Shown here: in pieces, positions 1 to 64,000 of the stretch
Layout of the letters: each line of letters opens with the position of its first letter
Position numbering within the stretch: the stretch's first letter is position 1
Assembly: GCF_024298765.1 (NCBI RefSeq)
Contig: NZ_CP101211.1
DNA length: 64,000 bases
Direction: 5' to 3' (one strand)
Source: Escherichia coli
GTDB taxonomy: Bacteria > Pseudomonadota > Gammaproteobacteria > Enterobacterales > Enterobacteriaceae
Made by a program: the position numbers and the translations under genes
Notes under the pieces: model-generated
The model's database searches: none
What the model was told of the DNA's origin: nothing
The model's input: only the letters and a program-made list of their open reading frames with translations

Positions 1-75
1 CTCCGTCTTCAATTTGCTACAATGGCGGCGGCAGCCACAGCCTCCGCCCCAACCCATACAGAAGGTGAACACTGA
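1..75 (+). CDS. mrx: 3' end of mrx (MFS protein of mph(A) operon), cut by the window edge
   Basis: Bases 1-1418 are the reverse complement of 13931-15348 (identical ORF translations on opposite strands); mrx ends at 15274 in the full copy, which maps to 75 here. Confidence 0.6.
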   Translation, partial: LRLQFATMAAAATASAPTHTEGEH

Positions 76-659
76 TGCCCCGCCCCAAGCTCAAGTCCGA
101 TGACGAGGTACTCGAGGCCGCCACCGTAGTGCTGAAGCGTTGCGGTCCCATAGAGTTCACGCTCAGCGGAGTAGCAAAGGAGGTGGGGCTCTCCCGCGCA
201 GCGTTAATCCAGCGCTTCACCAACCGCGATACGCTGCTGGTGAGGATGATGGAGCGCGGCGTCGAGCAGGTGCGGCATTACCTGAATGCGATACCGATAG
301 GCGCAGGGCCGCAAGGGCTCTGGGAATTTTTGCAGGTGCTCGTTCGGAGCATGAACACTCGCAACGACTTCTCGGTGAACTATCTCATCTCCTGGTACGA
401 GCTCCAGGTGCCGGAGCTACGCACGCTTGCGATCCAGCGGAACCGCGCGGTGGTGGAGGGGATCCGCAAGCGACTGCCCCCAGGTGCTCCTGCGGCAGCT
501 GAGTTGCTCCTGCACTCGGTCATCGCTGGCGCGACGATGCAGTGGGCCGTCGATCCGGATGGTGAGCTAGCTGATCATGTGCTGGCTCAGATCGCTGCCA
601 TCCTGTGTTTAATGTTTCCCGAACACGACGATTTCCAACTCCTCCAGGCACATGCGTAA
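75..659 (+). CDS. mphR(A): TetR-family macrolide-responsive repressor MphR(A)
   Basis: 194-aa ORF MPRPKLKSDDEVLEAATVVLKRCG..., recognised as MphR(A); identical to the copy at 14690-15274. Confidence 0.9.
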   Translation: MPRPKLKSDDEVLEAATVVLKRCGPIEFTLSGVAKEVGLSRAALIQRFTNRDTLLVRMMERGVEQVRHYLNAIPIGAGPQGLWEFLQVLVRSMNTRNDFSVNYLISWYELQVPELRTLAIQRNRAVVEGIRKRLPPGAPAAAELLLHSVIAGATMQWAVDPDGELADHVLAQIAAILCLMFPEHDDFQLLQAHA

Positions 660-1097
660 ACGGAGGTGTGCAGAGTCCCTGCGGCAGGCGACGAACACGA
701 CCGTCGTCGATTAGTACCGGTACGGTCGGTGGTATCGAAGTCTTGATCACCACTCAGGTCTACGGCTTACAAATGGTGACCATCCCGATACTTGCGTCAG
801 AGCACCGGGCCGATTCTTTGACAGTGAATCACTCCCGTAAGGTTGTGCCGGTGTGGGTGTCCCGGGTCGAGACGATACTCCGCCAATGCGCCCAGCAAAC
901 AACCTGGCCATCGCAGGTGGTGGGGAGCGGTGTGGCGGATGAGTTGGACAAGTTGGTGTAGCAGCACGAGCACGGCGAGATAACATCGCAGGAGTTCGAC
1001 ATGCTCAAGAGACAGCTGATTGCGAATCGCGATGCAGATTCATAACCCGATTGCGGGTTGGCTTCACTCCACCATCACCGAGCAGACTAGCACGGCG

Positions 1098-1418
1098 GGC
1101 TCTGTTGCAAAGATTGGCGGCAGTCAGAGGTAGGCTGTCGCTCTGCGCCGATCAGGCGGCTGCTGCGAAATGGTGGTTGAGCATGCCCATGGCCTCCGTC
1201 AGCGCCGAGGGCCCAATGCCAAAAGCTCTCTCCACAAGGCGCACCTCGCCCCTGATGCCGGGCTGCAGGCACCAGGGGCGAGCCTGTCCTTTGCGCAGGG
1301 CTCGCATGACTTCGAATCCCTTGATCGTGGCATAGGCCGTGGGGATCGATTTGAAACCGCGCACCGGCTTGATCAGTATCTTGAGCTTTCCGTGATCGGC
1401 CTCGATCACGTTATTGAG
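1098..1418 (-). mobile_element. IS6100 3' fragment (about 321 bp), truncated by IS26
   Basis: IS6100 terminal repeat GGCTCTGTTGCAAA at 1098 and IS6100 tnpA C-terminal codons on the minus strand; the identity with the full copy (13372-14251) stops at the IS26 end at 1419. Confidence 0.85.
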
Positions 1419-2200
1419 GGCACTGTTGCAAATAGTCGGTGGTGATAAACTTATCATCCCCTTTTGCTGATGGAGCTGCACATGAACCCATTCAAAGGCC
1501 GGCATTTTCAGCGTGACATCATTCTGTGGGCCGTACGCTGGTACTGCAAATACGGCATCAGTTACCGTGAGCTGCAGGAGATGCTGGCTGAACGCGGAGT
1601 GAATGTCGATCACTCCACGATTTACCGCTGGGTTCAGCGTTATGCGCCTGAAATGGAAAAACGGCTGCGCTGGTACTGGCGTAACCCTTCCGATCTTTGC
1701 CCGTGGCACATGGATGAAACCTACGTGAAGGTCAATGGCCGCTGGGCGTATCTGTACCGGGCCGTCGACAGCCGGGGCCGCACTGTCGATTTTTATCTCT
1801 CCTCCCGTCGTAACAGCAAAGCTGCATACCGGTTTCTGGGTAAAATCCTCAACAACGTGAAGAAGTGGCAGATCCCGCGATTCATCAACACGGATAAAGC
1901 GCCCGCCTATGGTCGCGCGCTTGCTCTGCTCAAACGCGAAGGCCGGTGCCCGTCTGACGTTGAACACCGACAGATTAAGTACCGGAACAACGTGATTGAA
2001 TGCGATCATGGCAAACTGAAACGGATAATCGGCGCCACGCTGGGATTTAAATCCATGAAGACGGCTTACGCCACCATCAAAGGTATTGAGGTGATGCGTG
2101 CACTACGCAAAGGCCAGGCCTCAGCATTTTATTATGGTGATCCCCTGGGCGAAATGCGCCTGGTAAGCAGAGTTTTTGAAATGTAAGGCCTTTGAATAAG
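1419..2200 (+). mobile_element. IS26, lacking the last 38 bp including its right terminal repeat
   Basis: Left repeat GGCACTGTTGCAAA at 1419 and intact tnpA; sequence diverges from the other IS26 copies after TTTGAATAAG at 2200 instead of continuing ACAAAAGGCTGCC...TTTGCAACAGTGCC. Confidence 0.85.
1464..2186 (+). CDS. tnpA: IS26 transposase (supplied ORF has a 6-aa N-terminal extension)
   Basis: Translation [31 protein letters not shown]... matches IS26 Tnp26. Confidence 0.95.
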   Translation: MLMELHMNPFKGRHFQRDIILWAVRWYCKYGISYRELQEMLAERGVNVDHSTIYRWVQRYAPEMEKRLRWYWRNPSDLCPWHMDETYVKVNGRWAYLYRAVDSRGRTVDFYLSSRRNSKAAYRFLGKILNNVKKWQIPRFINTDKAPAYGRALALLKREGRCPSDVEHRQIKYRNNVIECDHGKLKRIIGATLGFKSMKTAYATIKGIEVMRALRKGQASAFYYGDPLGEMRLVSRVFEM

Positions 2201-2226
2201 GAGAGCATGAAAAACCTCGGGGCAGC
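2201..2226 (+). repeat. Left terminal inverted repeat of the ISKra4-family element
   Basis: About 21 of 26 positions match the reverse complement of 5026-5051. Confidence 0.7.
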
Positions 2227-2292
2227 CATCGAATGATGCCATCTACAGGGGTTAAAATAACCACCATCATTTCATAACAATACCTGCTGACT

Positions 2293-2883
2293 ATGAAGAT
2301 CTACGTCATCAAAATAGCAGTTCATGGAGTCAGTCCGATGGTCTGGCGTCGGCTGAGAATTGCTGCCGACACGTCACTGGCCGCGCTTCACTTCATTTTC
2401 CAGATAGTGCAGGGCTGGGGGGACGACCATCTCCATCAATTTCACATTTATGGCAAAGATTACGGTATCTCCTACGAAGGAGGCATCGGTTTTGTCGATA
2501 ATCCGTTCCGGGTCGTGATTGATGATTTTGCTTTTGATGCTGGCGATCGCTTTACCTATGAATACAATTTCTTTGAGCACTGGCTTCATGACATTCGTGT
2601 TGAGGCCATTTATGAAAACTCTACGCTGAAAGCGCCGTTTTGTATAAGCGGCCATGGTATGCCCGGAGCCACAGCTGCGGATGAGTTCGATAAAACCCTG
2701 GCGTTTCTTGAAGCTATCGTTAATGCGGATGATGAAACAACGGTCGGCGAGATCCGCCCTTTTGCTGACGACCTGGATGCTGTCAGGTTCAACCGCCACA
2801 AAATCAACCGGCAACTGAGCAGGCTCGACCTTGCATCTCCGGTACTGGAGCCTGAAGTTATCTGGCTGGGCCGTCGTCGCTGA
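2293..2883 (+). CDS. Passenger protein of the IS (pRiA4b ORF-3-like), function unknown
   Basis: 196-aa ORF inside the IS boundaries, upstream of the recombinase and transposase genes; family name from memory only. Confidence 0.6.
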   Translation: MKIYVIKIAVHGVSPMVWRRLRIAADTSLAALHFIFQIVQGWGDDHLHQFHIYGKDYGISYEGGIGFVDNPFRVVIDDFAFDAGDRFTYEYNFFEHWLHDIRVEAIYENSTLKAPFCISGHGMPGATAADEFDKTLAFLEAIVNADDETTVGEIRPFADDLDAVRFNRHKINRQLSRLDLASPVLEPEVIWLGRRR

Positions 2884-3019
2884 CTGATGTCTATAAAGGT
2901 ATACGTTTTCAGCATGCCTCTCAGATCCCCGAAAAAATGTCTATAAACCTCCCTAAATCAGTGTTTATGGATTATTCTTTAAATCTCTATGATGTTTAAA
3001 GACCTTCCGGAGGTTTTGC

Positions 3020-3592
3020 GTGCAATATGCCTACATCAGGGTAAGCTCGGCCGATCAGAATACGGCCCGTCAGGAAGAGGCATTGTCAAAGGCGGGTTTT
3101 CAGCCTGATAAAATTTGTGTTGAGCATGCCAGCGCGAAGGACACAAACCGCCCGGGGTTACAGGAACTCCTGGGGCAATTACGCCCTGGTGATACGCTTC
3201 TGGTTCATTCCATCGATCGCCTTTGCCGGAATATGTCGGATATGTGCGCTGTCACCACCCGGCTTCGTGACCAGGGCGTTACCCTTATTTTTCTGAAAGA
3301 GCAGCTGACGTTCAGCGCCGGCACAAACAATCCGATGCAGGAACTGCAGCTGCACATGATGTCGGCATTCAGCCAGTTTGAACGAGCCTTACTGAAGGAA
3401 AGGCAGGCCGACGGCATCGCCGCGAAAAAAGCACGGGGTGAAAAAACAGGGCGCCCCGGCGCCGATATCAAAAAGATCCAGGAAATTGACGCACTCAGAA
3501 GCAGAGGGGTCAGGCTCAGGATCGCCTGCGACCATGCGGGCCTTGGCGTTTCCACATATTATAAGCTTCGTCACCAGATGAACAACCAGTAG
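3020..3592 (+). CDS. Serine recombinase (resolvase/invertase family)
   Basis: N-terminus YAYIRVSSADQN with the catalytic Ser context and a C-terminal helix-turn-helix; 190 aa. Confidence 0.8.
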   Translation: MQYAYIRVSSADQNTARQEEALSKAGFQPDKICVEHASAKDTNRPGLQELLGQLRPGDTLLVHSIDRLCRNMSDMCAVTTRLRDQGVTLIFLKEQLTFSAGTNNPMQELQLHMMSAFSQFERALLKERQADGIAAKKARGEKTGRPGADIKKIQEIDALRSRGVRLRIACDHAGLGVSTYYKLRHQMNNQ

Positions 3593-3625
3593 CCGGGAGA
3601 TAGTCATCCACCACAGCAGGAGGCA

Positions 3626-5020
3626 ATGATGCAACTGACGCTCCAGATAGTCATCACCGATGAATCAGGCTCCAGTCGAACGGAGGAACTGATGACAATC
3701 CAGAAATCAGGGGAGACCCGGAACGACATCGGATTATCGGTGTCAGAATCCAAGCTGTTGCTGAATACGGTCCAGCAGTCGGTGGTCCAGCTGCAGGCAG
3801 ACGAATATACTCAACACCATATCCGGTGCCCTCACTGCCTTGCTGCGCGCAGAATCAAAGGCAAACAGAAAATACGGTACCGGACGCTGTTTGGCGTTAT
3901 TCCGGTATCCGGGCTTCGGGTGTACCGGTGCCGTTGTGAAGAGAGTGATACAAAGACAGTCAGTTTGCTCAGCGACTGGGCCGGCGATTATTCTCACCCG
4001 GCACTGAAATATATTGAAACCCGCTGGGCCTCGATGATCTCCTATGAAATGACGACTCGTCTGCTGAAAGATATTCTGCCGGTGGGCCACAGCCTGAATG
4101 CCTCAACGGTGAGGAATCATTTATGCCAGGTGGCGCAGCGTCTTGACGCTGAGGCTGAAGCTCATTCAGGTTTTCTTTCCGGCTGCCCCCGCGACTGGGG
4201 GAACCTGCCCAGGCCAGGAAAACCGCTTGTGGTGGGTATAGATGGTGGTTATGTTCGCGATCGGGATGACAAAAAGCGTAATTTTGAAATTATTGCCGGG
4301 AAGTCTTTTTCCGTTGGTGCGCCTGCTGACACCCGCCGCTTCGGTTTTGTTCAGAAGGATGACTGTCATCCGGAACGCAGGCTCATGACCCACCTTTCAG
4401 CGCAGGGAATGCAGGCCAACCAGCAGATATTTTTTCTGTCCGACGGCGCGGATAATCTCAGGGACCTCCAGTTCGGTATGTACCCTGAGTCAACGCATGT
4501 GCTGGACTGGTTTCATATCACCATGAGGCTGAAGGTGCTCATGCAATATGCCCGGGGACTGCTGGTATCAGATCCAGAGGCGGGGAGTAAAGTTCTGGCA
4601 CTGCTGGAAAGCATTAAACGATATCTCTGGCATGGCAATGTTGTCGCTGCGCTGGAACATATTGATAATTGCGTTATGTATTGCGATGACCCTGAACTCA
4701 GCTATCCTAGCCTGAAATCCCTGCAAAAACATCTGGATGAAATGTATACCTACATCCGGAATAATAAGATGATGATCCCAAACTACGGCGAAATGCGTCG
4801 GTACGGAGAGCCGGTATCAACCGCGTTTGTGGAATCCACGATCAATGAAGTGATCGCCAGACGAATGGCCAAAAAGCAGCAGATGCAGTGGAGCAGAAAA
4901 GGGGCTCATTATTTGTTACAGACCCGGACCGCCGTTTTGAATAACGAACTGCAGGATAAATTTGTCTGCTGGTATCCGGGTTTTCAAAGTGACGGGAAGG
5001 GACCAGCGATGGCAGCATAG
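3626..5020 (+). CDS. ISKra4-family DDE transposase
   Basis: 464-aa ORF with an N-terminal Cys cluster (CPHC...CRC) and a transposase-like core; sits against the right inverted repeat. Confidence 0.75.
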   Translation: MMQLTLQIVITDESGSSRTEELMTIQKSGETRNDIGLSVSESKLLLNTVQQSVVQLQADEYTQHHIRCPHCLAARRIKGKQKIRYRTLFGVIPVSGLRVYRCRCEESDTKTVSLLSDWAGDYSHPALKYIETRWASMISYEMTTRLLKDILPVGHSLNASTVRNHLCQVAQRLDAEAEAHSGFLSGCPRDWGNLPRPGKPLVVGIDGGYVRDRDDKKRNFEIIAGKSFSVGAPADTRRFGFVQKDDCHPERRLMTHLSAQGMQANQQIFFLSDGADNLRDLQFGMYPESTHVLDWFHITMRLKVLMQYARGLLVSDPEAGSKVLALLESIKRYLWHGNVVAALEHIDNCVMYCDDPELSYPSLKSLQKHLDEMYTYIRNNKMMIPNYGEMRRYGEPVSTAFVESTINEVIARRMAKKQQMQWSRKGAHYLLQTRTAVLNNELQDKFVCWYPGFQSDGKGPAMAA

Positions 5021-5025
5021 CTCAC

Positions 5026-5051
5026 GCTGCCCCAATATTTTTTATGCTCTC
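5026..5051 (-). repeat. Right terminal inverted repeat of the ISKra4-family element
   Basis: Reverse complement matches 2201-2226 at about 21 of 26 positions. Confidence 0.7.
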
Positions 5052-5481
5052 GGTCGTATGGAAGCTGGACCGCCTCGGTCGTGATCTTCGTCATCTCATT
5101 AATACAGTGCACGACCTGACCGCGAGGGGGACCGGTCTGAAAGTGCTGACCGGTCACGGGGCGACTATCGACACAACAACGGCCGCTGGCAAGCTTGTCT
5201 TCGGTATCTTTGCCGCACTGGCGGAGTTTGAGCGCGAACTGATTGCTGAAAGAACGACTGCAGGTCTGGCATCAGCAAGAGCCCGTGGGCGGAACGGCGG
5301 CCGACCTTATAAAATGACGCCAGTCAAACTGCGACTGGCAATGGCATCAATGGGACAATCAGAAACAAAGGTCAGTACGCTATGCCAGGAACTTGGGATA
5401 ACCCGGCAAACTTTGTACAGGCATATTTCCCCTGTTGGTCAACTGCGGGCGGACGGGATCAAGCTGCTCAACCGTGGATAA
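5052..5481 (+). pseudogene. tnpR: Resolvase gene fragment lacking its 5' end including the catalytic Ser region
   Basis: Reading frame begins VVWKLDRLGRD immediately after the IS right repeat; C-terminal helix-turn-helix present, N-terminal about 60 codons absent. Confidence 0.7.
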
Positions 5482-5538
5482 TTTGAACGGACGGAAAAAT
5501 CTGGGGTTCCGGCGTAGTACCCCTATCACCTCCACATT

Positions 5539-5552
5539 TTTGCAACAGTGCC
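5539..5552 (-). repeat. Isolated IS26-type 14-bp terminal repeat (IS6-family end remnant)
   Basis: Exact TTTGCAACAGTGCC; the adjacent inner sequence resembles but does not match IS26. Confidence 0.4.
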
Positions 5553-5802
5553 TTATAAATGGCAGCCTTATGTTTACTTGCCAAGATGGGCTACCATATG
5601 ATGTTTTATACTGAGCAATATTAATATTATCTTTAATGGAAAAATTAAGCCCACTAAGTGACCCACTGCTATATGGCTCTATTGTGAAGACGCCTGAGGG
5701 TAAAAATTTATACATGGTTGTCCCTATGTCTATTATTGCAAGGTTGACAATATTATTCGTTTTATAAATTTGAGCGTTTAAAATCACACATCAAAGCAAT
5801 TA

Positions 5803-5866
5803 GTCAGGATAAACAACAATACCCAGTGCTTCGAGAATCAGTTCTTGCTGCCAGGCTGCAATTTTG
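5803..5866 (-). pseudogene. qnrS1: qnrS1 3' fragment (last 20 codons plus stop)
   Basis: Minus-strand translation KIAAWQQELILEALGIVVYPD* continues the 5' fragment at 8397-8994 across the 8-bp duplication. Confidence 0.85.
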
Positions 5867-6686
5867 GGCACTGTTGCAAAGTTAGCGATGAGGCAGCCTT
5901 TTGTCTTATTCAAAGGCCTTACATTTCAAAAACTCTGCTTACCAGGCGCATTTCGCCCAGGGGATCACCATAATAAAATGCTGAGGCCTGGCCTTTGCGT
6001 AGTGCACGCATCACCTCAATACCTTTGATGGTGGCGTAAGCCGTCTTCATGGATTTAAATCCCAGCGTGGCGCCGATTATCCGTTTCAGTTTGCCATGAT
6101 CGCATTCAATCACGTTGTTCCGGTACTTAATCTGTCGGTGTTCAACGTCAGACGGGCACCGGCCTTCGCGTTTGAGCAGAGCAAGCGCGCGACCATAGGC
6201 GGGCGCTTTATCCGTGTTGATGAATCGCGGGATCTGCCACTTCTTCACGTTGTTGAGGATTTTACCCAGAAACCGGTATGCAGCTTTGCTGTTACGACGG
6301 GAGGAGAGATAAAAATCGACAGTGCGGCCCCGGCTGTCGACGGCCCGGTACAGATACGCCCAGCGGCCATTGACCTTCACGTAGGTTTCATCCATGTGCC
6401 ACGGGCAAAGATCGGAAGGGTTACGCCAGTACCAGCGCAGCCGTTTTTCCATTTCAGGCGCATAACGCTGAACCCAGCGGTAAATCGTGGAGTGATCGAC
6501 ATTCACTCCGCGTTCAGCCAGCATCTCCTGCAGCTCACGGTAACTGATGCCGTATTTGCAGTACCAGCGTACGGCCCACAGAATGATGTCACGCTGAAAA
6601 TGCCGGCCTTTGAATGGGTTCATGTGCAGCTCCATCAGCAAAAGGGGATGATAAGTTTATCACCACCGACTATTTGCAACAGTGCC
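5867..6686 (-). mobile_element. IS26 (820 bp, complete)
   Basis: 14-bp terminal repeats at both ends, with tnpA on the minus strand. Confidence 0.95.
5919..6641 (-). CDS. tnpA: IS26 transposase
   Basis: Identical translation to the other IS26 tnpA copies. Confidence 0.95.
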   Translation of the reverse strand: MLMELHMNPFKGRHFQRDIILWAVRWYCKYGISYRELQEMLAERGVNVDHSTIYRWVQRYAPEMEKRLRWYWRNPSDLCPWHMDETYVKVNGRWAYLYRAVDSRGRTVDFYLSSRRNSKAAYRFLGKILNNVKKWQIPRFINTDKAPAYGRALALLKREGRCPSDVEHRQIKYRNNVIECDHGKLKRIIGATLGFKSMKTAYATIKGIEVMRALRKGQASAFYYGDPLGEMRLVSRVFEM

Positions 6687-6754
6687 CGCTTAAAAATAAT
6701 AAAAGCAGACTTGACCTGATAGTTTGGCTGTGAGCAATTATGTGCTTAGTGCAT

Positions 6755-6825
6755 CTAACTTTGTTTTAGGGCGACTGCCCTGCTGCGTAACATCGTTGCT
6801 GCTCCATAACATCAAACATCGACCC
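6755..6825 (-). other. attI1 recombination site of a class 1 integron, apparently with no cassette
   Basis: 5'-conserved segment ...GTCGCCCTAAAACAAAGTTAGAT followed on the cassette strand by what I recall as the start of the qacE cassette, cut by IS26 at 6686; boundaries approximate. Confidence 0.6.
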
Positions 6826-6894
6826 ACGGCGTAACGCGCTTGCTGCTTGGATGCCCGAGGCATAGACTGTACAAAAAAACAGTCATAACAAGCC

Positions 6895-7576
6895 ATGAAA
6901 ACCGCCACTGCGCCGTTACCACCGCTGCGTTCGGTCAAGGTTCTGGACCAGTTGCGTGAGCGCATACGCTACTTGCATTACAGTTTACGAACCGAACAGG
7001 CTTATGTCCACTGGGTTCGTGCCTTCATCCGTTTCCACGGTGTGCGTCACCCGGCAACCTTGGGCAGCAGCGAAGTCGAGGCATTTCTGTCCTGGCTGGC
7101 GAACGAGCGCAAGGTTTCGGTCTCCACGCATCGTCAGGCATTGGCGGCCTTGCTGTTCTTCTACGGCAAGGTGCTGTGCACGGATCTGCCCTGGCTTCAG
7201 GAGATCGGAAGACCTCGGCCGTCGCGGCGCTTGCCGGTGGTGCTGACCCCGGATGAAGTGGTTCGCATCCTCGGTTTTCTGGAAGGCGAGCATCGTTTGT
7301 TCGCCCAGCTTCTGTATGGAACGGGCATGCGGATCAGTGAGGGTTTGCAACTGCGGGTCAAGGATCTGGATTTCGATCACGGCACGATCATCGTGCGGGA
7401 GGGCAAGGGCTCCAAGGATCGGGCCTTGATGTTACCCGAGAGCTTGGCACCCAGCCTGCGCGAGCAGCTGTCGCGTGCACGGGCATGGTGGCTGAAGGAC
7501 CAGGCCGAGGGCCGCAGCGGCGTTGCGCTTCCCGACGCCCTTGAGCGGAAGTATCCGCGCGCCGGGCATTCCTGGC
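6895..7576 (+). pseudogene. intI1: Class 1 integrase gene truncated at its 3' end by IS26 (about 227 codons kept)
   Basis: Translation [44 protein letters not shown]... matches IntI1; reading frame runs into the IS26 repeat at 7577. Confidence 0.9.
6982..7010 (-). promoter_or_regulatory. Integron cassette promoter Pc, hybrid variant (-35 TGGACA, -10 TAAACT, 17-bp spacer)
   Basis: On the cassette strand: TGGACAtaagcctgttcggttcgTAAACT inside intI1. Confidence 0.7.
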
Positions 7577-8396
7577 GGCACTGTTGCAAATAGTCGGTGG
7601 TGATAAACTTATCATCCCCTTTTGCTGATGGAGCTGCACATGAACCCATTCAAAGGCCGGCATTTTCAGCGTGACATCATTCTGTGGGCCGTACGCTGGT
7701 ACTGCAAATACGGCATCAGTTACCGTGAGCTGCAGGAGATGCTGGCTGAACGCGGAGTGAATGTCGATCACTCCACGATTTACCGCTGGGTTCAGCGTTA
7801 TGCGCCTGAAATGGAAAAACGGCTGCGCTGGTACTGGCGTAACCCTTCCGATCTTTGCCCGTGGCACATGGATGAAACCTACGTGAAGGTCAATGGCCGC
7901 TGGGCGTATCTGTACCGGGCCGTCGACAGCCGGGGCCGCACTGTCGATTTTTATCTCTCCTCCCGTCGTAACAGCAAAGCTGCATACCGGTTTCTGGGTA
8001 AAATCCTCAACAACGTGAAGAAGTGGCAGATCCCGCGATTCATCAACACGGATAAAGCGCCCGCCTATGGTCGCGCGCTTGCTCTGCTCAAACGCGAAGG
8101 CCGGTGCCCGTCTGACGTTGAACACCGACAGATTAAGTACCGGAACAACGTGATTGAATGCGATCATGGCAAACTGAAACGGATAATCGGCGCCACGCTG
8201 GGATTTAAATCCATGAAGACGGCTTACGCCACCATCAAAGGTATTGAGGTGATGCGTGCACTACGCAAAGGCCAGGCCTCAGCATTTTATTATGGTGATC
8301 CCCTGGGCGAAATGCGCCTGGTAAGCAGAGTTTTTGAAATGTAAGGCCTTTGAATAAGACAAAAGGCTGCCTCATCGCTAACTTTGCAACAGTGCC
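7577..8396 (+). mobile_element. IS26 (820 bp, complete)
   Basis: 14-bp terminal repeats at 7577 and 8383-8396. Confidence 0.95.
7622..8344 (+). CDS. tnpA: IS26 transposase
   Basis: Identical translation to the other IS26 tnpA copies. Confidence 0.95.
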   Translation: MLMELHMNPFKGRHFQRDIILWAVRWYCKYGISYRELQEMLAERGVNVDHSTIYRWVQRYAPEMEKRLRWYWRNPSDLCPWHMDETYVKVNGRWAYLYRAVDSRGRTVDFYLSSRRNSKAAYRFLGKILNNVKKWQIPRFINTDKAPAYGRALALLKREGRCPSDVEHRQIKYRNNVIECDHGKLKRIIGATLGFKSMKTAYATIKGIEVMRALRKGQASAFYYGDPLGEMRLVSRVFEM

Positions 8397-8994
8397 CAAT
8401 TTTGATACCTGATGTATCGACTTTGCGGGGATCTAAACCGTCGAGTTCGGCGTGGCATAAATTGGCACCCTGTAGGCTAAATTGCCCCCAGACATCTTCG
8501 GAAAAAACACCTCGACTTAAGTCTGACTCTTTCAGTGATGCACCCGCTAGGTTCGTTCCTATCCAGCGATTTTCAAACAACTCACATTTTTCTAAACAAA
8601 CCCTCTCCATATTGGCATAGGAAAGATTACATCCAGAAATAAATGCTGAGCAAAAGTACATACGATTACTCACTTGATGGGCAAAGTTTGTTCGGGAAAA
8701 GTTGGCACCTTTTAAATCACACGCACGGAACTCTATACCGTAGCAATTGGCATTACTGAAGTTTGCCATCGCAAGTTGGCATTGTTGGAAACTTGCATCA
8801 CGAAGATCTGCGACATCAAAGTGGCAGCCTTCGATATCACCCTGTTCAATGAACTTGCAGTTGACGAATGTCGTATCACGCAAGTTAGCACGTCGAAAGT
8901 CGCTGCGAATGAATGTGCAAGCGGTGAAGGTGAGATCACTTAAGTCTTTATGTGAAAAGTTGTGGTGCCGATATGTATGATTGTAGGTTTCCAT
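8397..8994 (-). pseudogene. qnrS1: qnrS1 5' fragment (first about 199 codons), interrupted
   Basis: METYNHTYRHHNFSHKDLSDLTFTACTFIRSDF... pentapeptide-repeat protein matching QnrS1; the supplied ORF tail is read-through into the IS26 repeat. Confidence 0.9.
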
Positions 8995-9361
8995 GAGTAC
9001 TCCTTGTTGAAAGGAGGGCTAGACTACCATTATACATATGCCAAGACATTAAAATAAAAGCCTGTTACATCAACACATTACAACCCCTCAATTTACCTGT
9101 TTTAAGTGGTCAAATTGGCGCGTAGAGCGCCTATCGCTCTTGCATTGGCACGCGGCCCTGTTGAAAAAAGTTATTCGCTTTAGATAGGGTTAGGAGAGCC
9201 GTGCTTCGCCGGTAAAAAATCGGACTATCCGACGCAGGGCGGACTCATCGGCGGAGAAGCAAACTTTGACTATATCTCCCTACACTTGGAAGAGGGCTAG
9301 ACTGGCCCCATAGATCACCAGACACTTCGACTCTCTTAAAATAAGAGGTAGTCTTGGAACT

Positions 9362-9553
9362 ATGTTTAATACCAGTCAGAACGATAAGATGGTTGAAGTG
9401 TTATCAGGACCTGAGCGGCGTCGGCGTCGTACACCGCAGGAAAAAATTGCCATTATTCAGCAGACTATGGAGCCCGGTATGACCGTGTCTCATGTCGCGC
9501 GCCTGCATGGCATCAATGCAAACCAGATATTCAAATGGCGCAAGCAATATTAA
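9362..9553 (+). pseudogene. IS2-like orfA with an in-frame TAA stop after codon 63
   Basis: ...QIFKWRKQY* then, in the same frame, [21 protein letters not shown]..., which matches the continuation of IS2 OrfA. Confidence 0.6.
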
Positions 9554-9870
9554 GACGGTTCACTGACGGCTGTTGCATCGGGCGAGGAAGTGGTGCCGGC
9601 CTCCGAACTCGCTGCCGCCAATAAGCAAATTCGCGAACTCCAGCGCCTTCTGGGCAAAAAGACGATGGAAGCCGAGATACTCAAAGAGGCCGTGGAGTTC
9701 GGCCGGGCAAAAAAATGGATTGCGCATGCGCCCTCGTTGCCTGGGAACGACGAATAAGCGACGTTTGCAGAAGTCTTGGCGTGTCGCGTGCGCAGTTGAG
9801 CATTCGGGTTCACCGGCCATCTGACTGACAGGATCGCAGACGGCAGCCCCGTTCTGACGATACCACCGTA

Positions 9871-10413
9871 TTGTCCCGGATAAACATGGCGGTGGCTGAC
9901 CTGCCGACGTATGGTTATCGCCGTGTGTGGGCGCTGCTGCGACGGGAGTCGGAGCGGGACGGCCTGCCTGTGGTTAATGCAAAGCGGGTGTATCGCATTA
10001 TGAGAACGCATAATCTGCTTCTTGAACGTAAACCCGCTGATCCTTGCCGTAAGCGGGCCCATAAGGGGCGCGTAGCAGTAGCGGAAAGTAACCGGCGCTG
10101 GTGCTCAGATGGCTTTGAGTTCCGCTGTGATAATGGCGAAAAGCTGCGGGTGACCTTCGCGCAGGACTGCTGCGACAGGGAGATCATTGACTGGGCAGCG
10201 AGCACCGGAGGCTATGACAAAGAAACGGTGCAGGATGTCATGCTGGGTGCGGTGGAAAAACGCTTCGGAAGGCAGTTGCCAACAGTGCCGGCGTTCGCCC
10301 GGTTGCTGGGACTGGAGCCTTGTACGACAGCAGTGCGAAGCCCGGAAAGCAATGGCATAGCAGAAAGCTTCGTGATGACGATAAAACGGGACTACATCAG
10401 CATCAGGATTTTA
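9871..10413 (+). pseudogene. IS2-like orfB (integrase core), C-terminally truncated
   Basis: ...[23 protein letters not shown] then the Tn3-family repeat; the true orfB start lies upstream in the -1 frame. Confidence 0.7.
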
Positions 10414-10451
10414 GGGGTCTGACGCTCAGTGGAACGAAAACTCACGTTAAG
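10414..10451 (-). repeat. 38-bp terminal inverted repeat of Tn2/Tn3 (tnpA end)
   Basis: GGGGTCTGACGCTCAGTGGAACGAAAACTCACGTTAAG; the tnpA stop lies inside it. Confidence 0.9.
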
Positions 10452-13371
10452 CAACGTTTTCTGCCTCTGACGCCTCTTTTAATGGTCTCAGATGTCCTTT
10501 GGTCACCAGTTCTGCCAGCGTGAAGGAATAATGGCCGAGCATATTGATATGTCCGTGGCAAAGCGGGGAGAGGCGTGCGATATCTTCATCATTCAGTGTT
10601 TCACCCTGCGCCCGGAGATGATCCAGGGCTGCCTGCATATAAATAGTGTTCCATAACACGACGGCGTTAGTGACCAGCCCCAGTGTGCCCAGTTGATCTT
10701 CCTGACCGTCGGTATATCGTTTTCTTATCTCACCTTTTTGACCGTGACAGATGGCTCTGGCAACGGCATGGCGACTTTCTCCCCGATTAAGCTGGGTCAG
10801 AATGCGCCGGCGGTAATCTTCATCATCAATATAATTAAGCAGATACAGCGTTTTGTTGATGCGCCCCACTTCAATGATTGCCTGAGTCAGTCCGGAAGGA
10901 CGTTCACTTTTCAGCAATGAACGGACCAGCACTGAAACCTGTACTTTGCCCAGCTTCAGGGAGCCAGCGGTCCGGATCATTTCGTCCCACTGAAGGACTA
11001 TTTTTCGGGGATCTGATTGCCCTCTGGCAATATCATTCAGCACGCCATAGTCGGCATCATGGTCCATTCGCCAGAAAACCGAAGCACCGGCATCAGCCAG
11101 GCGTGGAGAAAACTGGTATCCCAGCAGCCAGAAAAGGCCAAAGACAAGTTCGCTGGCACCTGCTGTATCGGTCATAATTTCGGTTGGATTCAGCCCGGTC
11201 TCCTGTTCCAGAAGACCTTCCAGCACAAAGATAGAGTCCCTCAGCGTCCCCGGTATAACGATGCCATGAAAGCCGGAATACTGATCGGACACAAAGTTGT
11301 ACCAGGTGATCCCTCTGTTATTACCAAAGTATTTGCGGTTCGGTCCGGCATTGATTGTTCTGACTGGCGTAACAAAGCGCATTCCATCTGCAGATGCCAC
11401 TTCTCCTCCACCCCATATCTGTGCCAGTGGCAGCGTTGCCTGAAAATCAACCAGTCTGGCATTAGCGCTGGTGATAGTTTCAGCCCGCAGATAGTTCGCT
11501 TTTGTCCAGTTCAGCCGGTGTCGGGTCAGTGCAGGAACATTTGATCTGATCAGTGGTTCCAGACCGATATTGCAGGCTTCAGCCATCAGCACGGCGCTGA
11601 TGCTGACGGGCAGATCATCAACTCTGGCACTGGCTTCACTAGCATGGAAAAACTCATCAGCAAATCCGGTATGGGCGTTAATTTCGAGCAGCAACTCCGT
11701 TAAATCCACCGGAGGGAGTAGATCACTGATCATTTTGCTCAGTCGTTTCAGACTGTCCGGCTCATCAAGACTGGCGAGGGGAGAAATTGTCAACCGGGGC
11801 TTCGGGCCAGAAACATCGAGTTCGACAGCCTCATTTTCGCAAAGACGTGCAGCAACCTGTCTGTAACGACTATCAAGCTGATGACCCAGAGATTTTATTG
11901 CTTCCTGCGGGTCTGTCGGGTGCCCCAAAGAACGATAAACCTTAATCCGGTTTGCCTGCCAGTCAGCACCCTGTAGTAATCTTGCACGAGGATCTCCCCA
12001 CCGGTTACTGCCGGTAACGTAGACATCCCTCCGCCTCAGACTATCCTGCAGTTTACTGAGAAAGCAGAGCGTGTATCCCCTGCGGGTGATATGTTTTTCC
12101 TTGTTAATCACCAGCCGTTTCCATGACCGACTGATAATTTCCGTTGGTGCGTCGTCAAAAAACTGCCGCCGTGAGCTGAACTCCCGGCTGAGGTAGTCAC
12201 AGGCATTCAGAGTGGTAACCCCGGCAGGTGCGGATGAAAATTTAACGGTATTCAGCAGATGGGGCAGGAAACGACGAACGCGCCCGTACTGCTCCACCAT
12301 TTCTTCATGAAAATTATCGTCTGAGGGCCGGGCAATTTCACGGACAAGCGTGATGATTTCAGCCAGCTTTTGCCTTGGGATGTAGCTGAACACCTCAGCA
12401 CGAATCGATTCGTCCGGTGTTTCTTCTTTCAGCAGGTACGAACATGCGCTGGCGAGCGCCAATGCAGATTTATCCAGATCCTTCAGCGAGCGGAGCCGTT
12501 TTTTCTGCCCAATCTTTCTGGCGTCACGGATGATAACGGCCAGCATGGCGTCCAGAACGTCCAATGCATCATCCAGCGCCAGCGTTTCCCATGCAAGGAC
12601 AAAGGCAACCAGAACCGCCATCCTTTTCTGCGGTGACATCCTGGCAATATTGAACACCGAAGTCATACCAGCATAACGTGCGAGATTTTTCAGGCGCACA
12701 GCCGGGAGTGTACTCAGGTTTTCAGCATGCAGGCCAAAATCGTTCAGAGTTTTCCAGCGTTCAATTGCTTCATTAAACGCCGGACCACTGATGGTCACAG
12801 GGCCCTTTTTCAGTGATTCCAGTAAAGACAGGCGGCTGCAATCAGTTGGCCCCAGCAGCATCTCCAGCTGTGAACGCTGTTCGGCTGACGGTATCAGTGC
12901 CAGTTTGTTCCACAGGCGCAACGTCGCCTTTTCCCTTACCTCTGAAATCAACCGGGTCAGCGTAGTGGCTCCGGGGAGAATAATACGATGTTGCATAAGC
13001 CACCCTGTCGCCAGATCGAAAAGCAGGCCAGGACGTTCGTTGCTTATCCAGCTCCGGGTATATAAAAGACGGGTAAGGCGAAATGTCCAGGGCCAGGCAA
13101 ATTCACGATACTGATAGTGCTGACGTATCAGCGCTGCATGCTCACGGCGGGTATTTTCCCTCTGACCGTATTCTGCAAGAACGGTGATATCACGAATCCC
13201 GAGCTGTCTGGCGGTAAAATGCCGGACGCCGGAAGGAATATGATTCATATCGGTGAGGAAGGTGCCCAGAAAACGGACACATCCAATTTGCAGGGCAATG
13301 CCCAGACGGTTGTGATCACCTCTGCTTTTTCCGATAAATTCCTTGTCTGCTTCATCAAGGTGAAAATATCG
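10447..13371 (-). pseudogene. tnpA: Tn2/Tn3-family transposase lacking about 27 N-terminal codons (IS6100 insertion)
   Basis: Native sequence begins RYFHLDEADKEFIGKSRGDHNRLGIALQ...; the first 25 codons of the supplied ORF are IS6100 sequence. Confidence 0.85.
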
Positions 13372-14251
13372 GGCTCTGTTGCAAAAATCGTGAAGCTTGA
13401 GCATGCTTGGCGGAGATTGGACGGACGGAACGATGACGGATTTCAAGTGGCGCCATTTCCAGGGTGATGTGATCCTGTGGGCGGTGCGCTGGTATTGTCG
13501 CTATCCGATCAGCTATCGCGACCTTGAGGAAATGCTGGCGGAACGCGGCATTTCGGTCGACCATACGACGATCTATCGCTGGGTCCAGTGCTACGCCCCG
13601 GAGATGGAGAAGCGGCTGCGCTGGTTCTGGCGGCGTGGCTTTGATCCGAGCTGGCGCCTGGATGAAACCTACGTCAAGGTGCGGGGCAAGTGGACCTACC
13701 TGTACCGGGCAGTCGACAAGCGGGGCGACACGATCGATTTCTACCTGTCGCCGACCCGCAGCGCCAAGGCAGCGAAGCGGTTCCTGGGCAAGGCCCTGCG
13801 AGGCCTGAAGCACTGGGAAAAGCCTGCCACGCTCAATACCGACAAAGCGCCGAGCTATGGTGCAGCGATCACCGAATTGAAGCGCGAAGGAAAGCTGGAC
13901 CGGGAGACGGCCCACCGGCAGGTGAAGTATCTCAATAACGTGATCGAGGCCGATCACGGAAAGCTCAAGATACTGATCAAGCCGGTGCGCGGTTTCAAAT
14001 CGATCCCCACGGCCTATGCCACGATCAAGGGATTCGAAGTCATGCGAGCCCTGCGCAAAGGACAGGCTCGCCCCTGGTGCCTGCAGCCCGGCATCAGGGG
14101 CGAGGTGCGCCTTGTGGAGAGAGCTTTTGGCATTGGGCCCTCGGCGCTGACGGAGGCCATGGGCATGCTCAACCACCATTTCGCAGCAGCCGCCTGATCG
14201 GCGCAGAGCGACAGCCTACCTCTGACTGCCGCCAATCTTTGCAACAGAGCC
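13372..14251 (+). mobile_element. IS6100 (880 bp, complete)
   Basis: Terminal repeats GGCTCTGTTGCAAA at 13372 and at 14238-14251. Confidence 0.9.
13397..14197 (+). CDS. tnpA: IS6100 transposase (true start may be the Met at 13433)
   Basis: ...[39 protein letters not shown]..., an IS6-family transposase. Confidence 0.9.
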   Translation: MSMLGGDWTDGTMTDFKWRHFQGDVILWAVRWYCRYPISYRDLEEMLAERGISVDHTTIYRWVQCYAPEMEKRLRWFWRRGFDPSWRLDETYVKVRGKWTYLYRAVDKRGDTIDFYLSPTRSAKAAKRFLGKALRGLKHWEKPATLNTDKAPSYGAAITELKREGKLDRETAHRQVKYLNNVIEADHGKLKILIKPVRGFKSIPTAYATIKGFEVMRALRKGQARPWCLQPGIRGEVRLVERAFGIGPSALTEAMGMLNHHFAAAA

Positions 14252-14689
14252 CGCCGTGCTAGTCTGCTCGGTGATGGTGGAGTGAAGCCAACCCGCAATC
14301 GGGTTATGAATCTGCATCGCGATTCGCAATCAGCTGTCTCTTGAGCATGTCGAACTCCTGCGATGTTATCTCGCCGTGCTCGTGCTGCTACACCAACTTG
14401 TCCAACTCATCCGCCACACCGCTCCCCACCACCTGCGATGGCCAGGTTGTTTGCTGGGCGCATTGGCGGAGTATCGTCTCGACCCGGGACACCCACACCG
14501 GCACAACCTTACGGGAGTGATTCACTGTCAAAGAATCGGCCCGGTGCTCTGACGCAAGTATCGGGATGGTCACCATTTGTAAGCCGTAGACCTGAGTGGT
14601 GATCAAGACTTCGATACCACCGACCGTACCGGTACTAATCGACGACGGTCGTGTTCGTCGCCTGCCGCAGGGACTCTGCACACCTCCGT

Positions 14690-15274
14690 TTACGCATGTG
14701 CCTGGAGGAGTTGGAAATCGTCGTGTTCGGGAAACATTAAACACAGGATGGCAGCGATCTGAGCCAGCACATGATCAGCTAGCTCACCATCCGGATCGAC
14801 GGCCCACTGCATCGTCGCGCCAGCGATGACCGAGTGCAGGAGCAACTCAGCTGCCGCAGGAGCACCTGGGGGCAGTCGCTTGCGGATCCCCTCCACCACC
14901 GCGCGGTTCCGCTGGATCGCAAGCGTGCGTAGCTCCGGCACCTGGAGCTCGTACCAGGAGATGAGATAGTTCACCGAGAAGTCGTTGCGAGTGTTCATGC
15001 TCCGAACGAGCACCTGCAAAAATTCCCAGAGCCCTTGCGGCCCTGCGCCTATCGGTATCGCATTCAGGTAATGCCGCACCTGCTCGACGCCGCGCTCCAT
15101 CATCCTCACCAGCAGCGTATCGCGGTTGGTGAAGCGCTGGATTAACGCTGCGCGGGAGAGCCCCACCTCCTTTGCTACTCCGCTGAGCGTGAACTCTATG
15201 GGACCGCAACGCTTCAGCACTACGGTGGCGGCCTCGAGTACCTCGTCATCGGACTTGAGCTTGGGGCGGGGCAT
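14690..15274 (-). CDS. mphR(A): TetR-family repressor MphR(A)
   Basis: Identical to the 75-659 copy. Confidence 0.9.
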   Translation of the reverse strand: MPRPKLKSDDEVLEAATVVLKRCGPIEFTLSGVAKEVGLSRAALIQRFTNRDTLLVRMMERGVEQVRHYLNAIPIGAGPQGLWEFLQVLVRSMNTRNDFSVNYLISWYELQVPELRTLAIQRNRAVVEGIRKRLPPGAPAAAELLLHSVIAGATMQWAVDPDGELADHVLAQIAAILCLMFPEHDDFQLLQAHA

Positions 15275-16512
15275 CAGTGTTCACCTTCTGTATGGGTTGG
15301 GGCGGAGGCTGTGGCTGCCGCCGCCATTGTAGCAAATTGAAGACGGAGCGAGAGTAGAGCCACGAGCCCCGCAAACACGGCCGATACAACGAGGCCAGGG
15401 AGCGGACCAGCAAGGTCGACAAACGCGCCGGCCGCAAGCATAACCATGGGCGAGGCTGACAGCATCACCGCCGAGACCGTGCCGAGTACCCGGCCGAGAA
15501 GTTCTGGCGGCGTGCGGTTGTAGATGGCAGCGTTGAGAATGGGAGAGACTGAGCCGGTCAGCAGTCCCACGAGCGCGCCCAACAACATCAGCACCGGCAC
15601 GCCTGGCAACTGTGAAAGCAGAAGCGAGCCCACCGCAGAGCCACAAAATGCCACCGCCAGCCAGTTCTGCGCTGATATCCGGGCGCCGACCGACGCATGA
15701 ATGGCAATGCCAAGGAGACCACCAGCCCCCATCATTGAGGAGAACAGCCCGAGCTCTGCTACTTGGCGTCCTGCATCTACAAACAGCGCAGGCATGATGA
15801 CGCTGCCGTTGGCGCCAACGATGCCCACGAAGATCATCACTATACCAAAGAGAGGGCGCAGCAGGGGTTCGCTCCAGAGAAAAGCGACGCCGGCGCGCAT
15901 GGAGAGAGTCGCCGTCGTGGTCATCGTCCGAGCGGCACGCGCGGGAAGCACCCACGCGCCGAGCAGACCTGCAAGGACGGAGCAGAACGCCGTCAGCCCG
16001 AGCGTTGGCGCAGCGCCAAGCAGGCCGATTGCGGCCCCCCCAAGGGCCGGGCCACCTAGAATCGCGACGTTCCCGATCACCGCTTTCAGTGACGAGACGC
16101 GCTCAACGGAGAGCCCGGCGACGTGGCCGAGTTTGGGCAGCTCACTGTCCTGCGCGGCCATACCGGGTGCGTCGAACGCGGCACCGAGCACCACGCAAGC
16201 GATCAGCCCAGTGTTCGAGAGGGCGCCAACGGCATCGAGCAGTGGGATGCTCGCCATGGCCACGCCGCCCACCACACCCGAGATCAATGCGACGGGCGCG
16301 CGCCCGAACCGATCGACGAGGCCACCACCAACCCACGCGCCGATGATGGTCGCGATGACGCTGCTAGCGGCCGTGGCGCCCGCCCAGGCCGCGCTCTTTG
16401 TATGAGACAGGACGAACCATGGAAGCGCGAGGGCCGCCACCGCGTTGCCGATCCGGAAGAGAAAGGTCGCCGCGAACAGCGTCGCGAGCGGGCTATATCG
16501 ACGTTCGCTCAT
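15274..16512 (-). CDS. mrx: Mrx, MFS-type membrane protein of the mph(A) operon
   Basis: 412-aa hydrophobic ORF between mph(A) and mphR(A) with overlapping stop and start codons. Confidence 0.85.
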   Translation of the reverse strand: MSERRYSPLATLFAATFLFRIGNAVAALALPWFVLSHTKSAAWAGATAASSVIATIIGAWVGGGLVDRFGRAPVALISGVVGGVAMASIPLLDAVGALSNTGLIACVVLGAAFDAPGMAAQDSELPKLGHVAGLSVERVSSLKAVIGNVAILGGPALGGAAIGLLGAAPTLGLTAFCSVLAGLLGAWVLPARAARTMTTTATLSMRAGVAFLWSEPLLRPLFGIVMIFVGIVGANGSVIMPALFVDAGRQVAELGLFSSMMGAGGLLGIAIHASVGARISAQNWLAVAFCGSAVGSLLLSQLPGVPVLMLLGALVGLLTGSVSPILNAAIYNRTPPELLGRVLGTVSAVMLSASPMVMLAAGAFVDLAGPLPGLVVSAVFAGLVALLSLRLQFATMAAAATASAPTHTEGEH

Positions 16513-17414
16513 TCCGCTGCGGCGAGCTGCGCCTTCGCCGCAGCGAGGTACTCTTCGTTACCCGAGTCGAGGGCGAAGAGTGCGTAGGTGACCGCCCCGA
16601 ACGCAAGGCGCTCCGCGATGTGGTGGGCGAGCCGCGGCCACACCCGGCCACCGGCCGCTTCATACGTGAGGAGGAGCTTCGCGAGCCCCTCTTCACCAAA
16701 GACCATAAGGTGCGCGGCCATGTCGATGGCAGGGTCATCAACGCGGGCCTCGCTCCAGTCGATCATCCCGCTGACGCGCTCCGTGTTGTCGATGAGCACA
16801 TGGCCCACGTAGAGATCGCCATGCACCACCACGGAGAAATCTGGCCACGACGAATCGTCGTCGAGCCAGCGCTGCCACCGGTGGAGGCGCTTGTCGTTCA
16901 CCACGAACTCGCGTCGGACGCGGTCAACGTCGTCGGCCACCTTCTGACGGGCCTGCGTCGGTGTACGGATGAGCATCCCCGCATCCACGGCGGCGGAAAT
17001 GGGGACGGCATGCAGGGCGGCGAGCGCGGTCGCGAAGCTCTCCGCGAAGACCTCCGAGTCCTGCGGCACGACCCAGTCGGGCGTGGACGAACCAGGCTGG
17101 ATGACCATCGCAGTCGAGTCTTCGAGCATGGGATAGGCAACGAGCTCGGCGTTGGCCACGCGCCAGTCCGGCACCGCGAACGGCAGGCGATTCTTGAGCA
17201 TTGCCAGCACCCGCGCCTCTGGTTCGACCTTCGCGCTTACCTCGGCTCGGCGCGGGATGCGCAGCACCCACCGACGTCCATCGTCGACGGTGGCGATCAC
17301 GATCCTATAGTCGAGCCCAAGCTCATTGACAGTCAGCGGGCCATGGAGCTTGAGCCCATGTCGGGCTGCAAGTGCGTACAGTTGGGAGGTATCGGCGGTC
17401 GTGACTACGGTCAT
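16509..17414 (-). CDS. mph(A): Macrolide 2'-phosphotransferase Mph(A)
   Basis: 301-aa ORF MTVVTTADTSQLYALAARHGLKLHG...HGDLYVGHVLID..., an APH-like kinase fold. Confidence 0.9.
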   Translation of the reverse strand: MTVVTTADTSQLYALAARHGLKLHGPLTVNELGLDYRIVIATVDDGRRWVLRIPRRAEVSAKVEPEARVLAMLKNRLPFAVPDWRVANAELVAYPMLEDSTAMVIQPGSSTPDWVVPQDSEVFAESFATALAALHAVPISAAVDAGMLIRTPTQARQKVADDVDRVRREFVVNDKRLHRWQRWLDDDSSWPDFSVVVHGDLYVGHVLIDNTERVSGMIDWSEARVDDPAIDMAAHLMVFGEEGLAKLLLTYEAAGGRVWPRLAHHIAERLAFGAVTYALFALDSGNEEYLAAAKAQLAAAE

Positions 17415-17446
17415 GATTCACTCCTGAGGGCTTGACGGGTTTAGCC

Positions 17447-17480
17447 ACCTAAATGTAACAGTCACGTCGGTTATATTCAA
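17447..17480 (-). promoter_or_regulatory. mph(A) promoter and MphR(A) operator region (pseudo-palindrome)
   Basis: AATATAACCGACGTGACTGTTACATT pseudo-palindrome directly upstream of mph(A); limits approximate. Confidence 0.45.
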
Positions 17481-17483
17481 TCC

Positions 17484-18303
17484 GGCACTGTTGCAAAGTT
17501 AGCGATGAGGCAGCCTTTTGTCTTATTCAAAGGCCTTACATTTCAAAAACTCTGCTTACCAGGCGCATTTCGCCCAGGGGATCACCATAATAAAATGCTG
17601 AGGCCTGGCCTTTGCGTAGTGCACGCATCACCTCAATACCTTTGATGGTGGCGTAAGCCGTCTTCATGGATTTAAATCCCAGCGTGGCGCCGATTATCCG
17701 TTTCAGTTTGCCATGATCGCATTCAATCACGTTGTTCCGGTACTTAATCTGTCGGTGTTCAACGTCAGACGGGCACCGGCCTTCGCGTTTGAGCAGAGCA
17801 AGCGCGCGACCATAGGCGGGCGCTTTATCCGTGTTGATGAATCGCGGGATCTGCCACTTCTTCACGTTGTTGAGGATTTTACCCAGAAACCGGTATGCAG
17901 CTTTGCTGTTACGACGGGAGGAGAGATAAAAATCGACAGTGCGGCCCCGGCTGTCGACGGCCCGGTACAGATACGCCCAGCGGCCATTGACCTTCACGTA
18001 GGTTTCATCCATGTGCCACGGGCAAAGATCGGAAGGGTTACGCCAGTACCAGCGCAGCCGTTTTTCCATTTCAGGCGCATAACGCTGAACCCAGCGGTAA
18101 ATCGTGGAGTGATCGACATTCACTCCGCGTTCAGCCAGCATCTCCTGCAGCTCACGGTAACTGATGCCGTATTTGCAGTACCAGCGTACGGCCCACAGAA
18201 TGATGTCACGCTGAAAATGCCGGCCTTTGAATGGGTTCATGTGCAGCTCCATCAGCAAAAGGGGATGATAAGTTTATCACCACCGACTATTTGCAACAGT
18301 GCC
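17484..18303 (-). mobile_element. IS26 (820 bp, complete)
   Basis: 14-bp terminal repeats at both ends. Confidence 0.95.
17536..18258 (-). CDS. tnpA: IS26 transposase
   Basis: Identical translation to the other IS26 tnpA copies. Confidence 0.95.
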   Translation of the reverse strand: MLMELHMNPFKGRHFQRDIILWAVRWYCKYGISYRELQEMLAERGVNVDHSTIYRWVQRYAPEMEKRLRWYWRNPSDLCPWHMDETYVKVNGRWAYLYRAVDSRGRTVDFYLSSRRNSKAAYRFLGKILNNVKKWQIPRFINTDKAPAYGRALALLKREGRCPSDVEHRQIKYRNNVIECDHGKLKRIIGATLGFKSMKTAYATIKGIEVMRALRKGQASAFYYGDPLGEMRLVSRVFEM

Positions 18304-18596
18304 AGAGCGAGGCCCATTGACGCCACAACGTAGGCGAGGCCACCTCCCAGTAGAACGGGGCGGCGCCCCAGTCGGTCCGATAGCGGTCCAAACAAGAGCT
18401 GACCGGCACCAATCATGACCAAGTACGTTGTCAGCGTAAGCTGAATTGTGCTCGCTGTCGTACCAAGCGCGTTTGGCATAAACGGCACTGCTGGCAAGTA
18501 CATGTCCATGCCGAGTGATGCCAATAAATCGAACGGTGATAACAACAACACCGTGGCGGCAAGGGAGTACCGCCAACTAAAGTTTTTTGAGCGCAC
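18304..18596 (-). pseudogene. cmlA: cmlA chloramphenicol exporter gene, only the first about 97 codons (GTG start), cut by IS26
   Basis: VRSKNFSWRYSLAATVLLLSPFDLLASLGMDMYLPAVPFMPNALG... matches the CmlA N-terminus. Confidence 0.8.
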
Positions 18597-18916
18597 GAAA
18601 CCATCTCCTTGAACAAAGGATTTGGCGGCGCTCCCGTAGAGCAAAAGGATTCATGAGAACGCCGCAACAACCGAAAAATGAAGGTTGCTGCGGCTTACTT
18701 GTCTGCGTTCTTGGAAGTGCTCATCTGCTGACTATCTCATGATTGAATTTGAATCGTAACAACTTTCAAGCAACTCTGCGAGGAGCCTTATTGTGCGCCC
18801 AACGCCGCCATAAACGGCGACAGGGTGGCGCGCCTATTGCGCATAAAATGGCGAAGCCATGCGCAACAGGCGCGGAATCTCTGGCGTCCGGTTTGATGGC
18901 TTTGTTATGCAAAGGA

Positions 18917-19369
18917 CTAGTCTTCAATGACGTGTAAACCACGGCGCTTTAAGTCCTCTAACGAATCCAACATTCCCCTTATTAATTCAACAGGATGCCC
19001 CTCCCAGTCTTCAACAACGCCAACAATTCTCAAGGGTTCGCAGGTTCTATAGGACTGTGTTGGATTACCGGGAAATTTTTTGTTCGTAAGATTCGGATCG
19101 TCTTCGAACGGTCCTGTTGGCTCAACTATGTATATGTAGCCGCGACCCTCGAGGCCAGACAGTGACATAGCAAGTTCAGCTCCCCAAACTGCTGGCTCCA
19201 TCAAGGCTGAAAAGTAGATGTGCTTAAGAATACGACCGTCCTCGAAATGAGAGATGAACCCTGTGGTTAGCAAGTCACCAATCGCCAAATTGGCTTTGGT
19301 TCCATGATAGAACGGTCCTTGCACCTGCTTGTAATTATCATGAGAGATGGGAATCCAATCTTTTACCAT
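18917..19369 (-). CDS. arr: Rifampin ADP-ribosyltransferase Arr (arr-2 or arr-3 group)
   Basis: 150 aa from MVKDWIPISHDNYKQVQGPFYHGTKANL...; the supplied ORF extends upstream into the attC. Confidence 0.8.
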   Translation of the reverse strand: MVKDWIPISHDNYKQVQGPFYHGTKANLAIGDLLTTGFISHFEDGRILKHIYFSALMEPAVWGAELAMSLSGLEGRGYIYIVEPTGPFEDDPNLTNKKFPGNPTQSYRTCEPLRIVGVVEDWEGHPVELIRGMLDSLEDLKRRGLHVIED

Positions 19370-19399
19370 TTTAAGACCCTTAATTGTTGGGATTTGGCT

Positions 19400-19479
19400 G
19401 CATAACGTCGCTATCAATCGCGGAAAAGGCGTAGTGCGCGAAGCGAACGAAGCTTTTTGCCGTCGATTGCATAGCTTTG
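19400..19479 (-). other. attC of the dfrA cassette (approximate)
   Basis: Imperfectly palindromic stretch between the dfrA stop and arr, ending in a GTTATGC core. Confidence 0.4.
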
Positions 19480-19962
19480 TTAACCCTTTTTCCAAATTTG
19501 ATAGCAATAGTTAATGTTTGAAGTAAAGTGTTGCTCAAAAACAACTTCGAAGGTATTTGGAATACTCGGGAAGAAAACATCCCCCTCTGGCTCGATGTCG
19601 ATCGTCGATAAGTGGAGCGTAGAGGCCATGGGTAATGTTTCTCGGTAAATTTCTCCGCCACCAGACACTATAACGTGACCGGTGAATTCAGCTAGCCTGT
19701 CCATGGCCTCTTCGATTGACTGAAATACAACTACATTGTCATCATTTGATGTCCAACCTGAGCGGGTAACGACCGCGTATTTCCTATTGGGGAGTGCGCC
19801 CATAGATTCAAACGTCTTGCGACCCACCAGAAGCCACTGATTGTAGGTCAATGCTTTAAAAAGTAGCTGCTCCCCTTTCGCGGACCAGGGTATGTCTGGA
19901 CCGCAACCAATCACGCCGTTTTTCGCTTTCGCAGCCATCAATGATACTTTCAAGGTTCTCAT
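19480..19962 (-). CDS. dfrA14: Trimethoprim-resistant dihydrofolate reductase DfrA (dfrA5/dfrA14 group)
   Basis: 160-aa [58 protein letters not shown]...; first cassette after attI1. The allele is a best guess from the dfrA-arr-cmlA order. Confidence 0.7.
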
Positions 19963-19967
19963 CCTGG

Positions 19968-20040
19968 GTTAACTTTGTTTTAGGGCGACTGCCCTGCTGC
20001 GTAACATCGTTGCTGCTCCATAACATCAAACATCGACCCA
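19968..20040 (-). other. attI1 (second copy) with the GTTAACC cassette junction
   Basis: Same 5'-conserved segment as 6755-6825 but joined to the dfrA cassette. Confidence 0.6.
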
Positions 20041-20108
20041 CGGCGTAACGCGCTTGCTGCTTGGATGCCCGAGGCATAGACTGTACAAAAAAACAGTCAT
20101 AACAAGCC

Positions 20109-20553
20109 ATGAAAACCGCCACTGCGCCGTTACCACCGCTGCGTTCGGTCAAGGTTCTGGACCAGTTGCGTGAGCGCATACGCTACTTGCATTACAGTTT
20201 ACGAACCGAACAGGCTTATGTCCACTGGGTTCGTGCCTTCATCCGTTTCCACGGTGTGCGTCACCCGGCAACCTTGGGCAGCAGCGAAGTCGAGGCATTT
20301 CTGTCCTGGCTGGCGAACGAGCGCAAGGTTTCGGTCTCCACGCATCGTCAGGCATTGGCGGCCTTGCTGTTCTTCTACGGCAAGGTGCTGTGCACGGATC
20401 TGCCCTGGCTTCAGGAGATCGGAAGACCTCGGCCGTCGCGGCGCTTGCCGGTGGTGCTGACCCCGGATGAAGTGGTTCGCATCCTCGGTTTTCTGGAAGG
20501 CGAGCATCGTTTGTTCGCCCAGCTTCTGTATGGAACGGGCATGCGGATCAGTG
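20109..20553 (+). pseudogene. intI1: intI1 truncated after about 148 codons by IS26
   Basis: Same N-terminus as the 6895 copy; reading frame enters the IS26 repeat at 20554. Confidence 0.9.
20196..20224 (-). promoter_or_regulatory. Pc cassette promoter, hybrid variant (TGGACA / TAAACT)
   Basis: Identical to 6982-7010; drives dfrA-arr. Confidence 0.7.
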
Positions 20554-21373
20554 GGCACTGTTGCAAAGTTAGCGATGAGGCAGCCTTTTGTCTTATTCAA
20601 AGGCCTTACATTTCAAAAACTCTGCTTACCAGGCGCATTTCGCCCAGGGGATCACCATAATAAAATGCTGAGGCCTGGCCTTTGCGTAGTGCACGCATCA
20701 CCTCAATACCTTTGATGGTGGCGTAAGCCGTCTTCATGGATTTAAATCCCAGCGTGGCGCCGATTATCCGTTTCAGTTTGCCATGATCGCATTCAATCAC
20801 GTTGTTCCGGTACTTAATCTGTCGGTGTTCAACGTCAGACGGGCACCGGCCTTCGCGTTTGAGCAGAGCAAGCGCGCGACCATAGGCGGGCGCTTTATCC
20901 GTGTTGATGAATCGCGGGATCTGCCACTTCTTCACGTTGTTGAGGATTTTACCCAGAAACCGGTATGCAGCTTTGCTGTTACGACGGGAGGAGAGATAAA
21001 AATCGACAGTGCGGCCCCGGCTGTCGACGGCCCGGTACAGATACGCCCAGCGGCCATTGACCTTCACGTAGGTTTCATCCATGTGCCACGGGCAAAGATC
21101 GGAAGGGTTACGCCAGTACCAGCGCAGCCGTTTTTCCATTTCAGGCGCATAACGCTGAACCCAGCGGTAAATCGTGGAGTGATCGACATTCACTCCGCGT
21201 TCAGCCAGCATCTCCTGCAGCTCACGGTAACTGATGCCGTATTTGCAGTACCAGCGTACGGCCCACAGAATGATGTCACGCTGAAAATGCCGGCCTTTGA
21301 ATGGGTTCATGTGCAGCTCCATCAGCAAAAGGGGATGATAAGTTTATCACCACCGACTATTTGCAACAGTGCC
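20554..21373 (-). mobile_element. IS26 (820 bp, complete); right edge of the resistance region
   Basis: 14-bp terminal repeats at both ends. Confidence 0.95.
20606..21328 (-). CDS. tnpA: IS26 transposase
   Basis: Identical translation to the other IS26 tnpA copies. Confidence 0.95.
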
Positions 21374-21517
21374 ACGCAAAGACGTAATGAGCAGTGTATC
21401 CCCTGCCACAATACCCTCTTCAGGGATGCTGTCAGTGGACGTCCAGTACTGACCCGCCAGCAAAGAATGAAATCGCTCTAAACGGTCAATGCTATTTTTG
21501 CTGACCAGGTCACCCAT
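21374..21517 (-). pseudogene. Backbone gene of unknown function cut after 48 codons by IS26
   Basis: Ribosome-binding site then ATG at 21517; MGDLVSKNSIDRLERFHSLLAGQYWTSTDSIPEEGIVAGDTLLITSLR runs straight into the IS26 repeat. Confidence 0.5.
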
Positions 21518-21767
21518 ATACTTTTCCTTCCAGATTCGTGTGTTAGGTGAATCATACCAGATTGCCCTTGCCGTCTAATAACGCAGAAAACTGTGAATCC
21601 AAAATTCCTTAAATTCAAACCTGTCCAATATAAAAGATGGCTCTTTTTCTTATCCAGTGTTAAGCGATAATGCTCAATTTTATTTCATTATTGTCAGAAT
21701 CAAAATAATCTGAAAATAAAAAAGGCTTCAGAATTGAAGCCTCTATATTATACAACGTGAATGTATT

Positions 21768-22124
21768 TTATTTATCTTTCACCGGGTTCATTTCCCAGTA
21801 TCTTTCACGTACGTTTTCTTGGCAATGGTCCGCTCGCTCCGGCGTGTCCCTTTTACGAGTAGCAAATGCTTCAATTACGGCATTCAAGTCTTTTTCTTTG
21901 ATTTTAGATCCAACAGGCAAGTTTTCTTCAAACTCAGTCCTTACCAGTTCTTTCGTTTTTTTATAATCGGTTTCACTTTGGATTTCAGGTTTTAAACAAA
22001 TATCGGCAACCATCACATCTGATTTGCCCGGGATCGGTTTTTTCCCGTTTTCAGATGCAAGGACCGCAGAGGAGGTAAAGGCGACAGACAGAGTTGCACA
22101 TAACAGAAGGTATTTTAATTTCAT
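21768..22124 (-). CDS. Hypothetical secreted protein (signal peptide)
   Basis: MKLKYLLLCATLSVAFTSSAVLA... signal-like N-terminus; 118 aa. Confidence 0.5.
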   Translation of the reverse strand: MKLKYLLLCATLSVAFTSSAVLASENGKKPIPGKSDVMVADICLKPEIQSETDYKKTKELVRTEFEENLPVGSKIKEKDLNAVIEAFATRKRDTPERADHCQENVRERYWEMNPVKDK

Positions 22125-22273
22125 GACTCACTCCATGATTATCAATGATGGTTGCTCAGACACATCATTTATACCATGCCTGTCACCGAATACGAGATCC
22201 CCATATTTTGGCTTTAAATATTATCCAATAGGGTTTCATACACCTGGCTTCTGAAAGCAAGGTTCAAGGAGCT

Positions 22274-22891
22274 TCAGGGGGAAATCAGATTGTTGTCGAC
22301 CCAGTACTTGTGCAAACCTACCACCCAATTCCTGGAAATGGACGAAAGTTCATGCGCCAGTTCACGACAGCATTCAGGCGTAAAAATACGTATGGGTCCT
22401 GAAGTACCGATATCAACAGACATGATAAACTCCAGAATGTTGCCATGGCATAGGTTGTTTCTCAGCCTGACAATTTCTGCTTCAGGTGTTCTCCCGGCTG
22501 CTACCTTAACCAACATATCCTGCTCGGCTGGAAATGAAAGTAATTCTACCGGCACCCCTTCCTGCTTGGCCTTTCTCAGTAAGGCATTACTCATTACGGA
22601 GATACCCTCCAAGTCCACCAGCTCAGGAGCTGCATGCTGATCGTTAACTGTTGGTTTCAGCATCAGCGACTTCAACGTAACCATGAGTGATGTTTCAATC
22701 CCGTTCAGGAAGCTCGTACAGGCCGGTATCCATAGTTCGTGATGCAACGCCTCGGTTGCTTGTTTAAAGAACCAGTCAATCACGGGGACAGTGTGATAAT
22801 CATAATAGTGATTTATCTCGCTGAATCTTGACATATAAGCATCGTACTCAGCCTGGTCTTCAGGAGATAAAAAATTTGGTGGGAGGGGCAT
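22274..22891 (-). CDS. Hypothetical protein
   Basis: 205-aa ORF divergent from umuD. Confidence 0.45.
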   Translation of the reverse strand: MPLPPNFLSPEDQAEYDAYMSRFSEINHYYDYHTVPVIDWFFKQATEALHHELWIPACTSFLNGIETSLMVTLKSLMLKPTVNDQHAAPELVDLEGISVMSNALLRKAKQEGVPVELLSFPAEQDMLVKVAAGRTPEAEIVRLRNNLCHGNILEFIMSVDIGTSGPIRIFTPECCRELAHELSSISRNWVVGLHKYWVDNNLISP

Positions 22892-23047
22892 CAGAATCCT
22901 TTCATCCTAGCTTGTATACCTTCTTCGTAGGCCAGCTCGCCATTATCGGTAAAAGATGGTTTTTGGTGTTTGTGACAAAGCTTAATTTTTCGTCAGGCTC
23001 GATAGCGTTACCGGAGAGATTTGATCTTTTCTCTGTAACTCGCAATA

Positions 23048-23063
23048 CTGTTTATACATACAG
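23048..23063 (+). promoter_or_regulatory. LexA (SOS) box upstream of umuD
   Basis: CTGTTTATACATACAG matches the CTGT-N8-ACAG consensus, about 20 bp before the umuD start. Confidence 0.75.
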
Positions 23064-23084
23064 TATGAGAATTCGAGTGTAGCT

Positions 23085-23519
23085 ATGTCTGTTATCCTTG
23101 AGCACATTAGCAACAAGCCTTACGAAATGGCACCTTTTTTCAGTGATTTACTGAGCTGTGGAGTGATGAGTCCGTGCGCCGGGCATGAAGATAATGAATT
23201 AAATTTGCATGAATATGTAGTCCGTAACCGCCCCTCAACCTTCTTTGTCAGGGCGGCGGGCCTCAGTATGATCAATGCCGGTATCAATGATGGCGCTATT
23301 CTGGTTGTGGATCGGTCTTTAACGGCACGACACGGCTCTATCGTCGTTGCGCTGGTGGATGGAGAGTTCACGGTAAAGATCTTACACACGTATCCTGAGC
23401 TGCTTTTGATGCCTTCTAATCCAGCCTATAAGCCGATACGTGTAAATCCCGAATCCCTTGAGATATGGGGCGTCGTCACCTTTGCACTGAATCAGTTTAG
23501 CCATGTACATGCACGTTGA
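23085..23519 (+). CDS. umuD: UmuD/MucA-like S24 peptidase (error-prone polymerase accessory subunit)
   Basis: LexA-like C-terminal domain; start/stop overlap with the downstream Y-family polymerase gene. Confidence 0.8.
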   Translation: MSVILEHISNKPYEMAPFFSDLLSCGVMSPCAGHEDNELNLHEYVVRNRPSTFFVRAAGLSMINAGINDGAILVVDRSLTARHGSIVVALVDGEFTVKILHTYPELLLMPSNPAYKPIRVNPESLEIWGVVTFALNQFSHVHAR

Positions 23520-24762
23520 TATTAACGGGGCCTATGCGGCATTTGAGTGTGCGATGGATCCCAAGCTGGCAAAAAAGCCGCTCATCATAGCCAGCAATAA
23601 CGATTCGTCCGTCATTGCAATGAATAAACTGGCTAAAAGCGTTGGTATTAAGCGTGGGACCCCAATTTTTAAGTGCAGGGATTTGATTCAGCAACACCAG
23701 ATCGAAGTCCGGAGCTCTAACTTTACTTTGTATGAAGACTACTCAAATCGCTTCCATGAAACGCTGGAAAGCTTCGCGCCTCAATCGAGTCGATATAGCA
23801 TAGATGAAAATTTCATGTTATTGAAAAACATGAACAAGATAATAGATTATGAAGATTACGGCCGGTTGATCAGAAGTACACTTCTTCATAATCTGTCCCT
23901 TACCTGTGGTGTGGGGTGTTCAAGCACCAAAACCCTGGCTAAATTATGCACCTATGCGAGCAAACGATGGGCAGCTACAGGCGGGGTTGTAGTTTTGACT
24001 GATCAGGCCAGGATCAGGAAGCTCCTGGGCCTTATCAGTACCAGAGAAATATGGGGTATTGGTCAAAAGATCAGTGAACGCCTGTCGGCTTTCGGGATCA
24101 TCACTGCCGGTGATTTTTATAATAGCGACGTTCGCTTTTTACGTAAAAGCTTTGGCGTTGAAATCGAGCGTACCTGGCGGGAACTGCATGGCGAACCATG
24201 TTTCCGGCTGCATGAATCCCCTCCTGTCCGGCAACAGATTATCGTTTCCAGAAGTTTTGGTCAGCGCCTTAATGAGATAGGCAAGCTACATGAGGCAGTT
24301 TCATTTTTTACCGCCCGGGCGGCAGAGCAGCTGCGCAAGGATGGCTCGTGGACCCGTCAAATCACAGTCTTCATTCAGAGCAGCAATTATGCGCAAGGTG
24401 AAAACCGCTACAGCAATTGTGGTATCGAGCCGCTTACCGCTACACAGGACACCCGCGATCTGGTTGATGCAGCCATGACCATCCTGAACCGCATTTACAA
24501 ACCCGGGATAGCGTATGCGAAAGCTGGGGTAATGCTCTCCGCTATGACTGACGGCACAGAGCAACTCAGCCTGTTTGATGAGCGCCCGGCCAGGCCTGGC
24601 AGTCAGGCACTGATGAAAGTTATGGACCGGTTCAATAAAGAAAAGCGCGGAGCTCTGTTTTTGCTGGGGGAAGGCATTCAACAGGATTTTCGTATGAAAC
24701 AGGCCATGCTATCACCGAGATATACGACCCGCTGGGATGAATTACTCGTTGTAAAAGCGTAG
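23503..24762 (+). CDS. umuC: UmuC/MucB-like Y-family DNA polymerase
   Basis: 419-aa ORF starting ...HVDINGAYAAFE... with a typical Y-family layout. Confidence 0.8.
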   Translation: MYMHVDINGAYAAFECAMDPKLAKKPLIIASNNDSSVIAMNKLAKSVGIKRGTPIFKCRDLIQQHQIEVRSSNFTLYEDYSNRFHETLESFAPQSSRYSIDENFMLLKNMNKIIDYEDYGRLIRSTLLHNLSLTCGVGCSSTKTLAKLCTYASKRWAATGGVVVLTDQARIRKLLGLISTREIWGIGQKISERLSAFGIITAGDFYNSDVRFLRKSFGVEIERTWRELHGEPCFRLHESPPVRQQIIVSRSFGQRLNEIGKLHEAVSFFTARAAEQLRKDGSWTRQITVFIQSSNYAQGENRYSNCGIEPLTATQDTRDLVDAAMTILNRIYKPGIAYAKAGVMLSAMTDGTEQLSLFDERPARPGSQALMKVMDRFNKEKRGALFLLGEGIQQDFRMKQAMLSPRYTTRWDELLVVKA

Positions 24763-24781
24763 CGGCCATGACCGGCATGGC
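24761..24781 (+). terminator. Hairpin between convergent umuC and the DsbA-like gene
   Basis: GCGGCCATG-accgg-CATGGCCG stem-loop; no clear T-tract. Confidence 0.35.
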
Positions 24782-24807
24782 CGTACTCATCAAAAGTGAA
24801 AGTAACT

Positions 24808-25617
24808 TTAGGCCCCGCGAGCTTTTTCGATTGCGCCCTGCAAAGTTGCTGCGTCCATAGCCCCGGGGATAAATGTGGTAGTCGCCGCATTCGGCTTTTT
24901 CATATTCATAATGATGAAGCCGGGTGTGCCGGTGATCCCAAGCGCTTCGCCCAGCTGCATGTTGCCGGAGATCACGTTTTCATATCGGTTTTTTTCCCTG
25001 TCAGAAAACGTGCTGTTAAACCCTGACTTATCCACCACAGTATTAAAGTCGCTGAGTTCGAATTTGCGTTGAGAGGTCATGAAGGTATGAGCCACAGCCA
25101 TCAGGTTGTTGTGGTATTTACGATAGGCTTCAGCACCGAAATTCTGATAGACGTGCAGACCCGTAGCGGCCCCCATGGCAGATACAGGTTTTGAACCGGC
25201 AAAAATCGGGAATTCTTTAAAGAAGAATTTTACATCTTTGCTCTGATTCATTACCGATTCAACAACAGGTGTAACCCGCATGCAGTAAATACACTGATAG
25301 TCGAAGAACTCGATTACCGCGACGTCGGCGTCATCCGGGCCGATGTTTGGCGTCTCCTTGGTATCCAGCAGAGCTGGCGCATATGGAATTATTCGTTCCA
25401 CTGAGGCACTTACGTTCTGATTTTCCAGCGCCTTACCTGCTTCCACTAAATAATGGGGATTTTTTACCAGGTAAGTAGCGGCAATTTTGCCAATTTCTTC
25501 CTCACTGAGCACCTTCGGTTTAAAATAAGTTGCCGCGATTAACGCCGAGGCAGCGGTAGCAATTACCGCAGAAATTAAAATCGTGGCCATCGGTTTTAAA
25601 TAAAATTCTTTAGACAT
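24808..25617 (-). CDS. DsbA-like thiol:disulfide oxidoreductase (thioredoxin fold, CIYC motif)
   Basis: N-terminal membrane or signal segment plus a CxxC active site (FFDYQCIYCM). Confidence 0.65.
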   Translation of the reverse strand: MSKEFYLKPMATILISAVIATAASALIAATYFKPKVLSEEEIGKIAATYLVKNPHYLVEAGKALENQNVSASVERIIPYAPALLDTKETPNIGPDDADVAVIEFFDYQCIYCMRVTPVVESVMNQSKDVKFFFKEFPIFAGSKPVSAMGAATGLHVYQNFGAEAYRKYHNNLMAVAHTFMTSQRKFELSDFNTVVDKSGFNSTFSDREKNRYENVISGNMQLGEALGITGTPGFIIMNMKKPNAATTTFIPGAMDAATLQGAIEKARGA

Positions 25618-25723
25618 AGCTACCTTTATGCTTTTCAGCCTGTTAGTTATTAACCTGCGATGGATTATACTGGCCCGGTAAATCGGAATTATTCGTGAAA
25701 CAATGCTTTTTGGAGATTAAAGG

Positions 25724-26335
25724 ATGATTAGGCAGGGCTTTATACTCACAACCGCAATGCTTTTGAGTGGTTGTGGATATCATTTCGCAAACCAGGTAGA
25801 TGCGTACGATCTAATGCCTCGTCCTGTTACAAATAAAAGGTTTCAGATAGTCCCTCCGGACGAAAGTATTCAGTCCAGAATGTTTTCAGGCCGTTTTGCT
25901 GATGGATTAGCAAAAAAAGGAGTCATTATTTCCACTCACCAGCCAGATTATGTGCTCAGGTTCCGAATGAGCAGCTCACAGGAGAACATGCAGTATAGCG
26001 AGCAGCTTCTTACTGGGGTGACAGGCTACGTTGTAGATAAAAAGACAACGAGAACTGACAAGCATGGCGAATCGCATACTGACTATGACTACAGGCCGGT
26101 CGATGGGGTAATAGGCACTGAGACGATGTCGCAGATGCACTATATGCGACAGCTGGATGTCGAGGTATACCCGTCAGCGAAAGGAGCAAAGCAGGTTCTG
26201 AAAGTGAGTATGCAAAGCAATGCACCTGTGCCGTCAGACAGCATTGCTTATTCAGCAATGATCGACGCCTTTACTGATAAATTTGATGCGCCGCTGCGTT
26301 CCGGAAATTATGTTGCAGTGATCCCCTGGAACTGA
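25724..26335 (+). CDS. Hypothetical lipoprotein
   Basis: Lipobox LLSGC near the N-terminus. Confidence 0.55.
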   Translation: MIRQGFILTTAMLLSGCGYHFANQVDAYDLMPRPVTNKRFQIVPPDESIQSRMFSGRFADGLAKKGVIISTHQPDYVLRFRMSSSQENMQYSEQLLTGVTGYVVDKKTTRTDKHGESHTDYDYRPVDGVIGTETMSQMHYMRQLDVEVYPSAKGAKQVLKVSMQSNAPVPSDSIAYSAMIDAFTDKFDAPLRSGNYVAVIPWN

Positions 26336-26394
26336 AAGCAGACGGCGGGAAGAGAATGTTCAAAAGTGACTTTTGGACACGCACATAAACGTGG

Positions 26395-26817
26395 CTATCG
26401 CCCTCCCCCATTAAAATCATAAAGTCGGTAAAGATCGCCCATCGTGATGGAATTGGGCTTATTAATGATTAGATACTGTAACTGTTCTTTATGTTGAGTA
26501 CTGGCGGCTGCATTCATAAGCACTTCCAGGTAGAACTTGTAGCCTATGCTTCGCTCTGAATACATATACTGGAACTGCATCAGTAAAATGCCTGACATAA
26601 CATACAACAGCAGCAGACTGAGTAACACAGTGCTATCAGGCTGTTCCAGTGCCATACTGACATACCCTGAACCCAGAATGCACAGAAGCCAACCCGTCAT
26701 TAGAGCAGGCACCCTACGACTCAGACGTTCATAACAACGTTTTATTACGGGATCCCGGAGATACTTTTTGTCAGGTATCCCCGTTGCCCTGATGACGAAG
26801 TTACTGAGTATCGACAT
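26395..26817 (-). CDS. Hypothetical membrane protein
   Basis: Hydrophobic segments; 140 aa. Confidence 0.45.
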   Translation of the reverse strand: MSILSNFVIRATGIPDKKYLRDPVIKRCYERLSRRVPALMTGWLLCILGSGYVSMALEQPDSTVLLSLLLLYVMSGILLMQFQYMYSERSIGYKFYLEVLMNAAASTQHKEQLQYLIINKPNSITMGDLYRLYDFNGGGR

Positions 26818-26850
26818 CTTTTTTCCTTCTGGACGCTCTCAGTCAATAAA

Positions 26851-27249
26851 TCAGGCCAGGCGCTCATTGAAAGCTACCACGAGCTGCGAATCGGGATTTT
26901 TTACCAGTTCGGGCCGGATAACTTTTAGTTGCCTCGTTGGGGCGAGCTCATCTGTAGGCCTGATGGTGGTATTACCCGGCCCCTTGCGGGTACTGTCGGT
27001 GTTTACCTTGAGCTTTTTATTTCCCAGGTAGCTTTCCATCTTTTTAGAGATGGTGTCACCTGTGGTCGCAACACCAGAGAGTTCCTTTAGTTGTTCACCT
27101 TGATCCATTTGTACCGATGACATCAGAAATACGATTCCTGGATCGTTTTCCGTTCCACAGGCTCCGTACTGACATTGTGCAGCGAAAACGGGCTGTACAC
27201 CTACAGCAACCAGCATTAACGTACTCAGTAAAGTAGATTTCATACACAC
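26851..27249 (-). CDS. Hypothetical secreted protein
   Basis: Signal-like MKSTLLSTLMLVAVGVQPVFA; sits directly downstream of the DsbC-like gene. Confidence 0.5.
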   Translation of the reverse strand: MCMKSTLLSTLMLVAVGVQPVFAAQCQYGACGTENDPGIVFLMSSVQMDQGEQLKELSGVATTGDTISKKMESYLGNKKLKVNTDSTRKGPGNTTIRPTDELAPTRQLKVIRPELVKNPDSQLVVAFNERLA

Positions 27250-27262
27250 CTCTTACAGTCGG

Positions 27263-27275
27263 AAAAGTTACTTTT
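27263..27275. repeat. 13-bp palindrome AAAAGTTACTTTT (backbone motif copy)
   Basis: Exact copy; overlaps the DsbC-like stop codon, 14 bp before the next gene start. Confidence 0.8.
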
Positions 27276-28017
27276 GCGCAGCGCCCATTTGGGTCACCAG
27301 GTTTTCCGGGCTCAGCCACCCCGTAAATAACTGCGGTTTGCCGCTTAGTGTCACCATGGTAGGAGTACCTTGCAGCGGGATTGTTGAGGCCACCTGGAAA
27401 TGCGATTTGATAATGTTTAAGCAAGCCTCATCAGGACGTCCTTCCGGGATAGTTGAAACCGGATTCATCGCTGCATCCAGAGCTTCGTTTGGCTTTGCTG
27501 AACACCAGATTTTGGCCATGTTCCCGGCTACTACCGAGTTCAGTCCTGCACGTGGGAATGCAAGAAACTTAATCGAAATACCGGCATCAAGATAAGACTT
27601 CAGATCATGATGCAGTTTTTGGCAGTATCCACAGGTTATATCGGTAAAGATAGCAAGCCGGTATTTTTCGTTTGGTGATTTGTAGTCGATGGATTTTGTT
27701 TTGGATGCGAATTCCCGGACGCCCATTAAAATGGCCTGCTCAGTGGTGTTTACCACATCTTTACCTTTCACGTGGAATAAGCTTCCGGTAAAAATGTAAT
27801 CTCCGTCTTTGCTCACGTAACTTACCCCCTCCCTGGAAATCACCGTAAAAATATCTTTTACTGGCGAGGGTTCGACGTGCTCGATTGAAAGCCCAATGGC
27901 TTTGAGCTTATCCCGGGCTGCATCTGGCAGTACCATTGTATTAACCGGCTCGGCATTCATCGTGAAGGCGGTACTTAATGAAAGAAGTAATACCGATGCC
28001 TTAATAATTTTTTTCAT
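27268..28017 (-). CDS. DsbC-like disulfide isomerase (CGYC motif)
   Basis: Signal peptide, dimerisation-type N-domain and a thioredoxin domain with CGYC. Confidence 0.7.
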   Translation of the reverse strand: MKKIIKASVLLLSLSTAFTMNAEPVNTMVLPDAARDKLKAIGLSIEHVEPSPVKDIFTVISREGVSYVSKDGDYIFTGSLFHVKGKDVVNTTEQAILMGVREFASKTKSIDYKSPNEKYRLAIFTDITCGYCQKLHHDLKSYLDAGISIKFLAFPRAGLNSVVAGNMAKIWCSAKPNEALDAAMNPVSTIPEGRPDEACLNIIKSHFQVASTIPLQGTPTMVTLSGKPQLFTGWLSPENLVTQMGAAQK

Positions 28018-28164
28018 TTATGCTCCTTGAATCGAGCACTAATATTATCACGCCCAAAAATTCCAGAATTTTGCTTAAACGCTTAAATCAACGGGTAAAG
28101 CCGAAAGAAAGTCGATAGATATATGGGAGAATAGATAAAACGTAGATTCAGTGGAGAAATCGTT

Positions 28165-28704
28165 GTGTTTACACCACCAGCAGATGATGTGAAACCTATT
28201 CCCGTTCCTGATGAGATTTACACTCAGTGCATTACGGATGCCGCCCGCTTCTTCGGAATTGATGCCGAACTGGTTTTTACGTTGTTTGACAATGAAGGCG
28301 GTAAGGTTGGTACTTTCAGCAGGAATACTAACGGCACTTATGATATTGGCCCGATGCAGATCAACTCATCCAATCTGCCTGAAATAAAAAAGCATTTCCC
28401 GACTGTAACGTGGCGGGTTCTGGCTTACGATGCTTGCGCTAGTTTCTGGGTTGGAACATGGTGGCTCTACAGAAAAATTGTTGATCGCAAGGGCAATGTG
28501 TTTGAAGGGATTGCAGATTACAACAGCAAAACCCCAAAGGTACGTGCAAAGTACATATTTAACTTCATGGTAAAGTACAATCGCCGGATCCAGCAGCGTA
28601 ACGGGATGGGTGAGCTTTATCAATGGACCCAACAACCTCCTCGATACAATGGCCATATAGCTAAAAATGTCCCGGAGCAAAACCCGACTCCTGTTGTTAA
28701 ATAA
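28165..28704 (+). CDS. Lytic transglycosylase-like protein (transfer-associated)
   Basis: SLT-like motifs (GPMQIN); size and position typical of a conjugation-associated transglycosylase. Confidence 0.55.
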   Translation: MFTPPADDVKPIPVPDEIYTQCITDAARFFGIDAELVFTLFDNEGGKVGTFSRNTNGTYDIGPMQINSSNLPEIKKHFPTVTWRVLAYDACASFWVGTWWLYRKIVDRKGNVFEGIADYNSKTPKVRAKYIFNFMVKYNRRIQQRNGMGELYQWTQQPPRYNGHIAKNVPEQNPTPVVK

Positions 28705-28786
28705 ATTCAACCTGATATTACAGAAGATCATCGAGTAGCTTGGGTACCCCCCCGCAAAAAATTCGCATAGACTCAGGGGTAATAAA

Positions 28787-29353
28787 TTGTCTTTTTCTGC
28801 AAGAAATATATTTAAGATTCTCTCTTCTTTCTTGATGCAGAAAAGCCCTCTTCATGAAGAAGTATGTGTTCCTGAAGAAACAACAGCTGGTTTATGGGGC
28901 CCTCTCCCTGATTCGCATGTCGTGCTTTTCTTAGATTTCGATGGGGTTTGTCACAGGTGCAAAAATGAAACCTTTGAGCGAATGCCATTGGTGGAAAAAT
29001 TACTGGATAAATGCCCTTCCATGGTGATTGTCATCTCCAGTTCGTGGCGTGAATGTGCCAGTATAACTTACCTGAAATCTCTTTTCCGGCTACCTTATAG
29101 AGACAAAGTCATAGGTGCTACCGATTCGGTATATTTAAAACCTAATCAGTCAGGTGTGCGGGCTGCTGAGTGTGAGGACTTTGTATTTTCACATCGAGTT
29201 AAAGCATTTATCTGCCTTGATGACGACGAATCATTATTCCCGGTCGGTTATCCACATTTGCAAAAAACCAATTATTACACCGGCCTCACCGAATCTGATC
29301 TTGCAGCTCTTAACACCAGGTATCATCTGCTTATGAAACGTTGGGCTTCCTGA
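28787..29353 (+). CDS. HAD-like hydrolase-fold protein, function unknown
   Basis: VLFLDFDGV matches HAD motif I (DxDG). Confidence 0.45.
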   Translation: MSFSARNIFKILSSFLMQKSPLHEEVCVPEETTAGLWGPLPDSHVVLFLDFDGVCHRCKNETFERMPLVEKLLDKCPSMVIVISSSWRECASITYLKSLFRLPYRDKVIGATDSVYLKPNQSGVRAAECEDFVFSHRVKAFICLDDDESLFPVGYPHLQKTNYYTGLTESDLAALNTRYHLLMKRWAS

Positions 29354-29356
29354 ATT

Positions 29357-29368
29357 AAAGTAACTTTT
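29357..29368. repeat. Backbone palindrome copy (12 of 13)
   Basis: AAAGTAACTTTT directly after the HAD-like gene stop. Confidence 0.7.
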
Positions 29369-29460
29369 ACGGAGAGCATGCCCGCATTATCAGTTCTATG
29401 CTTCTCCATTTCTGCCCCGGGTCAAAGCATTGCACAGTTGGAAGAAAACATGCCGGTCTC

Positions 29461-30750
29461 TTAAGCTTGCTGCTCAGTTTGGTTCCGGTGCTGAAAAACC
29501 TGCCAACGGTGCTTTAGGAATTCAGTATTGATGGGTTTACGCAGCGGCTTAATAAACTCTCCTTGATATGCCGCTAAATCATGATCTACCGCCAAAGCTT
29601 CAGCGAGAATGTTAACCTCCAACGTCACCGGATGAATGGCAATCATGTTTGCGTCGAAAAGATCGTGTATATCATGGCGTAAGAGCAACCCATTTGTATA
29701 ATGGTCTACTCCTCCGTTACGATGCTCCATCAGATGAGCAGCCTCAGTGCGCTGGCGCAGTCTAGAGCCTGTAATCACACATTGGTCATAACAGTTGTTG
29801 CGGACGGCTTCTGCAAATGAGGCCTGATCTGGTCGTGTCTCGACAGTTGTCTTACTACCCTTACGCTTACCCGGTACAGTAGTTTCATCAGGAATATTCG
29901 GCTGAAGCTCCTTTTCTTCTATACCATCAGTCTTCATAGCGACCATAATCGCGGCCGGTGGAGATTTAGGCTGATCTTCCTGCGATCTTTCGCGGCCACC
30001 AACTGGATACCCTAGAAAACCCTCAATGATCTCTAGTGGAGGTAATGTAGCGTTTGAACGTGCATAAATAGCGAACTCTGCGGCACGTCCGCCGGGAATA
30101 TATCTACGTACCAGTATTGGAAGAGAGGCTTCTTCATCTGGTTCCTCTTTTTCCGACAGGATTATTCGTTCGGTGAGACGGGCTGAATTTTTTTTCATTT
30201 CACTCAACAGTCTATTGCGTTCTTTTACCTTTCGGTCATTATCCTCCAACATCTTACGATGACTAACCTTAGCCAGATGGTCTTCCAGTTCCTGTATATA
30301 TTCGGGATCGATAGTATCAATTAGACCGAACGCCATCAACCGCTCCCCCCTTGTTTTACAAGATTCTAGCCGAACGCGAATGTACTCCTTACGCTTGGCC
30401 ATCAAATGTTCTTTTTGTTTTTTTTCTCGAATTACACGGAGCTGAGTATTGTAATTAGAATAAACGGTTTCGCTATTCTGCTCTGTCTCTAGAGCAAATT
30501 TTTGTAGGTGTTCACGTAGTTTTTTACGGGTATTTTTGGGGGCATGCATTACGGTACGCTCAATGTATGAGCCTGTGCAGCGTAAAGAAAGTACAGTTTC
30601 AGCATGGGAATAACCAGCATTGAGACGATAGCGGGCAATTTTAAGCAAATTATTAAAGTGTGCACCATTACATATACCTAGTTCTTCCAAGACACGACGT
30701 TCTCTATCATTAATAGATGGATGGTTAATATCTTTTACTTTGTTTGCCAT
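29461..30750 (-). CDS. HNH-endonuclease-domain protein with a long charged N-terminal region
   Basis: C-terminal CYDQCVITG...AHLMEHRNGGVDHYTNGLLLRHDIHDLFD is an HNH-type motif; the N-terminal 300 aa are Lys/Glu/Arg-rich. Confidence 0.6.
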   Translation of the reverse strand: MANKVKDINHPSINDRERRVLEELGICNGAHFNNLLKIARYRLNAGYSHAETVLSLRCTGSYIERTVMHAPKNTRKKLREHLQKFALETEQNSETVYSNYNTQLRVIREKKQKEHLMAKRKEYIRVRLESCKTRGERLMAFGLIDTIDPEYIQELEDHLAKVSHRKMLEDNDRKVKERNRLLSEMKKNSARLTERIILSEKEEPDEEASLPILVRRYIPGGRAAEFAIYARSNATLPPLEIIEGFLGYPVGGRERSQEDQPKSPPAAIMVAMKTDGIEEKELQPNIPDETTVPGKRKGSKTTVETRPDQASFAEAVRNNCYDQCVITGSRLRQRTEAAHLMEHRNGGVDHYTNGLLLRHDIHDLFDANMIAIHPVTLEVNILAEALAVDHDLAAYQGEFIKPLRKPINTEFLKHRWQVFQHRNQTEQQA

Positions 30751-30833
30751 GTCCTGTGTCTCAGTGCCTATTCAGCCGGAACATCTACTACATAAAGAAC
30801 GAGATTGTACAGAAATCAGCTAAGTTTATGAAT

Positions 30834-30864
30834 AAAAAAGGCCGCAAATTTATACTTTGCGGCC
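30834..30864 (-). terminator. Rho-independent terminator after trhG
   Basis: GGCCGCAAA / TTTGCGGCC stem followed by a T-run on the minus strand. Confidence 0.65.
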
Positions 30865-30930
30865 TTCACTGTTTAACACCATATTTTAGTAAATACGTTT
30901 AATTTTCATTAGGTTATATTTGAAACTCAC

Positions 30931-33900
30931 CTACCTTTTATTTTCATTAAGCCACTGATCCGCTTTATCGACACGTGACTGGTAAGGCTCATTTGTGTTG
31001 CTCAGCTCTGACTTCATGTACTGAATGAATTCATCTGCTTTCTGAGGCCCAAAGCGTGGGTCATCCGTCAATTGCTGCCGGATAGCCCTTTCAGAGTTCT
31101 GCGCTGCATTCGCATAAGTCGAAACGCCGTCGCTGCTAATACTCTGATACCGGTCACTTACAGCTGCGACGCCATCAGACATCTGCATGTGATTAAGGAC
31201 TTTACCCTGGAGAGAATCAGGCATATTTGCAGGGTTAGAGGCATCATTTGCTATCGATGTCTGGGTTTGAAGGATGCCCGCTCCCGTAAGCATCTCATTT
31301 ACCGGTTTCGCCCCAACGCTGGTTAGCGTATCCGAAACAAATTGCTGGCCCCCGAGTAGCGCACCAGAAATCGCGCCCCGCTCAGTGTTGGCCTCTATCT
31401 TTTCCCCAACCAAGCGATCTGTGACGGTCTGAGTGCGGTTACCAACGAGACCACCGCCCGACCCACCCTCTCCTAGGTTTGCCCGTACGACTGACTCAAG
31501 TGAACCATCAGCTCTGTTATGAGTGTTGAAACTGCTATGGATGCTCTGAACGTCATTCATACTCCAGTTAACGTTATAGTTACCCAGTTCATTAAGGATC
31601 TTCTGGGTATCCGCTTTGAGCTGCTCTCTTTCGGCACCGGTAGCCATGGTGCTGGCACCATAGGTAAAGACAGCTTGCTGTGCCAATTCAGCTCGCTTAT
31701 CGTCCCGGCTTAAGTTCGGGTTGTTGGCAACACGACTAAAGTAGTTATCAGTGTTATTAGATAAGCCACGAACTTGACCGCTCTGATACATACTGTTCAA
31801 AGCAGTGGCTCGTTGATCCATTCCATCACCAACCACCCGACCTCCGGTAGCCTTTTCCAGATCGTTAAATGTGCCTTCTGCATTTCTGACATCCTGACCT
31901 GAATTGACGACTTTCTCTACACCCTGATTATTCAGTACAGGGCCATTCGTTTTGAGAGAATTGAGCACATTCCTTTCTTCATCAGAATAAGTGCGGCCCA
32001 CGTTGTTGTTATGTATTCCCTGAATATCGCCTTTGCCCGCGTTATCAAGGTTATACGGAGTAAAGCCAGCTTCACTTTTTCCAGGGACACGCTGAGTCGC
32101 GTCCTGAGCGTTGGAGGAAAGACCGAGTTTAGCCTGCGAATCAACACTTCCACCCAGTTCCCCTACGCGTGACGCACTCATCACGCCAGACGTATTTACG
32201 CTGTCAGGAGTTCTATCCTGTGCCTGAGTGATAGTATTAATTCCTGACCCTTCGCCTGAAATTCTGTCGAGCTGATTGGTGATAGGTAGCAGCTGCTGTG
32301 CATTACCACCGAAGTCGGAAACCAGACTTTTAAGCAGGCTGGAGGTTTCACGGAGATCCTGTTTATTACTTTCGGCCGTCTCTCCCCGGGCGGTATCAAT
32401 CGCAATTTTTTGCTCACTGAAATCTCGTGTTGCAGCCACAAGCGCGTCAGTACGTTGAAGCTGCGAACCAAGCTGATTACTGGCCTTGAAGGTATCGTTA
32501 TAGGAGTTGAATTTCTCCATAAACGCATTCTCATCCAGCCCATTCTTACGAGCAAAATTCCTTACATCATCATCACTGAAGTTTTTGTTGCGAATAGAAT
32601 CGGAGAACCTGTCCAGGTTAATGCTTTGTTTAGAATCAAGGCTCATTCCACTATTGGAGCTGGCGTTAGTCGATACCGATGTAGAAATGTTTTGCGCCAT
32701 CGTCTGTGTCGCCTGGTTCATTTTCGACGATGCTTCTTTAAACGCATTAGTATTGGATATCTGATCGCTGCTTACCTGAGACGCCGCTTTACTGAACTGG
32801 TCAGTCAAAGCAGAATCCTGGCTAAGCTGATTCGTGATTGCTTTTGAAAGGTCATTTGAAAGCGAGTCACTGCCTGTATTGGTCTTAGATGCGCCGCTAC
32901 TCAATTGCCCTGCTACAGCTGCTTTCAGCCCGGCTCCGTTGCCAGTTCCAGCACCTCCATTAAGCCCAGCGTTTAGAATAACATTTGAAGCAATGCTGGC
33001 CATCTGAGACGCACTCACCCCATGTTTCGTTGCAATACCTTCTGCTACAGAGGCACCAATCTTATCCGAGATCTGCTTCATTGTTTGCAGGTTGGTTGAG
33101 AACTGCTGGCTCGACTGTCCTGACCTTCCAATTTCACTCATCTGACTGTAACCAGCCTGGAATGAATTACTTGCCGCACTCATAACTGATGAGGTTACAG
33201 CTGATCCTTGCCCCTGGCTGTTAGCGATACTTGAACCAGCATTCCACATTCCAAGACGGAAATTACTTGAATCAACTGCGCCGCCATCGCTGTATCCCTG
33301 ACCGGTACTGGTCAAGGCGGTTCGTGTCACGTCACCAAATGAAGATTTACCGCTGTTAGGGCCATCCCATACTTTGGGCGTTACATGACCAGTATCCACC
33401 GGCGCATCGGGGGTCACTCCCTTAACCGCATTCATCATCGGGTGAATCGACTGTGTCATCAGGAATAATGTGAGTACCGGAATCAGAGCATAAAGCGCGG
33501 AAGCAACAGACAGGTATGAACTGTATGTTTCCGCAAGCCCTGGGAGCCCCATCCACGTGACGGCATTATTCTGGCTGTTGAGGGTGCTCCAGGTATCCAG
33601 ATCGGCCGTCGCGACTTTCTTCACATACGCGTTGACCATTACTGCCGTAAGCGGCCACATATTCACGAAGAGAATAAGTTGCAAATATTTCGCCGCAGCG
33701 GCAACACCATTACCACCTAACGCCAGCAGCATAAGCAAAGCAAATGGAGCAACCATGTAAGCAAACATCTCAAGGAATGCGATTGCTGCTCCAGACAGTT
33801 GTAACCACAACTGGCCCTGTGAAGCCATTGTGTTGGTTCGCTTCAGAGAAGCCTCAAACAACTGCATATCGGAAGCCAGACCGAGTGGGGTCTTATATTT

Positions 33901-34884
33901 GCTTGCGCCATTTCTGAGCTCATTCATTATGAACAGGTTCAGGGTGGCGTCATACGAACCAATAGCCTTACCGTACATACCATTTGCTGACGCCATAACA
34001 TCAGTAAAACTTGCGCCGGTAGGTGCACCATTTGCTTCGTCTGGAGTAAGGATGCCGTTTGTCTGTCCTATAAGGGAAATAGTCTGGCGAGCTTCAGCTG
34101 TACTGGTAACCTGTTTCACAGTTGACCAGACCTCATCACACGTACCAGATTTTGAACCGTTAGCGCCAACAATACTGGCAGAGGCATTCTTCAGTGCGCC
34201 TTTCATCGCCTGATTAATCCGGTCCATGCTATCTGCCAGATTAGCTGAGAAAATATCGTTAAAAATAGTTTCTTTACCGGCAATATTTGCGCTTGAGTTT
34301 TGGGTAGCCTTCAGGCAGTTGTATGCAAGAGACTGAACGGTAGCACATACGTTCATTGGCCCTAGCCCGCTGGCCGGTTCAGGAAATGCAGAACAGTAGC
34401 CCTGGCTATCGCCGCCCCATTGCAAAAACTTCACGAATCGGATCATCGGACCGAGGGTGATGTCATCGTCCAGAGTTGTTGCAGACAGGTCCACCGGAGA
34501 AAGCGGATCAAACGCAGTTTTATAATCCTTCAGCAAACCCTGGCTTAAGTTAGTGGTGACGGTGGCCATCGCAGCAATAAAAATTGGAATTCCGTCGACG
34601 TTTCTGACCTCTCCCGACTTTACAGATTCAATAGTTACATCCACTCGAACCATTGCCATCATGAAAAGGATCAACCCCAAAAACCAGGAGAAAAACGGTA
34701 ATTCATTTTTGGTCGGAGCCTGAAGCCATAGCCACGTTTTATAGAATAGGCTCACACCTGCTACAACGGCGGCCGTGGTCAGGAACTCTTTTACACCAGT
34801 ATATTGAGAAAAGATTAGGGCAATACCGGTAAAAGCCGACCAGACAAAATCAATATCACCCAGGGTATATATGTTGTAATCCAT
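30931..34884 (-). CDS. trhG: F/H-type conjugative transfer protein TraG/TrhG (mating-pair stabilisation, large inner-membrane protein)
   Basis: 1317 aa, polytopic N-terminal half and Ser/Gly/Asn-rich periplasmic region; follows traH. Confidence 0.7.
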   Translation of the reverse strand: MDYNIYTLGDIDFVWSAFTGIALIFSQYTGVKEFLTTAAVVAGVSLFYKTWLWLQAPTKNELPFFSWFLGLILFMMAMVRVDVTIESVKSGEVRNVDGIPIFIAAMATVTTNLSQGLLKDYKTAFDPLSPVDLSATTLDDDITLGPMIRFVKFLQWGGDSQGYCSAFPEPASGLGPMNVCATVQSLAYNCLKATQNSSANIAGKETIFNDIFSANLADSMDRINQAMKGALKNASASIVGANGSKSGTCDEVWSTVKQVTSTAEARQTISLIGQTNGILTPDEANGAPTGASFTDVMASANGMYGKAIGSYDATLNLFIMNELRNGASKYKTPLGLASDMQLFEASLKRTNTMASQGQLWLQLSGAAIAFLEMFAYMVAPFALLMLLALGGNGVAAAAKYLQLILFVNMWPLTAVMVNAYVKKVATADLDTWSTLNSQNNAVTWMGLPGLAETYSSYLSVASALYALIPVLTLFLMTQSIHPMMNAVKGVTPDAPVDTGHVTPKVWDGPNSGKSSFGDVTRTALTSTGQGYSDGGAVDSSNFRLGMWNAGSSIANSQGQGSAVTSSVMSAASNSFQAGYSQMSEIGRSGQSSQQFSTNLQTMKQISDKIGASVAEGIATKHGVSASQMASIASNVILNAGLNGGAGTGNGAGLKAAVAGQLSSGASKTNTGSDSLSNDLSKAITNQLSQDSALTDQFSKAASQVSSDQISNTNAFKEASSKMNQATQTMAQNISTSVSTNASSNSGMSLDSKQSINLDRFSDSIRNKNFSDDDVRNFARKNGLDENAFMEKFNSYNDTFKASNQLGSQLQRTDALVAATRDFSEQKIAIDTARGETAESNKQDLRETSSLLKSLVSDFGGNAQQLLPITNQLDRISGEGSGINTITQAQDRTPDSVNTSGVMSASRVGELGGSVDSQAKLGLSSNAQDATQRVPGKSEAGFTPYNLDNAGKGDIQGIHNNNVGRTYSDEERNVLNSLKTNGPVLNNQGVEKVVNSGQDVRNAEGTFNDLEKATGGRVVGDGMDQRATALNSMYQSGQVRGLSNNTDNYFSRVANNPNLSRDDKRAELAQQAVFTYGASTMATGAEREQLKADTQKILNELGNYNVNWSMNDVQSIHSSFNTHNRADGSLESVVRANLGEGGSGGGLVGNRTQTVTDRLVGEKIEANTERGAISGALLGGQQFVSDTLTSVGAKPVNEMLTGAGILQTQTSIANDASNPANMPDSLQGKVLNHMQMSDGVAAVSDRYQSISSDGVSTYANAAQNSERAIRQQLTDDPRFGPQKADEFIQYMKSELSNTNEPYQSRVDKADQWLNENKR

Positions 34885-34892
34885 GTCAGACC

Positions 34893-36308
34893 TCAGTTAC
34901 GTGTGCCACGAATACTTTCAGTGAAAGCCTTCCGTTGCAGGCGACGGTTATCCCAGGTTGAAATGACGTCCGAGCTGGTACCGACCTGGCTGTGCGATAG
35001 CTCATAGGCGGCTTTAACCTGTTTTGAGAGATTGTCTGTTAATCGGTTGAGATCATCCCTTTTACCCGACAGCGACTCACTCGGTATGCTCATGGTTGAA
35101 ATTTTGGCCTCAACCTGGCGCAACATGTTGATTACGAGGCTCGTCGCAGCAATAGTGCTTATGTCCTGAATGTATGCGTACCCTTCCGGTGCTTCGAATG
35201 TTTGCAAAGAGTCGATAATGGTCGGGATGCCGATATAGGAGATAATGCGTAATTCATCATCTGAAACACGAACGTCGTTGATGATTTTTTTCTGTACGTT
35301 TAAAAGAAGATCAGAAATGGTATCCTTCAATCCCTTAAAACCACCGTCATTAACTTCTGACATGACAAGGCACTGAGCCTTTCGTGGGGATGATGGATCT
35401 GGTGCCGGAGAACACTTGAGCATTTTAATTGATCCGCCAGCTGGTGGCCCCATGATGTAATCCGTGACAGTCATGGTAGACGGGCGGACTTCCATTCCCG
35501 CTTTTTCGCCTTTGCTATCCCAGTTGATAATGACAGTACCCACGAGAGACATAAGTTGTTCTGCCAATTTATAACCGGATAACTCCGTTACCCCTCCGAT
35601 GTTCATTGTTCCCTTATCAATATCCATGAACGACATATAGAAGAGGTTACCACTGAATTTTTCAGCGAACTCTTCGGGATCCTTTGCTTTAACCTGAGAA
35701 GTGACAGCTTCAGGTGACTTTGTCATCGATGAGCCAAAATCAGGAATGAGACCATTAATCGATCCCAGAATTGAGGCTGGTCCAGAGCTAACTGAGTTAG
35801 CGAACTGGCTTGGCGTACCCACGTTTTCAGAAAGGAAAGAGTAAGTTGCATTGCATGAATCTTTCGCAAATTTATTTAGCGCTTGCAGTTTGTTTTGGAT
35901 GTCATTAATCGTTGCAGCACAGTCAGCACAAATAGCTGAAACAGCAACGTTAAAAGCATAGATAGCCGCACCCTGGGCAATACCACGGGCCACCTGCACA
36001 AGCTGGTCCCCGTTGATCATGCTGAAGGACCCAAGAAAAACGTCAATACCATTACAACCGACAGAAGCTTTTGGAAACGACATGGAAACAAGGTTGGTAT
36101 TAACGTTTGTTGTTCGGTAAGACATTGACCCGCCAACTATGCCTGTACGGGTTGCTGTGGAAAAGGTGGCCGGGCTGGTAGACGTCATCATGCCATTGAA
36201 AATGTTACGCATTGCGTTGTCTGCATTTGCAGTCGGGGCTAAAATTGCAGCACAAACAGAAAGAGACAAAAGTAACTTTTTGAAGTTGAAAACGGCATTA
36301 CTGCGCAT
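34893..36308 (-). CDS. trhH: F/H-type pilus assembly protein TraH/TrhH
   Basis: Signal peptide MRSNAVFNFKKLLLSLSVCAAILAPTANA (start taken at the Met at 36308); about 470 aa. Confidence 0.65.
   Translation of the reverse strand: MRSNAVFNFKKLLLSLSVCAAILAPTANADNAMRNIFNGMMTSTSPATFSTATRTGIVGGSMSYRTTNVNTNLVSMSFPKASVGCNGIDVFLGSFSMINGDQLVQVARGIAQGAAIYAFNVAVSAICADCAATINDIQNKLQALNKFAKDSCNATYSFLSENVGTPSQFANSVSSGPASILGSINGLIPDFGSSMTKSPEAVTSQVKAKDPEEFAEKFSGNLFYMSFMDIDKGTMNIGGVTELSGYKLAEQLMSLVGTVIINWDSKGEKAGMEVRPSTMTVTDYIMGPPAGGSIKMLKCSPAPDPSSPRKAQCLVMSEVNDGGFKGLKDTISDLLLNVQKKIINDVRVSDDELRIISYIGIPTIIDSLQTFEAPEGYAYIQDISTIAATSLVINMLRQVEAKISTMSIPSESLSGKRDDLNRLTDNLSKQVKAAYELSHSQVGTSSDVISTWDNRRLQRKAFTESIRGTRN
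36270..36282. repeat. Backbone palindrome copy AAAAGTAACTTTT, inside the trhH 5' coding region
   Basis: Exact copy encoding FNFKKL of the signal peptide. Confidence 0.75.
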
Positions 36309-37344
36309 AAGTGCCTCCAAAACTGCCGCCAGCATTGAGATAATTGACCGGATCGGCCGTAGGCATGTCATAGCCTTCGAGTTTTTGGTCCATTATTTTT
36401 TGAAGTAAGAATGGGTCTGATTCCATTTCGGATTTATTAACGGTAATAACGCCATCATCACCGATGGTATATTGCCTTTTAATATCTAGAGTTGACTGAA
36501 ACGAAGCGTCATCGATCAGATTCATGCCCTTCGCGGCAAGTATAATAGTGTTCTTTAATTCATCAGCGGAGATCATGCCTTCACTAATGCGCTGAGCTGA
36601 TGTCCCATCCTTTGAAACCAGGAAAATTGTAGGTACCTCTCGAATTTTAAATTGATCAATAATTTGTGCATTGGGGATGTTAAAATCCTGAAAAAGGCCA
36701 TTATGCAATGGCCTTCCATCCATACTGATTGGAAGAATATCTACCGAATAATAGTTCTGCATAAATTGAAGTATTTGGCTCTCTTCGTGGCAAAACTGGC
36801 AAGTACTCTGGAAAAAGAAAAATAAACCTGACTTAGTAAAGATATCTTTCATTACCGTTTGCTGATTTTTTTCAACAACAGTGCGGTGAGCATCCAGTGC
36901 CACCTTTTCCACTGGTTGCCTGCGTTTTTCAGACATCATCGGGTTTTTAAGAAAATAATCTTTTGATTTGTCAGAAAAACGCGTACTGATATCCAGCATT
37001 AACCTTTGCGCCGTGTAATAACGTGATAGATTTTCTGCGGTAGGGTTATCCATTGCCTGCGTTAACAGTCGAGGAATATTCTCTTTTAGCCATTTTGAAT
37101 TTAAATCTACCTTTTCCTCTTTTGAAGGCGAGCTAGCAGCACCGGTTGGTGGCAAAACCTTTTCTTCTTCAGCTTCGCTTTTTTTAGCAGGATCGTCATA
37201 CCAGAAGAAACCCTTCTTATAAGCCTGGCCTGATACAAAGGGCGTATCTTTTATTAGGGGTTGCTCAGGGCTGGCGTGGGCACCAGTAATTACCAAAGAC
37301 ATAAGCAAAACCATCTTTGAAGGCGCTAATGCAATACGAGTCAT
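36298..37344 (-). CDS. trhF: F/H-type pilus assembly protein TraF/TrhF (thioredoxin-like, CQFC)
   Basis: Signal peptide and a thioredoxin-like C-terminal domain with CQFC; first gene of the traF-traH-traG operon. Confidence 0.6.
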   Translation of the reverse strand: MTRIALAPSKMVLLMSLVITGAHASPEQPLIKDTPFVSGQAYKKGFFWYDDPAKKSEAEEEKVLPPTGAASSPSKEEKVDLNSKWLKENIPRLLTQAMDNPTAENLSRYYTAQRLMLDISTRFSDKSKDYFLKNPMMSEKRRQPVEKVALDAHRTVVEKNQQTVMKDIFTKSGLFFFFQSTCQFCHEESQILQFMQNYYSVDILPISMDGRPLHNGLFQDFNIPNAQIIDQFKIREVPTIFLVSKDGTSAQRISEGMISADELKNTIILAAKGMNLIDDASFQSTLDIKRQYTIGDDGVITVNKSEMESDPFLLQKIMDQKLEGYDMPTADPVNYLNAGGSFGGTYAQ

Positions 37345-37937
37345 AGACCGTTCTCCTTTTCTGATGCGGTTATGATGGCATACAAAAAAAAGGTTAGAGC
37401 TCGTATAGCATGGTCGTTTTTATGTTGAAAAGGACGGAAAAGGAGTGCTGACTAAGAAGATAGTCTCGGTGATGGAAAGATCATCCATCTTGCACATTGT
37501 GAAAAATCCGGTGTAACAAAAACATGGTTTTATCGAATATCTAAAAGCAAATATTGCTTTGAAAACAGGTGTATTAAGAGCTGAAAAAAATCATCACCAG
37601 TAACGCTGTTTCTATATTTCAAAGAAGGAATAGCTAAGGATCAAAGAAGCGAACTTAGGCAAGAATATAAAATATATTAATTGAAAGCGATTAAGAAGTC
37701 GTCATGCATAGAAGGTTTTAGAGAACCTAAGTAGTTTTACGTTTTCAACAGAAAAAAAGGTGAACATTTTTTGGAACGAAGAAAGACTGTATAAAGAAAA
37801 ATCAAATTATATCTTTACTTGTCAAGAGTTAATATTTAAGTTGTAACTAATATTTGATTGTAAAGCAAACAACAGAATTTGACTTAAGTCAATATTTAGA
37901 TTCAGACAAGGCAAGTTTCGCGATATCTTTTTTAAAT

Positions 37938-38450
37938 TTAATCTAATTCTTCTTGAGAATACCTCTCTATGGCTGAAGCAGTTGAAGATAATCTGCAACG
38001 TGGACAATAAGCATCATTTGTCACTGGCACAATGTATGGGCGTTTACATTTTTCGCAGGCACCTAGTTCTTCAATTTCTTTCATAGAAGTAAGGATTTCT
38101 ATTATTTTATTAACTTCCGGTGCGCATACAAAGTATCCCAGATTATGAAGGACACTCATTATTCGGTTGAAGTCAATTTGCCGAAAACTCGCTTCCGGAT
38201 TTATTGGATCAAAACCAAAATAGTTAACTGCGACATCAATAACAGCAGAAAAAGCTCGGCGGTTATCTGTGCGTTTGCTCCAGCCCCGGATACCTTTTTT
38301 GAGTTTTGTTTTTGCACCAGGCTCAAAATCGATATTTTCAGCAACATGATTACCGTACAAAATTCGTATTGTATTTTTATTTGCCCCAAGCGACATAGTC
38401 CTTGCTGCTCGCAATAGAGCATTAGCTTTTGTTTGATCGACCTTTGCCAT
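37938..38450 (-). CDS. FlhC-like regulator with a C-terminal C-x2-C-x15-C-x2-C zinc ribbon
   Basis: CEKCKRPYIVPVTNDAYCPRC has the Cys spacing of FlhC-family activators. Confidence 0.5.
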   Translation of the reverse strand: MAKVDQTKANALLRAARTMSLGANKNTIRILYGNHVAENIDFEPGAKTKLKKGIRGWSKRTDNRRAFSAVIDVAVNYFGFDPINPEASFRQIDFNRIMSVLHNLGYFVCAPEVNKIIEILTSMKEIEELGACEKCKRPYIVPVTNDAYCPRCRLSSTASAIERYSQEELD

Positions 38451-38451
38451 A

Positions 38452-39252
38452 TTAATAATCCTTTAACATAACTTTATTTGTTAAAGTGTTGAACACATCC
38501 TGACGGTGACTGGTGAACATAGTGTCATAACGTAATAGTTCCATCAAATCATCACTAACTTTTCCTAACCGGATGTCAGCAGACAATTCATAAGCCCAGG
38601 CAAAAACTTTCGTTTTAAGTGAAACACTCTCTTCAATATGCCCTTGTGAGAAAGCAATTGTACGTGGGAAAAGAACGACATCGTTAATTGTTTTTAACGA
38701 TGAATAACCAATGTCTTTAATAGCATCAGCTGTAGTTGGTTTTAAACCAAAGAAAACACTTACAAACTCTGGTGCGAGCATTGAGATAAAGAACACCTGC
38801 ATAAAGTAGTCATTCTGTATATCAACACATTTAGAACGCAACTCATGAATCTTCTTGGGATTATAGATATCCACTGTACCATTCAGAAAAGTCACTTTTT
38901 CACCGGCATCGTAAATACCATAGTCAATATCATTTGTATCATATTCACGAATTACATTGGAATCACCGTCCAAGACCGCAGAAAAAAACCTCTCCCATGT
39001 AATTTCCTTTCCGAGTGTACGCGGAACCAAAAAACTACCTGGACGTGTTTCCACTTCAAAAGCTAAATCAGCGGCTGTACTAAATCCTTTCCCAAATAGG
39101 CGACGCTGGAGAAGAGGAGTCCCAGTTTGATATGCAGAAGATCCATGCACAGGCAATAACATTAAAAATGCACGGTAACTACGAATAAGCGAAATCTCAG
39201 TGCGGAAAAGTTTACCGAGTAAGCTACGAGTTAAATTATCAGATTCTGACAT
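38452..39252 (-). CDS. Hypothetical protein co-transcribed with the FlhC-like gene
   Basis: 266-aa ORF ending 1 bp before the FlhC-like start. Confidence 0.45.
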   Translation of the reverse strand: MSESDNLTRSLLGKLFRTEISLIRSYRAFLMLLPVHGSSAYQTGTPLLQRRLFGKGFSTAADLAFEVETRPGSFLVPRTLGKEITWERFFSAVLDGDSNVIREYDTNDIDYGIYDAGEKVTFLNGTVDIYNPKKIHELRSKCVDIQNDYFMQVFFISMLAPEFVSVFFGLKPTTADAIKDIGYSSLKTINDVVLFPRTIAFSQGHIEESVSLKTKVFAWAYELSADIRLGKVSDDLMELLRYDTMFTSHRQDVFNTLTNKVMLKDY

Positions 39253-39329
39253 GTGCTGATTGTCCTTGCGCCATTACAATTGTTCAAATCTTCAACATGG
39301 ATTTTTTGTTAGGTGTTCGGTAGGGTGAA

Positions 39330-39342
39330 AAGTAACTTTTAG
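39330..39342. repeat. Backbone palindrome copy AAAAGTAACTTTT
   Basis: Exact copy about 80 bp upstream of the 266-aa gene start. Confidence 0.8.
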
Positions 39343-39349
39343 TATTTTC

Positions 39350-39372
39350 TTAAGGCTTGAATAAGCCTTAAA
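39350..39372 (+). repeat. Inverted repeat TTAAGGCTT-gaata-AGCCTTAA
   Basis: Perfect 9-bp arms, 8 bp downstream of a 13-bp palindrome copy. Confidence 0.5.
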
Positions 39373-39578
39373 TCTATCCCTTCAACCACACCGCTTACTT
39401 GTAACACTTTTTAACCAAACTGACCAGAATTTTATCAAAATTTCTTCGCATGCTAACGAAATGTGAAGCGATTAAAAAAAAACCTAAATCCAGCCCCTCC
39501 CAACGTTGGATTAGAATAACGACGTCTTTCACTGACCGTCATAAACTGACATTTTTACTTTTCATCAACCTCATGCTT

Positions 39579-39744
39579 ACATAGGATCACTAAACAAAGA
39601 AAAGTGACCCTATGAATACCTCACATAGGGTCACTTATGTTTGAAAAGTGACCCTATGTAATGTCGTCATAGGGTCACTTTTTATAAAAGTGTCACTATG
39701 GACAAAGTTCCATAGGGTCATTTTTTTTGGAAAAGTGGCACTAG
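39579..39744 (+). repeat. Array of about 8 copies of CATAGGGTCACT / AGTGACCCTATG in inverted pairs (candidate oriT or operator)
   Basis: Pairs at 39603-39635 and 39647-39679 (9-bp spacers), degenerate pair at 39689-39722, extra half-sites at 39579-39590 and about 39733-39744. Confidence 0.7.
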
Positions 39745-39813
39745 ATATATGTATAACTTTAATAGAGCAATGCACATTATCAAAAGCAATAATCCACAAT
39801 GGTCATTCCCTCA

Positions 39814-39825
39814 AAAGTAACTTTA
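39814..39825. repeat. Backbone palindrome copy (12 of 13)
   Basis: AAAAGTAACTTT about 190 bp upstream of the relaxase operon. Confidence 0.7.
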
Positions 39826-40010
39826 GAGGGTAGCGATGGAAGTGAGGCTAAACTCGCTGTTACTGTTTCTGAAGGCCCCTCCCGAATGGGGGAAACAGCG
39901 AGTGCATTACATCTGTTCAATTCCCTCATCAAAGAGCATTCAAAAATCTTCTGTTCGTGAAAAAAAACGGAAATTTCCTCCGGTATAGTAATTTCACATC
40001 AGGAGGCGTC

Positions 40011-40496
40011 ATGAGTAATTCGAATCTTATAAGTTCTATAGAGCTAACACGTAAAAATTTACGTGCTCAGATTGAAGGTTTGCGTGTTGAGGCTGAAGAT
40101 CTCATTACAAAATACTGGATCAAGTGGAAGGAACGAAACCACCAAGAGATTAACCTTACCCGACATAGCAAAGTTCCAAAGAGGGAGTATCTGGGTTCTT
40201 ACGCACCAAAAGTTGAGCTAATTGGTAATGCCAGAAAAGTAACGATCACTTGGCATCAGTTCAGCCCTTATAAAACAAGAGCGCCTAGTCACATGTCAAA
40301 ACGGGTGCAACCAATGAAAAGTGGAAAATATTCTAAGAACTGTTTTGTAAACCATGCCAGCTGGGAATACGAAATGATTTCTGAAACGGAAGCATTGCTG
40401 GAGCCTTACAGAGAAATGCTTGAGCTCTATCATTCAGCATATATCGAACTTGGACGAAAAATCCGTCAATACTCAAAAACTAAGGTGGCACAATGA
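40011..40496 (+). CDS. Hypothetical protein, first gene of the relaxase operon (possible relaxosome accessory factor)
   Basis: AGGAGG ribosome-binding site before the ATG at 40011; the supplied ORF starts earlier at 39957. Confidence 0.45.
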   Translation: MSNSNLISSIELTRKNLRAQIEGLRVEAEDLITKYWIKWKERNHQEINLTRHSKVPKREYLGSYAPKVELIGNARKVTITWHQFSPYKTRAPSHMSKRVQPMKSGKYSKNCFVNHASWEYEMISETEALLEPYREMLELYHSAYIELGRKIRQYSKTKVAQ

Positions 40497-41230
40497 CCGA
40501 CGCAATTATCACGGACAATGAGCGTATTAACATTGAACCAAAAGATGTAATGGTAAAAGGTTCAAATAAAAAGCAAGGCGTAAACGCTCAAACTTCTACT
40601 CAACGTAGACCAGAGCACCAGGGTATGGCCAAAGTTATTATTAACCCCGGCACCCCAGATTTTAACCGGTTTTTAACTGCCAGAAATGGAGCAGTCATCA
40701 GAGGTTTTGATGATGTGAGTATCGCTATTTCCTCTCTCTTTAAAACGGTTGATGCAGTTAAACATCCTGACCTTGTTCAGGCTATTCAGGATTGGTTCAA
40801 CGAGCTGCATGAAGAAAACAATAAGATGAAAGAAAATCTTGTTGCTTATATTAAGTCAATTGAGTTCGACAAGAATGACTCATTCATGTCATCAACTCAG
40901 TTTGTACCTTTCAGTTTTGAACCAGTACAACTCAACTTCAATAACCACAACACCATGAGGTTTTACAAGTACATCTTCGAGATGAACCAGCTCATGAACA
41001 CAATGTATGAGTACAACTCATTGGGTTTACTGGCTGTAAGCGACTATCCGGTTATGTCTCACAACATTATAAAGAGTATTAATTTATATGTTGAGAATGT
41101 GAAAAAGACTCTGAATGTTTCTCGCCGTAAGGATGGGCCATACAGTCCAGCAGAGTTCATCACCAAAGTAATGCAATATAAAAGTGTGCAGGCATACATT
41201 GCAGCCGAACTGTCAGGCAAACGTCGATAA
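40493..41230 (+). CDS. Hypothetical protein (possible relaxosome component)
   Basis: 245-aa ORF translationally coupled to neighbours. Confidence 0.45.
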   Translation: MTDAIITDNERINIEPKDVMVKGSNKKQGVNAQTSTQRRPEHQGMAKVIINPGTPDFNRFLTARNGAVIRGFDDVSIAISSLFKTVDAVKHPDLVQAIQDWFNELHEENNKMKENLVAYIKSIEFDKNDSFMSSTQFVPFSFEPVQLNFNNHNTMRFYKYIFEMNQLMNTMYEYNSLGLLAVSDYPVMSHNIIKSINLYVENVKKTLNVSRRKDGPYSPAEFITKVMQYKSVQAYIAAELSGKRR

Positions 41231-41233
41231 GGT

Positions 41234-44200
41234 ATGATGATGAATTTCAGGGCGCTGTATTTATGTATTAAACGGATTTTGGGGATATTCTCATCTCAGG
41301 AGAATGATGCAACCTCTGTAATGATTGAGGATATATCAAGCCTCTCTCCTTTTGCGCAGATTCTAGGAGATCAGAAGTACACTGTTCCTGATCATCCAAA
41401 TCCAGAAGTCCTGAAATTCATCGAGTATCCAACTCGTCCGACGGGCATACAGACATTTAATGAACAGTCAATCCTGTCTCTGTATCGGGAAAAGCTGCAC
41501 TCAATTTCAATGATGTTAGCTATCAGCGATAGCGACATCAGGGACGATGCATATACATTTACTAATTTAGTATTAAAGCCCTTGGTTGAATATGTTCGCT
41601 GGATACATCTTTTGCCAGCTTCCGAAAATCATCATCATAATGGTATTGGTGGGTTACTTTCTCACAGCCTGGAAGTGGCCATACTCTCTTTAAAAAATGC
41701 GCATCACTCAGAACTGAGACCAATCGGATATCAAGATGAAGAAGTAGTCCGTAGAAAAGTATATCTCTATGCTGCGTTTATCTGTGGTTTAGTCCATGAT
41801 GCCGGAAAGGTTTACGATCTCGATATTGTAAGCCTGAATTTAGCTAGTCCGATCATTTGGACGCCAAGCTCACAAAGTCTTCTTGACTGGGCACGTGAAA
41901 ATGACGTGGTTGAATACGAAATCCACTGGCGAAAGCGTATTCATAATCAACATAATATCTGGTCCAGCGTTTTCCTTGAGCGAATCCTAAACCCGGTATG
42001 TCTTGCATTTTTGGATCGGGTAAATAAAGAACGTGTTTATTCAAAAATGATCACCGCCCTAAACGTTTATACTGATGGGAATGACTTTTTGTCTAAATGC
42101 GTGAGGACCGCTGATTTCTATTCTACTGGTACAGACCTTAATGTTTTACGTGACCCTATCATGGGTCTGCGTTCTAATGATGCAGCAGCAAGGGCCATTA
42201 GTACCATCAAGCACAACTTTACCAGTATCAATATCAACAATTACAATGCTAAGCCTATGCACATCATTATCGTAAATGGTGAGGTATACCTTAACGAGAA
42301 CGCATTCCTTGATTTTGTTCTCAATGATTTCGAATTACATAAATATAACTTCCCTCAGGGAGAGGCTGGTAAGATGGTATTGGTAGAATCCCTAGTTCAA
42401 CGTGGTTACGTCGAGCCCTATGATGATGAGCGTGTCGTTCACTACTTCATTCCGGGTATCTATTCGGAAAACGAAATATCAAACATCTTTAGAAATGGGA
42501 TAGGGAAACTAGAATTCTATAACCTTCTTAAGCTAAGGTGGATTGGTTTAATCTTTGATTCCTATAAAATCCCTGACTCAGTGCCGGGTCTTTTTAGCGT
42601 TAATGCCAATAAAGACTTTATTTACATTGACGAGCAAAAAACAGTTACTGAATACAGAAGACCAGTGCCCGGTCGGGACGCTATAACTAAAATTACTGAT
42701 ACTGTTGAGACGGCTGTTCTTAAGGTTAATGATTTAGGCCGCTCCACTGCCTCTATTGATGTTGATATACATTCTAAGAAAAATGAAGGCTCATCCGACG
42801 ATTTTGAGAAGAAAGCCGAAAGTGATAATGAAATTGATAATGACACGCAGATAGTTAAATCTGAGGGTGAGGAAGCAGCTGATCCTGTCATTCCTGATAT
42901 AGAAGAAAGTGAAGATGAATCGGCAAAGGACACGGAATCCCATGTCCTGGTCAACCAACTTCATGAACTCCTTTTAAGCGCTCCACTTTCCAATGACTAT
43001 ATAGTGTGTGTAGATGCTGTCCCCTACCTCAACATAGATGCCACTATGGCATTGCTGCCGGGATTAGATGAAAAAGCATTTAGTGAAGAGCCCTATTTCC
43101 AACTGACATTCAGAGAAGGCTCTCTCGATGGAATGTGGATAGTAAGGGACATTGACGATCTGCGTTTAGTCCAGCTCGGCGATAACTGCGCCGGGTTCCA
43201 GCTCACCTATCATGAGCCAAGAAGGCCAACAACTTTAAAGTCACTTTTCAATACTTCTATGTATCAGGCATTAGTGATTAATGATGAGTCTTCTGTTGAA
43301 AACTCTGCCCCACGTCCAAAGCAAACGCTTGAGCTGCCTCCCCCACGTGTAAATGCAGTCGAAGAACATTCTGGCGACGTGGAATATCATGGAACCGATA
43401 GTGCATCCGCGACTGGTCCGCTGAAAACTGAGGCTGTGGAATATGAACATTATCAACATCTTTTTGAGGAAGAAGATGAAGAGCATGAGATCATTGATTA
43501 TACCGATTTCACACAGCTTAGTGTTTCTCGGCCAGAAGTCGGTAGTTGTGCAACAAGCTCTTCGGTCCATAATGAAAAGCTTCTCCCCGAGCCGTCAGAA
43601 TTACCAGAACTTAACCGAGAACAGAACGCTGATCCCCAGGGTACGATTGAACGCTCTATGGATGTTTCTGTAGGACAAGAAAACTCAGAACCAGATACTG
43701 AGGGTAACTGCCCACCACCAGCTGAAGTTGTGTATTCCCAGACCGAAGCAGCCGCAACCAGTGTGATGGCAAGTGAAGAGCCCGCCTTACCTCCTGTACT
43801 TGAAGAATCAAATGGAGAGCATGCGCCCACAGACGCTAAGGGGCATCATCTTTCGCCAGCACTGGCCAGACTGTTCGCCCCAACAGCACCGGTAGAAAAA
43901 CAAAATCCCAAGCGCAACCGGAATAAATCATCGGACAAAGCAGAAGTACAAAAACCAGCATCACCTGTTTCTGGTCACAATCTGAACAGTAAAGTCTTTG
44001 CAACTACTGAATCAGACCAAAATGGTGAATTCTCGCTTATAAGCGAAGGTGACGTTACAGAGCTTGAATTTGTAGAAATTGCGTCAGTACTGCATCAAAT
44101 TCTGTCCAAAATGGAGGTGGCGTTTAAAAGAAAGCGCAAAAACAGATTTATGGTAAGTACTCCTAATACTCTCTATCTGACCCAATCTTGCGTGGAAAAA

Positions 44201-44386
44201 TTTGGGTCGCAGTTAGAGGCTCAAGATCTTTTCAATAAGCTTCCTCAGTACCTCGTTAATTCTGGTGCTGTGATCAATACAAAATGCCATGCATTTAACA
44301 TGCCTACTTTGCTGGCCGCATCAGACCGGGCGAAAGTGGACATTGAACGAATTATCAATAACCTGAAAGAGGCTGGGAACCTATAA
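41234..44386 (+). CDS. traI: MOBH-family conjugative relaxase TraI (HD-hydrolase domain)
   Basis: HHHNGIGGLLSHSLEVA...VHDAGKV is the HD-domain signature of MOBH relaxases; 1050 aa with an acidic C-terminal region. Confidence 0.7.
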   Translation: MMMNFRALYLCIKRILGIFSSQENDATSVMIEDISSLSPFAQILGDQKYTVPDHPNPEVLKFIEYPTRPTGIQTFNEQSILSLYREKLHSISMMLAISDSDIRDDAYTFTNLVLKPLVEYVRWIHLLPASENHHHNGIGGLLSHSLEVAILSLKNAHHSELRPIGYQDEEVVRRKVYLYAAFICGLVHDAGKVYDLDIVSLNLASPIIWTPSSQSLLDWARENDVVEYEIHWRKRIHNQHNIWSSVFLERILNPVCLAFLDRVNKERVYSKMITALNVYTDGNDFLSKCVRTADFYSTGTDLNVLRDPIMGLRSNDAAARAISTIKHNFTSININNYNAKPMHIIIVNGEVYLNENAFLDFVLNDFELHKYNFPQGEAGKMVLVESLVQRGYVEPYDDERVVHYFIPGIYSENEISNIFRNGIGKLEFYNLLKLRWIGLIFDSYKIPDSVPGLFSVNANKDFIYIDEQKTVTEYRRPVPGRDAITKITDTVETAVLKVNDLGRSTASIDVDIHSKKNEGSSDDFEKKAESDNEIDNDTQIVKSEGEEAADPVIPDIEESEDESAKDTESHVLVNQLHELLLSAPLSNDYIVCVDAVPYLNIDATMALLPGLDEKAFSEEPYFQLTFREGSLDGMWIVRDIDDLRLVQLGDNCAGFQLTYHEPRRPTTLKSLFNTSMYQALVINDESSVENSAPRPKQTLELPPPRVNAVEEHSGDVEYHGTDSASATGPLKTEAVEYEHYQHLFEEEDEEHEIIDYTDFTQLSVSRPEVGSCATSSSVHNEKLLPEPSELPELNREQNADPQGTIERSMDVSVGQENSEPDTEGNCPPPAEVVYSQTEAAATSVMASEEPALPPVLEESNGEHAPTDAKGHHLSPALARLFAPTAPVEKQNPKRNRNKSSDKAEVQKPASPVSGHNLNSKVFATTESDQNGEFSLISEGDVTELEFVEIASVLHQILSKMEVAFKRKRKNRFMVSTPNTLYLTQSCVEKFGSQLEAQDLFNKLPQYLVNSGAVINTKCHAFNMPTLLAASDRAKVDIERIINNLKEAGNL

Positions 44387-46470
44387 TGTCAGATTCGAAG
44401 AGGACTAACCTCCATGCACAAGAGAATTTTTATCGGCCTATTCTTGAGTATCGTAGTGCCTCAATACTTTTGATTTGTTCGGTTTCTATGCTTTATATGG
44501 GACTTTCTTCAGACGGACTGGACATCGCCCCAATAGTTCTGTTCACCTCAATATTGCTTTTTTTGCTGTGCCTTTATCGTTGCAAAACAGCAGCGCCATT
44601 CTTGATGGCTCATTGGCGTGTATTCAAGCGACATTTCATGTTCGTTAGTCTTGATTCACTGCGTGTAATTAACAAAAGTAACTTTTTCTCCAATGAGCGA
44701 AAGTATCGTCAACTGGTTCAGGATTATCAAAATAAAAATAAGGATATACCCGAGCGAAAGTCCTATTTTTGTGATGGGTTTGAGTGGGGCCCGGAACATG
44801 CGGATCGGGCATATCAAATAGCTAACCTCTCCAGTGATAAACGTGAGATCGAGTTGCCATTCGTCTTCAACCCAATTAAGAGACATTTTGACGCAATGGC
44901 TCGTAAGATGGGCGGCAGCAATGCAATTTTTGCTGTGGAACGTAGGGAACCCATATTTGTAACTGAAGACAATTGGTTTGGTCATACTCTGATAACCGGA
45001 AACGTGGGTACCGGGAAAACGGTGCTACAGCGTTTACTAAGCATTAGCATGCTTCATCTTGGTCATGTTGTTGTTGTCATAGATCCAAAGAACGATGCAG
45101 AGTGGCGAGAATCTCTAATGGAAGAGGCTAAGACCCTCGGTCTTCCTTTCTATAAATTTCATCCTGGCCAGCCAGCATCTTCGGTCTGTATTGATGTCTG
45201 CAACACCTATACTAATGTTTCTGACCTAACATCTCGTCTTTTGAGCTTGGTGACAGTTCCCGGTGAGGTTAACCCATTCGTTCAGTATGCCAAAGCTCTC
45301 GTTTCCAATGTGATTTCCGGGCTTTCTTACATAGAGAAAAAGCCTTCTATTTATCTGATTCACAAGAACATGAAAAGCCACATGTCTATTGTGAATCTTA
45401 CAGTCAAGGTAATGGAGTCATGTTACGCGAGATATTATGGTTACGATGTCTGGACCGAAAAAGTTAAGTACGTCGCTAACGAAACCTTGCCGGTACGTTT
45501 CAAGCGTCTCGCTGAATGGTTTACGGCTCATTTCATGAATTACGAGGGGTCCGAACAAATAGACTGGTTAGATACTGTTTCCCAGCTTATTGATTACTCA
45601 ATGTCCGACCCAGAGCATATGGCTAAAATGACCGCAGGTATTATGCCTGTTTTCGATATGCTCATTGAAAAACCTTTAAATGAGCTTTTATCTCCTAACC
45701 CGAACTCAGTATCATCAAGAGAAATTGTAACAAGCGAAGGGATGTTCAGCACTGGCGGGGTGCTATACATTTCGCTTGATGGCCTTTCAAACCCCGATAC
45801 AGCAGCTGCTATTTCTCAATTAATAATGTCAGATCTGACCTCCTGTGCCGGTAGTCGCTACAACGCTCAGGATGGTGATATGTCAGCTAATTCCAGGATA
45901 AGTATTTTTGTTGATGAGGCACACTCAGCCATTAACAACCCTATGATTAACCTTCTGGCGCAGGGTCGTGCAGCGAAAATTGCACTGTTTATTTGCACCC
46001 AAACCATCTCCGACTTTATTGCTGCGGCAAGTGTTGAAACTGCCAATCGAATTACGGGGCTCTGCAACAATTATATAAGCTTGCGAGTCAACGATACTCC
46101 TACTCAGACGCTTGTTGTAGAGAACTTTGGTAAGAGTGCGATAAGCACAAATATGGTCACTTATACGACCGGTTCAGAAACATCTTTGCCGCATAATAAC
46201 TTCTCAGGTTCAATCTCAGAAAGAAAGCAGACAACTTTAGAAGAGAGTATTCCAAAGGATCTCTTGGGTCAGGTCCCTATGTTTCACATAGTTGCCAGGC
46301 TTCAAGATGGCAGGAAGGTTGTAGGCCAAATCCCTATTGCTGTTGCTGAGAAACAAATGAAGCCAAACACAACTCTGTCGGAAATGCTTTTCAAGAAGGC
46401 CGGAAAAGTTACTTTGCGTCAAAATCTCGATATCAAAAATCTTAATAAATTTCTAAGGAAGTTGCATTGA
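44386..46470 (+). CDS. traG: Type IV coupling protein (TraG of H-type plasmids; TraD/VirD4 family)
   Basis: N-terminal transmembrane helices and Walker A GNVGTGKT; 694 aa. Confidence 0.75.
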   Translation: MSDSKRTNLHAQENFYRPILEYRSASILLICSVSMLYMGLSSDGLDIAPIVLFTSILLFLLCLYRCKTAAPFLMAHWRVFKRHFMFVSLDSLRVINKSNFFSNERKYRQLVQDYQNKNKDIPERKSYFCDGFEWGPEHADRAYQIANLSSDKREIELPFVFNPIKRHFDAMARKMGGSNAIFAVERREPIFVTEDNWFGHTLITGNVGTGKTVLQRLLSISMLHLGHVVVVIDPKNDAEWRESLMEEAKTLGLPFYKFHPGQPASSVCIDVCNTYTNVSDLTSRLLSLVTVPGEVNPFVQYAKALVSNVISGLSYIEKKPSIYLIHKNMKSHMSIVNLTVKVMESCYARYYGYDVWTEKVKYVANETLPVRFKRLAEWFTAHFMNYEGSEQIDWLDTVSQLIDYSMSDPEHMAKMTAGIMPVFDMLIEKPLNELLSPNPNSVSSREIVTSEGMFSTGGVLYISLDGLSNPDTAAAISQLIMSDLTSCAGSRYNAQDGDMSANSRISIFVDEAHSAINNPMINLLAQGRAAKIALFICTQTISDFIAAASVETANRITGLCNNYISLRVNDTPTQTLVVENFGKSAISTNMVTYTTGSETSLPHNNFSGSISERKQTTLEESIPKDLLGQVPMFHIVARLQDGRKVVGQIPIAVAEKQMKPNTTLSEMLFKKAGKVTLRQNLDIKNLNKFLRKLH
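44675..44687. repeat. Backbone palindrome copy AAAAGTAACTTTT, inside the coupling-protein gene
   Basis: Exact copy in coding sequence. Confidence 0.75.
46405..46416. repeat. Backbone palindrome copy (12 of 13)
   Basis: AAAAGTTACTTT about 50 bp before the next gene start. Confidence 0.7.
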
Positions 46471-47579
46471 TGGATGAAAAAATTGTCCTGACGCGCCAGC
46501 AAATTTTAAGCTCTGCACTAAAAGTCAGCAAATGTCGCTCGCTCGTAAAAAGGCGCTTTCAGTCTTTGGGTTTAAAGTACGCAGATTCTCAGGAAGTTCG
46601 AGATCGGCTAACTAAGATAGAAAAAAACGCGTTTCATCATTTGGGAAAATTTTGTCAGAGCAACGATATCGATTCCCTATTCTCCATGGCAAATACCCTG
46701 TCTGAGCTTTTCCTTTTAAAGGGAGAGTTGATCACGACTGATCCCTTTGGGGACCGTGAAACCAGCTACTGGTCGGTACCACAAGGTTCATGCCATGAAT
46801 GGATTCAATCGCTGACCACCAGCGAAGGTCCTGAACGTAAATTCGTTAGTTTCCGTATTTCTTTCGATAACAATGACGAACGGTGTGATCTTGTAAAGAA
46901 GAATGCCCGTATGCTTGGTTGTTATCTTTTGCCTTATTTCGTCGATTTGACACGCACGGTGGGCGCATTCATTAATTTGCCAGGTAGTGTCTCTTTTAAA
47001 CAAGTACAGCGCATCAAACCCCAGATTCATCCAGAAACAACACATAGTCATATAGTTACTATTGAGGACTCTCCCTTTCTTTCTCGGTTAAAATTTAAAA
47101 TCATTACTGCCATAGATCGGCTTCCTGACCCTAATGGCCTTTATACAAACACCTTTAACAGCATTATTGACCGTGCACTGCTGACTCATCTCAAAACCGA
47201 ACAGGAAAAAATAGATAGTCCAAGAGTCTGCAAAAATGTGATTTCGGCTTTTGCCGACTCAACTCTTTCTCTGCCGGTGTTTAACATCGGCCTAAACGAG
47301 CAGTACAGATACTGGACGCCGTGGGGCATCAACTTTATAGAATTTTCCCGCCAGGCCGCAAAAGCAAGGACCGCTGTATTTGTTCCTGATGTGGGACAGA
47401 TCGAGTGGAAAAGCGCAGAGCATAAAGAACTGGCGGAGTTAAGCCTCATCGACCAAATCATACCTAAACAGTACCACTGGCTCCTGGGTATCCCGACGAT
47501 GTGGCGTAACAACTATTGCAATCACGATCAGAGGCTAGCTCTTTTTCGTGAATGGAGGGAAAGCAATGGCTGCGGATAA
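46467..47579 (+). CDS. Hypothetical protein
   Basis: 370-aa ORF overlapping the coupling-protein stop. Confidence 0.45.
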   Translation: MMDEKIVLTRQQILSSALKVSKCRSLVKRRFQSLGLKYADSQEVRDRLTKIEKNAFHHLGKFCQSNDIDSLFSMANTLSELFLLKGELITTDPFGDRETSYWSVPQGSCHEWIQSLTTSEGPERKFVSFRISFDNNDERCDLVKKNARMLGCYLLPYFVDLTRTVGAFINLPGSVSFKQVQRIKPQIHPETTHSHIVTIEDSPFLSRLKFKIITAIDRLPDPNGLYTNTFNSIIDRALLTHLKTEQEKIDSPRVCKNVISAFADSTLSLPVFNIGLNEQYRYWTPWGINFIEFSRQAAKARTAVFVPDVGQIEWKSAEHKELAELSLIDQIIPKQYHWLLGIPTMWRNNYCNHDQRLALFREWRESNGCG

Positions 47580-48228
47580 TACAAGCAGAGCAGCAGTGCT
47601 CAGAACAATGCTTTTTTTTGGCATGGTCATTTATTTTGGTTACAGCCTGGCTTTCCAGAATACTGAGGAGCTCAAATATCAGATTACTCAGGAGGTTAAT
47701 GCAAGCCGGTCCATCATATCAAATGACCGTTGGAAGTCTGTTATTGCAAATAGTGAAGCGACTTTAAATTGGTTGGTACATGACTATAAGTTAATTGACT
47801 ATCTGAATACTATTCTGATCCCTGACACCAAAAAACCAGCCAGAGGTATTAACATTGTTGCTGAAAAATTTACCTCTATTAATTACACTATGGCCAAAAA
47901 CATACCCCTCTTACTTTATCAGTCCATTTTCCGGTGGAACTTAATCCTGGGGTGGCTAATCGTTTTTCTGCCCTATCTATTTGCCATGCTAGCAGATGGA
48001 ATGTACCAGTGGAAATTGAAGAGGTACGTATTTGGTAAGGTTACAGTTCAGTTTTATCGTATTTGGTTTCGAGCATTTTGGGTGATCAGTGCTTTAACGA
48101 TGGTCTACCTGGTCATGCCGAATATGTCACTATTTAACAATATCGCTCAACTTTTCCCACCAGTCGCTTTATTGATACTGGGAATTGCATTGAATCGCTT
48201 GTGGTCTAACTTTCAAAAACTCATGTAA
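47548..48228 (+). CDS. Polytopic membrane protein (possible TraJ-like partner of the coupling protein)
   Basis: Several hydrophobic helices; 226 aa. Confidence 0.45.
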   Translation: MNGGKAMAADNTSRAAVLRTMLFFGMVIYFGYSLAFQNTEELKYQITQEVNASRSIISNDRWKSVIANSEATLNWLVHDYKLIDYLNTILIPDTKKPARGINIVAEKFTSINYTMAKNIPLLLYQSIFRWNLILGWLIVFLPYLFAMLADGMYQWKLKRYVFGKVTVQFYRIWFRAFWVISALTMVYLVMPNMSLFNNIAQLFPPVALLILGIALNRLWSNFQKLM

Positions 48229-48238
48229 AGGTGGTCAG

Positions 48239-49420
48239 ATGTTAAGCAGTAAAAAAAGGAAGTCCCCTACAAATATCAAAGAATCGCTCAATGATAACGC
48301 TGACCGTTTTTATAAGATGTTTCGCATTCATACCACGGCAAAAGTTGCTATGTCGCTAATTGCCATGACCGCTGTAGGGTTTTCTTTCTACAATCTTTAC
48401 GAACAATGGCAGGACGCTGAAGGGAAGAAAGACCATATAGCTGTAATACGGATTTCTGGCGAGATGGGTACCGGCTCGGAAACGGGCGATGGAACAGTGA
48501 TCGCAACAGCTCTTGCCAAAGCTTACAATAATCCCCATGCCAAAGCAGTTATTATCGAGGCAGAGTCAGGTGGTGGTGGTCCCTCTGACGCCATCATTAT
48601 TTACCGCCAGATAAACGCGCTTAAAAACCACCAGCCACAGATTGAACGCGTATCAGATGCCGGTTGCTCTCTTTCATCTGTAGCCGCTGACAAGAGTAAC
48701 AAAACCGGGAGCACAGAACGTGGCGATGAAGCACGGTCGAAGCAAAACTCCCTCGAAGTACTCTCCAGCGGTACCGGTCGTTTTTTCTCTGATATCGCAG
48801 ACTCATATAAACCAATCATCGTTAGTGTGAAAGGCATATGCGCATCCGCATGCTATTACGCGGTATCGCCCGCTGATGCAATTTATGCCGACAGTAATGC
48901 CCTGATCGGTTCTATCGGTGTGCGTATGGACCACTGGAATCTGTCAGAGATCATGAGCACAGTAGGCGTCAAGAATGAGCCCCTTACGGCCGGTGAGTTC
49001 AAAGATGCTCTTGACCCCTTCCACCCATTGTCCGATTCAACGAGGGAGTTCATGCAGAAGGAGATCCTGAACACGATGCATGAAAAATTTATAACTGATG
49101 TTGAACTTGGACGGGGTAAAAAGCTTCTCTCGCGTCATGATGCCGATGCTGTTTCTCTCTATTCAGGCCGTGTATGGCCAACACCTCAGGCAGTTAAGTA
49201 CGGCCTGGTGGATGGAGATCTTACGTCAGTAGAGATCCGTACACGTCTTTCAAAAATGTACTCCACTGACACGTTCAAAAACTACAATGAGCCTCATCGT
49301 AATCTCCGTTCTGCACTCGGCATGCTGATGAGCCTGTCTTCAAATATTGAGAGCCTTACCGGTACCACTACCCGCTTGGTAGAATCTGTTAATGCCACCA
49401 GCTACCCCTCTGTGAGGTAA
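48239..49420 (+). CDS. S49-family (SppA-like) serine peptidase
   Basis: HIAVIRISGEMGTGSE and GICASACYY in the positions of the SppA motifs; N-terminal membrane anchor. Confidence 0.6.
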   Translation: MLSSKKRKSPTNIKESLNDNADRFYKMFRIHTTAKVAMSLIAMTAVGFSFYNLYEQWQDAEGKKDHIAVIRISGEMGTGSETGDGTVIATALAKAYNNPHAKAVIIEAESGGGGPSDAIIIYRQINALKNHQPQIERVSDAGCSLSSVAADKSNKTGSTERGDEARSKQNSLEVLSSGTGRFFSDIADSYKPIIVSVKGICASACYYAVSPADAIYADSNALIGSIGVRMDHWNLSEIMSTVGVKNEPLTAGEFKDALDPFHPLSDSTREFMQKEILNTMHEKFITDVELGRGKKLLSRHDADAVSLYSGRVWPTPQAVKYGLVDGDLTSVEIRTRLSKMYSTDTFKNYNEPHRNLRSALGMLMSLSSNIESLTGTTTRLVESVNATSYPSVR

Positions 49421-49421
49421 C

Positions 49422-50153
49422 ATGGATGCTTTCAATCTGCTGTGGAGCATTACGGGGGTAGCTTTCATTATCCTTATTTTCGTCGTGTTGCTGTGTCTGT
49501 TGGGTTTTATGACCTCTGCCATAGCGGAACGGCGGACTGCAAAGGCAATTGAATCTGGGCTTCCTGAAGAAGCTCAGGGGCTACTTAGTGATCTCACCTT
49601 TCAGTTGTCGGCTCATAGCACTACTCAGGTTGATCACATTCTCGTAGCCCCACATGGTATATACGTCATAGAGCAGAAAAACTACGTAGGCAAGCTCTAC
49701 GGTACTCTGGAGGAAAGCCACTGGCGGAAATGGACTCAGTCCCGAACCCTCAAGTTGCAGAACCCGTTTAAGCAAAACCAGGGGCACATCAGGGCTATTC
49801 AGTCTGCTCTTAAGGCTAGAGAACTGGAATGTATCAATGTCGTCATCATAAACGGACGTTGTAAGTTTGATGGCATCAAGCCGGAATGGTTATGTATGGG
49901 GATGGACGATTTTATCCATAAAGTCAAACAACGACGAGGGCTACGGTTGTTCACACCGGAGTCTGTTCAGCACATCTGTTCGGTGTTGAAGTCAACAAGG
50001 AAGTCGCCAGGGCTCTATACGGACCTTACTCATATTCACAACATAACGACAAAGTACAAAGCCCCGATGAAATTCGAGCAACGAGTAACATACATTCTGC
50101 TCAACTTTATCCATTATCTGTGGGCAAGTCTGTTCACTAAGCAGAAGCCTTAG
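49422..50153 (+). CDS. NERD-domain protein (nuclease-related domain) with an N-terminal transmembrane helix
   Basis: DHILVAPHGIYVIEQKNYVGKLYG...W matches the NERD core; translationally coupled to the peptidase gene. Confidence 0.65.
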   Translation: MDAFNLLWSITGVAFIILIFVVLLCLLGFMTSAIAERRTAKAIESGLPEEAQGLLSDLTFQLSAHSTTQVDHILVAPHGIYVIEQKNYVGKLYGTLEESHWRKWTQSRTLKLQNPFKQNQGHIRAIQSALKARELECINVVIINGRCKFDGIKPEWLCMGMDDFIHKVKQRRGLRLFTPESVQHICSVLKSTRKSPGLYTDLTHIHNITTKYKAPMKFEQRVTYILLNFIHYLWASLFTKQKP

Positions 50154-50189
50154 CGCTCTATCATTGGTAAGGCTGTAAAATGTCTGCAA

Positions 50190-50224
50190 AAGGCCCCATC
50201 GGTAAATTGTTGGGGCTTTTTCTT
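50190..50224 (+). terminator. Rho-independent terminator after the NERD gene
   Basis: GCCCCA / TGGGGC stem followed by TTTTTCTTT. Confidence 0.55.
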
Positions 50225-50439
50225 TGCGTAGTTCTGATACGGTTTATCCTGTGGAGCATTATGGCCACCAGCCAGCTGGTGACTGGCCAACGCTTTGTAT
50301 GACGTAGCCTACTCAGGGCAGGCTATTTTAGAGGGACCGATTTTTATCCGGGCTAATTTAGAAAGAGATAATTTGAACTTAGGCGGGCTGACCACCAGCA
50401 GAGAGGTAAATCACTAGCCGGTGATATTGACAGAAGTCG

Positions 50440-50802
50440 TCAGGGGTTTAACGCCGGAATATTTTGCCAGGCCTCCTGCAAGGTCTGCAAGACTTCTACA
50501 AGTGATAGTGACGGCCACAGGACTGTTTCCGTCATTATCACTCCAGGTGGCTCGCACTCTACTGGTACCAGAATTAAAACAACACGAGTTCCTTTTACCT
50601 GGTAGGCAAGGTTTACTGCCGGTTGGCGGTAGGAGGCCAGTACACCCTCACCATATTGAGCAGGGTTACTTGCCCAGTTCCGCACCATTGCATACACCTG
50701 AGGCATATACCGACTATCCAGATCCCCTTTGGGCCGTCTGAACGGCACGATTTCTTCTGAGCGGTAGGTGGTCGTTGTTGTATTGGTTGTCATCTTTGTC
50801 AC
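50440..50802 (-). CDS. Hypothetical protein
   Basis: 120-aa ORF with a GGGGAGG ribosome-binding site. Confidence 0.4.
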   Translation of the reverse strand: MTKMTTNTTTTTYRSEEIVPFRRPKGDLDSRYMPQVYAMVRNWASNPAQYGEGVLASYRQPAVNLAYQVKGTRVVLILVPVECEPPGVIMTETVLWPSLSLVEVLQTLQEAWQNIPALNP

Positions 50803-50858
50803 CTCCCCTGTTCGTCCATTTAGAGTTTTAAGCTGCTTTACACATCACACTCAACTGA

Positions 50859-51143
50859 TTATTTAAGCTGGTCATCGTCTCTGGCCAGCATAGCCCAACC
50901 ATTCGACTGGTTTTCGCGGGAGTAAGGATTCATTTCAAAATAACTATCTACCGCGTCGCTGTCCGCAACAGAACTGTTGTTAGCTCTCTTTGAACCCTGA
51001 ACCACTACAGCATCAACCTCTGCGGCTTTCCCGTTGCGCTGTACCAGGATTTTAACCGTCTTGGGCTTACGTCTTGCGAGCAGTTTGTTGGCGATAAAAA
51101 GCACAACAATCCAGGCCAAAAGCACGTATAAAAATTTATTCAT
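50859..51143 (-). CDS. Small membrane protein
   Basis: N-terminal transmembrane helix; AAGGAGGG ribosome-binding site. Confidence 0.5.
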   Translation of the reverse strand: MNKFLYVLLAWIVVLFIANKLLARRKPKTVKILVQRNGKAAEVDAVVVQGSKRANNSSVADSDAVDSYFEMNPYSRENQSNGWAMLARDDDQLK

Positions 51144-51305
51144 AATGCCCTCCTTTGTATGTGATTATTATACCTGCTTCCATTGCAGGCCAAACAGGTT
51201 CGGTGTATGAAAAATAGACTTCTCTCCGGCGTATAGCAATCTACTTACTGATCTGTTTTCGTATCAAACTGTATGGCATAACCGAGGGGCGTACGTGGTG
51301 AGTCA

Positions 51306-51318
51306 GAAAGTTACTTTT
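51306..51318. repeat. Backbone palindrome copy (12 of 13)
   Basis: GAAAGTTACTTTT upstream of the 94-aa membrane protein gene. Confidence 0.7.
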
Positions 51319-51499
51319 CCGTAATAGTTAATTTCAGATCCTTCTTCCAGTTACGCTTCAGTATAAAACCGATACCCTCTAATTCAGCATCCTTCACGTT
51401 TAATACGCTTCACTTTAAGGCAGGGCTTTTCGGTTGATATGAATTCTTTTTCCGGTTGCTGGACATGGGTTTCATCCTGATAGTTAAAATTGCAGGCTA

Positions 51500-51802
51500 T
51501 CAGTCACCACCACCACCTCCTCCTCCTCCTCCTCCACCGCCACCATCACAACCACCAGCTATGCTATTTTCACCATTACAATCACCTCCGAGGGGGTTCA
51601 AATGGCTGCTCCCCTGTAGATGGTGTCCTTGCCAGATCGAACCCGAACCAGCGCCTCCTGAGCGTCTTTGCTTGCCCTGAGGCAATTGTGCAGGCTCACC
51701 AGCACCGGCGGTCCCAAAAATGTCCCGGGCAATTTTATAAAGAAGGTAAAAAGGTACGCCCAGCATCATAAAAAAGATTACTGAAAATATTACACGTTCC
51801 AT
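51500..51802 (-). CDS. Small membrane-anchored protein with a Gly-rich C-terminal tail
   Basis: AGGAG ribosome-binding site 7 nt before the ATG; N-terminal transmembrane helix; the tail is encoded by the CCN repeat. Confidence 0.45.
   Translation of the reverse strand: MERVIFSVIFFMMLGVPFYLLYKIARDIFGTAGAGEPAQLPQGKQRRSGGAGSGSIWQGHHLQGSSHLNPLGGDCNGENSIAGGCDGGGGGGGGGGGGGD
51507..51545 (+). repeat. Trinucleotide (CCN)13 simple sequence repeat
   Basis: caccaccaccacctcctcctcctcctcctccaccgccacc. Confidence 0.8.
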
Positions 51803-52234
51803 TGATGATCTCCTGTCTTGTGAGAGACCAGTTATATCAGGGTGATTCAGTATTTCCGTTTAGAAAAGAGTACTAATTTGGCCCTGTTCGATCTTAATTT
51901 GCCATCCGGGAAAAAGTCATAGGGATAGGCCTGCCAGAGTCAATAACTTCCAGTGATCTGGAGGAGACCCCGGCTCTCTGAGCCCTCATGGATGGTACGG
52001 CTTTACCCCCTGTAAACAGATTCACGTTCCGCAGGACAAACATCGACTACTGACGTCTCATATTTGCTGACGCTAATCCGACGTCTCATTGCCGTCTGCT
52101 TGTTTTCTTTAAAGGGTGTATTAGACGAATATCAAATCGGAATGGTAGGGGATGTGTGGGCACCATGCCCGGCCCTCTTTGAGCATCTGAGAGATTGGAG
52201 ACCTAGCCGGGTAAGATAGCTACTTTCTTACGGG

Positions 52235-52603
52235 TTACCCTTCAAATCCAAAGACGAAACGGACGCTGCCGTTCTCCACGTGGAGACGCTTTACTTCTTC
52301 GACAAATTCCTGGATCACCTCTCCGGCGTTATCGGGTGGTATGGCTGACAAAATTTCTTCCGAAGTCAGCCATGAGTATGAATGTTCACCGAATAAATCA
52401 TCATCTTCGGACGGTATATCATCAGGTAATCCGCGTAATGCGTGGATAAAAACTGCTGATGTGCTCGCCCTTTCACGATCTACATCAAATCCGAGCCAGG
52501 CAAAGTGGAGATATGATCGGTCCCCTTTATAATTGCTTGATAAATTAATCCATTTACCAGGCTTTTCTTCCCTTTGAAATCGCCAGCAGATATCAACGCC
52601 CAT
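52235..52603 (-). CDS. Hypothetical protein
   Basis: 122 aa; last gene of a seven-gene minus-strand cluster. Confidence 0.4.
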   Translation of the reverse strand: MGVDICWRFQREEKPGKWINLSSNYKGDRSYLHFAWLGFDVDRERASTSAVFIHALRGLPDDIPSEDDDLFGEHSYSWLTSEEILSAIPPDNAGEVIQEFVEEVKRLHVENGSVRFVFGFEG

Positions 52604-52767
52604 TAAGAAACTCCATTACTATCGTTCGTATGAGATAACTATCATTTCAGAATACTATGACTTCTTCCCGTATAGAACTAATCGCTCACGCCAACTGGGC
52701 GAAGCCAACCGGTTCCGCCACTTCGCTCATTGGTTTTTAGGCGTAAGCACTGAAGCCAGTCTCCATG

Positions 52768-53310
52768 CTAACTGGCGAGCCTGCGAAAGTCAGACTCGTT
52801 GTTATAAAGCGGCATATCGTAAGCGGTGTCTGAAATGAACATGCGGATCTGCTCAAGCGTCATGCCACAATGAAAACGGTTTACGCTCACATTGGCCCGG
52901 GGGAAGTCAGCACAAAACGCATTCAAAACATTTTCATGGACAATGCCAATGTTGATCAACGCAGCTGGCCCGTTGTCACGGAAGGATACGACACGGAATC
53001 CCCCATACCAGCCTGAATGGGAGAAAAATGAAAATGCGCCGGATGCCAGACCATTAGACAGGTCATAGCGCAATTTCCCGCACAGAGACTGGCTGTCTTT
53101 GCTGTACACGCGATTAATGAAAATACCGGGACCAACTTCTACCGGCTGCTTGTTGCTTGCTAAACACGGAAAGCCCACCAGCGAAACCTCCCTTTCTCCT
53201 GACCAGTTTACCTGATACCCGGCAGTGAGAAAGTCCGTCAGTTCTACGCCAGAAAGAGCATTAATGGCCGCGATATCGGTAGTCAAAATATTTACGTTTT
53301 TCATATTCAT
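52768..53310 (-). CDS. Hypothetical protein
   Basis: 180 aa. Confidence 0.4.
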   Translation of the reverse strand: MNMKNVNILTTDIAAINALSGVELTDFLTAGYQVNWSGEREVSLVGFPCLASNKQPVEVGPGIFINRVYSKDSQSLCGKLRYDLSNGLASGAFSFFSHSGWYGGFRVVSFRDNGPAALINIGIVHENVLNAFCADFPRANVSVNRFHCGMTLEQIRMFISDTAYDMPLYNNESDFRRLAS

Positions 53311-53371
53311 CTCATCTTTATTCTAAAGTGCGTTTTTTGTCTATCAGCCCGAGGATTGAAAATTTGAATAT

Positions 53372-53809
53372 TTAATGTGACAGATAAATACCTGTCACTT
53401 TTTCAAAAACAGCCTGTAATTGAATATCGAGAGAGTTCATTTTAAAATCCACCAGCTCAGCTTTATTATCGCAAACCAAATAAAAATAGGAGTCAAATGC
53501 GTCTGTATCTTCATCTTTAAAAATACGGAAGGAATTAATTTTATCATGCCCTTCAAATTCGGCATGAATACCATAGCGAACCGAGCCGTCATCGAACTGA
53601 ACAACCCGTCGTACAGAATTAATCCGGACGTACTGTTTTAAGGCCCTCGCGAAATCGGCATTTAACGCCAACGCTCGTAAGATTGAATCAGCGGTTTCAT
53701 TCTGCTTTTTACGATCGTATTCAAATATCCCACAGCCGGTGTTACGAAAGACCGGCTGAAGAGCATTAACCAGGTTGAAGGAATCCACGTTTCTGTCGTT
53801 TCTGTACAT
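53372..53809 (-). CDS. Hypothetical protein
   Basis: 145 aa. Confidence 0.4.
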   Translation of the reverse strand: MYRNDRNVDSFNLVNALQPVFRNTGCGIFEYDRKKQNETADSILRALALNADFARALKQYVRINSVRRVVQFDDGSVRYGIHAEFEGHDKINSFRIFKDEDTDAFDSYFYLVCDNKAELVDFKMNSLDIQLQAVFEKVTGIYLSH

Positions 53810-53853
53810 GAGATATCTCCTGCCCCTCCGCTATACGAAGGGGCTTGATAGGG

Positions 53854-54150
53854 TTACTGCCAGGCTGCGATCACTTCTTCGCACTGGAAATGAGATAAGC
53901 ACTGCTGGAGTAGAAGAGCCAGCACCGCTGTGTTAGGGACGCGATTGTTACACCACGCGTTGAAAAGCAGCTGCCATGGACCGGCATAATACCCGGCCAG
54001 TTTCTTTTTTTGTTTAGCTGTACGGCAGCGGGAAATGGCCTGCTGATAAAGGCTTTCATTCTCATCACCAGCCCGTTTTTGCAGAGTGCGATAAATATAC
54101 GAATAAAGACTGTCAGAACAGTTTGAAGCGTACGCCAGTTGTTTTTTCAT
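53854..54150 (-). CDS. Hypothetical protein
   Basis: 98 aa. Confidence 0.4.
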   Translation of the reverse strand: MKKQLAYASNCSDSLYSYIYRTLQKRAGDENESLYQQAISRCRTAKQKKKLAGYYAGPWQLLFNAWCNNRVPNTAVLALLLQQCLSHFQCEEVIAAWQ

Positions 54151-54270
54151 AATACCTCCTGTTTAGAAGTATTATATGTAAACAGCCTCAGCGGCTAATA
54201 ACCCGTAGCAATATAATTTGCATTTTTTCTATTTCTGAAGACGCTTTTTAAATTAATATTTACTGAGTTA

Positions 54271-54549
54271 TCACAACTTATTATTCTTCCCGTCTGCTGT
54301 TTTATTAATCCCCCAGTTAGTAATCACGCCAAGTCGGCGCAATTTTTCACGTTGTTCATAAATAAAAAAATCGCCAAGGCAGTCTTTTAAAACTTCACTA
54401 TCCTGATATTTTATTTTTTGAAGCATCCTCGCAACTATGGCGCGTTTCAGGAATATGGCTGCATCAGACTCAAGCATTTGTGAGGACTGTCTGACGGTCT
54501 CCTGCATGTCGACGATACTGCTGAGCTTTCGTCTGACCACGCTTAGCAT
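54271..54549 (-). CDS. Hypothetical protein
   Basis: 92 aa. Confidence 0.4.
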   Translation of the reverse strand: MLSVVRRKLSSIVDMQETVRQSSQMLESDAAIFLKRAIVARMLQKIKYQDSEVLKDCLGDFFIYEQREKLRRLGVITNWGINKTADGKNNKL

Positions 54550-54733
54550 AGTGTCCGGGAACCGCTTAGCGGCTGAATGTAACCCGCAACAACGTTACGC
54601 ATTGTTTTACTCACTGCAATTTTCCATTTAAGTCTGTTTGTTCCACCAGCTGCTAACATCAGCGTTATTCATCCTGAGGTTTCGCCCGCGATTGACAGAT
54701 CAGAGGCAGCATGGATGAAATTGCCAGAGTAGA

Positions 54734-55015
54734 TCACTGCATACGCGAATAGTGGTTTGTATTCAGTTCTGCGTTTGCCTGCTTTTCCAGTGCTGTCATA
54801 ACCCGGCGGAGCATCGCCAGAGCCTGAACAGGCGAGCTCCCAAACTGCACTTTCACTTCAGCCGTATCATGATCCTGAATCAGGTCGAGTATATTCACTT
54901 CGATCCCTGCCCCGTTTTCATCTTTTGCCGTGCACTGAATACTTACCCGGGTCACCGAATCCGTCAGGACTGGCAGTGGGTTAGTTTTGTCTACGTTGAT
55001 AACAGCCTTCTTCAT
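54734..55015 (-). CDS. Hypothetical protein
   Basis: 93 aa. Confidence 0.4.
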   Translation of the reverse strand: MKKAVINVDKTNPLPVLTDSVTRVSIQCTAKDENGAGIEVNILDLIQDHDTAEVKVQFGSSPVQALAMLRRVMTALEKQANAELNTNHYSRMQ

Positions 55016-55080
55016 TGCCCTGTTTCCCCTTGTCCTGAAAAAGTTACCGACCCGTCCGGATGGAGGGGTCGGTCAGAAAA

Positions 55081-56265
55081 TCATGACTGTCCCTTGTTCA
55101 TCTTATCAGCATGCTTACGCAGGTACTCTTTCAGGTCAGCATGAGCGTTGATGATATCGTTCATTTCATCATTGGTCAGAACAAGCGTGTAAGTATCAGT
55201 ACTGACAGATTCACCTTCTTTAAGCTTGGCTTCTTCAGCAATACGTTCAAAAATCGGGATCGCGGTGTCTGCAATGACGGTCACAGTCTTTTTGTTCAGA
55301 ACGCTGGACATGGAAGGTGCTTTACCTGCCGGGTTCTGTTTAGGAGCGCTGTCCTTTGGAGCTGGAGCCGGTTCCTGTACCGGTGGCGTATCCAGCGTCT
55401 CCGTATTGCTTTCATCGTTCAGTTGATCCGGTACCGGGGTGTTATCGGTAGTATCATCTGCCGGTTGCTCAGCACCGATGTTTTCCGGAGTCTGCGGATC
55501 TGCCATGCGCTCTTCTACCTTGGCAGCTTTGACGAATTTCAGCGTGTTTTTCGTCGCCTTGCCATAGATGGAGATCGCTTTGTTGATGTTATCTACCGCA
55601 TCCTCACCGCTGTACATATACTCGTCCAGTGCAACGTACATGCTCACCTGATCGCTCACAAGCATGGTCTGTAGTTCAGAAGGCAGGTCCAGTACGCGAA
55701 CCATCTGGCGAAGATGCTGCTCTGATTTACCACGTTTTTTTGCCAGTTCCGCAAAGGTCTTAGGCTCTTCTTTATCTTCAACCAGACGCTTAATTGAAAG
55801 CGCTTCAGCTACGACAGACAGCGCCAGGTTGGAGTTGCCGGTCAGGGTGAAGAGTTCTGCTTTTGAAGCGCTACCGCGAAACTCTTCGCAGCGAATACGA
55901 GTAATGCGTTCACGCCCTTCTGCTTCCAGCTGGCGGTTTGCAATAGCGATGGAACGGATACGGCAAGCCCCCTGACGCAGTACAGGTACGCCATTAACCA
56001 TCTGAACAACGATAGGCGTCACGCTGAACGGGTCTTCCATGTAGGCATCGGCCAGGCTGTTCAGGTGTTCCACAACGTGAGGCATTGAATAGTAGAGCTC
56101 GCCCATACCGGCCGTGCGGGTGTTAAAGCCTTCCTGCTCTACAACAACCGAAGGGTCAATGATAAGGCCGTTGCCTTTACGGGCACCGTTACCAGTGCGT
56201 TCCAGGTAACCACGAAGGCTGATTTCGTTGCTGTTGTTTTTTACTTCAGTTTCGATTGCGGACAT
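55081..56265 (-). CDS. ParB-like nuclease-domain protein with an acidic, Pro-rich linker
   Basis: N-terminal region ...FNTR...IVVQMVNGVPVLRQGACRIRSIAIA resembles the ParB/Srx fold (GxRR-type motif); 394 aa. Confidence 0.5.
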   Translation of the reverse strand: MSAIETEVKNNSNEISLRGYLERTGNGARKGNGLIIDPSVVVEQEGFNTRTAGMGELYYSMPHVVEHLNSLADAYMEDPFSVTPIVVQMVNGVPVLRQGACRIRSIAIANRQLEAEGRERITRIRCEEFRGSASKAELFTLTGNSNLALSVVAEALSIKRLVEDKEEPKTFAELAKKRGKSEQHLRQMVRVLDLPSELQTMLVSDQVSMYVALDEYMYSGEDAVDNINKAISIYGKATKNTLKFVKAAKVEERMADPQTPENIGAEQPADDTTDNTPVPDQLNDESNTETLDTPPVQEPAPAPKDSAPKQNPAGKAPSMSSVLNKKTVTVIADTAIPIFERIAEEAKLKEGESVSTDTYTLVLTNDEMNDIINAHADLKEYLRKHADKMNKGQS

Positions 56266-56356
56266 TTTTGTTCTCTTTTTTGGTTGGTTGTTTAACTGCG
56301 CTACAACACAACAATACCAGGTTCGACATTTTTCCTAATAGGTTGCGGAGAAGAAA

Positions 56357-56369
56357 AAGTAACTTTTTT
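56357..56369. repeat. Backbone palindrome copy AAAAGTAACTTTT
   Basis: Exact copy about 90 bp upstream of the ParB-like gene. Confidence 0.8.
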
Positions 56370-56480
56370 TAAAAATTTTCCTGAGGCAATACTACTCGAT
56401 CCGTCCGTTTTAAATCTTCACAACAGTGGGCCGTTTTTACGTTTAAGCAAAATAACTGGTTCAGAAGGTGACTCAGAGAG

Positions 56481-56493
56481 AAAAGTTACTTTT
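56481..56493. repeat. Backbone palindrome copy AAAAGTTACTTTT
   Basis: Exact copy about 215 bp upstream of the ParB-like gene. Confidence 0.8.
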
Positions 56494-56680
56494 CCGGTTG
56501 TCTGGGCCAGTGATGGGAGAGTGGCAGGACAGGAATGGCTAAACCGGTGCGGGTCTCTTGTAAGTCGCAGGGGATTCAGGAGATATAGAGGTAAACTGGT
56601 ACGTTCAGTTTTTGGATTGAGCCGGGCTTTTGGCCCGGGCTTAAGGAAGCAGAAATTTGAACGAACTGGCAGGTAATGCT

Positions 56681-56857
56681 TTATGCCGCCGACAGCTGGC
56701 CGTCAGTGCTTTGCTGTTCTGGTTTGACAGTTGGGGGATAACCGGCAGTTAGCCGCTGGCATTCCGCATCACAGAAAGCCCTGAGGTTGCTGAAGACGGA
56801 CTCCATGAAATCAGCATGAGCATACGAGTCTACAGGACGTGTCTTGTTATCTTTCAT
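56681..56857 (-). CDS. Small hypothetical protein (58 aa)
   Basis: GAGGAG ribosome-binding site 6 nt before the ATG at 56857. Confidence 0.3.
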   Translation of the reverse strand: MKDNKTRPVDSYAHADFMESVFSNLRAFCDAECQRLTAGYPPTVKPEQQSTDGQLSAA

Positions 56858-57366
56858 CTTGTTCTCCTCAATCATTATTAAAACCAGCGGATTTAGTTTC
56901 TGGCGCTCCATCTGCTGACCGGCTTTCCCAGAGAGCAGCGATGTGTCGGGTTCTTTTTCTCATTTTATCGTTTTCATCGGGCCCATCCGGGCGTATAAGA
57001 GACCGATTTGGCATGTTTAGGAAACGTACTGGCGTAATTAAAAGCTGAGGTTGGATTTGGAATAAAAGGATGCTTTTCCCGTTTGTCGGGTCTTTCGCCA
57101 CCGCTGCACGATGATTCTGTCAGGCATTCTGCGCCCTCCCAGGCTGCACATCTGGAAACAAGCGTTGGGATGTTCCCTTCCCCTGCTCACCGTAGAAAGA
57201 TCGGCAAGTCCCGACGGTCGTTCCGTACGAGCCGGGTCCAAATAATGAATAAATAAAACGCCGCTTCAATTGTATTGACAATAGAAGTCAGGAGGATCAT
57301 AGTGTCATTCATGGTGCGGCTTTCGCACCACCGCCCCGGCGGTACCGGGCAGAACTGGAGTACCTC

Positions 57367-58311
57367 ATGAAACTTTCCCGTCAGACGACTTCTGATACTT
57401 CTGTTGATGGCCGTTCACGCGCATATGCCTGGGGCCGTGTCCATTATTTCATTATCGAACATGCACCAATGGCTGAGCTGGTCGCTATTGACGAGCTGCT
57501 GGAAAAAGCTGGCTGGAGCAATGACGGCTGTCCGAACTATGAGAAAGATGACGAGTTTGGTAATGCTGGTTACAGCTGTGGTTACTGGATCGATATTGAC
57601 AGCGTGGGAAGCTTCAAGGCTGACTACAAACGTCTTAAGGGGGAGATTAGTGCGCATATCGCCTCAAAGGCGGCAGAGGTGGAGATCCGCGTACTGGACT
57701 CGATGTCCGACAAAGAATGTAAAGATGTTGCCTCGGTGGCATCTACTGTTCGCCGTGACTTACGTACGCAGTCCGAATCGCTTCATTCACTGCGTACAAT
57801 CGTAACGGTTGATCATTACAATCCCTATGTGACCACCAGCCGCCCGCTGAGCATTTCCGCCTGGACACTTATCCACGACTGTCTGAAAACAGGCACCATC
57901 AATGACGTCTGTTCACGGTTGAGTTCATTAATCCTGCACTCTGAAGCCGCGATTGCCCGTTGTAAGGGAAGCTCCGACTACTCTTCGGAACACGCTCAGC
58001 TATCGTTTTTTGCTGGTAACGACTATGTCACCAGACGCACCCTTGTTGATGCAGCTCACGAAGAGGCTCTGCGAATGAACCGCCGCTTTGATGAACGCAT
58101 TGCAATGAACGCGGATTCTGATGCCAGAAGGCTCCAGTGCGAATTCAACCTTAGCAACCATGTCGTACAGCGTAGGACCGTTGAATCTGCTCATATCCAG
58201 GCACTCAATGAAGACGTCACCCGTTCACAGGCGGAACCACGCTGCCCTGGAAAGCTTCTTCTGAATATGACCAGTCATGAGGAAGTGCGGGACTCACTGA
58301 GCGCCTGTTAG
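57367..58311 (+). CDS. Hypothetical protein
   Basis: 314 aa. Confidence 0.45.
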   Translation: MKLSRQTTSDTSVDGRSRAYAWGRVHYFIIEHAPMAELVAIDELLEKAGWSNDGCPNYEKDDEFGNAGYSCGYWIDIDSVGSFKADYKRLKGEISAHIASKAAEVEIRVLDSMSDKECKDVASVASTVRRDLRTQSESLHSLRTIVTVDHYNPYVTTSRPLSISAWTLIHDCLKTGTINDVCSRLSSLILHSEAAIARCKGSSDYSSEHAQLSFFAGNDYVTRRTLVDAAHEEALRMNRRFDERIAMNADSDARRLQCEFNLSNHVVQRRTVESAHIQALNEDVTRSQAEPRCPGKLLLNMTSHEEVRDSLSAC

Positions 58312-58407
58312 TCCAGCGACACCCCCTGCGGCTCTACTACCGGGCCGCAGTCTGCTCCTGCCCAGATGGTGCCAGTGGTGTAATGAATTTGTTTAATAAG
58401 GCTAAGT

Positions 58408-59010
58408 ATGATGAATAAAGAACAACTAATCGACAAACTGGAACGCGTGGTATGTGGTCAGTACTCCTACGAAATGCAGGAGCTTGCGTATTCGGCCCTC
58501 TGCTGCATTAAAGGCACCCCGGACGACTGCGCTAAGTTCCCTGTTACGCGTCCGCTGCCTGACACCTTAGTGGACGTATGGGACGAAATCGGGCAATACC
58601 TTGGCACAGGCAAAGCCATTGAAACTCGCAGTTGCGGCGTTTCGCTTCTGCTTCATGGACACTGCTACGATTCAAATCATGTGCTTTACTGGCGCAATGC
58701 TGGCGCACTTCCAGCAGCTTGCGATACGCCACTGGCTGGTGGGTCTCGCAAACTGTTCACCTGCTCAGCCTGTGGAGTGGACGGTCTGGATGAACCACCT
58801 GAAACCAGTTGCCACTGCTGCACAGAGGGGGCCCACTGGGTTGAGAGCAGGCTCTTCACCTCCGGGCAGGCAGACCCTGAAGAATTTAGACCCGTGGCGG
58901 TCGTGAAAGAGTGTGCAGGCTCAACGCCGGATGATCGGCTCATCTGGAGTGTGATTGAACAGCTCAACGGCGAACTGGCGGAAGGCGATAAACTATTTAA
59001 GCGACGCTGA
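58408..59010 (+). CDS. Cys-rich hypothetical protein
   Basis: 17 Cys in 200 aa, including CSACG and SCHCC clusters. Confidence 0.45.
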   Translation: MMNKEQLIDKLERVVCGQYSYEMQELAYSALCCIKGTPDDCAKFPVTRPLPDTLVDVWDEIGQYLGTGKAIETRSCGVSLLLHGHCYDSNHVLYWRNAGALPAACDTPLAGGSRKLFTCSACGVDGLDEPPETSCHCCTEGAHWVESRLFTSGQADPEEFRPVAVVKECAGSTPDDRLIWSVIEQLNGELAEGDKLFKRR

Positions 59011-59063
59011 CAGATCACGGCAGCATTTATAACAGACGAACTCCAGAATAATTTAAAGCAACC

Positions 59064-59420
59064 ATGAACATGAAAAAGCCCAAAGCTGCATTACAGAATG
59101 CCATGAAAGAAGATGTGCCAGCTGTGACACAGATTCAGATGCGATCTACGGTTTCCAGAAAGGTTCGCTATGTAAAACAGGCAAATCGAGAGGGTCTGAA
59201 ATTATCTGAGTGGATGTCGCGGCATCTCGACGCTGTCTGTGATACCGCAGATGAGATTCATAAAGGCAAACGCTCAACTCCGGTTGCGCCTGGGAAGATT
59301 CCCCCAGAGGTATACCAGGTGATATACGATCAGTGCGGCGGGTTCGTGGAGTGTGATGCTAATGCCCAGGTTATCTGGGAAGCCTGCCGTAATGCCATTC
59401 TTAACGGAGACAAAGGGTAA
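59064..59420 (+). CDS. Hypothetical protein
   Basis: 118 aa. Confidence 0.4.
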   Translation: MNMKKPKAALQNAMKEDVPAVTQIQMRSTVSRKVRYVKQANREGLKLSEWMSRHLDAVCDTADEIHKGKRSTPVAPGKIPPEVYQVIYDQCGGFVECDANAQVIWEACRNAILNGDKG

Positions 59421-59450
59421 ACGGCAGGTATCGCCTGTCATTTTACCCTT

Positions 59451-59669
59451 GTGAGGACAATACTGATGAACCATGAGAGCCGAACTGTATACCTGAACAC
59501 GGCCATTGAGGCCCTGCTGAAAGCTGAGGCGGCTCTGAACGATCTGGCATTAGCCTATGAGCTTAAACCTGATGAAAAGGCAAGCGCATGCCATCCCAGA
59601 ACCGGCACACTTTCCACTGCGTCCCAGGTAAAAAAACTCCGCCGTGTCCTTGAGAAGCAGAAGGTATGA
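59451..59669 (+). CDS. Small hypothetical protein
   Basis: 72 aa. Confidence 0.35.
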   Translation: MRTILMNHESRTVYLNTAIEALLKAEAALNDLALAYELKPDEKASACHPRTGTLSTASQVKKLRRVLEKQKV

Positions 59670-59986
59670 AGGGCTGCATCAGCCAGGCCCGGATATAAAT
59701 ACATGCTCTGCCAGGTGAGTACCACTGCCCGGTAGCCGAATGATAAGTTTTGATTTCACGGTTGCAATTTCTCCCTCTGGCATCACTGCTCCACGATGCA
59801 CCCCGATCAGCTTAGCGTCTGAAAATGAAGATGCACCGGACCTGCATGAAGCGGAACGGTGCCCAGCTGAGTGTTTGTGGGCACAATGAACCGCAATTTC
59901 ATGATGGGAATGAAAGATGGCTGGTGGCCCGCTGATATGAACGCTTACCCTGCATAACGTTACTAACCACAATCTTTTCACTAAAA

Positions 59987-60021
59987 GAAAAAAGGGTTCC
60001 TCCGCTTTAGAGGAACCCTTT
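59987..60021. terminator. Bidirectional terminator hairpin
   Basis: A-run, GGGTTCCTC / GAGGAACCC stem, then T-run. Confidence 0.55.
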
Positions 60022-60060
60022 CAAAAGGTGCCGATGGCATACTAATCCACACCCTGAAAA

Positions 60061-60079
60061 GAGGGGGGTTGCCCCCCTC
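60061..60079 (-). terminator. Hairpin directly after the hok stop codon
   Basis: GAGGGGGG-tt-gCCCCCCTC with T-rich flank on the minus strand. Confidence 0.55.
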
Positions 60080-60087
60080 TTTGTCAG

Positions 60088-60246
60088 CTACTTACCGGAT
60101 TCGTAGGCCAGGATAGCAAATACCTCCCTTGTTCCGTCTTTCATCCGCAACTCGCAAAGCGAGTTTCGTGTGAGCCAGGTGAATATCAACAGCGTTAAAC
60201 AAACTATTAATATGCACAAAACAATGGGTTGGTTCGGCATTTTCAT
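60088..60246 (-). CDS. hok: Hok-family type I toxin (52 aa)
   Basis: [52 protein letters not shown] is close to plasmid Hok/FlmA. Confidence 0.85.
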
Positions 60247-60344
60247 GGCCTTCTTCTCCTTGCATTTAAGCAGGCAAGAGGCTACGCTGTGTGTGACTAG
60301 CATACAGGGGCCTCGGGTTGTACTGACCCCAGAAAGTTGGACAG

Positions 60345-61196
60345 TTAAACACGAGGCATATAGGTCTGATTCCGATATTCAATTGGAGTCAGACCTTTTA
60401 ATTTCAGGCTAATTCTTCTGCTGTTGTAGTATTCAATATATTCCGTAACAGCATCCTTCAGCTCGCTTATATTACTGAACTCATCAAGATAAAAACACTC
60501 CGACTTTAAGGTTCCAAAGAAACACTCCACCACAGCATTATCCAGACAATTGCCTTTTCTGGACATGCTTTGTTTAATACCATGTTCTTTAAGGATATTT
60601 TGATATCTTCTCATACGATACTGCCATCCCTGGTCAGAGTGCAGAACAGGATGCTCGTGAGGATTAAGCTTTTTGAATGCCTGATCGAGCATATTCTCGA
60701 CCATGTTCATCACTGGTCTTTCCGAAAGGCTGTAAGAAATAACTTCGTTGTTGAAGAGATCTATTACTGGAGACAAATACAGCTTGCGCCCATTGACTGC
60801 AAATTCAGTAACATCGGTAACCCACTTCTCGTTTGGCCGCGTAGCCTTGAAATCTCTTTGGAGAACATTGGGGGCGGTTTGCCCTACCTCTCCTCTGTAA
60901 GAGCGGTATCGCTTGACCTTAATCGCTGCCTTCAGTGAGAGGATTCCCATCAGGCGCTGAACAGCTTTATGGTTAATCTGTTTCCCTTCTCGATGAAGAG
61001 ACAGCGTTACCCTACGGTATCCGTATCGGCCTCTATTCTCATGATAAATCTCACCAATACGCTTTTTAACGTCCGCATACTTGTCAGGCTTGCTGAGAGC
61101 CTTTAGATGGTAATAAAACGTACTGCGCGGTATCTCCGCAGCCCTGAGAAGCTCATCAAGAGGATAAAACTGCCTTAGCTCGTTGAGTACTTTCAC
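60345..61196 (-). CDS. insK: IS150 OrfB (InsK, integrase core)
   Basis: [33 protein letters not shown]..., DDE integrase core; overlaps orfA by 4 nt in the -1 frame. Confidence 0.9.
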
Positions 61197-61714
61197 TTTT
61201 TCGTGGGATGAGCTAAGGCTTTCAGCTTTTTTAGATACACAAGCCGCGTTTCAAGAAATCGAACTTGCCTTTCAAGATCCTCAATGCGTCGGTCTTTTGA
61301 CAGCTCCAATGCTGATGCCGCTTTTTCTGGATCAACTGATATTGCAATGTTTCTTTTGGTGCCAATCTTGAGCGCGCGTAAACCAGCTTCTCCGCGCTCT
61401 TCATAAACCTTCAGCCACCTGGCTACAGAACCACTACCAGCAAGCATAAAGTGAGCAGCAGCCTGATTAAGGGACATGTGCTGCTCGATCACCGCTTTCA
61501 CGACCTTAATACGCAACTCAGGATCAGCACTAACACCTTTAGGTTTGGGAATTAAACCTTTTTCTCCATGTTTTTCATAGAGGGCAACCCATGTCCTGAC
61601 CTGGGTTCGGGGGACACCAAAACGTGCCGAGATGATCCTGTAACCATCATCAGTAGTGAAGTAGTGATTCACGACTTCAAGGCGCTTTTCAAAAGGGTAT
61701 TTTGGCTTTGACAT
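61193..61714 (-). CDS. insJ: IS150 OrfA (InsJ)
   Basis: MSKPKYPFEKRLEVVNHYFTTDDGYRIISARFGVPRTQVRTW... Confidence 0.9.
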   Translation of the reverse strand: MSKPKYPFEKRLEVVNHYFTTDDGYRIISARFGVPRTQVRTWVALYEKHGEKGLIPKPKGVSADPELRIKVVKAVIEQHMSLNQAAAHFMLAGSGSVARWLKVYEERGEAGLRALKIGTKRNIAISVDPEKAASALELSKDRRIEDLERQVRFLETRLVYLKKLKALAHPTKK

Positions 61715-62046
61715 ATCAGGGGCTATTCCATTTCATCGTCCAACAAAATGGGTGCAGTACAGGTTAATTGAAAAATTACTCGGGGCTTTCTGCTTTTACC
61801 ACAGTCAAACAGTGTTACCGCTGGCTGGGGCAAAAGCCTCCAGCACCAGCGTCATTATATCACTCTGCCCTGATCAGCCAAACACCCTGCCTGCATAAAT
61901 CATTGATTTATAATTTATTTGACATGAGTCACTTCCGGTTGTCGGAGACAGTCTTTTTACACTAAAGAAAAGGGTAACGGGCAGCTGCTTGGTCGGAACA
62001 TACAGTGCAGTTCCTGCCCGTTTAATTTCCGGATGCAATGGTAGGA

Positions 62047-62652
62047 TCAGGAGGCACTGGTTCCGTTGATTAGGGAAAGCTTATGTGCCTGAATACGGCT
62101 GTATTCGAGATGGGATGGAATATTACAGATGCGCTCCAGTCGATCATGCAGCCTCGTGTAGGTCAGTCGATGAATACCGGACATTTCATCAAGTAGCCAG
62201 CGCTTGATGTAAGGGTTACAGGAAAGCCGGGCAAGATCGTCGTCATCCACTTCGTCAAAGAACCAGTACTGCTCCATCGGGACTACCTGAAATATCCACG
62301 GCCGGGGATAGTCCCCTGTGACAACCAAAAACCATGCGAGAAAGCATAGACACAGCTCAACGATCATCAGCATCGAAAATTGCGAATAACTTAGACCAGG
62401 CACATAGGGTGAACTATCCGCAACATACCCCCTGAACAATTCCGCCACAAGGTAGCCCAATAGCGACAAGGCCAGCATCAGGGTCAGGATTAATCCCCCA
62501 TTAAACGCTACCGAAGCCTTTTGAACCCGATCAGGTGCTGTCCGGCTGCGATAGTTGGTCACTACTCTTTCTACAAGTGCCCTTATGGCAGCCTGTTCTT
62601 TACTGACATCAGCTCCGGAAAAACCGGACGGGCTTTTATTTAATTCAGTCAT
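62047..62652 (-). CDS. Hypothetical membrane protein
   Basis: Two hydrophobic helices; 201 aa. Confidence 0.45.
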   Translation of the reverse strand: MTELNKSPSGFSGADVSKEQAAIRALVERVVTNYRSRTAPDRVQKASVAFNGGLILTLMLALSLLGYLVAELFRGYVADSSPYVPGLSYSQFSMLMIVELCLCFLAWFLVVTGDYPRPWIFQVVPMEQYWFFDEVDDDDLARLSCNPYIKRWLLDEMSGIHRLTYTRLHDRLERICNIPSHLEYSRIQAHKLSLINGTSAS

Positions 62653-62867
62653 ACCCCACTCCTGTTATGTGCTCTACTGAACAAACACGTAGATCATACA
62701 GAGCTCACGGACGCACTCCTGCCAGATAAAGGAGGGAATTTGGCTGTAAGACGGTTAGCCAACAGTTCAGGTTATGCGTGGGATCCGGCCAGTCAGAAAG
62801 GATTCCGTTATTAACAGGCAAGGTTAAAGGCAGATGGACGTTGAAATTGTGGATGCTAAAAGGGGTA

Positions 62868-63149
62868 TTACTCTTTTTCCTGCATAGCGGCTTTTTCAGC
62901 CCGGGTGGCCAGGCGAGCATTTCCGAAAGGTTCACGGACAAGCAGGGGCTTCTCCTTCTTCCAGCCCCTGATAGCCGTTTCTCCAAAACGACGTGGTGCA
63001 TTGCCGTTCCAGCGAGCAATCACATGATTATCATGAATTTCTATAATGACAACGGGGTGGACAATGACCGTTGTAATGGTGGTATTTCCCATTTTGGTAC
63101 GGGTTACAGACCAAACCTGCATCCCGGATTCCAGCTGGCTGATTTTCAT
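62868..63149 (-). CDS. Hypothetical protein
   Basis: 93 aa. Confidence 0.35.
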   Translation of the reverse strand: MKISQLESGMQVWSVTRTKMGNTTITTVIVHPVVIIEIHDNHVIARWNGNAPRRFGETAIRGWKKEKPLLVREPFGNARLATRAEKAAMQEKE

Positions 63150-63523
63150 ATTATATCCTTAAGCCAACACGAACTGCGCCACAAAAATTAATGTGGCGCA
63201 ATTTACCATAAACAATAAACATCAGATACCCGTGAAGAGATTTCCCTTTATTTTAAAATTCTTCTGGAGAAAAAATGATATTTCCAGAAGAAGTCAGCGA
63301 AATTCAGAAACGGCCATCACAATGGTGCTGCGCTGACGCTGGCGTTCTGCCTTGCGCTGCCTGCGGCGATAGATCTATTTTGCGCTGACGTAAGGGCAGT
63401 CCTCACGGGTATACCAGCAGCAGCCGCAAGGTTCGGGCCGGGGTTTTCCGGCAAGTCCAAATGGTTTCATCAAGTCACCTTTTTAATATTTTTAATGGCA
63501 AGATACTTCCCTAACACATTGTT

Positions 63524-63835
63524 TTATCGCATATAACGCTGTTGCATAAACAGATACAGATAACCCTCAGGAGAAAACATGCAAAGGTTATCAGTGATAA
63601 CCGCATCCAGATACCGAGTGTCAGTCTGTAAACGTTTTATCACCAGAAAATGTGCTGCCGCAGCCTTAATGCCAGAACTACCGTTTACAACATTATGTAT
63701 ACCCGCTTCGAATAACGAACGAGCATGAATTACCTTTTCCCGGGCCGCTTCGATCTCCGCATTAATAACGCATTGCCGCGCCTGGATGACTGCCTCTCCG
63801 GTTAAATCGCGGAAATTCATTAGAGATGTGATCAT
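63524..63835 (-). CDS. Hypothetical protein
   Basis: GGAGAG ribosome-binding site 6 nt before the ATG; 103 aa. Confidence 0.45.
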   Translation of the reverse strand: MITSLMNFRDLTGEAVIQARQCVINAEIEAAREKVIHARSLFEAGIHNVVNGSSGIKAAAAHFLVIKRLQTDTRYLDAVITDNLCMFSPEGYLYLFMQQRYMR

Positions 63836-64000
63836 GATTAACTCTCCAGATTATGTGGAATCATTATAACAACTGGCATCCCGCCACAAATAACCTGAGA
63901 AAAATTCTTTGAAATATTCCTATATATAAGGAATTACAGTCGGAAAAGAAACGATGAAATAGCGCCGACCGCTTAAAATCGATAAATTAAAATGGACGGC

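Follow-up and report, generated by a model that had tools for sequence, protein, structure and literature searches.

A conserved 13-bp palindrome dispersed over IncHI plasmid backbones and its candidate ParB/KorB-fold binder

Introduction

IncHI multidrug-resistance plasmids carry many copies of a 13-bp palindrome, AAAAGTNACTTTT, which raises the question of what recognizes it and for what function. We analysed a 64,000-nucleotide stretch of Escherichia coli DNA (contig NZ_CP101211.1; the window). It comes from an IncHI2 plasmid, whose Tra1/oriT region it represents, and is 100% identical to pG17-1. The sequence-only reading of the window had proposed that the palindrome is the operator of a plasmid-encoded dimeric regulator, possibly defining a regulon, or a site for another backbone-specific DNA-binding protein, and had not recognized it as a known operator. 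On the last point we agree, as no description of the motif was found in the searchable literature.

Results

The palindrome in the window

The exact motif AAAAGTWACTTTT occurs six times in the window (Table 1), against 0.00 expected from shuffled sequences. When one mismatch was allowed, 12 sites were found against 0.18 expected (maximum in any shuffle, 2), and two of them, 26362 and 38887, have a G or C centre. Setting the centre to N adds 43236 and gives 13 sites. Our recount reproduced the six exact and four 12-of-13 copies (29356, 39813, 46404, 51306) reported before, and their frequency is not due to chance. All 13 sites lie within 26.3-56.5 kb and none in the resistance region (window 1-25 kb), as had been stated. 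The motif extends weakly to S-AAAAGTWACTTTT-S, and its flanks showed no conservation among the sites compared, indicating that it is self-contained and no part of a longer repeat.

Of the 13 sites, six fall between genes, namely four ahead of a gene start and two where gene ends converge. A seventh overlaps a stop codon shortly before the start of the following gene, and the other six are in coding sequence, some of them adjoining gene junctions. For the window, the placement described earlier was thus only roughly right.

Table 1. Motif sites and related features in the window
Feature	Position	Strand	Sequence	Context
Site	26362..26374	.	AAAAGTGACTTTT, G centre	Between convergent ends of 25988-26335 (+) and 26395-26655 (-)
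Site	27263..27275	.	Exact, AAAAGTTACTTTT	26 bp upstream of next gene start; its minus-strand TAA is the stop codon of thioredoxin-fold gene 27268-28017; orthologous R27 position carries GAAAGTCACTTTT
Site	29356..29368	.	TAAAGTAACTTTT	3 bp past HAD-domain gene 28835-29353, convergent with HNH endonuclease gene
Site	36268..36280	.	Exact	Inside trhH, 34 bp from start, trhF/trhH junction; exact at orthologous R27 position
Site	38887..38899	.	AAAAGTCACTTTT	Inside trhR; R27 copy with one mismatch
Site	39328..39340	.	Exact	82 bp upstream of trhR start codon, left oriT edge; exact in R27
Four direct repeats, ~44 bp	39600..39745	+	Each starts GAAAAGTG	In oriT
Site	39813..39825	.	AAAAGTAACTTTA	192 bp upstream of mobI/traH, right oriT edge
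Site	43236..43248	.	TAAAGTCACTTTT	Inside MobH relaxase gene (traI)
Site	44674..44686	.	Exact	Inside coupling-protein gene (traG/traD); exact at orthologous R27 position
Site	46404..46416	.	AAAAGTTACTTTG	3' end of coupling-protein gene, 60 bp before next gene; identical one-mismatch form in R27
Site	51306..51318	.	GAAAGTTACTTTT	Intergenic, 169 bp upstream of small gene 50859-51143 (-)
Type A gene, candidate binder	55081..56265	-		394 aa, WP_001272970.1, orthologue of R27 R0104
Site	56355..56367	.	Exact	96 bp upstream of type A gene; kept in R27
Site	56481..56493	.	Exact	222 bp upstream of type A gene; aligned R27 position is GAAAGTAACTTTT

Distribution and conservation over IncHI backbones

The whole of pG17-1 contains 46 sites (24 exact and 22 with one mismatch) and the IncHI1 plasmid R27 contains 50 (26 and 24, respectively), against a third-order Markov expectation of about 0 exact and 1.2 one-mismatch copies. 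In a census of 5-N-5 palindromes, the motif reached 50 copies in R27 and 46 in pG17-1, the runners-up 10 and 4, and about 70 sites are obtained once the excess of two-mismatch variants is included. The sites are spread over the 200-kb backbone at roughly one per 4 kb, whereas pG17-1 lacks them in its resistance and IS regions and R27 in its Tn10 and citrate regions. The earlier picture holds as to backbone specificity, but the motif marks the backbone as a whole and not the Tra1 region. Intergenic positions account for 21 of the 46 pG17-1 sites (46% versus 19.4% expected, 2.4-fold, p=4.7e-5), about half of the sites fall within genes, and the usual distance to a downstream start codon is 60-250 bp. 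When we looked for conserved placement relative to promoters, the distance to predicted sigma-70 promoters was not constant.

Related backbones were then compared. Seventeen of the 20 alignable IncHI2 sites occupy orthologous positions in R27, with 90% identity within the sites and 73% in the flanks, and the differences inside the sites mostly fall on the free centre. The intragenic sites occupy all three reading frames and encode different peptides. Since the sites, including the intragenic ones, are kept while their flanks diverge, purifying selection acts on the motif as DNA and not through the encoded product. It is also found beyond IncHI1 and IncHI2, in a Klebsiella MOBH plasmid, K. grimontii and Yersinia. 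With about 50 dispersed copies and positions maintained across distant relatives, the motif almost certainly serves a plasmid protein as its docking site.

These data bear directly on the idea that no protein binds the motif and that it represents instead a REP-like or miniature mobile repeat, a terminator hairpin or a side effect of peptide or codon bias. Several copies do lie at gene ends (27263, 29356 and 26362), and TAA is contained within the motif. However, unrelated flanks leave no longer repeat, a hairpin cannot form from six A/T-rich base pairs around a 1-nt loop and a G+C-rich stem is missing, intragenic copies encode different peptides in three frames, and orthologous positions persist between diverged flanks. 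This reading is already contradicted by the flanks, the frames and the orthologous conservation, and we give it next to no credence.

A ParB/KorB-fold protein as the candidate binder

The gene with two exact sites upstream in the window encodes a protein, here called type A, composed of an N-terminal ParB-type domain (GFNTR, RQGACRIR), a helix-turn-helix (HTH) at about residues 149-209, a disordered linker (256-318) and a C-terminal domain. Its gene has upstream sites in every lineage examined (2-6): two each in IncHI2, IncHI1 and Yersinia, five each in the Klebsiella MOBH plasmid and K. grimontii, and five to six in each of 12 metagenome contigs. Type A matches Pfam HTH_ParB (1.5e-5) and the ParB-like phrog_1033 (1.6e-21), and its family profile matches Spo0J/ParB (1e-17), Noc (5e-14) and KorB (1e-7) in the PDB. 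The AF2 model (pLDDT 85) has RK2 KorB (8QA9) as its top Foldseek match (E 1.2e-7, TM 0.65), so by modelling type A is of the ParB/KorB fold. Residues R50, G99 and R102 are invariant in 107 family members, and N144, H184 and R186 within type A. In KorB, R117 and N146 are required for CTP binding and clamp closure (PMC11790492), and R102 and N144 of type A fall in the corresponding motifs. By analogy type A may use CTP; box III of the ParB N-domain, as read by eye, is degenerate (GNSNLALS in place of ENLQRxxL), which makes its CTPase activity uncertain. R0104 shows steady expression of about 2200 units at both 25 and 37 °C (supplement, PMC7366339). Neither a parA nor a korA partner is adjacent to the type A gene, unlike korB.

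Based on these observations, we suggest that the motif is bound specifically by a dimeric protein encoded on plasmids of the IncHI superfamily and that type A, an unstudied orphan, is the most likely binder, an assignment for which we put the chances at about even. In metagenomes, the same 13-mer appears in unrelated systems, namely in Rep_3 iterons and in arrays adjoining HU-related genes, so that sequence by itself cannot name the binder. Among other plasmid proteins, the Par1 ParB is a weaker candidate, having its own 249-bp repeat array without the motif.

A paralogue of type A could also bind the motif, alone or together with it. Type B (387 aa; R27 R0042), whose gene lies outside the window beside that of a dam-like methylase, is a member of this family (phrog_1033, 3.3e-28), shares the GFNTR and RQGHCR motifs, and is among the highest-expressed R27 genes. 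Type B genes are preceded by one site at a distance of 80-130 bp, as the variant AAAAGTACCTTTT in pG17-1, R27 and pCF10 and in canonical or near-canonical form in two distant metagenome relatives (L020 and L019). IncHI derivatives without type A retain the motif, but these are recent deletion derivatives without relaxase, so the retention says little. Moreover, the recognition helix of type B varies widely from homologue to homologue (KSPTTISSL, RQVSSIRQM, TSEQNIRSL) while the motif is constant and type A keeps H184 and R186, and a single, usually imperfect upstream site compares with two to six for type A. We therefore regard type B as an unlikely binder.

The oriT region and the transfer regulators

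The sites at 39328 and 39813 flank oriT 485 bp apart, and the same pair with the same spacing is found in R27. Three of the four oriT direct repeats are inverted repeats with 15-bp arms, AAAAGTGACCCTATG-N9-CATAGGGTCACTTTT, and their outer ends are identical to motif half-sites. The 'FlhC-like' label given earlier to the trhR/trhY operon is unsupported: neither FlhC nor FlhD was matched when Pfam, NCBIfam and PDB were searched by sequence.

The sites might belong to the transfer regulators (TrhR/TrhY, HtdA) or another plasmid regulator and underlie the plasmid-wide derepression of the htdA mutant. At 25 °C, 139 of the 181 R27 genes that are expressed become derepressed in this mutant, including most non-tra genes, and no cis element is known for the effect (PMC7366339). 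The sites flank oriT before the R and H operons and precede trhA, with which the AC operon begins. However, the TrhR/Y-dependent F/AN and Z promoters, the former upstream of htdA and also HtdA-controlled, carry no site in pG17-1 or R27, and TrhR/Y are weaker candidates than type A on this ground. In addition, the R operon has a site yet is HtdA-independent, and the action of HtdA on TrhR/Y is reported to be at the protein level (PMC7366339). We found no recognizable DNA-binding domain in TrhR, TrhY, HtdA or the Tra2 'transcriptional regulator', and an intragenic half of sites is unusual for activator boxes. We consider this explanation quite improbable.

Rep_3 initiator dimers (RepHI1A, RepHI2 or similar), titrated by scattered sites, are another conceivable binder. 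In metagenomic small plasmids, the exact 13-mer is the core of four to five tandem 21-bp iterons upstream of RepM/RepE-type genes, and IncHI plasmids encode Rep_3 proteins with a site just downstream of rep (pG17-1 986, R27 39446). IncHI iterons, however, are of another sequence, CATTCATgCAAATGCTTTT, which makes Rep a weaker candidate; upstream of the IncHI rep genes, the expected position of a Rep operator, pG17-1 and R27 have no motif; and ORFs beside the metagenomic arrays, including the Rep genes, have no tblastn match in either plasmid. This possibility is very slight.

Discussion

Operator, anchor or loading site

The proposal of a backbone-specific, plasmid-encoded dimeric binder is supported by the conservation of the sites and their clustering at a ParB/KorB-fold gene. 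A simple regulon of operators upstream of operons is too narrow, since half of the sites are intragenic and conserved and promoter spacing is not fixed. We suggest that a type A dimer would read the palindrome via its HTH, as KorB reads OB on the IncP-1 plasmid RK2, with the form AAAAGTAACTTTT as its predicted specific target. The two to five sites before its own gene would then serve autoregulation, and the roughly 50 dispersed sites would be operators or loading sites from which type A acts on nearby promoters, including the divergent promoters of trhR and mobI/traH on either side of oriT. Type A may be a nucleotide-dependent sliding clamp.

A ParB-like binder might instead have an architectural role, with the sites as centromere-like or Noc-NBS-like anchors for compaction, positioning or membrane tethering of a 200-270-kb plasmid, or for oriT/oriV complexes. 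About 50 sites lie evenly over the backbone and their intragenic half is conserved, closer to Noc, whose sites are scattered, than to a classical operator set; promoter geometry is not fixed. The 44-bp-period arrays in oriT bear motif half-sites, degenerate AAAAG-N3-CTTTT elements are interleaved with the RepHI1A iterons of R27, and the type A profile matches Noc and ParB as closely as KorB. On the contrary, the 2.4-fold intergenic enrichment, typically 60-250 bp upstream of starts, the site cluster before the type A gene, which is typical of autoregulation, the two partition systems (ParAB and ParMR) already on IncHI plasmids, and the repressor KorB as top structural match speak against such a role, and we hold it to be a minor possibility. 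Transcriptional control by type A, through silencing or anti-silencing, appears by analogy to be the best reading; with half of the sites intragenic, it is a role that we infer.

Comparison with known systems

OB of RK2 is TTTAGCSGCTAAA and is present at 12 sites. OB (IncP-1 RK2/RP4) and the IncHI motif are both 13-bp palindromes with a free central base, occur in many copies over a conjugative-plasmid backbone, at promoters and far off, and flank the oriT region, and both KorB and type A are HTH-containing ParB-family proteins encoded on their plasmids. The two differ in motif sequence and in number (about 50 IncHI sites, or about 70 with the two-mismatch excess, versus 12). Type A is an orphan without adjacent incC/parA or korA and only about 19% identical to KorB, and its modelled C-terminal domain is mainly helical, while that of KorB is SH3-like. 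KorB is a CTP-dependent sliding clamp with a reach of up to 1.5 kb (PMC11790492); for type A, binding, CTP use and repression are predicted.

Through dispersed copies of parS, the ParB of NAH7 activates conjugation genes (PMC12421886), resembling the IncHI case in its ParB fold, its palindromic site and the copies near transfer genes and oriT. The IncHI motif differs from the parS consensus, the sites are not clustered beside a parAB operon, and the Par1 array is motif-free. Noc is likewise of the ParB family, and on the Bacillus chromosome it has dozens of scattered palindromic binding sites (NBS), many of them intragenic, as are the IncHI sites. Noc tethers DNA to the membrane via an N-terminal amphipathic helix, which is not readily apparent in type A, and the intergenic enrichment of the IncHI sites is a difference from NBS. 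VirB of the Shigella virulence plasmid is an orphan ParB-like CTP-binding regulator working from inverted-repeat sites (PMC10245682), similar to type A as an orphan on a large H-NS-silenced enterobacterial plasmid; IncHI plasmids are under H-NS/Hha control (PMC7366339). VirB has few sites and counteracts silencing, and its sequences are unrelated to those of IncHI.

Taken by analogy, a KorB/ParB-type network of loading sites fits these observations better than a simple regulon. The motif itself would be new to the searchable literature, while the kind of system to which it would belong, that of KorB and OB, is already known.

The palindrome in the Tra1 region

The 13-bp palindrome AAAAGTAACTTTT was counted in the exact form of the window, AAAAGTWACTTTT, and in a form with a free centre, AAAAGTNACTTTT. 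A direct motif count returned six exact copies of AAAAGTWACTTTT, the number given in the sequence-only reading, against an expectation of 0.00 in dinucleotide-preserving shuffles. When up to one mismatch was allowed, 12 sites were found against 0.18 expected, and treating the centre as N added a thirteenth. The counts of the sequence-only reading were correct. The claim that the copies are confined to the backbone and absent from the resistance region also held, as all sites in the window lie between 26.3 and 56.5 kb. The flanks of the sites share nothing with one another, indicating that the motif is a self-contained 13-mer and not a piece of a longer repeat, and a REP- or MITE-like element was rejected on the same ground. 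An intrinsic terminator was also rejected, since a terminator scan covering 39200-40050 and 56200-56750 showed none at the sites there.

Between 36 and 46 kb the window matches many IncHI2 plasmids at 100% identity, among them pG17-1 of Enterobacter hormaechei (NZ_CP079936.1; IncHI2A, MOBH, MPF_F), which carries CTX-M-55 and many further resistance genes. The sites fall in the Tra1 region, which comprises dsbA/dsbC-like genes, trhG-trhH-trhF, trhY-trhR, oriT, mobI(traH)-traI(mobH)-traG(traD) and a run of small unknown genes. What had been taken for an FlhC-like operon is trhR/trhY, for which no FlhC or FlhD similarity was found in Pfam, NCBIfam or PDB sequences. As a separate observation, trhG and a HAD-domain gene are separated in IncHI2 by an HNH endonuclease gene; at the same spot in the IncHI1 plasmid R27 the endonuclease gene is absent, and the short intergenic gap holds two palindromes.

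Coordinates of the sites, arrays and genes described in the text
Feature	Sequence	Position	Remark
Exact copies of AAAAGTWACTTTT	window	27263, 36268, 39328, 44674, 56355, 56481	n = 6
Site found with centre as N	window	43236	
HNH endonuclease gene	window	29461-30750	between trhG and HAD-domain gene
Direct repeats at oriT	window	39600-39745	four, ~44 bp each
Type A gene	window	55081-56265 (-)	394 aa
Palindromes at the HNH gene spot	R27	117435, 117517	
44-bp origin repeats	R27 (L008)	38331-39008	adjoin RepB-family rep gene
Type B upstream region	pG17-1 (L007)	9343-9682	with AAAAGTACCTTTT
Type B upstream region	R27 (L008)	44851-45190	with AAAAGTACCTTTT
Type B upstream region	L014	4497-4836	with AAAAGTACCTTTT
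249-bp tandem repeats	pG17-1 (L002)	12124-15594	~13 copies
Palindrome pair	pG17-1	251278, 251343	140-230 bp upstream of flanking genes
Exact palindrome pair	metagenome contig L076	190-243 (190, 231)	~0.9 kb upstream of Ig-like ORF
Ig-like protein ORF	metagenome contig L076	1126-2244	
Copies of aCTTTCACATGTGAAAGt	IncC pB557-NDM (L013)	291, 3875, 4334, 9649, 12985, 24029, 27444	
Unrelated systems with the palindrome	metagenome contigs	L039, L072, L074, L100, L107, L110, L142	

Plasmid-wide scale and distribution

The entire 264-kb pG17-1 was assembled for a site count, with R27 as the IncHI1 counterpart. At up to one mismatch, pG17-1 contains 46 copies of AAAAGTNACTTTT, 24 of them exact and all in the backbone, and R27 contains 50, including 26 exact; a third-order Markov model predicts about 0 exact and about 1.2 one-mismatch copies. 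No site was found when the large resistance and IS regions of pG17-1 and the Tn10 and citrate segments of R27 were scanned. Variants with two mismatches occur about twofold above expectation, which suggests that each plasmid has about 70 functional sites. An unbiased census of palindromes of the form 5-N-5 gave 50 and 46 copies of AAAGT-N-ACTTT, while the runners-up reached 10 (IS-borne) and 4. At the centre, 80 of the 96 sites have A or T, the adjacent outer positions show a weak preference for G/C, and the half-site AAAAGT by itself is not unusually frequent outside palindromes.

The sequence-only reading had proposed a search of related plasmid backbones, and the motif proved to be present and dominant in relatives from Klebsiella, Citrobacter, Yersinia and K. 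grimontii. There are 20 cores in 40 kb of a Klebsiella MOBH/MPF_F plasmid, seven copies in 21 kb of a Yersinia intermedia contig and eight in 21 kb of a K. grimontii contig; the motif is likewise dominant in a Citrobacter IncHI1B plasmid and in metagenome contigs with relatives of the backbone genes. H56 was set aside as a further lineage, being merely an IncHI2 deletion derivative. One metagenome contig, L076, encodes an Ig-like protein with 36% identity to the IncHI2 one, and an exact palindrome pair upstream of this ORF loosely mirrors a pair in pG17-1. It may be that sites keep their position relative to genes well outside IncHI1 and IncHI2.

Conservation and position relative to genes

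The comparison of site positions was limited to the 20 pG17-1 sites with flanks alignable across the site to R27, and 17 of these keep the motif at the orthologous R27 position, so that the positional conservation on which the sequence-only reading had hinged its proposal was found. Among the sites of the window, 9 of 13 are positionally conserved in R27. Identity between the two plasmids is 90% within sites versus 73% in the flanks, and the differences within sites are mostly at the free centre. Conserved intragenic sites include those in trhI, trhH, traG, tus and a VWA gene; by reading frame the intragenic sites divide into 12, 6 and 5, and the encoded peptides differ. Judged from these alignments, selection is acting on the DNA of the sites.

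Intergenic DNA holds 21 of the 46 pG17-1 sites (46%) versus 19.4% of the backbone (p=4.7e-5), mostly 60-250 bp upstream of a start codon, and more than half of all pG17-1 sites are inside genes. No constant spacing between site and promoter was detected by consensus scans and our own sigma-70 scoring, in which the predicted promoters were weak.

The oriT and origin arrays

The pair of sites flanking oriT is spaced by 485 bp in pG17-1 and R27 alike. Each of the four direct repeats at oriT opens with GAAAAGTG, and three of them have the inverted-repeat form AAAAGTGACCCTATG-N9-CATAGGGTCACTTTT, in which the outer ends are identical to the motif's half-sites; these repeats are conserved in R27 and may be bound by the motif-binding protein or by a relaxosome accessory protein. 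The R27 origin region is also made of 44-bp repeats, each combining the iteron CATTCATgCAAATGCTTTT with a degenerate AAAAG-N3-CTTTT element behind it, and AAAAGGCACTTTT occurs there three times at a 43-bp period. The motif-binding protein may therefore be one that also acts at oriV. The motif as such was rejected as a Rep_3 iteron or operator, since the IncHI iterons, CATTCATgCAAATGCTTTT, differ in sequence and no motif was present upstream of the rep genes.

A candidate binding protein of the ParB/KorB fold

The gene for a 394-aa protein (WP_001272970.1; R0104 in R27), which we call type A, has two exact sites upstream, at 96 and 222 bp, and both sites are conserved in R27. Across IncHI2, IncHI1 and more distant lineages the gene is preceded by 2-6 sites: five in the Klebsiella plasmid, five in K. 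grimontii, two in Yersinia, and five or six each in at least 12 metagenome contigs. The type A proteins of these Klebsiella, K. grimontii, Yersinia and metagenome lineages have 36-67% identity to the copy in the window.

Type A matches HTH_ParB and phrog_1033 'ParB-like partition protein', and a profile of 107 homologues searched against the PDB matched Spo0J/ParB (1e-17), Noc (5e-14) and KorB (1e-7), the last being the ParB-family regulator of RK2 (IncP-1). The structure closest to the AF2 model (pLDDT 85) is RK2 KorB in the KorA-DNA complex (8QA9; E 1.2e-7, TM 0.65), with CTP-bound ParB and Noc next. For the GxxRxxA nucleotide-binding motif of the ParB-CTPase fold, type A has RQGACRIRS. R50, G99 and R102 are invariant across the 107 homologues, and N144, H184 and R186 are invariant within type A; in box III the conserved Asn, N144, is kept and the remainder is degenerate. 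R102 and N144 occupy the same motif positions as R117 and N146 of KorB, which are required for CTP binding and clamp engagement (PMC11790492). In the supplement to PMC7366339, R0104 is steadily expressed at both 25 and 37 C.

A paralogous ParB-like protein, type B (WP_000114859.1; R0042 in R27), is encoded outside the window. In three lineages its gene has one and the same variant, AAAAGTACCTTTT, as its upstream site, about 80-96 bp from the ATG. The recognition helix of type B is variable, and R0042 ranks among the most highly expressed R27 genes.

Comparison with KorB and with other systems

The KorB network shares with the IncHI set a 13-bp palindrome with a free centre and many backbone copies, both promoter-proximal and distal, here at 46-50 sites per plasmid. 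KorB is a plasmid-encoded ParB-family HTH protein, and so is type A, with sites ahead of its own gene. The sequences differ, as the motif is AAAAGTNACTTTT and the OB operator of KorB is TTTAGCSGCTAAA. The gene settings differ too: korB shares a central control operon with korA and incC (parA), while type A is without such partners, its neighbours being small hypothetical genes that encode neither ParA nor KorA and match no family.

Other known systems were considered and rejected. A parS centromere of a ParABS system does not fit, because 7.1-19.1 kb of pG17-1 is free of sites although parAB lies at 16.0-18.3 kb. The Par1 ParB was rejected as the binder because it has its own 249-bp repeat array upstream of parA and the motif is not nearby. 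The array takes up the unannotated 4.4 kb that separate trhC from parA. The 13-bp motif does not occur in it, and it probably serves as the centromere or the incompatibility region of Par1. Boxes for AcaCD/SetCD, the FlhDC-like regulators of MOBH elements, were rejected because TrhR and TrhY have no FlhC/FlhD match and the motif is absent from the F/AN and Z promoters and from IncC DNA. These two promoters are controlled by TrhR/Y and HtdA, while the HtdA-independent R operon has one site. Domain searches with TrhR, TrhY and a 160-aa Tra2 'regulator' gave no informative domain, and HtdA had no match in NCBIfam, the sole database tried for it.

The IncC plasmid pB557-NDM, which lacks the IncHI motif, has a 16-18-bp parS-like palindrome of its own, aCTTTCACATGTGAAAGt. 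All seven copies in 40 kb fall between genes or at the ends of genes, and one of them precedes parA by 62 bp. It appears that a similar system of dispersed sites exists in this other family of MOBH plasmids. IncC was rejected as a guide to the IncHI binder: the plasmid carries a 312-aa homologue, but its palindrome is different and cannot be assigned to that protein, since a KorB-domain ParB is also encoded.

A metagenome scan for paired sites returned, among the matches listed, mostly unrelated systems that reuse the same palindrome, and no alternative IncHI binder was among those matches. In small plasmids with a RepM/RepE-type initiator the exact palindrome is the core of 4-5 tandem 21-bp iterons, AAAAGTAACTTTTTTCGGGTT, and in further contigs three palindromes stand at a 22-bp period beside HU-related and primase-helicase genes. 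The ORFs beside these arrays had no tblastn match in pG17-1 or R27. Such reuse is to be expected, as merely 4096 6-bp half-sites are possible, and it means that the sequence alone does not name the binder.

Interpretation

There is strong support for the motif as a conserved site of protein binding in the IncHI backbone. By analogy, the best-supported explanation is a system like that of KorB and its operators, with the orphan ParB/KorB-fold type A protein as the putative binder. Type A would bind the palindromes, regulate its own gene through the upstream sites and act on neighbouring promoters, including the two flanking oriT. It may do so by sliding in a nucleotide-dependent manner, which would account for the conservation of intragenic sites. 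Which protein binds the sites, whether CTP is required and in which direction the effect goes are matters of inference. A serious alternative is that the sites have an architectural role, as for Noc or parS; the large intragenic share speaks for it, and the intergenic enrichment upstream of start codons speaks against it.

Beyond the KorB-like reading, we consider it possible, if rather unlikely, that one ParB-CTPase-type clamp loading at 50-70 dispersed palindromes wires IncHI and a wider MOBH/MPF-F megaplasmid superfamily spanning Klebsiella, Yersinia and other genera. Such a clamp would run the whole 200-kb backbone as a unit, by silencing or by relief of H-NS silencing, while acquired resistance islands would escape control, and the 44-bp-period arrays, with their half-sites and degenerate sites, would link it to the complexes at oriT and at the RepHI1A origin.

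Novelty and significance

No description of the 13-bp motif or of R0104 was found in the literature on IncHI, KorB, ParB-like proteins and R0104, and an early mention in the R27/R478 genome papers is possible. The palindrome is not mentioned in the R27 papers covered, and a search by motif string returned unrelated papers only; the R27 genome paper is that of Sherburne et al. 2000. Plasmids of the IncHI1 and IncHI2 groups are vehicles of multidrug resistance, both in typhoid Salmonella and in Enterobacter, Salmonella and E. coli, and the majority of their genes are uncharacterised.

IncHI gene expression is under plasmid-wide control (PMC7366339). To our knowledge, neither a cis element nor a global DNA-binding regulator is established for this control. 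The sites would belong with the known ParB/KorB-type dispersed operator or loading sites, among which the IncHI case would be new. A conserved 13-bp site and a named candidate, R0104 and its orthologues, make the question directly testable, and they may provide one target through which plasmid gene control, transfer or stability could be disturbed. If the KorB-type reading is true, such control is not peculiar to IncP-1. If the wider clamp also existed, it would be a KorB-like system several-fold bigger than the IncP-1 paradigm, and its sites could be the missing cis element for the plasmid-wide, temperature-dependent regulation of R27.

Follow-up and report, generated by a model that had tools for sequence, protein, structure and literature searches.

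A stand-alone HNH_2 nuclease gene in a replaceable slot of IncHI2 plasmids: a candidate for interference with phages or rival mobile DNA

The stretch of Escherichia coli DNA analysed here, 64,000 nucleotides in length and hereafter called the window, is IncHI2 plasmid backbone, and the same DNA (at least 99% identity) is present in about 520 plasmids. Between a HAD-like gene and trhG it carries a gene for a 429-residue protein, in which a restriction-type HNH_2 nuclease domain follows an N-terminal region of no recognisable kin outside its own family. We tentatively read this protein as a stand-alone restriction-type DNA endonuclease that would interfere with phages or rival mobile DNA, an assignment drawn from sequence comparison and one that we place somewhat short of an even chance. 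Neither the 429-residue protein, nor its accession numbers, nor the nearby palindrome came up in searches of the literature.

A replaceable slot behind trhG

The nuclease gene and the HAD-like gene indeed converge, as initially annotated, and are separated by a gap of 107 bp (Table 1). RefSeq names their products in identical plasmids 'HNH endonuclease signature motif containing protein' and 'HAD domain-containing protein', respectively, and the former is 100% identical to its cluster representative (P0001) and to WP_001284752. With trhG, the HAD gene, a lytic transglycosylase gene and a DsbC-like gene as the annotated neighbours, the earlier remark that no methyltransferase is adjacent is borne out. 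Moreover, neither the 107-bp nor the 180-bp flank of the nuclease gene holds a candidate open reading frame for a toxin-immunity or antitoxin partner, no significant Rfam match to a structured RNA was obtained in these flanks, and the window contains no second copy of the gene. A paralogue with a different N-terminus is present elsewhere on IncHI plasmids.

Table 1. Features of the nuclease locus, with positions in the window
Feature	Position	Strand	Remarks
HAD-like gene	28787..29353	+	188 aa, HAD_SAK_2; IncHI backbone; left flank of slot
Palindrome aAAAGTnACTTTt (reported as AAAGTAACTTT)	29357..29367	.	4 nt past HAD stop codon; left edge of variable cassette
Replaceable cargo segment, HAD/trhG slot	29368..30836	.	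R478-type homology lost here
Imperfect inverted repeat (stem-loop)	29371..29407	.	In convergent gap; no clear U-tract
Nuclease gene	29461..30750	-	429 aa; stop codon 29461-29463
HNH_2 nuclease domain, residues 293-429	29464..29874	-	Restriction-type; intact; 137 residues
Disordered acidic, Pro-rich tether, residues 251-292	29875..30000	-	pLDDT <50 over residues 253-309
Small helical domain, residues 201-250	30001..30150	-	AlphaFold about residues 205-248; alignment
Two long, highly charged helices, residues 71-200	30151..30540	-	Helices 72-130 and 149-194
Orphan 4-helix module, residues 1-70	30541..30750	-	Confident in AlphaFold at about residues 10-70
Sigma-70-like promoter candidate, TTCATA-17-TACAAT	30804..30832	-	Consensus match only; directly after trhG terminator
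trhG intrinsic terminator	30837..30867	-	Strong; 12-bp stem and T-run; right edge of cassette
trhG (TraG_N family, 1317 aa)	30931..34884	-	Conserved right flank of slot

Comparison with related plasmids delimits the cargo segment. Against an R478-type IncHI2 plasmid (L002) the blastn alignment breaks at 29343 and 30834, and the slot is occupied there by an HNH and YrhA pair (WP_000902297 and WP_000654195), while in the IncHI1 plasmid R27 it is empty, with a 246-bp gap instead. The R478-type cassette fills the identical slot between palindrome and trhG terminator and likewise encodes a His-Me finger nuclease; it is unrelated to the window gene in sequence and opposite in orientation, and its HNH, of the PF01844 type, forms the C-terminal part of a toxin-like protein; the gene behind it is of the YrhA family (NF038335, E 2e-36) and plausibly an immunity partner. 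No homology was found between the two alternative HNH proteins. About 520 plasmids have the cassette of the window and about 430 the HNH and YrhA type, and within IncHI2 the slot is always filled, by one of these two cassettes or by a divergent allele. In one such allele, L008, identity to the window is 88-94% over the DNA of the nuclease domain, as in the backbone, but drops to 44-73% over the N-terminal 290 codons and the promoter, with synonymous sites saturated; this combination of low identity and saturation indicates that the N-terminal half has been replaced. Among matches of at least 95% identity, 508 of 518 (about 98%) are full length, and in one natural plasmid, pS54, which PLSDB predicts from sequence to be conjugative, the gene is interrupted by IS5. 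Conservation across the IncHI transfer regions, by which Trh and Htd genes are judged, is not seen for the nuclease gene, which is absent at this locus in R27 and in R478-type plasmids. On these comparisons, the gene is accessory cargo rather than a transfer gene, held in a replaceable slot at the end of the IncHI2 Tra2 region.

The copy of a backbone palindrome noted in the convergent gap is real, and AAAGTNACTTT is enriched in the window over shuffled sequence, with 14 sites that give 28 strand-matches against 1.19 +/- 1.10 in the shuffles. We considered and rejected the palindrome as a part of the nuclease gene: in L002, L008 and R27 alike it directly follows the stop codon of the HAD gene, and its place is thus conserved in R27 and R478-type plasmids, which both lack the gene. 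By position, the palindrome is an element of the IncHI backbone. The gap folds with a minimum free energy of -18.8 kcal/mol on the plus strand and -23.0 kcal/mol on the minus strand; its stem-loop was not called in the terminator scan, and may be a weak bidirectional terminator. On the other side of the gene, the trhG terminator is common to R478-type plasmids. That the nuclease gene has a promoter of its own, as the initial annotation held, is plausible at the level of a consensus match, with the candidate site about 55 nt upstream of the ATG.

The HAD gene is a different matter. Its product matches Pfam HAD_SAK_2 (PF18143, E 9e-20), motif I (DFDGV) and motif IV (DDD) can be read in the translation, and against L008 the gene has a dS of 0.17 and an omega of 0.44. 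In R27 it is kept with nothing between it and trhG, in R478-type plasmids it lies beside the other cassette, and none of the other nuclease-family members whose context was examined has a HAD neighbour. The conservation check proposed for a functional HAD and HNH pairing thus went against it: since the HAD gene is IncHI backbone, the pairing is, on this comparison, coincidental and the HAD protein is not a functional partner of the nuclease.

A restriction-type nuclease behind an orphan N-terminal region

The C-terminal HNH-type endonuclease motif recognised at the outset is an intact HNH_2 domain, matching PF13391 at residues 324-373 (E 3.6e-10). H339, N353, H362 and D366 are invariant in an alignment of 15 family members; the profile match and the presence of the residues expected of a beta-beta-alpha-metal motif (catalytic His, Asn, metal-ligand His/Asp) assign the domain by sequence to the HNH_2/His-Me finger nucleases. 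Among solved structures, the HNH domain of VcaM4I, a type IV modification-dependent restriction enzyme, stands nearest (6YEX, residues 184-261; PMC7897488), and the family profile matches it with an E-value of 1.6e-7. H339, H362 and D366 align with H224, D250 and D254, the catalytic residues of VcaM4I (PMC7897488), and the nuclease domain is, as judged from this alignment, homologous to characterised type IV enzymes of this kind. Other collections add domain-level matches. Weak ones are to 'HNH' and 'Type II restriction enzyme' in PADLOC and to 'PT-DNA restriction endonuclease' in NCBIfam, no system-specific model of PADLOC-DB v2 matches (the generic 'HNH' does so at E 1.7e-5 and 0.029, in the nuclease domain only), and the PHROG families matched are of unknown function and align with the C-terminal domain only. 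A wider search with the domain profile retrieved hundreds of short proteins labelled 'predicted restriction endonuclease' by their sources. Homology to a homing endonuclease or a transfer protein, which the initial annotation had named in advance as speaking against its reading, was looked for in Pfam, PADLOC, NCBIfam, PHROG and structure-profile searches and none was detectable.

Substitution rates were compared against L008. The nuclease domain has a dS of 0.30, within the 0.28-0.49 of the backbone, and an omega of 0.35, to be compared with 0.05 for trhG; omega is clearly below 1 in both the nuclease domain and the small helical domain. With a backbone-like dS and this omega, the 429-residue protein is, by the pattern of substitution, under selection.

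The N-terminal region was initially described as some 300 residues of Lys/Glu/Arg-rich, probable coiled coil. Long charged helices are present, but the description proved too simple: in the AlphaFold model, from which we read the architecture, the protein is made up of five parts. Lys, Arg and Glu account for 30% of residues 1-300 and for 37% of residues 71-200. The 4-helix module at the start occurs as a tandem pair in many relatives. The two long helices (pI 9.7 over residues 71-200), which contain a conserved R-L-x-A-F/W-G motif and have only a weak single-register heptad signal, are probably an oligomerisation stalk. They are followed by the small helical domain, which bears the motif VRRYIPGG..F...F(L)G and the invariant F226 and F245, and by a tether (pI 4.4) that varies in length and sequence across the family alignment.

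Outside a small family on mobile elements of Enterobacterales, no sequence or fold relative of the N-terminal 290 residues was found. Neither was the N-terminal module found fused to effectors other than HNH_2 in word-indexed and exhaustive profile searches (31 clusters, 1.84 billion representatives); it does occur with two different HNH_2 subtypes. No modified-base reader (PUA/EVE/SRA/YTH, sulfur-binding domain, winged helix or NEco) is recognisable in the N-terminal part.

Relatives and known systems

By homology, the nuclease family is small and confined to mobile elements of Enterobacterales, where its contexts are mixed. In an Enterobacter element, the family member lies between Septu PtuAB and a PifA homologue; this member and two small open reading frames stand directly upstream of the full-length PifA homologue, which is next to ccdAB; this is the position of pifC in F. 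A Salmonella island has a relative adjoining a type I restriction-modification system and a NERD helicase. Another relative directly follows a T4SS coupling protein gene and is convergent with ardC, encoding ArdC, a Serratia member has a replication gene on either side, and others are found in integrative elements and in phage-plasmids, in the latter at differing intergenic positions. Two of the phage-plasmid relatives are two genes away from a GpA-type terminase, others in such elements are not, and no packaging genes are found near the window gene, whose 429-residue product differs from the small terminase-associated HNH proteins of the HK97 gp74 type. Truncated fragments of the family are occasionally seen. 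No methyltransferase is a conserved neighbour across the relatives examined. A conserved partner gene was likewise sought across the contexts and rejected: a 91-residue upstream open reading frame is confined to the subclade of L003, L005 and L019, is absent from the window and is no split-off version of the N-terminal module.

Among characterised systems, the two-domain type IV HNH enzymes, VcaM4I and the EVE-, SRA- and SBD-HNH proteins (ScoMcrA-like, for example), offer the closest parallel, with the same HNH clade, equivalent catalytic positions, a sensor-linker-nuclease order and a single gene on mobile elements with no methyltransferase. In contrast to these, the N-terminal part of the window protein is an all-helical orphan, comprising long helices rich in charge as well as a disordered tether. 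AlwI, BbrI and HphI, type II/IIS restriction enzymes of HNH_2 'group 6' (PMC5714182), share the Pfam family and a recognition part separate from the cleavage domain, yet their recognition domains are unrelated and they pair with cognate methyltransferases, none of which is adjacent here; placement among type II/IIS restriction-modification systems is thus not supported. The resemblance to the PifC/PifA region of F is confined to the position of the Enterobacter relative upstream of PifA: the window has no pifA, and PifC homology, considered as a candidate for the nuclease protein, was not found.

Candidate function and alternatives

How such a protein might act can be outlined from its parts. 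The C-terminal HNH_2 domain is predicted, from homology and intact catalytic residues, to cut DNA. The charged helices, and probably also the HNH domains as in VcaM4I, would pair two protomers such that both strands are cut. The 4-helix module or modules and the small helical domain would recognise a feature of foreign DNA, possibly a modification or structure absent from host and plasmid, or else a foreign nucleoprotein, and the nuclease, on its flexible linker of about 50 residues, would be kept inactive until that feature is met. Incoming phage DNA or a rival mobile element would then be destroyed, protecting plasmid and host. No methyltransferase would be needed, because host-type DNA would not be recognised, as with type IV restriction enzymes, and a swap of N-terminal halves among alleles would alter the target. 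The effector of abortive infection or exclusion put forward in the initial annotation hence stands in part: a stand-alone restriction-type gene with defence-gene neighbours among its relatives makes defence or exclusion the best reading, a role that we infer. Against a restriction-like function speak the absence of any defence-system model match beyond the nuclease domain and the mixed contexts, with several relatives outside defence islands and two near phage packaging genes. Furthermore, the phage-inhibition phenotype of IncHI2 plasmids is said, in the title of one reference, to have been tied historically to the ter region.

An effector of abortive infection or addiction, in which the N-terminus would sense a phage or plasmid protein and the HNH domain would degrade all DNA of the cell so that the host dies, appears unlikely to us. 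A single gene that stands alone and whose product joins a sensor-like orphan N-terminus to a nuclease on a tether would suit such a role, and the HNH domain of VcaM4I becomes a toxic, non-specific nuclease once sensor and linker are removed (PMC7897488). The relative directly upstream of pifA, a classical Abi gene, and the alternative slot cassette, in which an immunity-like YrhA protein accompanies what resembles a nuclease toxin, are congruent with this. On the other hand, no protein trigger is indicated, and neither an antitoxin or immunity gene nor an RNA family match accompanies the nuclease gene. The sequence evidence does not separate the abortive-infection from the restriction-like reading.

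We also give little credence to a selfish, free-standing homing-type endonuclease that would cut the empty or alternative slot and be copied in by repair, of no benefit to the host. As in I-TevI and I-HmuI-type enzymes, the gene is free-standing between conserved genes, with its own putative promoter and terminator, and the slot is found both empty (R27) and occupied, in sister lineages by different nuclease genes; related phage-plasmids, moreover, carry family members at different intergenic positions. The N-terminal modules, long flexible linker and nuclease of the window protein recall the modular layout of tethered homing enzymes such as I-TevI. Two relatives even have a linker insert that resembles, as judged by eye, a NUMOD1-type motif. 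However, the HNH clade differs, HNH_2 being that of restriction enzymes, and neither HNH_3 nor NUMOD, AP2 or zinc-finger modules are present, Pfam giving no match to the first three; the domain order is reversed and the long oligomerising helices are atypical of homing enzymes. The variation within IncHI2, furthermore, is one of divergent alleles at a single locus rather than of presence and absence, the segment replaced is exactly the same for either cassette and has conserved flanks, which fits ordinary homologous exchange, and some relatives reside in defence islands.

Less probable still is an accessory to plasmid DNA processing or establishment, either a conjugation-linked nuclease acting in donor or recipient or a DNA-binding regulator that has retained a nuclease domain. 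The location at the close of Tra2, right behind trhG, the relative behind the coupling protein gene and convergent on ardC, and the Serratia member between replication genes would all agree with it. IncHI1 R27 and R478-type IncHI2 plasmids both conjugate, yet lack the gene; a strong terminator separates it from trhG, it is interrupted in the predicted conjugative pS54, and relatives occur in non-conjugative contexts. Finally, a functionless hitch-hiker, an intact-looking but inactive remnant in a recently expanded plasmid lineage, is very improbable: the roughly 520 copies are near-identical because the backbone is clonal, such that intactness alone says little, omega is 0.35 as compared to 0.05-0.10 for backbone genes and IS disruptions and truncated fragments do occur, yet the family, though divergent down to about 30% identity, keeps its catalytic residues invariant, omega in the nuclease and small helical domains stays clearly below 1, and almost all copies are full length.

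Returning to the restriction-like endonuclease, a further step, which we regard as doubtful at present, would be that the orphan N-terminus is a new kind of sensor and forms with the HNH domain an unrecognised single-gene immunity or interference system, its specificity reset by N-terminal swaps such as the one that separates the window allele from L008. If so, the system would be spread by IncHI2 plasmids, including carriers of mcr-1, by other conjugative plasmids, by integrative elements and by SSU5-like phage-plasmids, and the 91-residue partner of one subclade would travel with the sensor and not with the nuclease. IncHI2 plasmids rank among the chief vehicles of resistance genes, mcr-1 and fosA3 included, in E. 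coli, Salmonella and Enterobacter; about half of them hold the cassette of the window and the other half a different nuclease cassette. Should no phenotype emerge, the gene would be just another uncharacterised accessory gene. Should phages or rival plasmids be blocked, there would be consequences for phage therapy, for competition among plasmids and for the host range of IncHI2. The family is a compact example in which a restriction-type nuclease is coupled to a putative orphan sensor, and nature already provides a domain swap.

An accessory gene in an exchangeable slot of the IncHI backbone

The window was placed by megablast on an IncHI2/IncHI2A backbone (MOBH, MPF_F). Its region 28700-30950 is matched at at least 99% identity by 523 PLSDB plasmids, in which RefSeq names the products 'HAD domain-containing protein' and 'HNH endonuclease signature motif containing protein'; the nuclease gene already carries a generic database annotation, and we found no paper treating it or its protein. 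Hit H15 (AP026508.1) has an insertion of ~1.3 kb in this region. The ORF list and sequence agree with the initial annotation of two convergent ORFs, separated by a 107-bp gap, and of an HNH-type motif at the nuclease C-terminus. The nuclease gene probably has its own promoter, as previously proposed, since a promoter-like site, recognized by consensus match, directly follows the strong trhG terminator. Within the gap lies an imperfect stem-loop that lacks a U-tract, and no Rfam family matched the flanks of the nuclease gene. GC content is 0.36-0.42 across the N-terminal coding half and promoter (30200-31000) versus 0.47-0.52 in trhG, which would fit a separate acquisition, with H-NS silencing possible.

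Coordinates of the features (window positions, residues of the 429-aa protein, or positions in the locus named)
Feature	Position	Strand	Basis or remark
HAD-like ORF, 188 aa	28787..29353	+	ORF list and sequence; Pfam HAD_SAK_2, E 9e-20
Palindrome AAAGTAACTTT	29357-29367		4 nt past HAD stop codon
HNH nuclease ORF, 429 aa	29461..30750	-	ORF list and sequence; Pfam HNH_2 (PF13391), residues 324-373, E 3.6e-10
Candidate promoter TTCATA-17-TACAAT	30832-30804	-	consensus match only
trhG intrinsic terminator	30837-30867	-	terminator/promoter scan
trhG	30931..34884	-	180 bp upstream of 429-aa gene
Palindrome 11-mer sites	24799, 26363, 27264, 29357, 36269, 38888, 39329, 39814, 43237, 44675, 46405, 51307, 56356, 56482		
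4-helix module	~residues 10-70		AlphaFold model, confident
Two long helices	residues 72-130 and 149-194		AlphaFold model and composition; 37% K+R+E
Small helical domain	~residues 205-248		AlphaFold model and alignment; invariant F226 and F245
Disordered linker	residues 253-309		AlphaFold model; acidic, Pro-rich
Conserved part of family	residues 293-429		
R478-type slot content	L002 9769-11346 (same slot as window 29368-30836)		
~91-aa proteins	L003 7716-7988; L005 7725-7994; L019 6723-6998		
Locus of 285-aa paralogue (WP_000784387)	L015 5224-6405 (IncHI2 pC16_001); pHCM1 NC_003384.1 130191-130604		

Some 430 further IncHI2 plasmids, R478-like and mainly from Enterobacter, lose homology to the window at ~29343, just past the palindrome, and regain it at 30834, at the trhG terminator. 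The R478-type slot instead contains a gene for a 353-aa protein, which carries a C-terminal PF01844-type HNH motif and strongly matches two PHROG families of unassigned function, and, 10 nt downstream, a YrhA-family gene (NF038335, E 2e-36); the two resemble a nuclease toxin and its immunity partner. No sequence relationship was found between this protein and the 429-aa nuclease; both known slot occupants are thus predicted nucleases. In IncHI1 R27, HAD and trhG converge directly, 246 bp apart, with no gene between. In pS54, an IS5 element splits the nuclease gene, and PLSDB still predicts the plasmid to be conjugative. In one IncHI2 plasmid, the mcr-1 transposon has been reported to lie between the DsbC gene and the 'HNH endonuclease' (PMC5748712). 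This region is prone to insertions, and the nuclease gene is accessory cargo in a hot-swappable slot.

The HAD gene, on the other hand, is backbone: it is conserved in the IncHI groups examined (IncHI1, IncHI2 and IncHI1B-type), preceded in the first two by a lytic transglycosylase gene, and encodes intact HAD motifs (DFDGV, SSS, DDD), albeit under weak constraint. The HAD_SAK_2 family was defined in RNA-repair proteins. A functional HAD/HNH pair was rejected, as R27 has HAD without the nuclease and R478-type plasmids have another cassette beside it; no HAD neighbor was found at the loci of other family members. With one gene backbone and the other accessory, the pairing is an accident of the insertion site.

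The palindrome earlier noted in the convergent gap is a genuine copy of a backbone motif, yet not part of the nuclease gene. Within the 64-kb window, 14 sites match AAAGTNACTTT (28 strand-matches versus 1.19 +/- 1.10 in shuffles), and the 13-bp palindrome aAAAGTnACTTTt occurs 14 times versus ~0.6 sites expected. Several sites fall in gaps between genes; with a crude ORF call (100-aa minimum), 7/14 lie outside ORFs and two more overlap one only at its extreme end. The motif is kept at the same post-HAD place in R478-type IncHI2 (L002), a divergent IncHI2-like plasmid (L008) and R27 (L016), the gap of which holds two copies. Since it is present in every IncHI-related locus fetched (these three, L015 and L017; IncHI1, IncHI2 and IncHI1B-type) and absent from all unrelated ones, it belongs to the IncHI backbone. 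It looks like an operator or binding site of some IncHI backbone protein; no paper mentioning it was found.

Exchange of the N-terminal half

At this position, the divergent IncHI2-like plasmid L008 has an allele encoding 402 aa. Nucleotide identity between window and L008 is 85-94% in the flanks and nuclease-domain codons, but 44-73% across the first 290 codons and the promoter. Synonymous sites are saturated in the N-terminal codons, in contrast to the backbone-like nuclease domain. The N-terminal half and promoter were therefore exchanged for those of a distant allele, and the nuclease domain diverged along with the plasmid. The same estimates indicate purifying selection on the nuclease protein, weaker than on transfer genes.

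Nei-Gojobori estimates for the window versus L008
Gene or segment	dS	omega
trhG	0.34	0.05
Lytic transglycosylase gene	0.28	0.10
DsbC-like gene	0.49	0.045
HAD gene	0.17	0.44
Nuclease domain, residues 293-429	0.30	0.35
Nuclease-gene residues 1-250	saturated, pS 0.66-0.81	not meaningful overall

An orphan N-terminal region on a restriction-type nuclease

An AlphaFold model built from the family alignment (mean pLDDT 70.8) refines the previous description of ~300 charged, probably coiled-coil residues: two long charged helices are predicted, together with a 4-helix module, a small domain and a disordered linker. With this region as query, an exhaustive profile search of 1.84 billion representative proteins recovered no more than 31 clusters; all full-length members have a terminal HNH_2 domain, of either the window subtype 'RPDQ...CVITG...EAAHLxEH' or 'QRD...LEAAHIE...NASNG', and all organism-named members are from Enterobacterales. 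The window-type nuclease domain is also fused to other N-termini, in a few phages and in a 285-aa paralogue, a second HNH_2 protein on IncHI1 and IncHI2 plasmids, located outside the window. The latter has a 44% identical nuclease domain and a different N-terminus; in the IncHI2 case inspected, a 102-aa ORF precedes it and an hns-like gene lies alongside. The N-terminal region of the window protein is an orphan, modular unit. In two relatives, P0058 and P0064, an extra insert of ~45 residues ('..EYRSTRAAMEALGIGEDKHAREFR..W..GK.Y..') between the small helical domain and the nuclease resembles, by eye, a NUMOD1-type DNA-binding motif of homing endonucleases.

Invariant residues of the nuclease domain across 15 members include R306, P307, D308, Q309, H339, N353, H362 and D366. 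Its profile gave one significant match among solved structures, 6YEX residues 184-261 (E 1.6e-7), which belongs to VcaM4I, a dimeric restriction enzyme of EVE-HNH type that depends on DNA modification (PMC7897488); H339, H362 and D366 align with its tested catalytic residues H224, D250 and D254. Weaker domain-level matches to the PADLOC 'HNH' and 'Type II restriction enzyme' models and the NCBIfam 'PT-DNA restriction endonuclease' agree, as does a published classification grouping HNH_2 with AlwI, BbrI and HphI (PMC5714182). The domain is intact and of restriction type. The profile also retrieves hundreds of short stand-alone proteins labelled 'predicted restriction endonuclease' by their sources.

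Neighborhoods of relatives and possible roles

The family is confined to mobile elements, and some of its members sit in defence islands. In an Enterobacter element (L003), a member lies between Septu (PtuA E 3e-137, PtuB E 4e-41; ptuAB 6 kb away) and full-length PifA (E 2e-238), with ccdAB adjoining. Compared with plasmid F (L018 6446-9761), L003 7716-11697 has a 91-aa ORF, the 423-aa member and an 86-aa ORF in place of the repressor gene pifC upstream of pifA; a PifC homologue was rejected, the position being shared without homology. Elsewhere, hsdMSR and a NERD helicase adjoin a member in a Salmonella island, one follows the T4SS coupling protein gene of a conjugative plasmid, converging on ardC, two replication genes flank another in a Serratia plasmid, and integrative elements hold further ones. 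Members also occur in ~100-kb phage-plasmid-like elements, which we take to be SSU5/pHCM2-like, either close to a portal and a GpA-type terminase or within a block of DNA-metabolism genes (Dam, RNase H, DHFR, ThyA). No universal partner gene was found across these loci. A ~91-aa protein (41-80% identity among three) is encoded directly upstream in one subclade only; in L019, where the shared N-terminal region is fused to an HNH_2 domain of another subtype, the protein is still present, and this retention suggests that it works with the N-terminal part.

Our tentative preference is for a restriction-like nuclease that acts alone and interferes with phages or rival mobile elements, the weakest point being that no recognizable sensor fold was found in the N-terminal region. 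An abortive-infection effector with a protein trigger is unlikely. So is a selfish homing-type endonuclease: the free-standing gene and R27's empty slot are congruent with it, however the clade of the nuclease, its stalk, the pattern of divergent alleles and neighbors in defence islands argue against. The protein is recognizable neither as a homing endonuclease nor as a transfer protein; by the initial annotation, clear homology to either would have refuted its proposal of an abortive-infection or exclusion effector. A conjugation or establishment accessory is quite improbable, considering that the gene is missing from R27 and R478-type plasmids, set apart by the trhG terminator and disrupted by IS5 in pS54. 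A functionless passenger is very improbable given the invariant catalytic residues and omega <1.

With regard to known systems, the protein does not fit a toxin-immunity pair, and a type II system was rejected, there being, as originally stated, no adjacent methyltransferase. Were the restriction-like interference reading correct, it would work most like two-domain type IV restriction enzymes; these have a recognizable modified-base reader, one defining feature of the class that is missing here, and we therefore do not file it as a member. In the proposed mechanism, the N-terminal region would recognize something foreign, and recognition would license the dimeric nuclease to cut the foreign target.

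Follow-up and report, generated by a model that had tools for sequence, protein, structure and literature searches.

The F-operon promoter region of R27, the prototype of the IncHI1 plasmids, is the closest described counterpart of the locus considered here, and the analysis of this region and of the TrhR/TrhY-HtdA circuit is said to be the work of Gibert et al. (2013-2020) and Alonso et al. (2005). The Tra1 region of R27 consists of the operons R (trhR, trhY), F (trhF, trhH, trhG) and H, and the operons F, H, AC and Z require TrhR plus TrhY, both of which are opposed by HtdA (PMC7366339). The F promoter serves as the standard read-out for the circuit, and overexpression of TrhR/TrhY turns it on at both temperatures, 37 °C included (PMC7366339). 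H-NS and Hha participate in the thermoregulation of IncHI plasmids (PMC7366339) and repress R27 transfer at 37 °C (PMC7366339, PMC2686267), and H-NS silences trhR of R27 at this temperature (PMC7366339, where Gibert 2014 is cited for the point). The influence of temperature on the individual genes can be read from Table S4 of PMC7366339, in which expression is given in microarray units:

R27 wild type, 25 °C: trhR 1669, trhY 397, trhF 129
R27 wild type, 37 °C: trhR 510, trhY 200, trhF 20
R27 htdA mutant, 25 °C: trhR 2521, trhY 788, trhF 3523
R27 htdA mutant, 37 °C: trhR 1537, trhY 770, trhF 28 (not expressed)

As trhF drops more than 100-fold at 37 °C at constant trhR and trhY mRNA, and as this happens with HtdA absent, an extra block must act on the F operon at the higher temperature. 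This block fits a direct silencing of the promoter region, and it fits a thermolabile or inactive TrhR/TrhY.

Further comparable systems are found in the related IncC plasmids and SXT/R391 elements, which share with IncHI plasmids the MOBH relaxase, the MPF_F pilus, a traF-traH-traG operon and the requirement for a two-subunit activator. The activators SetCD and AcaCD are FlhDC-like and of class II, the promoters that they serve have a poor -10 and lack a -35 element, the traFHG module is among their targets, and the activator operon of IncC plasmids is repressed by an H-NS-like protein (PMC4542580). IncHI plasmids are absent from the FlhCD-like systems of this review.

The trhY-trhF spacer of an IncHI2 plasmid

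The window, i.e. the whole 64-kb stretch of DNA that was analysed, contains the following features around the spacer that is the subject of this study; trhF, trhH and trhG are the IncHI names of the TraF-like, the TrhH and the TraG-domain genes.

30931-37344, minus strand: F operon trhF-trhH-trhG, served by the spacer (annotation of an identical plasmid)
30931-34884, minus strand: trhG, with TraG N-terminal domain (annotation of an identical plasmid)
34893-36308 (as annotated), minus strand: trhH (annotation of an identical plasmid)
36298-37344, minus strand: trhF, 348 aa, TraF-like (TIGR02740, E 5e-98; Pfam TraF)
37345-37937, minus strand: whole trhY-trhF spacer, 593 bp, non-coding and ORF-free, with a layout like that of R27
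37345-37494, minus strand: proximal part of the spacer, presumed TrhR/TrhY-dependent core promoter, 41% GC, invariant between two IncHI2 lineages
37353-37356, minus strand: Shine-Dalgarno sequence GGAG of trhF, inside the proximal part
37371-37391, minus strand: conserved core of eight T, one base and TATGCCATCATA, at -47 to -27 from the ATG
37495-37937, minus strand: distal AT-rich tract, 28.9% GC with C in excess over G, candidate H-NS platform and/or Rho-dependent stop
37938-38450, minus strand: trhY, 170 aa, activator subunit with a C-terminal CxxC-x14-CxxC and a predicted FlhC-like fold
38452-39252, minus strand: trhR, 266 aa, second activator subunit, 78% amino acid identity to the R27 gene
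beyond trhR, before the plus-strand genes: oriT spacer, 704-758 bp
beyond the oriT spacer, plus strand: mobI/traH, 245-aa gene, MobH relaxase, coupling protein

A total of 960 plasmid records, all of them predicted to be conjugative, contain the spacer sequence with an identity of 95-100%, and a search in distant mode saw it in no other sequence context. The six matching records that were inspected, identical copies among them, are typed as IncHI2A, MOBH and MPF_F, and a preliminary description of this DNA was therefore right in assigning it to an H-type plasmid. The window belongs to an R478-like IncHI2 resistance plasmid, which is a common type, and R478 has an htdA homologue. That the transfer of such plasmids depends on temperature, as had also been assumed, agrees with the literature, in which IncHI2 transfer is described as thermosensitive (PMC9598596, PMC11058233).

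The gene order is the same as in R27, with traH and trhR-trhY diverging from oriT and with trhF, trhH and trhG following after the spacer, and the 266-aa and 170-aa genes of R27 are trhR and trhY; relatives of the 266-aa protein carry the name trhR in NCBI sources. The proteins that flank the spacers are 78-85% identical (TrhR 78%, TrhY 85%, TrhF 84%). Judged by synteny, plasmid typing and protein identity, the spacer is the orthologous IncHI2 counterpart of the R27 region with the F-operon promoter. The regulatory experiments have all been carried out with R27, whereas the IncHI2 spacer is known here from its sequence alone.

The preliminary description had pointed to an AT-rich region of about 600 bp upstream of the traF-traH-traG operon. 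This is borne out, as the operon is read from the minus strand and the region thus lies upstream of it, and as positions 37345-37937 coincide exactly with the ORF-free interval that separates the stop codon of the 170-aa gene from the start codon (ATG) of the TraF-like gene. What had been overlooked is the chief nature of the region, namely that of a spacer between trhR-trhY and the F operon that contains an activator-dependent promoter. The GC content of the spacer is 32.0%, compared to 48.2% in the whole window and 45.3% in the backbone (22-64 kb). An equally high AT content is reached by only 0.4% of the 593-bp windows, and the window-wide GC minimum (30.4%, 37521-38113) overlaps the spacer, which also is the most AT-rich among the 15 ORF-free backbone gaps of at least 150 bp (range 34-52% GC). 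The AT-richness is uneven, with 41% GC at 37345-37494 next to trhF and 28.9% GC at 37495-37937. Runs of at least five A or T, as A and T runs had also been mentioned, are indeed frequent, as there are nine of them against a backbone figure of 3.1 per 593 bp, i.e. about three times the backbone density, but this is no excess over composition, since dinucleotide shuffles contain 7.2 +/- 1.9 such runs.

There is little else in the spacer that could be recognized. None of the ORFs that it fully contains exceeds 30 aa, and several have 21-30 codons. An Rfam scan of 36800-40200 gave no match in the spacer and weak hairpin-like matches solely in the oriT spacer, no repeat array was found in the spacer (short matches are at chance level), and the predicted folding of the sense RNA is not superior to that of shuffled sequences, with z-scores of -1.3 in IncHI2 and -0.26 in R27. 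A consensus scan detected neither a sigma-70-like promoter nor an intrinsic terminator on either strand of the spacer. A gene “trhX” at the place of the spacer was not found in the literature. A pseudogene remnant was also considered: in IncHI3-type plasmids, trhY is followed by an extra 180-aa ORF that has no family match, and a tblastn search with this ORF gave no match in the IncHI1 or IncHI2 spacers. As a side observation, the palindrome AAAAGTNACTTTT is strongly over-represented in the plasmid backbone and absent from the spacer.

Two parts of the spacer differ in their conservation

The two parts of the spacer differ in the way they have changed within IncHI2. When the window is compared to the Enterobacter plasmid pC15_001, which represents a second IncHI2 lineage, the spacer has 13 differences (2.2%), while the neighbouring genes differ by 0.25-0.86% and the oriT spacer by 1.06%. 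All 13 differences are located in the distal tract (2.9%), at a distance of over 150 bp from the ATG, and there are none in the proximal 150 bp, which makes the distal tract the fastest-evolving stretch locally between these two lineages. Judging from these differences, the promoter-proximal part of the spacer is constrained, and its distal part changes at about the neutral rate. The distal tract also tolerated an insertion of IS1, which is found at 37817-37826 in one Salmonella plasmid.

Over the larger distance to IncHI1, the sequence likeness is lost apart from one block. The whole-spacer identity of R27 and IncHI2 is 61.7%, compared to 59.9 +/- 0.8% with shuffled sequence, whereas the flanking genes are 73-78% and the oriT spacers 74% identical at the DNA level, and a distant BLASTN search with the spacer returned no IncHI1 match. 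Outside of about 50 bp, the R27 spacer resembles the IncHI2 spacer to no higher degree than shuffled sequence does. The sole block that can be aligned with IncHI1 spans -72 to -22 (74% identity) and contains CGAGCTC, which is common to R27 and IncHI2 at about -59 to -53, a run of seven to eight T, and TATGCCATCATA. This 12-mer occurs once in the window, and IncHI1 and IncHI2 have it in identical form and equally far from the ATG; in IncHI3-type plasmids, the corresponding position is occupied by TTTTTTTTTATGGGATGATA.

No sigma-70 consensus was detected by the consensus scan in the promoter region of either IncHI2 or R27, and the best candidates from a self-built weight matrix are not positionally conserved and none is convincing. 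The F promoter region thus has the poor -10 and the missing -35 element of the class II promoters that are served by FlhDC, SetCD and AcaCD. The missing consensus is as expected for the TrhR/TrhY-dependent F promoter known from R27. When the upstream regions of the operons F, H, AC and Z of R27 and R478 were searched for a common operator, only low-complexity A/T words were obtained, and without a motif common to the four TrhR/TrhY-dependent promoter regions, the activation could be indirect.

What has been kept in the distal tract is its composition rather than its sequence. With 593 bp in IncHI2 and 611 bp in R27, the spacers are similar in length, and they are also similar in GC content (32% and 35%) and in the sense-strand ratio of C to G (1.53 and 1.48 for the whole spacers). 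A ratio of 1.53 is in the top 0.08% of 593-nt windows with both strands counted, and C outnumbers G in 94% of the 78-nt windows, the peak being 25 C and 7 G. Classical Rho loading regions are untranslated and unstructured, C-rich and G-poor stretches of RNA just after a stop codon. The spacer has the characteristics of such a rut-type region, as it is untranslated, C-rich and G-poor and weakly structured over at least about 80 nt after the stop codon. In R27, at most 4% of the transcription reads through from trhY to trhF, although no intrinsic terminator is predicted, and this loss of signal between the two genes fits the rut-like composition. The AT-rich tract is not universal in the family, because the spacer that remains after the extra ORF of IncHI3-type plasmids is shorter (365 bp) and has 40-44% GC, with a C/G ratio of 1.18.

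Predicted relationship of TrhY to FlhC

Neither TrhR nor TrhY has a sequence match in Pfam, NCBIfam or the PDB, and the TrhY family is tiny, with 23 relatives among 1.84 billion representative proteins. TrhY nevertheless carries a C-terminal CxxC-x14-CxxC that is reminiscent of the zinc site of FlhC. The AlphaFold model of TrhY, which was built from 11 sequences and is of moderate confidence (pLDDT 69), was used for a Foldseek search, and FlhC chains came out as the top three of 350,542 chains, with weak E-values of 0.6-1.3 and TM-scores of 0.34-0.46. In a profile comparison of TrhY and FlhC, the cysteine pairs align, with a score that is not significant, and no sequence similarity of TrhY to FlhC, AcaC or SetC could be detected. 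From the model, we regard TrhY as probably related to FlhC, and the model suggests an activator of the FlhDC/AcaCD type, which would be a further likeness to the AcaCD and SetCD systems. No link of TrhY to FlhC, SetCD or AcaCD was found in the papers that were searched.

A corresponding likeness is not visible in the second subunit. FlhD has about 116 aa, and TrhR with its 266 aa is much longer. The model of TrhR (pLDDT 50) is unusable for a fold search, TrhR has no family matches and is not visibly FlhD-like, and it has been reported to be a membrane protein. The IncHI activators are unlike AcaCD, SetCD and FlhDC in that TrhY has no detectable sequence similarity to the respective subunits, that TrhR is a long and reportedly membrane-associated protein, and that no common operator was found. 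TrhR/TrhY depress flagellar synthesis (PMC8954029), and this effect would make sense for an FlhC-like protein.

H-NS and alternative explanations of the distal tract

The AT content alone is a good general predictor of H-NS occupancy. H-NS favours AT-rich DNA (PMC2686267; also textbook), and with 28.9% compared to 45% GC, the distal tract surpasses the roughly 200 bp of well above average AT content that can be taken as the minimum for an H-NS silencer. The suggestion of the preliminary description that the region is of the kind bound by H-NS holds as far as the composition is concerned (29-32% GC over about 450-600 bp), but motif and curvature are not enriched. The high-affinity motif TCGWTWAATT (proU-type) does not occur in the spacer at up to one mismatch, and it occurs three times at up to two mismatches, with 5.6 +/- 2.3 being expected from composition. 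The average curvature in the wedge model is 10.7 compared to a local mean of 10.3 degrees per 30 bp, and the maximum in the spacer is 20 compared to a 99th percentile of 25, all these values, with wedge parameters after Bolshoy et al. 1991, being indicative only. No hns or hha genes are present within the 64-kb window; an H-NS paralogue is a general feature of IncH plasmids (PMC7544231). From its composition alone, a binding of H-NS at the spacer is plausible. In comparison to the known class of promoters that are silenced by H-NS and counter-silenced by an activator, and to H-NS/Rho termination, the 29% GC tract, the repression at 37 °C and the overriding effect of excess activator are alike, while the lacking enrichment of motif and curvature is unlike. 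The further suggestion that H-NS thermoregulates transfer is right in so far as H-NS/Hha are involved in IncHI thermoregulation, but the documented target in R27 is the trhR promoter and not the spacer, and H-NS at the spacer is thus not the main documented route of thermoregulation.

Could the AT-rich tract still be a direct thermosensing silencer for H-NS/Hha, and as such the main cause of the temperature-dependent expression of the pilus operon? This would agree with the fact that the distal tract, with 29% GC over 443 bp, is the most AT-rich DNA of the window, with the conservation of AT-richness and length from IncHI1 to IncHI2 despite the lost sequence likeness, and with the repression of R27 transfer by H-NS/Hha at 37 °C (PMC7366339, PMC2686267), the more so as the authors of the R27 study see the reach of H-NS/Hha over the tra operons as wider than in earlier reports (PMC7366339). 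The best available support is the more than 100-fold drop of trhF at 37 °C with unchanged trhR and trhY mRNA and with HtdA absent, which however does not single out H-NS, as the block could equally reside in the activity or stability of the TrhR/TrhY proteins. The documented H-NS target is trhR, and the temperature effect on the F promoter is abolished by TrhR/TrhY overexpression (PMC7366339); a silencing by H-NS, if present, is for the latter reason not dominant. As the spacer furthermore has neither an enriched H-NS motif nor an unusual predicted curvature, and as IncHI3-type plasmids lack the AT-rich tract, we consider it rather unlikely that direct silencing is the main cause. The opposite extreme would be that only the proximal promoter matters and that the distal 440 bp or so are neutral filler, maybe a decayed lost sequence that drifted towards AT. 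A tract that changes faster (2.9%) than the flanking genes (0.25-0.86%), that cannot be aligned between IncHI1 and IncHI2, that tolerates IS1, that contains no motif, repeat, RNA family or structure, and that has no counterpart in the different arrangement of IncHI3-type plasmids, where an additional ORF is followed by a shorter spacer with ordinary GC content, is what one would see with filler, and the C-over-G bias and the AT-richness could also have arisen by neutral drift. Filler is nevertheless doubtful, as two lineages that cannot be aligned have kept length (593/611 bp), GC content (32/35%) and C/G ratio (1.53/1.48), as drift alone is not expected to create a strand bias that ranks in the top 0.08% of windows, as transcription of R27 stops between trhY and trhF without an intrinsic terminator, and as no remnant of the extra IncHI3 ORF is detectable.

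A small protein that the annotation has missed, or a regulatory RNA (an antisense RNA or an extended 5' leader of trhF), is very improbable as a product of the spacer. There are the mentioned ORFs of 21-30 codons, there is a 21-nt imperfect complement of the Shine-Dalgarno region of trhF about 95-112 nt upstream, and the original numbering in the R27 tables jumps from R0124 to R0126, which might mean that an ORF R0125 was formerly annotated here. However, the spacers of IncHI1 and IncHI2 cannot be aligned, which leaves no room for a conserved small ORF, and the current NCBI annotation has no gene at this position in R27, in R478-like plasmids or in other plasmids. An RNA would have to do without an Rfam match, without a folding that is better than that of shuffled sequences in IncHI2 or R27, and without a promoter-like site on either strand.

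A model for the separation of the R and F operons

We prefer the reading, to which we give a probability of roughly 60%, that the spacer serves to separate the R and F operons, with an activator-dependent F promoter in its proximal part and a terminating and H-NS-binding tract in its distal part. The F promoter would be situated in the 100-150 bp or so next to trhF, without a usable -35/-10 pair, and it would fire solely with TrhR plus TrhY and be opposed by HtdA, which has been shown in R27 and is expected for the IncHI2 plasmid from synteny and from the conserved core. TrhY would probably act like FlhC in FlhDC, or like AcaC and SetC in IncC plasmids and SXT elements, and with such a fold, the activator would be predicted to bind as a class II activator around -35 to -95.

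The distal 440 bp or so would be constrained in composition and not in sequence. After the trhY stop codon, this tract would give rise to an untranslated, unstructured, AT-rich RNA that is C-rich and G-poor, and, to judge from this composition, the R transcript may be stopped there by Rho-dependent termination. Filaments of H-NS/Hha on the AT-rich DNA would probably assist the termination by Rho. Such a stop would keep the pilus genes strictly activator-dependent. Through this H-NS occupancy, the F promoter would in addition be silenced directly at 37 °C, an effect that an excess of TrhR/TrhY can override.

In a more far-reaching version, an extremely divergent FlhC-like TrhY that had so far escaped recognition, together with TrhR, runs the IncHI transfer regulon as a sister system of SetCD/AcaCD, and the tract that is conserved in composition only is a Rho/H-NS terminator as well as a 37 °C lock that is counter-silenced by TrhR/TrhY at low temperature. 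This full combination is speculative, and we regard it as unlikely.

Implications for IncHI plasmids

IncHI2 plasmids, whose transfer works best below 30 °C, are major vehicles for mcr-1, ESBL and heavy-metal resistance genes. The point at which temperature control enters the pilus operons shows where such plasmids spread, i.e. in the environment rather than in the gut, and which step could be blocked. The finding on the spacer as such is mostly ordinary, as it restates known IncHI biology for an orthologous and well-sampled sequence. Its by-products, namely the FlhC-like fold of TrhY, the composition-only spacer and the dispersed palindrome AAAAGTNACTTTT, may outweigh it. The distinction between a conserved promoter and a composition-only spacer, the little-discussed block of trhF at 37 °C and the FlhC-like fold of TrhY are possible guides, and this last aspect, if true, would tie the regulation of IncHI plasmids to the SetCD/AcaCD paradigm.

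A palindrome dispersed over the plasmid backbone

The palindrome AAAAGTNACTTTT occurs 13 times in the window if at most one mismatch is allowed, against 0.35 occurrences expected by chance, and it is carried by all IncHI1, HI2 and HI3 loci compared. The position-conserved copy lies just within trhH; the oriT spacer holds further copies, as does the region upstream of trhA. In the same scan, again at no more than one mismatch, the AT-rich spacer between trhY and trhF (37345-37937, minus strand) contained no copy. The palindrome looks like a candidate operator for some backbone regulator. The respective features are as follows:

Window 26362, 27263, 29356, 36268, 38887, 39328, 39813, 43236, 44674, 46404, 51306, 56355, 56481: 13-nt AAAAGTNACTTTT sites
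Window 39253-40010: spacer between trhR and traH (mobI), putative oriT region by analogy with R27
L003 3051-3593, also in L004 and L005: additional 180-aa ORF between trhY and traF in IncHI3-type Klebsiella and Raoultella plasmids

By analogy with R27, the trhR-traH/mobI spacer would be the oriT region. It contains 44-bp-spaced repeats (CATAGGGTCACTT / AAAAGTGACCCTATG) and inverted repeats of 37-38 nt at 39577-39682, and it is because of these repeats that miRNA-like hairpins are matched in Rfam. R27 shares 74% identity with this spacer, whereas the trhF spacer has no such likeness to R27. The three IncHI3-type plasmids differ in that only 365 bp of spacer remain in front of traF, less than in the window, and these lack the AT-richness; their trhR-trhY gap of 192 bp has the palindrome inside, and a family search with their 180-aa ORF gave no match.

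Window positions 1-22000 are GC-rich accessory DNA (52-69%), in which one 240-aa ORF with a TTG start is present in five copies (1464, 5919, 7622, 17536 and 20606), which suggests an IS-bounded resistance region.

The trhF upstream region and temperature control

One Salmonella Kentucky IncHI2 plasmid (NZ_CP039440.1) carries an IS1 insertion in the distal AT-rich tract at 37817-37826, 473-482 bp upstream of trhF, with the 10-bp overlap ACTTGTCAAG as apparent target-site duplication. A TTGACA-8 nt-TATAAT arrangement overlaps this site, but its elements are too closely spaced for a promoter. Closer to the gene lies a 21-nt inverted repeat (37437-37457 and 37341-37361, 76% complementary). Its arms are the Shine-Dalgarno region of trhF and a CT-rich segment located some 95-112 nt upstream, and the repeat would be relevant only if the mRNA started upstream of where the conserved core suggests.

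In an R27 htdA mutant, trhR/trhY mRNA is as high at 37 °C as at 25 °C, yet trhF, traH and most tra genes give background signal at 37 °C (PMC7366339, Table S4). Temperature control in R27 therefore also operates downstream of the trhR/trhY transcription step.

Follow-up and report, generated by a model that had tools for sequence, protein, structure and literature searches.

The closest described counterpart of the locus considered here is the regulatory circuit of the IncHI1 plasmid R27 (Gibert et al. 2014, Mol Microbiol 94:1146; PMC7366339). In R27, trhR and trhY make up the R operon, and activation of the tra operons F, H, AC and Z depends on both of their products jointly; HtdA acts as an anti-activator that opposes TrhR/TrhY at the protein level, and the silencing of trhR by H-NS at 37 °C renders transfer temperature-sensitive (PMC7366339; PMC9410318). 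In other elements of the MOBH/MPF_F type, FlhDC-like master activators are found, namely AcaCD in IncA/C plasmids and SetCD in SXT/R391 and the IncT plasmid Rts1. Both are direct class II activators, and a review covering FlhCD-like activators of mobile elements does not have IncHI among those it names (PMC4542580). Both subunits of AcaCD are required, in parallel with the co-requirement of TrhR and TrhY (PMC4207636). The AcaCD operator was located by ChIP-exo. The opposing regulators are of different kinds, Acr1/Acr2 and SetR being transcription repressors whereas HtdA is an anti-activator, and the regulons also differ when the flagellar complex FlhD4C2 (PDB 2AVU, 8J56) is considered, which governs flagella, whereas TrhR/TrhY governs conjugation.

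The window, that is, the whole 64-kb stretch of DNA that was analysed, belongs to an IncHI2 plasmid. Its segment 37600-39700 is present at an identity of at least 99% in 944 plasmid records, and the matching plasmid that was examined, pSTM6-275, is typed as IncHI2A/MOBH/MPF_F. Two open reading frames noted in a preliminary description of this DNA are indeed present on the minus strand, one encoding 266 aa at 38452..39252 and one encoding 170 aa at 37938..38450, and they are trhR and trhY, the first and second genes of the R operon in Tra1. Both products are labelled "hypothetical protein" in RefSeq; NCBI sources name homologues of the 266-aa protein trhR, and an AFDB entry named "TrhR" is 100% identical to it. 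The name trhY is given to the 170-aa protein because of gene order, as no source names that protein. Identities to the orthologues of the IncHI1 plasmid pB71 amount to 77% for TrhR and 85% for TrhY, and the order of genes in pB71 is the same, with mobI followed by oriT-like repeats and then by trhR-trhY-trhF-trhH-trhG. Members of the TrhR and TrhY families occur exclusively on plasmids of the IncHI1, IncHI2 and Klebsiella IncHI1B/IncFIB types, a TrhY homologue being found on approximately 2,400 plasmids. The same IncHI2 plasmid type carries htdA, whose product has neither a recognisable family nor a solved relative. Compared with the R27 circuit, the genes are orthologous, they are likewise placed between oriT/mobI and trhF-H-G, a promoter block is conserved, and htdA is found on the plasmid type; the difference is that the window carries the IncHI2 allele. 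The role of the trhR/trhY pair as a transfer activator, which the preliminary description had proposed, is thus already published knowledge, since both proteins are required for the tra operons in R27 (PMC7366339; PMC9410318).

The two genes lie between oriT/mobI and trhF-trhH-trhG, directly upstream of trhF, and only 1 nt separates them at the junction TAA-T-ATG. Downstream, on the same minus strand, the F operon (30931..37344, from the RefSeq annotation of the identical plasmid pSTM6-275) comprises trhF (36298-37344), which encodes a thioredoxin-family TraF protein, trhH (34893-36308) and the TraG_N-domain gene trhG (30931-34884); this operon is one of the targets of TrhR/TrhY in R27 (PMC7366339). 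The spacer between trhY and trhF (37345..37937, minus strand), which represents the F-operon promoter region, has a G+C content of 32%. On the divergent side, upstream of trhR, are found mobI (40011..40496, plus strand, RefSeq annotation), which is the first gene of the H (relaxase) operon, a 245-aa open reading frame, the MobH relaxase gene and traD. A consensus scan predicts a promoter-like site for the R operon at 39429..39456 on the minus strand (TTAGCA, a 16-nt spacer and a TG-extended TAAAAT), both hexamers of which fall within the block conserved between IncHI2 and IncHI1. Between trhR and mobI, the inverted-repeat array CATAGGGTCACTTTT / AAAAGTGACCCTATG at 39576..39745 is nearly unchanged in IncHI1 and probably represents the oriT region, an assignment based on its position upstream of mobI; an Rfam search of 37000-40200 yielded spurious hairpin matches on this array and nothing else. 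The G+C content at the trhR/trhY locus is 32-38%, compared with 42-47% in the flanking tra genes, which fits silencing and targeting by H-NS.

The organization of the locus resembles that of the FlhDC-like activators of other MOBH/MPF_F elements. In trhR-trhY, flhDC and acaDC, near-abutting genes are arranged in the order D then C; the setD/setC pair has this arrangement too, and both of its subunits are required. For AcaCD and SetCD as for TrhR/TrhY, the genes lie close to mobI and traFHG and their products switch on tra operons. In IncC plasmids acaD-acaC lies between traG and mobI, and in an Rts1-like Klebsiella plasmid a setD/setC-like pair lies between mobI and traN-traG (for Rts1 itself, PMC10838148). 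The C subunits of AcaCD and SetCD carry a C-terminal Cys4 ribbon, as does TrhY, and D subunits of the AcaD/SetD type, at approximately 170-200 aa, are larger than FlhD. TrhR, at 266 aa, is more than twice as long as FlhD (116 aa) and, unlike AcaD and SetD, bears an additional C-terminal tail of approximately 65 aa.

In sequence comparisons, neither TrhR nor TrhY was matched in NCBIfam, Pfam searches with the single sequences returned nothing, and sequence-profile searches of the PDB did not link them to FlhC or FlhD. Word-indexed searches across 5.8 billion proteins recovered a narrow IncHI/Klebsiella family with no link to FlhC or FlhD, and an HMMER profile search of 1.84 billion representatives returned 29 proteins, nearly all of them fragments of this same narrow family together with generic zinc ribbons, with no bridge to FlhC. 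In the open literature, TrhY was not found paired with FlhC, nor TrhR with FlhD. Sequence methods therefore link neither protein to FlhC or FlhD, whereas predicted structures suggest that such a relationship exists.

The C-terminal end of TrhY contains four cysteines (C132-x2-C135-x13-C149-x2-C152, encoded at 37995..38057 on the minus strand) that are invariant in all full-length homologues and form a putative zinc site at the same C-terminal position as the zinc site of FlhC. The preliminary description recognised these four residues correctly and miscounted the central spacing as x15, taking it as a mark of FlhC-type activators. That reading does not hold, since the motif of E. coli FlhC is C137-x2-C140-x16-C157-x2-C160 and spacings in the plasmid FlhC family range from x14 to x18 (x15 in AcaC), so that the spacing is not diagnostic. 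The x13 ribbon signature (C-x2-C-x-x-P-Y/F-I/V ... C-P-x-C) is also found in unrelated repeat proteins. The profile search suggested in the preliminary description likewise gave a negative answer, as the Pfam FlhC model PF05280 matches 0 of 10 members of the TrhY family, compared with all 7 of the plasmid FlhC-like proteins used as a positive control, AcaC and SetC-like proteins included. Judged by the refuting condition that the preliminary description set itself, a lack of statistical similarity to FlhC in sequence, its claim fails. A BLASTP comparison of TrhY with E. coli FlhC was not significant (E 13), and in the comparison with FlhD4C2 the identity is 7%. When TrhY was aligned with the FlhC family by hhalign, the ribbon, and the ribbon only, was aligned Cys-for-Cys (E 1.3e-3, probability 18.6%), and the cross-control of TrhY against D subunits produced no match. 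A match to an IS91 zinc-binding domain (E 0.24) was discarded as noise. For the predicted structure of TrhY, FlhC is the single top match, over 110 residues as against the approximately 20 residues of the ribbon, and at the level of the three-dimensional fold the model resembles FlhC. The models are of middling confidence (pLDDT 71 for TrhY and 66 for TrhR) and were built on shallow alignments of 10-12 sequences. On the basis of this predicted structure, TrhY probably has the FlhC fold.

In TrhR, residues 128-190 (38683..38871, minus strand) constitute a putative FlhD-like helical module, towards which three weak and concordant signals point, each of them sub-significant. By hhalign, this stretch aligns with residues 96-156 of AcaD (E 0.077), which overlap the Pfam FlhD domain of AcaD (106-179); the alignment of TrhR with a mixed set of D subunits gave an E value of 0.56 and that with SetD-like proteins 0.58, and the cross-control against C subunits gave no match. 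In a Foldseek search of AFDB50, weak full-length matches beyond the TrhR family were to proteins of approximately 190-220 aa, including a Vibrio "putative flagellar transcriptional activator" of 211 aa (probability 0.75) and a regulator of Y. pestis IP275 of 221 aa (probability 0.72), a length that would suit IncC AcaD if its reading began at a start codon further upstream. The TrhR model is usable for residues 1-200, residues 201-266 being unmodelled. The Pfam FlhD model PF05247 matches 0 of 12 TrhR members, a weak test given that only 2 of 7 D-subunit controls, taken from the upstream genes, pass it. An FlhD/AcaD-like nature of TrhR is accordingly somewhat favoured by these comparisons.

Considered together, trhR and trhY of the IncHI2 Tra1 region probably encode an extremely diverged heteromeric activator of the FlhD/FlhC type, comparable to AcaCD and SetCD. 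Under this model, the FlhC-like role would fall to TrhY, whose helical body would bind DNA and whose C-terminus would hold the Cys4 zinc site. TrhR, translated immediately upstream on the same mRNA, would correspond to FlhD/AcaD in enlarged form. Together the two would bind the promoters of tra operons and bring in RNA polymerase, and HtdA would act on them as FliT and YdiV act on FlhDC. The functional guess of the preliminary description, that the two proteins form an FlhDC-like activator of the transfer genes, is supported, having been reached from a clue that was partly wrong.

Two repeats upstream of trhR were also described at the outset, and both are present. The preliminary description placed them in the upstream region of the operon; the region in question is that of trhR and not that of the pilus-assembly (F) operon. 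The perfect 9-bp inverted repeat TTAAGGCTT-N4-AAGCCTTAA (39350..39371, with arms at 39350-39358 and 39363-39371) is specific to IncHI2 and not conserved in IncHI1, and Markov simulations of the 323-bp stretch contained at least one perfect 9-bp inverted repeat in 3% of cases. In the spacer between trhY and trhF, the sole palindrome is a non-conserved one of 14 bp at 37879-37892. The 13-bp palindrome AAAAGTAACTTTT at 39328..39340, located 76-88 bp upstream of the trhR ATG and conserved in IncHI1, is one copy of a plasmid-wide motif, AAAAGTNACTTTT, of the form AAAAGT-N-ACTTTT. With at most one mismatch, this motif occurs 13 times in the window (0.35 expected), always within the backbone part at 26-57 kb, and 36 times in the 143-kb backbone of pSTM6-275 (0.7 expected), 19 of these copies being perfect and the mismatch spectrum being sharp. 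Copies are also found in IncHI1 (4 in 12.5 kb) and in a Klebsiella plasmid (8 in 16.5 kb) at equivalent positions, namely upstream of mobI, where traF meets traH, and upstream of or beside trhR and trhY; IncC and the other MOBH loci examined lack the motif. Sequences flanking the copies are not conserved, and inspection of the flanks by eye revealed no consistent -10 spacing.

By our own reading of site positions against annotations, 17 of the 36 copies in pSTM6-275 are intergenic. The motif lies upstream of trhR (R operon), mobI (H operon) and trhA (AC operon), and the promoter regions of Z/parM and AN contain its 11-bp core; the promoter region of the F operon carries no copy, whether in IncHI2, in IncHI1 or in the Klebsiella lineage, and a k-mer search across the promoter regions of the F, H, AC and Z operons found no k-mer common to all four. 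The motif is the same in lineages that share only about 28-35% identity in TrhR and TrhY. The KorB operator OB of IncP plasmids is a 13-bp palindrome repeated around the plasmid, and AAAAGTNACTTTT resembles it, by analogy only, in being a 6-N-6 palindrome with many backbone copies, often near promoters. The two differ in that their sequences are unrelated, about half of the AAAAGTNACTTTT copies are intragenic, and no cluster adjoins parAB. AcaCD and SetCD, which are similarly diverged, recognise different boxes (PMC4542580). Because it is missing at the F promoter and remains constant despite the divergence of TrhR and TrhY, AAAAGTNACTTTT is not obviously a TrhR/TrhY box; candidates for its binder are TrhR/TrhY, HtdA and other plasmid proteins. 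A search of the open literature found no description of this motif.

Several other explanations of TrhR and TrhY have to be weighed against the FlhDC-type assignment. The two proteins may be the known IncHI activators and yet be evolutionarily unrelated to FlhDC, forming their own family, in which case the FlhC-like model of TrhY would reflect a generic helix-turn-helix combined with a zinc ribbon, or the prior knowledge of AlphaFold. The uniformly negative sequence and profile tests, the confinement of the hhalign match to the ribbon at low probability, the recurrence of the ribbon signature in unrelated repeat proteins and the shallow alignments behind the models are all consistent with such an origin. 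It is nevertheless unlikely, considering that FlhC as the single top structural match extends far beyond the ribbon, that TrhR points independently, by three methods, to FlhD/AcaD, and that gene order, co-requirement and MOBH/MPF_F context match those of AcaCD and SetCD. The absence of an operator common to the target promoters, as seen in the k-mer search, bears on a different proposal, in which TrhR/TrhY would act indirectly by countering the H-NS/Hha silencing of AT-rich tra promoters and not by class II activation. It is consistent with the observations that at 37 °C, the temperature at which H-NS dominates, repression is overcome by over-expression of trhRY, and that an htdA mutation de-represses 139 of the 181 expressed R27 genes, a breadth typical of anti-silencing (PMC7366339). 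The predicted fold relationship with FlhC and, by analogy, the direct class II action of AcaCD and SetCD (PMC4542580) favour direct activation, and anti-silencing as the mode of action is considered very unlikely.

The size of TrhR and one hydrophobic segment raise a further question, namely whether TrhR might be an inner-membrane sensor or transmitter of temperature or growth phase that controls a cytoplasmic, DNA-binding TrhY, the pair constituting a membrane-tethered activator. The mean Kyte-Doolittle hydropathy of residues 150-168 is 1.74 in IncHI2 and 1.67 in IncHI1, the classical threshold for a membrane helix being 1.6. TrhR is called a membrane protein, and TrhY cytoplasmic, in a passage of a paper summarising Gibert et al. 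(PMC9598596). The same stretch, however, contains a conserved Pro-Glu, its hydropathy is below 1.4 in other members of the family (1.2-1.4 in some), and its counterpart in the Klebsiella lineage is not the most hydrophobic segment of that protein, and the candidate membrane segment is missing there. Furthermore, residues 150-168 occupy the same helices that were matched to the core of FlhD/AcaD, and subunits of the AcaD type also reach approximately 200 aa, which weakens the argument from size. The membrane-tethered model is kept as a rival that appears distinctly unlikely, and the assignment of TrhR and TrhY to the FlhDC type is retained as the preferred reading.

Since it was known beforehand what the pair does, little is added by the finding itself, and there are only two new leads, namely the fold-level assignment to the FlhDC/AcaCD/SetCD class and the apparently undescribed dispersed palindrome. 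A combined proposal, in which TrhR/TrhY is a cryptic FlhD/FlhC-type activator beyond the reach of profile detection and AAAAGTNACTTTT is the operator of TrhR/TrhY or of another plasmid-wide regulator, is tentative and rather unlikely as a whole. Should it be true, SXT/R391, IncA/C, IncT and IncHI, all of them MOBH/MPF_F elements, would share one ancestral master activator, and HtdA would be an anti-FlhDC-type factor. IncHI1 and IncHI2 plasmids carry resistance genes, and the TrhR/TrhY circuit sets their temperature-dependent transfer. If this circuit belongs to the FlhDC/AcaCD/SetCD class, it would gain a structural and mechanistic model in which a complex of the D4C2 type with a zinc site carries out class II activation and is opposed by anti-activators sequestering one of its subunits, and regulation would be unified across a superfamily of resistance-spreading elements. 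The dispersed palindrome, for its part, may point to a control network spanning the plasmid that has so far gone unrecognised.

The 13-bp palindrome AAAAGTNACTTTT, of which no account was found in the open literature, occurs in 13 copies in the window at no more than one mismatch, compared with 0.35 expected, the 13-bp sites starting at 26362, 27263, 29356, 36268, 38887, 39328, 39813, 43236, 44674, 46404, 51306, 56355 and 56481. In 143 kb of the same plasmid type, 36 copies were counted, and equivalent positions are retained in IncHI1 and in a Klebsiella IncHI1B/IncFIB plasmid, the TrhR and TrhY proteins of which show approximately 30-35% identity to those studied here. By our own count, about half of the copies are intergenic, usually located 75-250 bp from the downstream start codon. 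No copy lies within positions 1-25000 of the window, a part characterized by higher and patchy G+C content, reaching 67%, and by five copies of a 240-aa open reading frame (at 1464, 5919, 7622, 17536 and 20606), the last of which overlaps an annotated IS26 transposase gene of the matching IncHI2A plasmid pSTM6-275; this part resembles an accessory region or a resistance region.

Several intragenic copies overlap the first codons of genes, the sites concerned being at 36268-36280 of the window, at 10482-10511 of the Klebsiella plasmid locus (L003), and at 30726 and 4824 of a further comparison locus (L013). The encoded peptide is K-K-L-L-L in trhH and trhU and G-K-V-T-L in htdO, and the N-termini specified at such sites, as exemplified by these three genes, look by eye like putative signal peptides. 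In the Klebsiella plasmid, the start codon of traH is flanked by two palindromes, one on each side, which suggests that selection acts on the DNA of the site rather than on the encoded peptide.

Inverted repeats of 15 bp, AAAAGTGACCCTATG / CATAGGGTCACTTTT, form a tightly packed array at 39576-39745, between trhR and mobI, and this array has a near-identical counterpart in IncHI1. This array is probably the oriT region, since oriT is located upstream of mobI in SXT and IncA/C, and its half-site, GTCACTTTT, overlaps the consensus of the 13-bp palindrome. A perfect 14-bp palindrome, TTGACTTAAGTCAA, is found at 37879-37892, 46 nt beyond the trhY stop codon; its IncHI1 counterpart is only partially conserved and does not form a palindrome. 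The trhR-like and trhY-like genes of the Klebsiella plasmid (L003 7041-9072) are separated by approximately 190 bp holding one 13-bp palindrome, and the trhY-like gene is followed by an additional 180-aa open reading frame, for which a family search returned no match.

Among proteins recovered by the TrhY profile search, the unrelated P0071, P0072 and P0074 are composed of tandem C-x2-C-G-x-P-Y-x-V-x7-Y-C-P-x-C ribbons, with x13 spacing and the same signature as the TrhY ribbon.

Regarding the partner subunit, the acaD product of IncC (L007 2610-3218) matches Pfam FlhD at residues 106-179 (E 3.8e-4), and residues 19-94 give a second, very weak FlhD match (E 2.8). Two similar helical modules are also present in the predicted model of TrhR, at residues 3-64 and 132-186. 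Given the paired matches in AcaD, D subunits of approximately 200 aa may be tandems of two FlhD-like modules.
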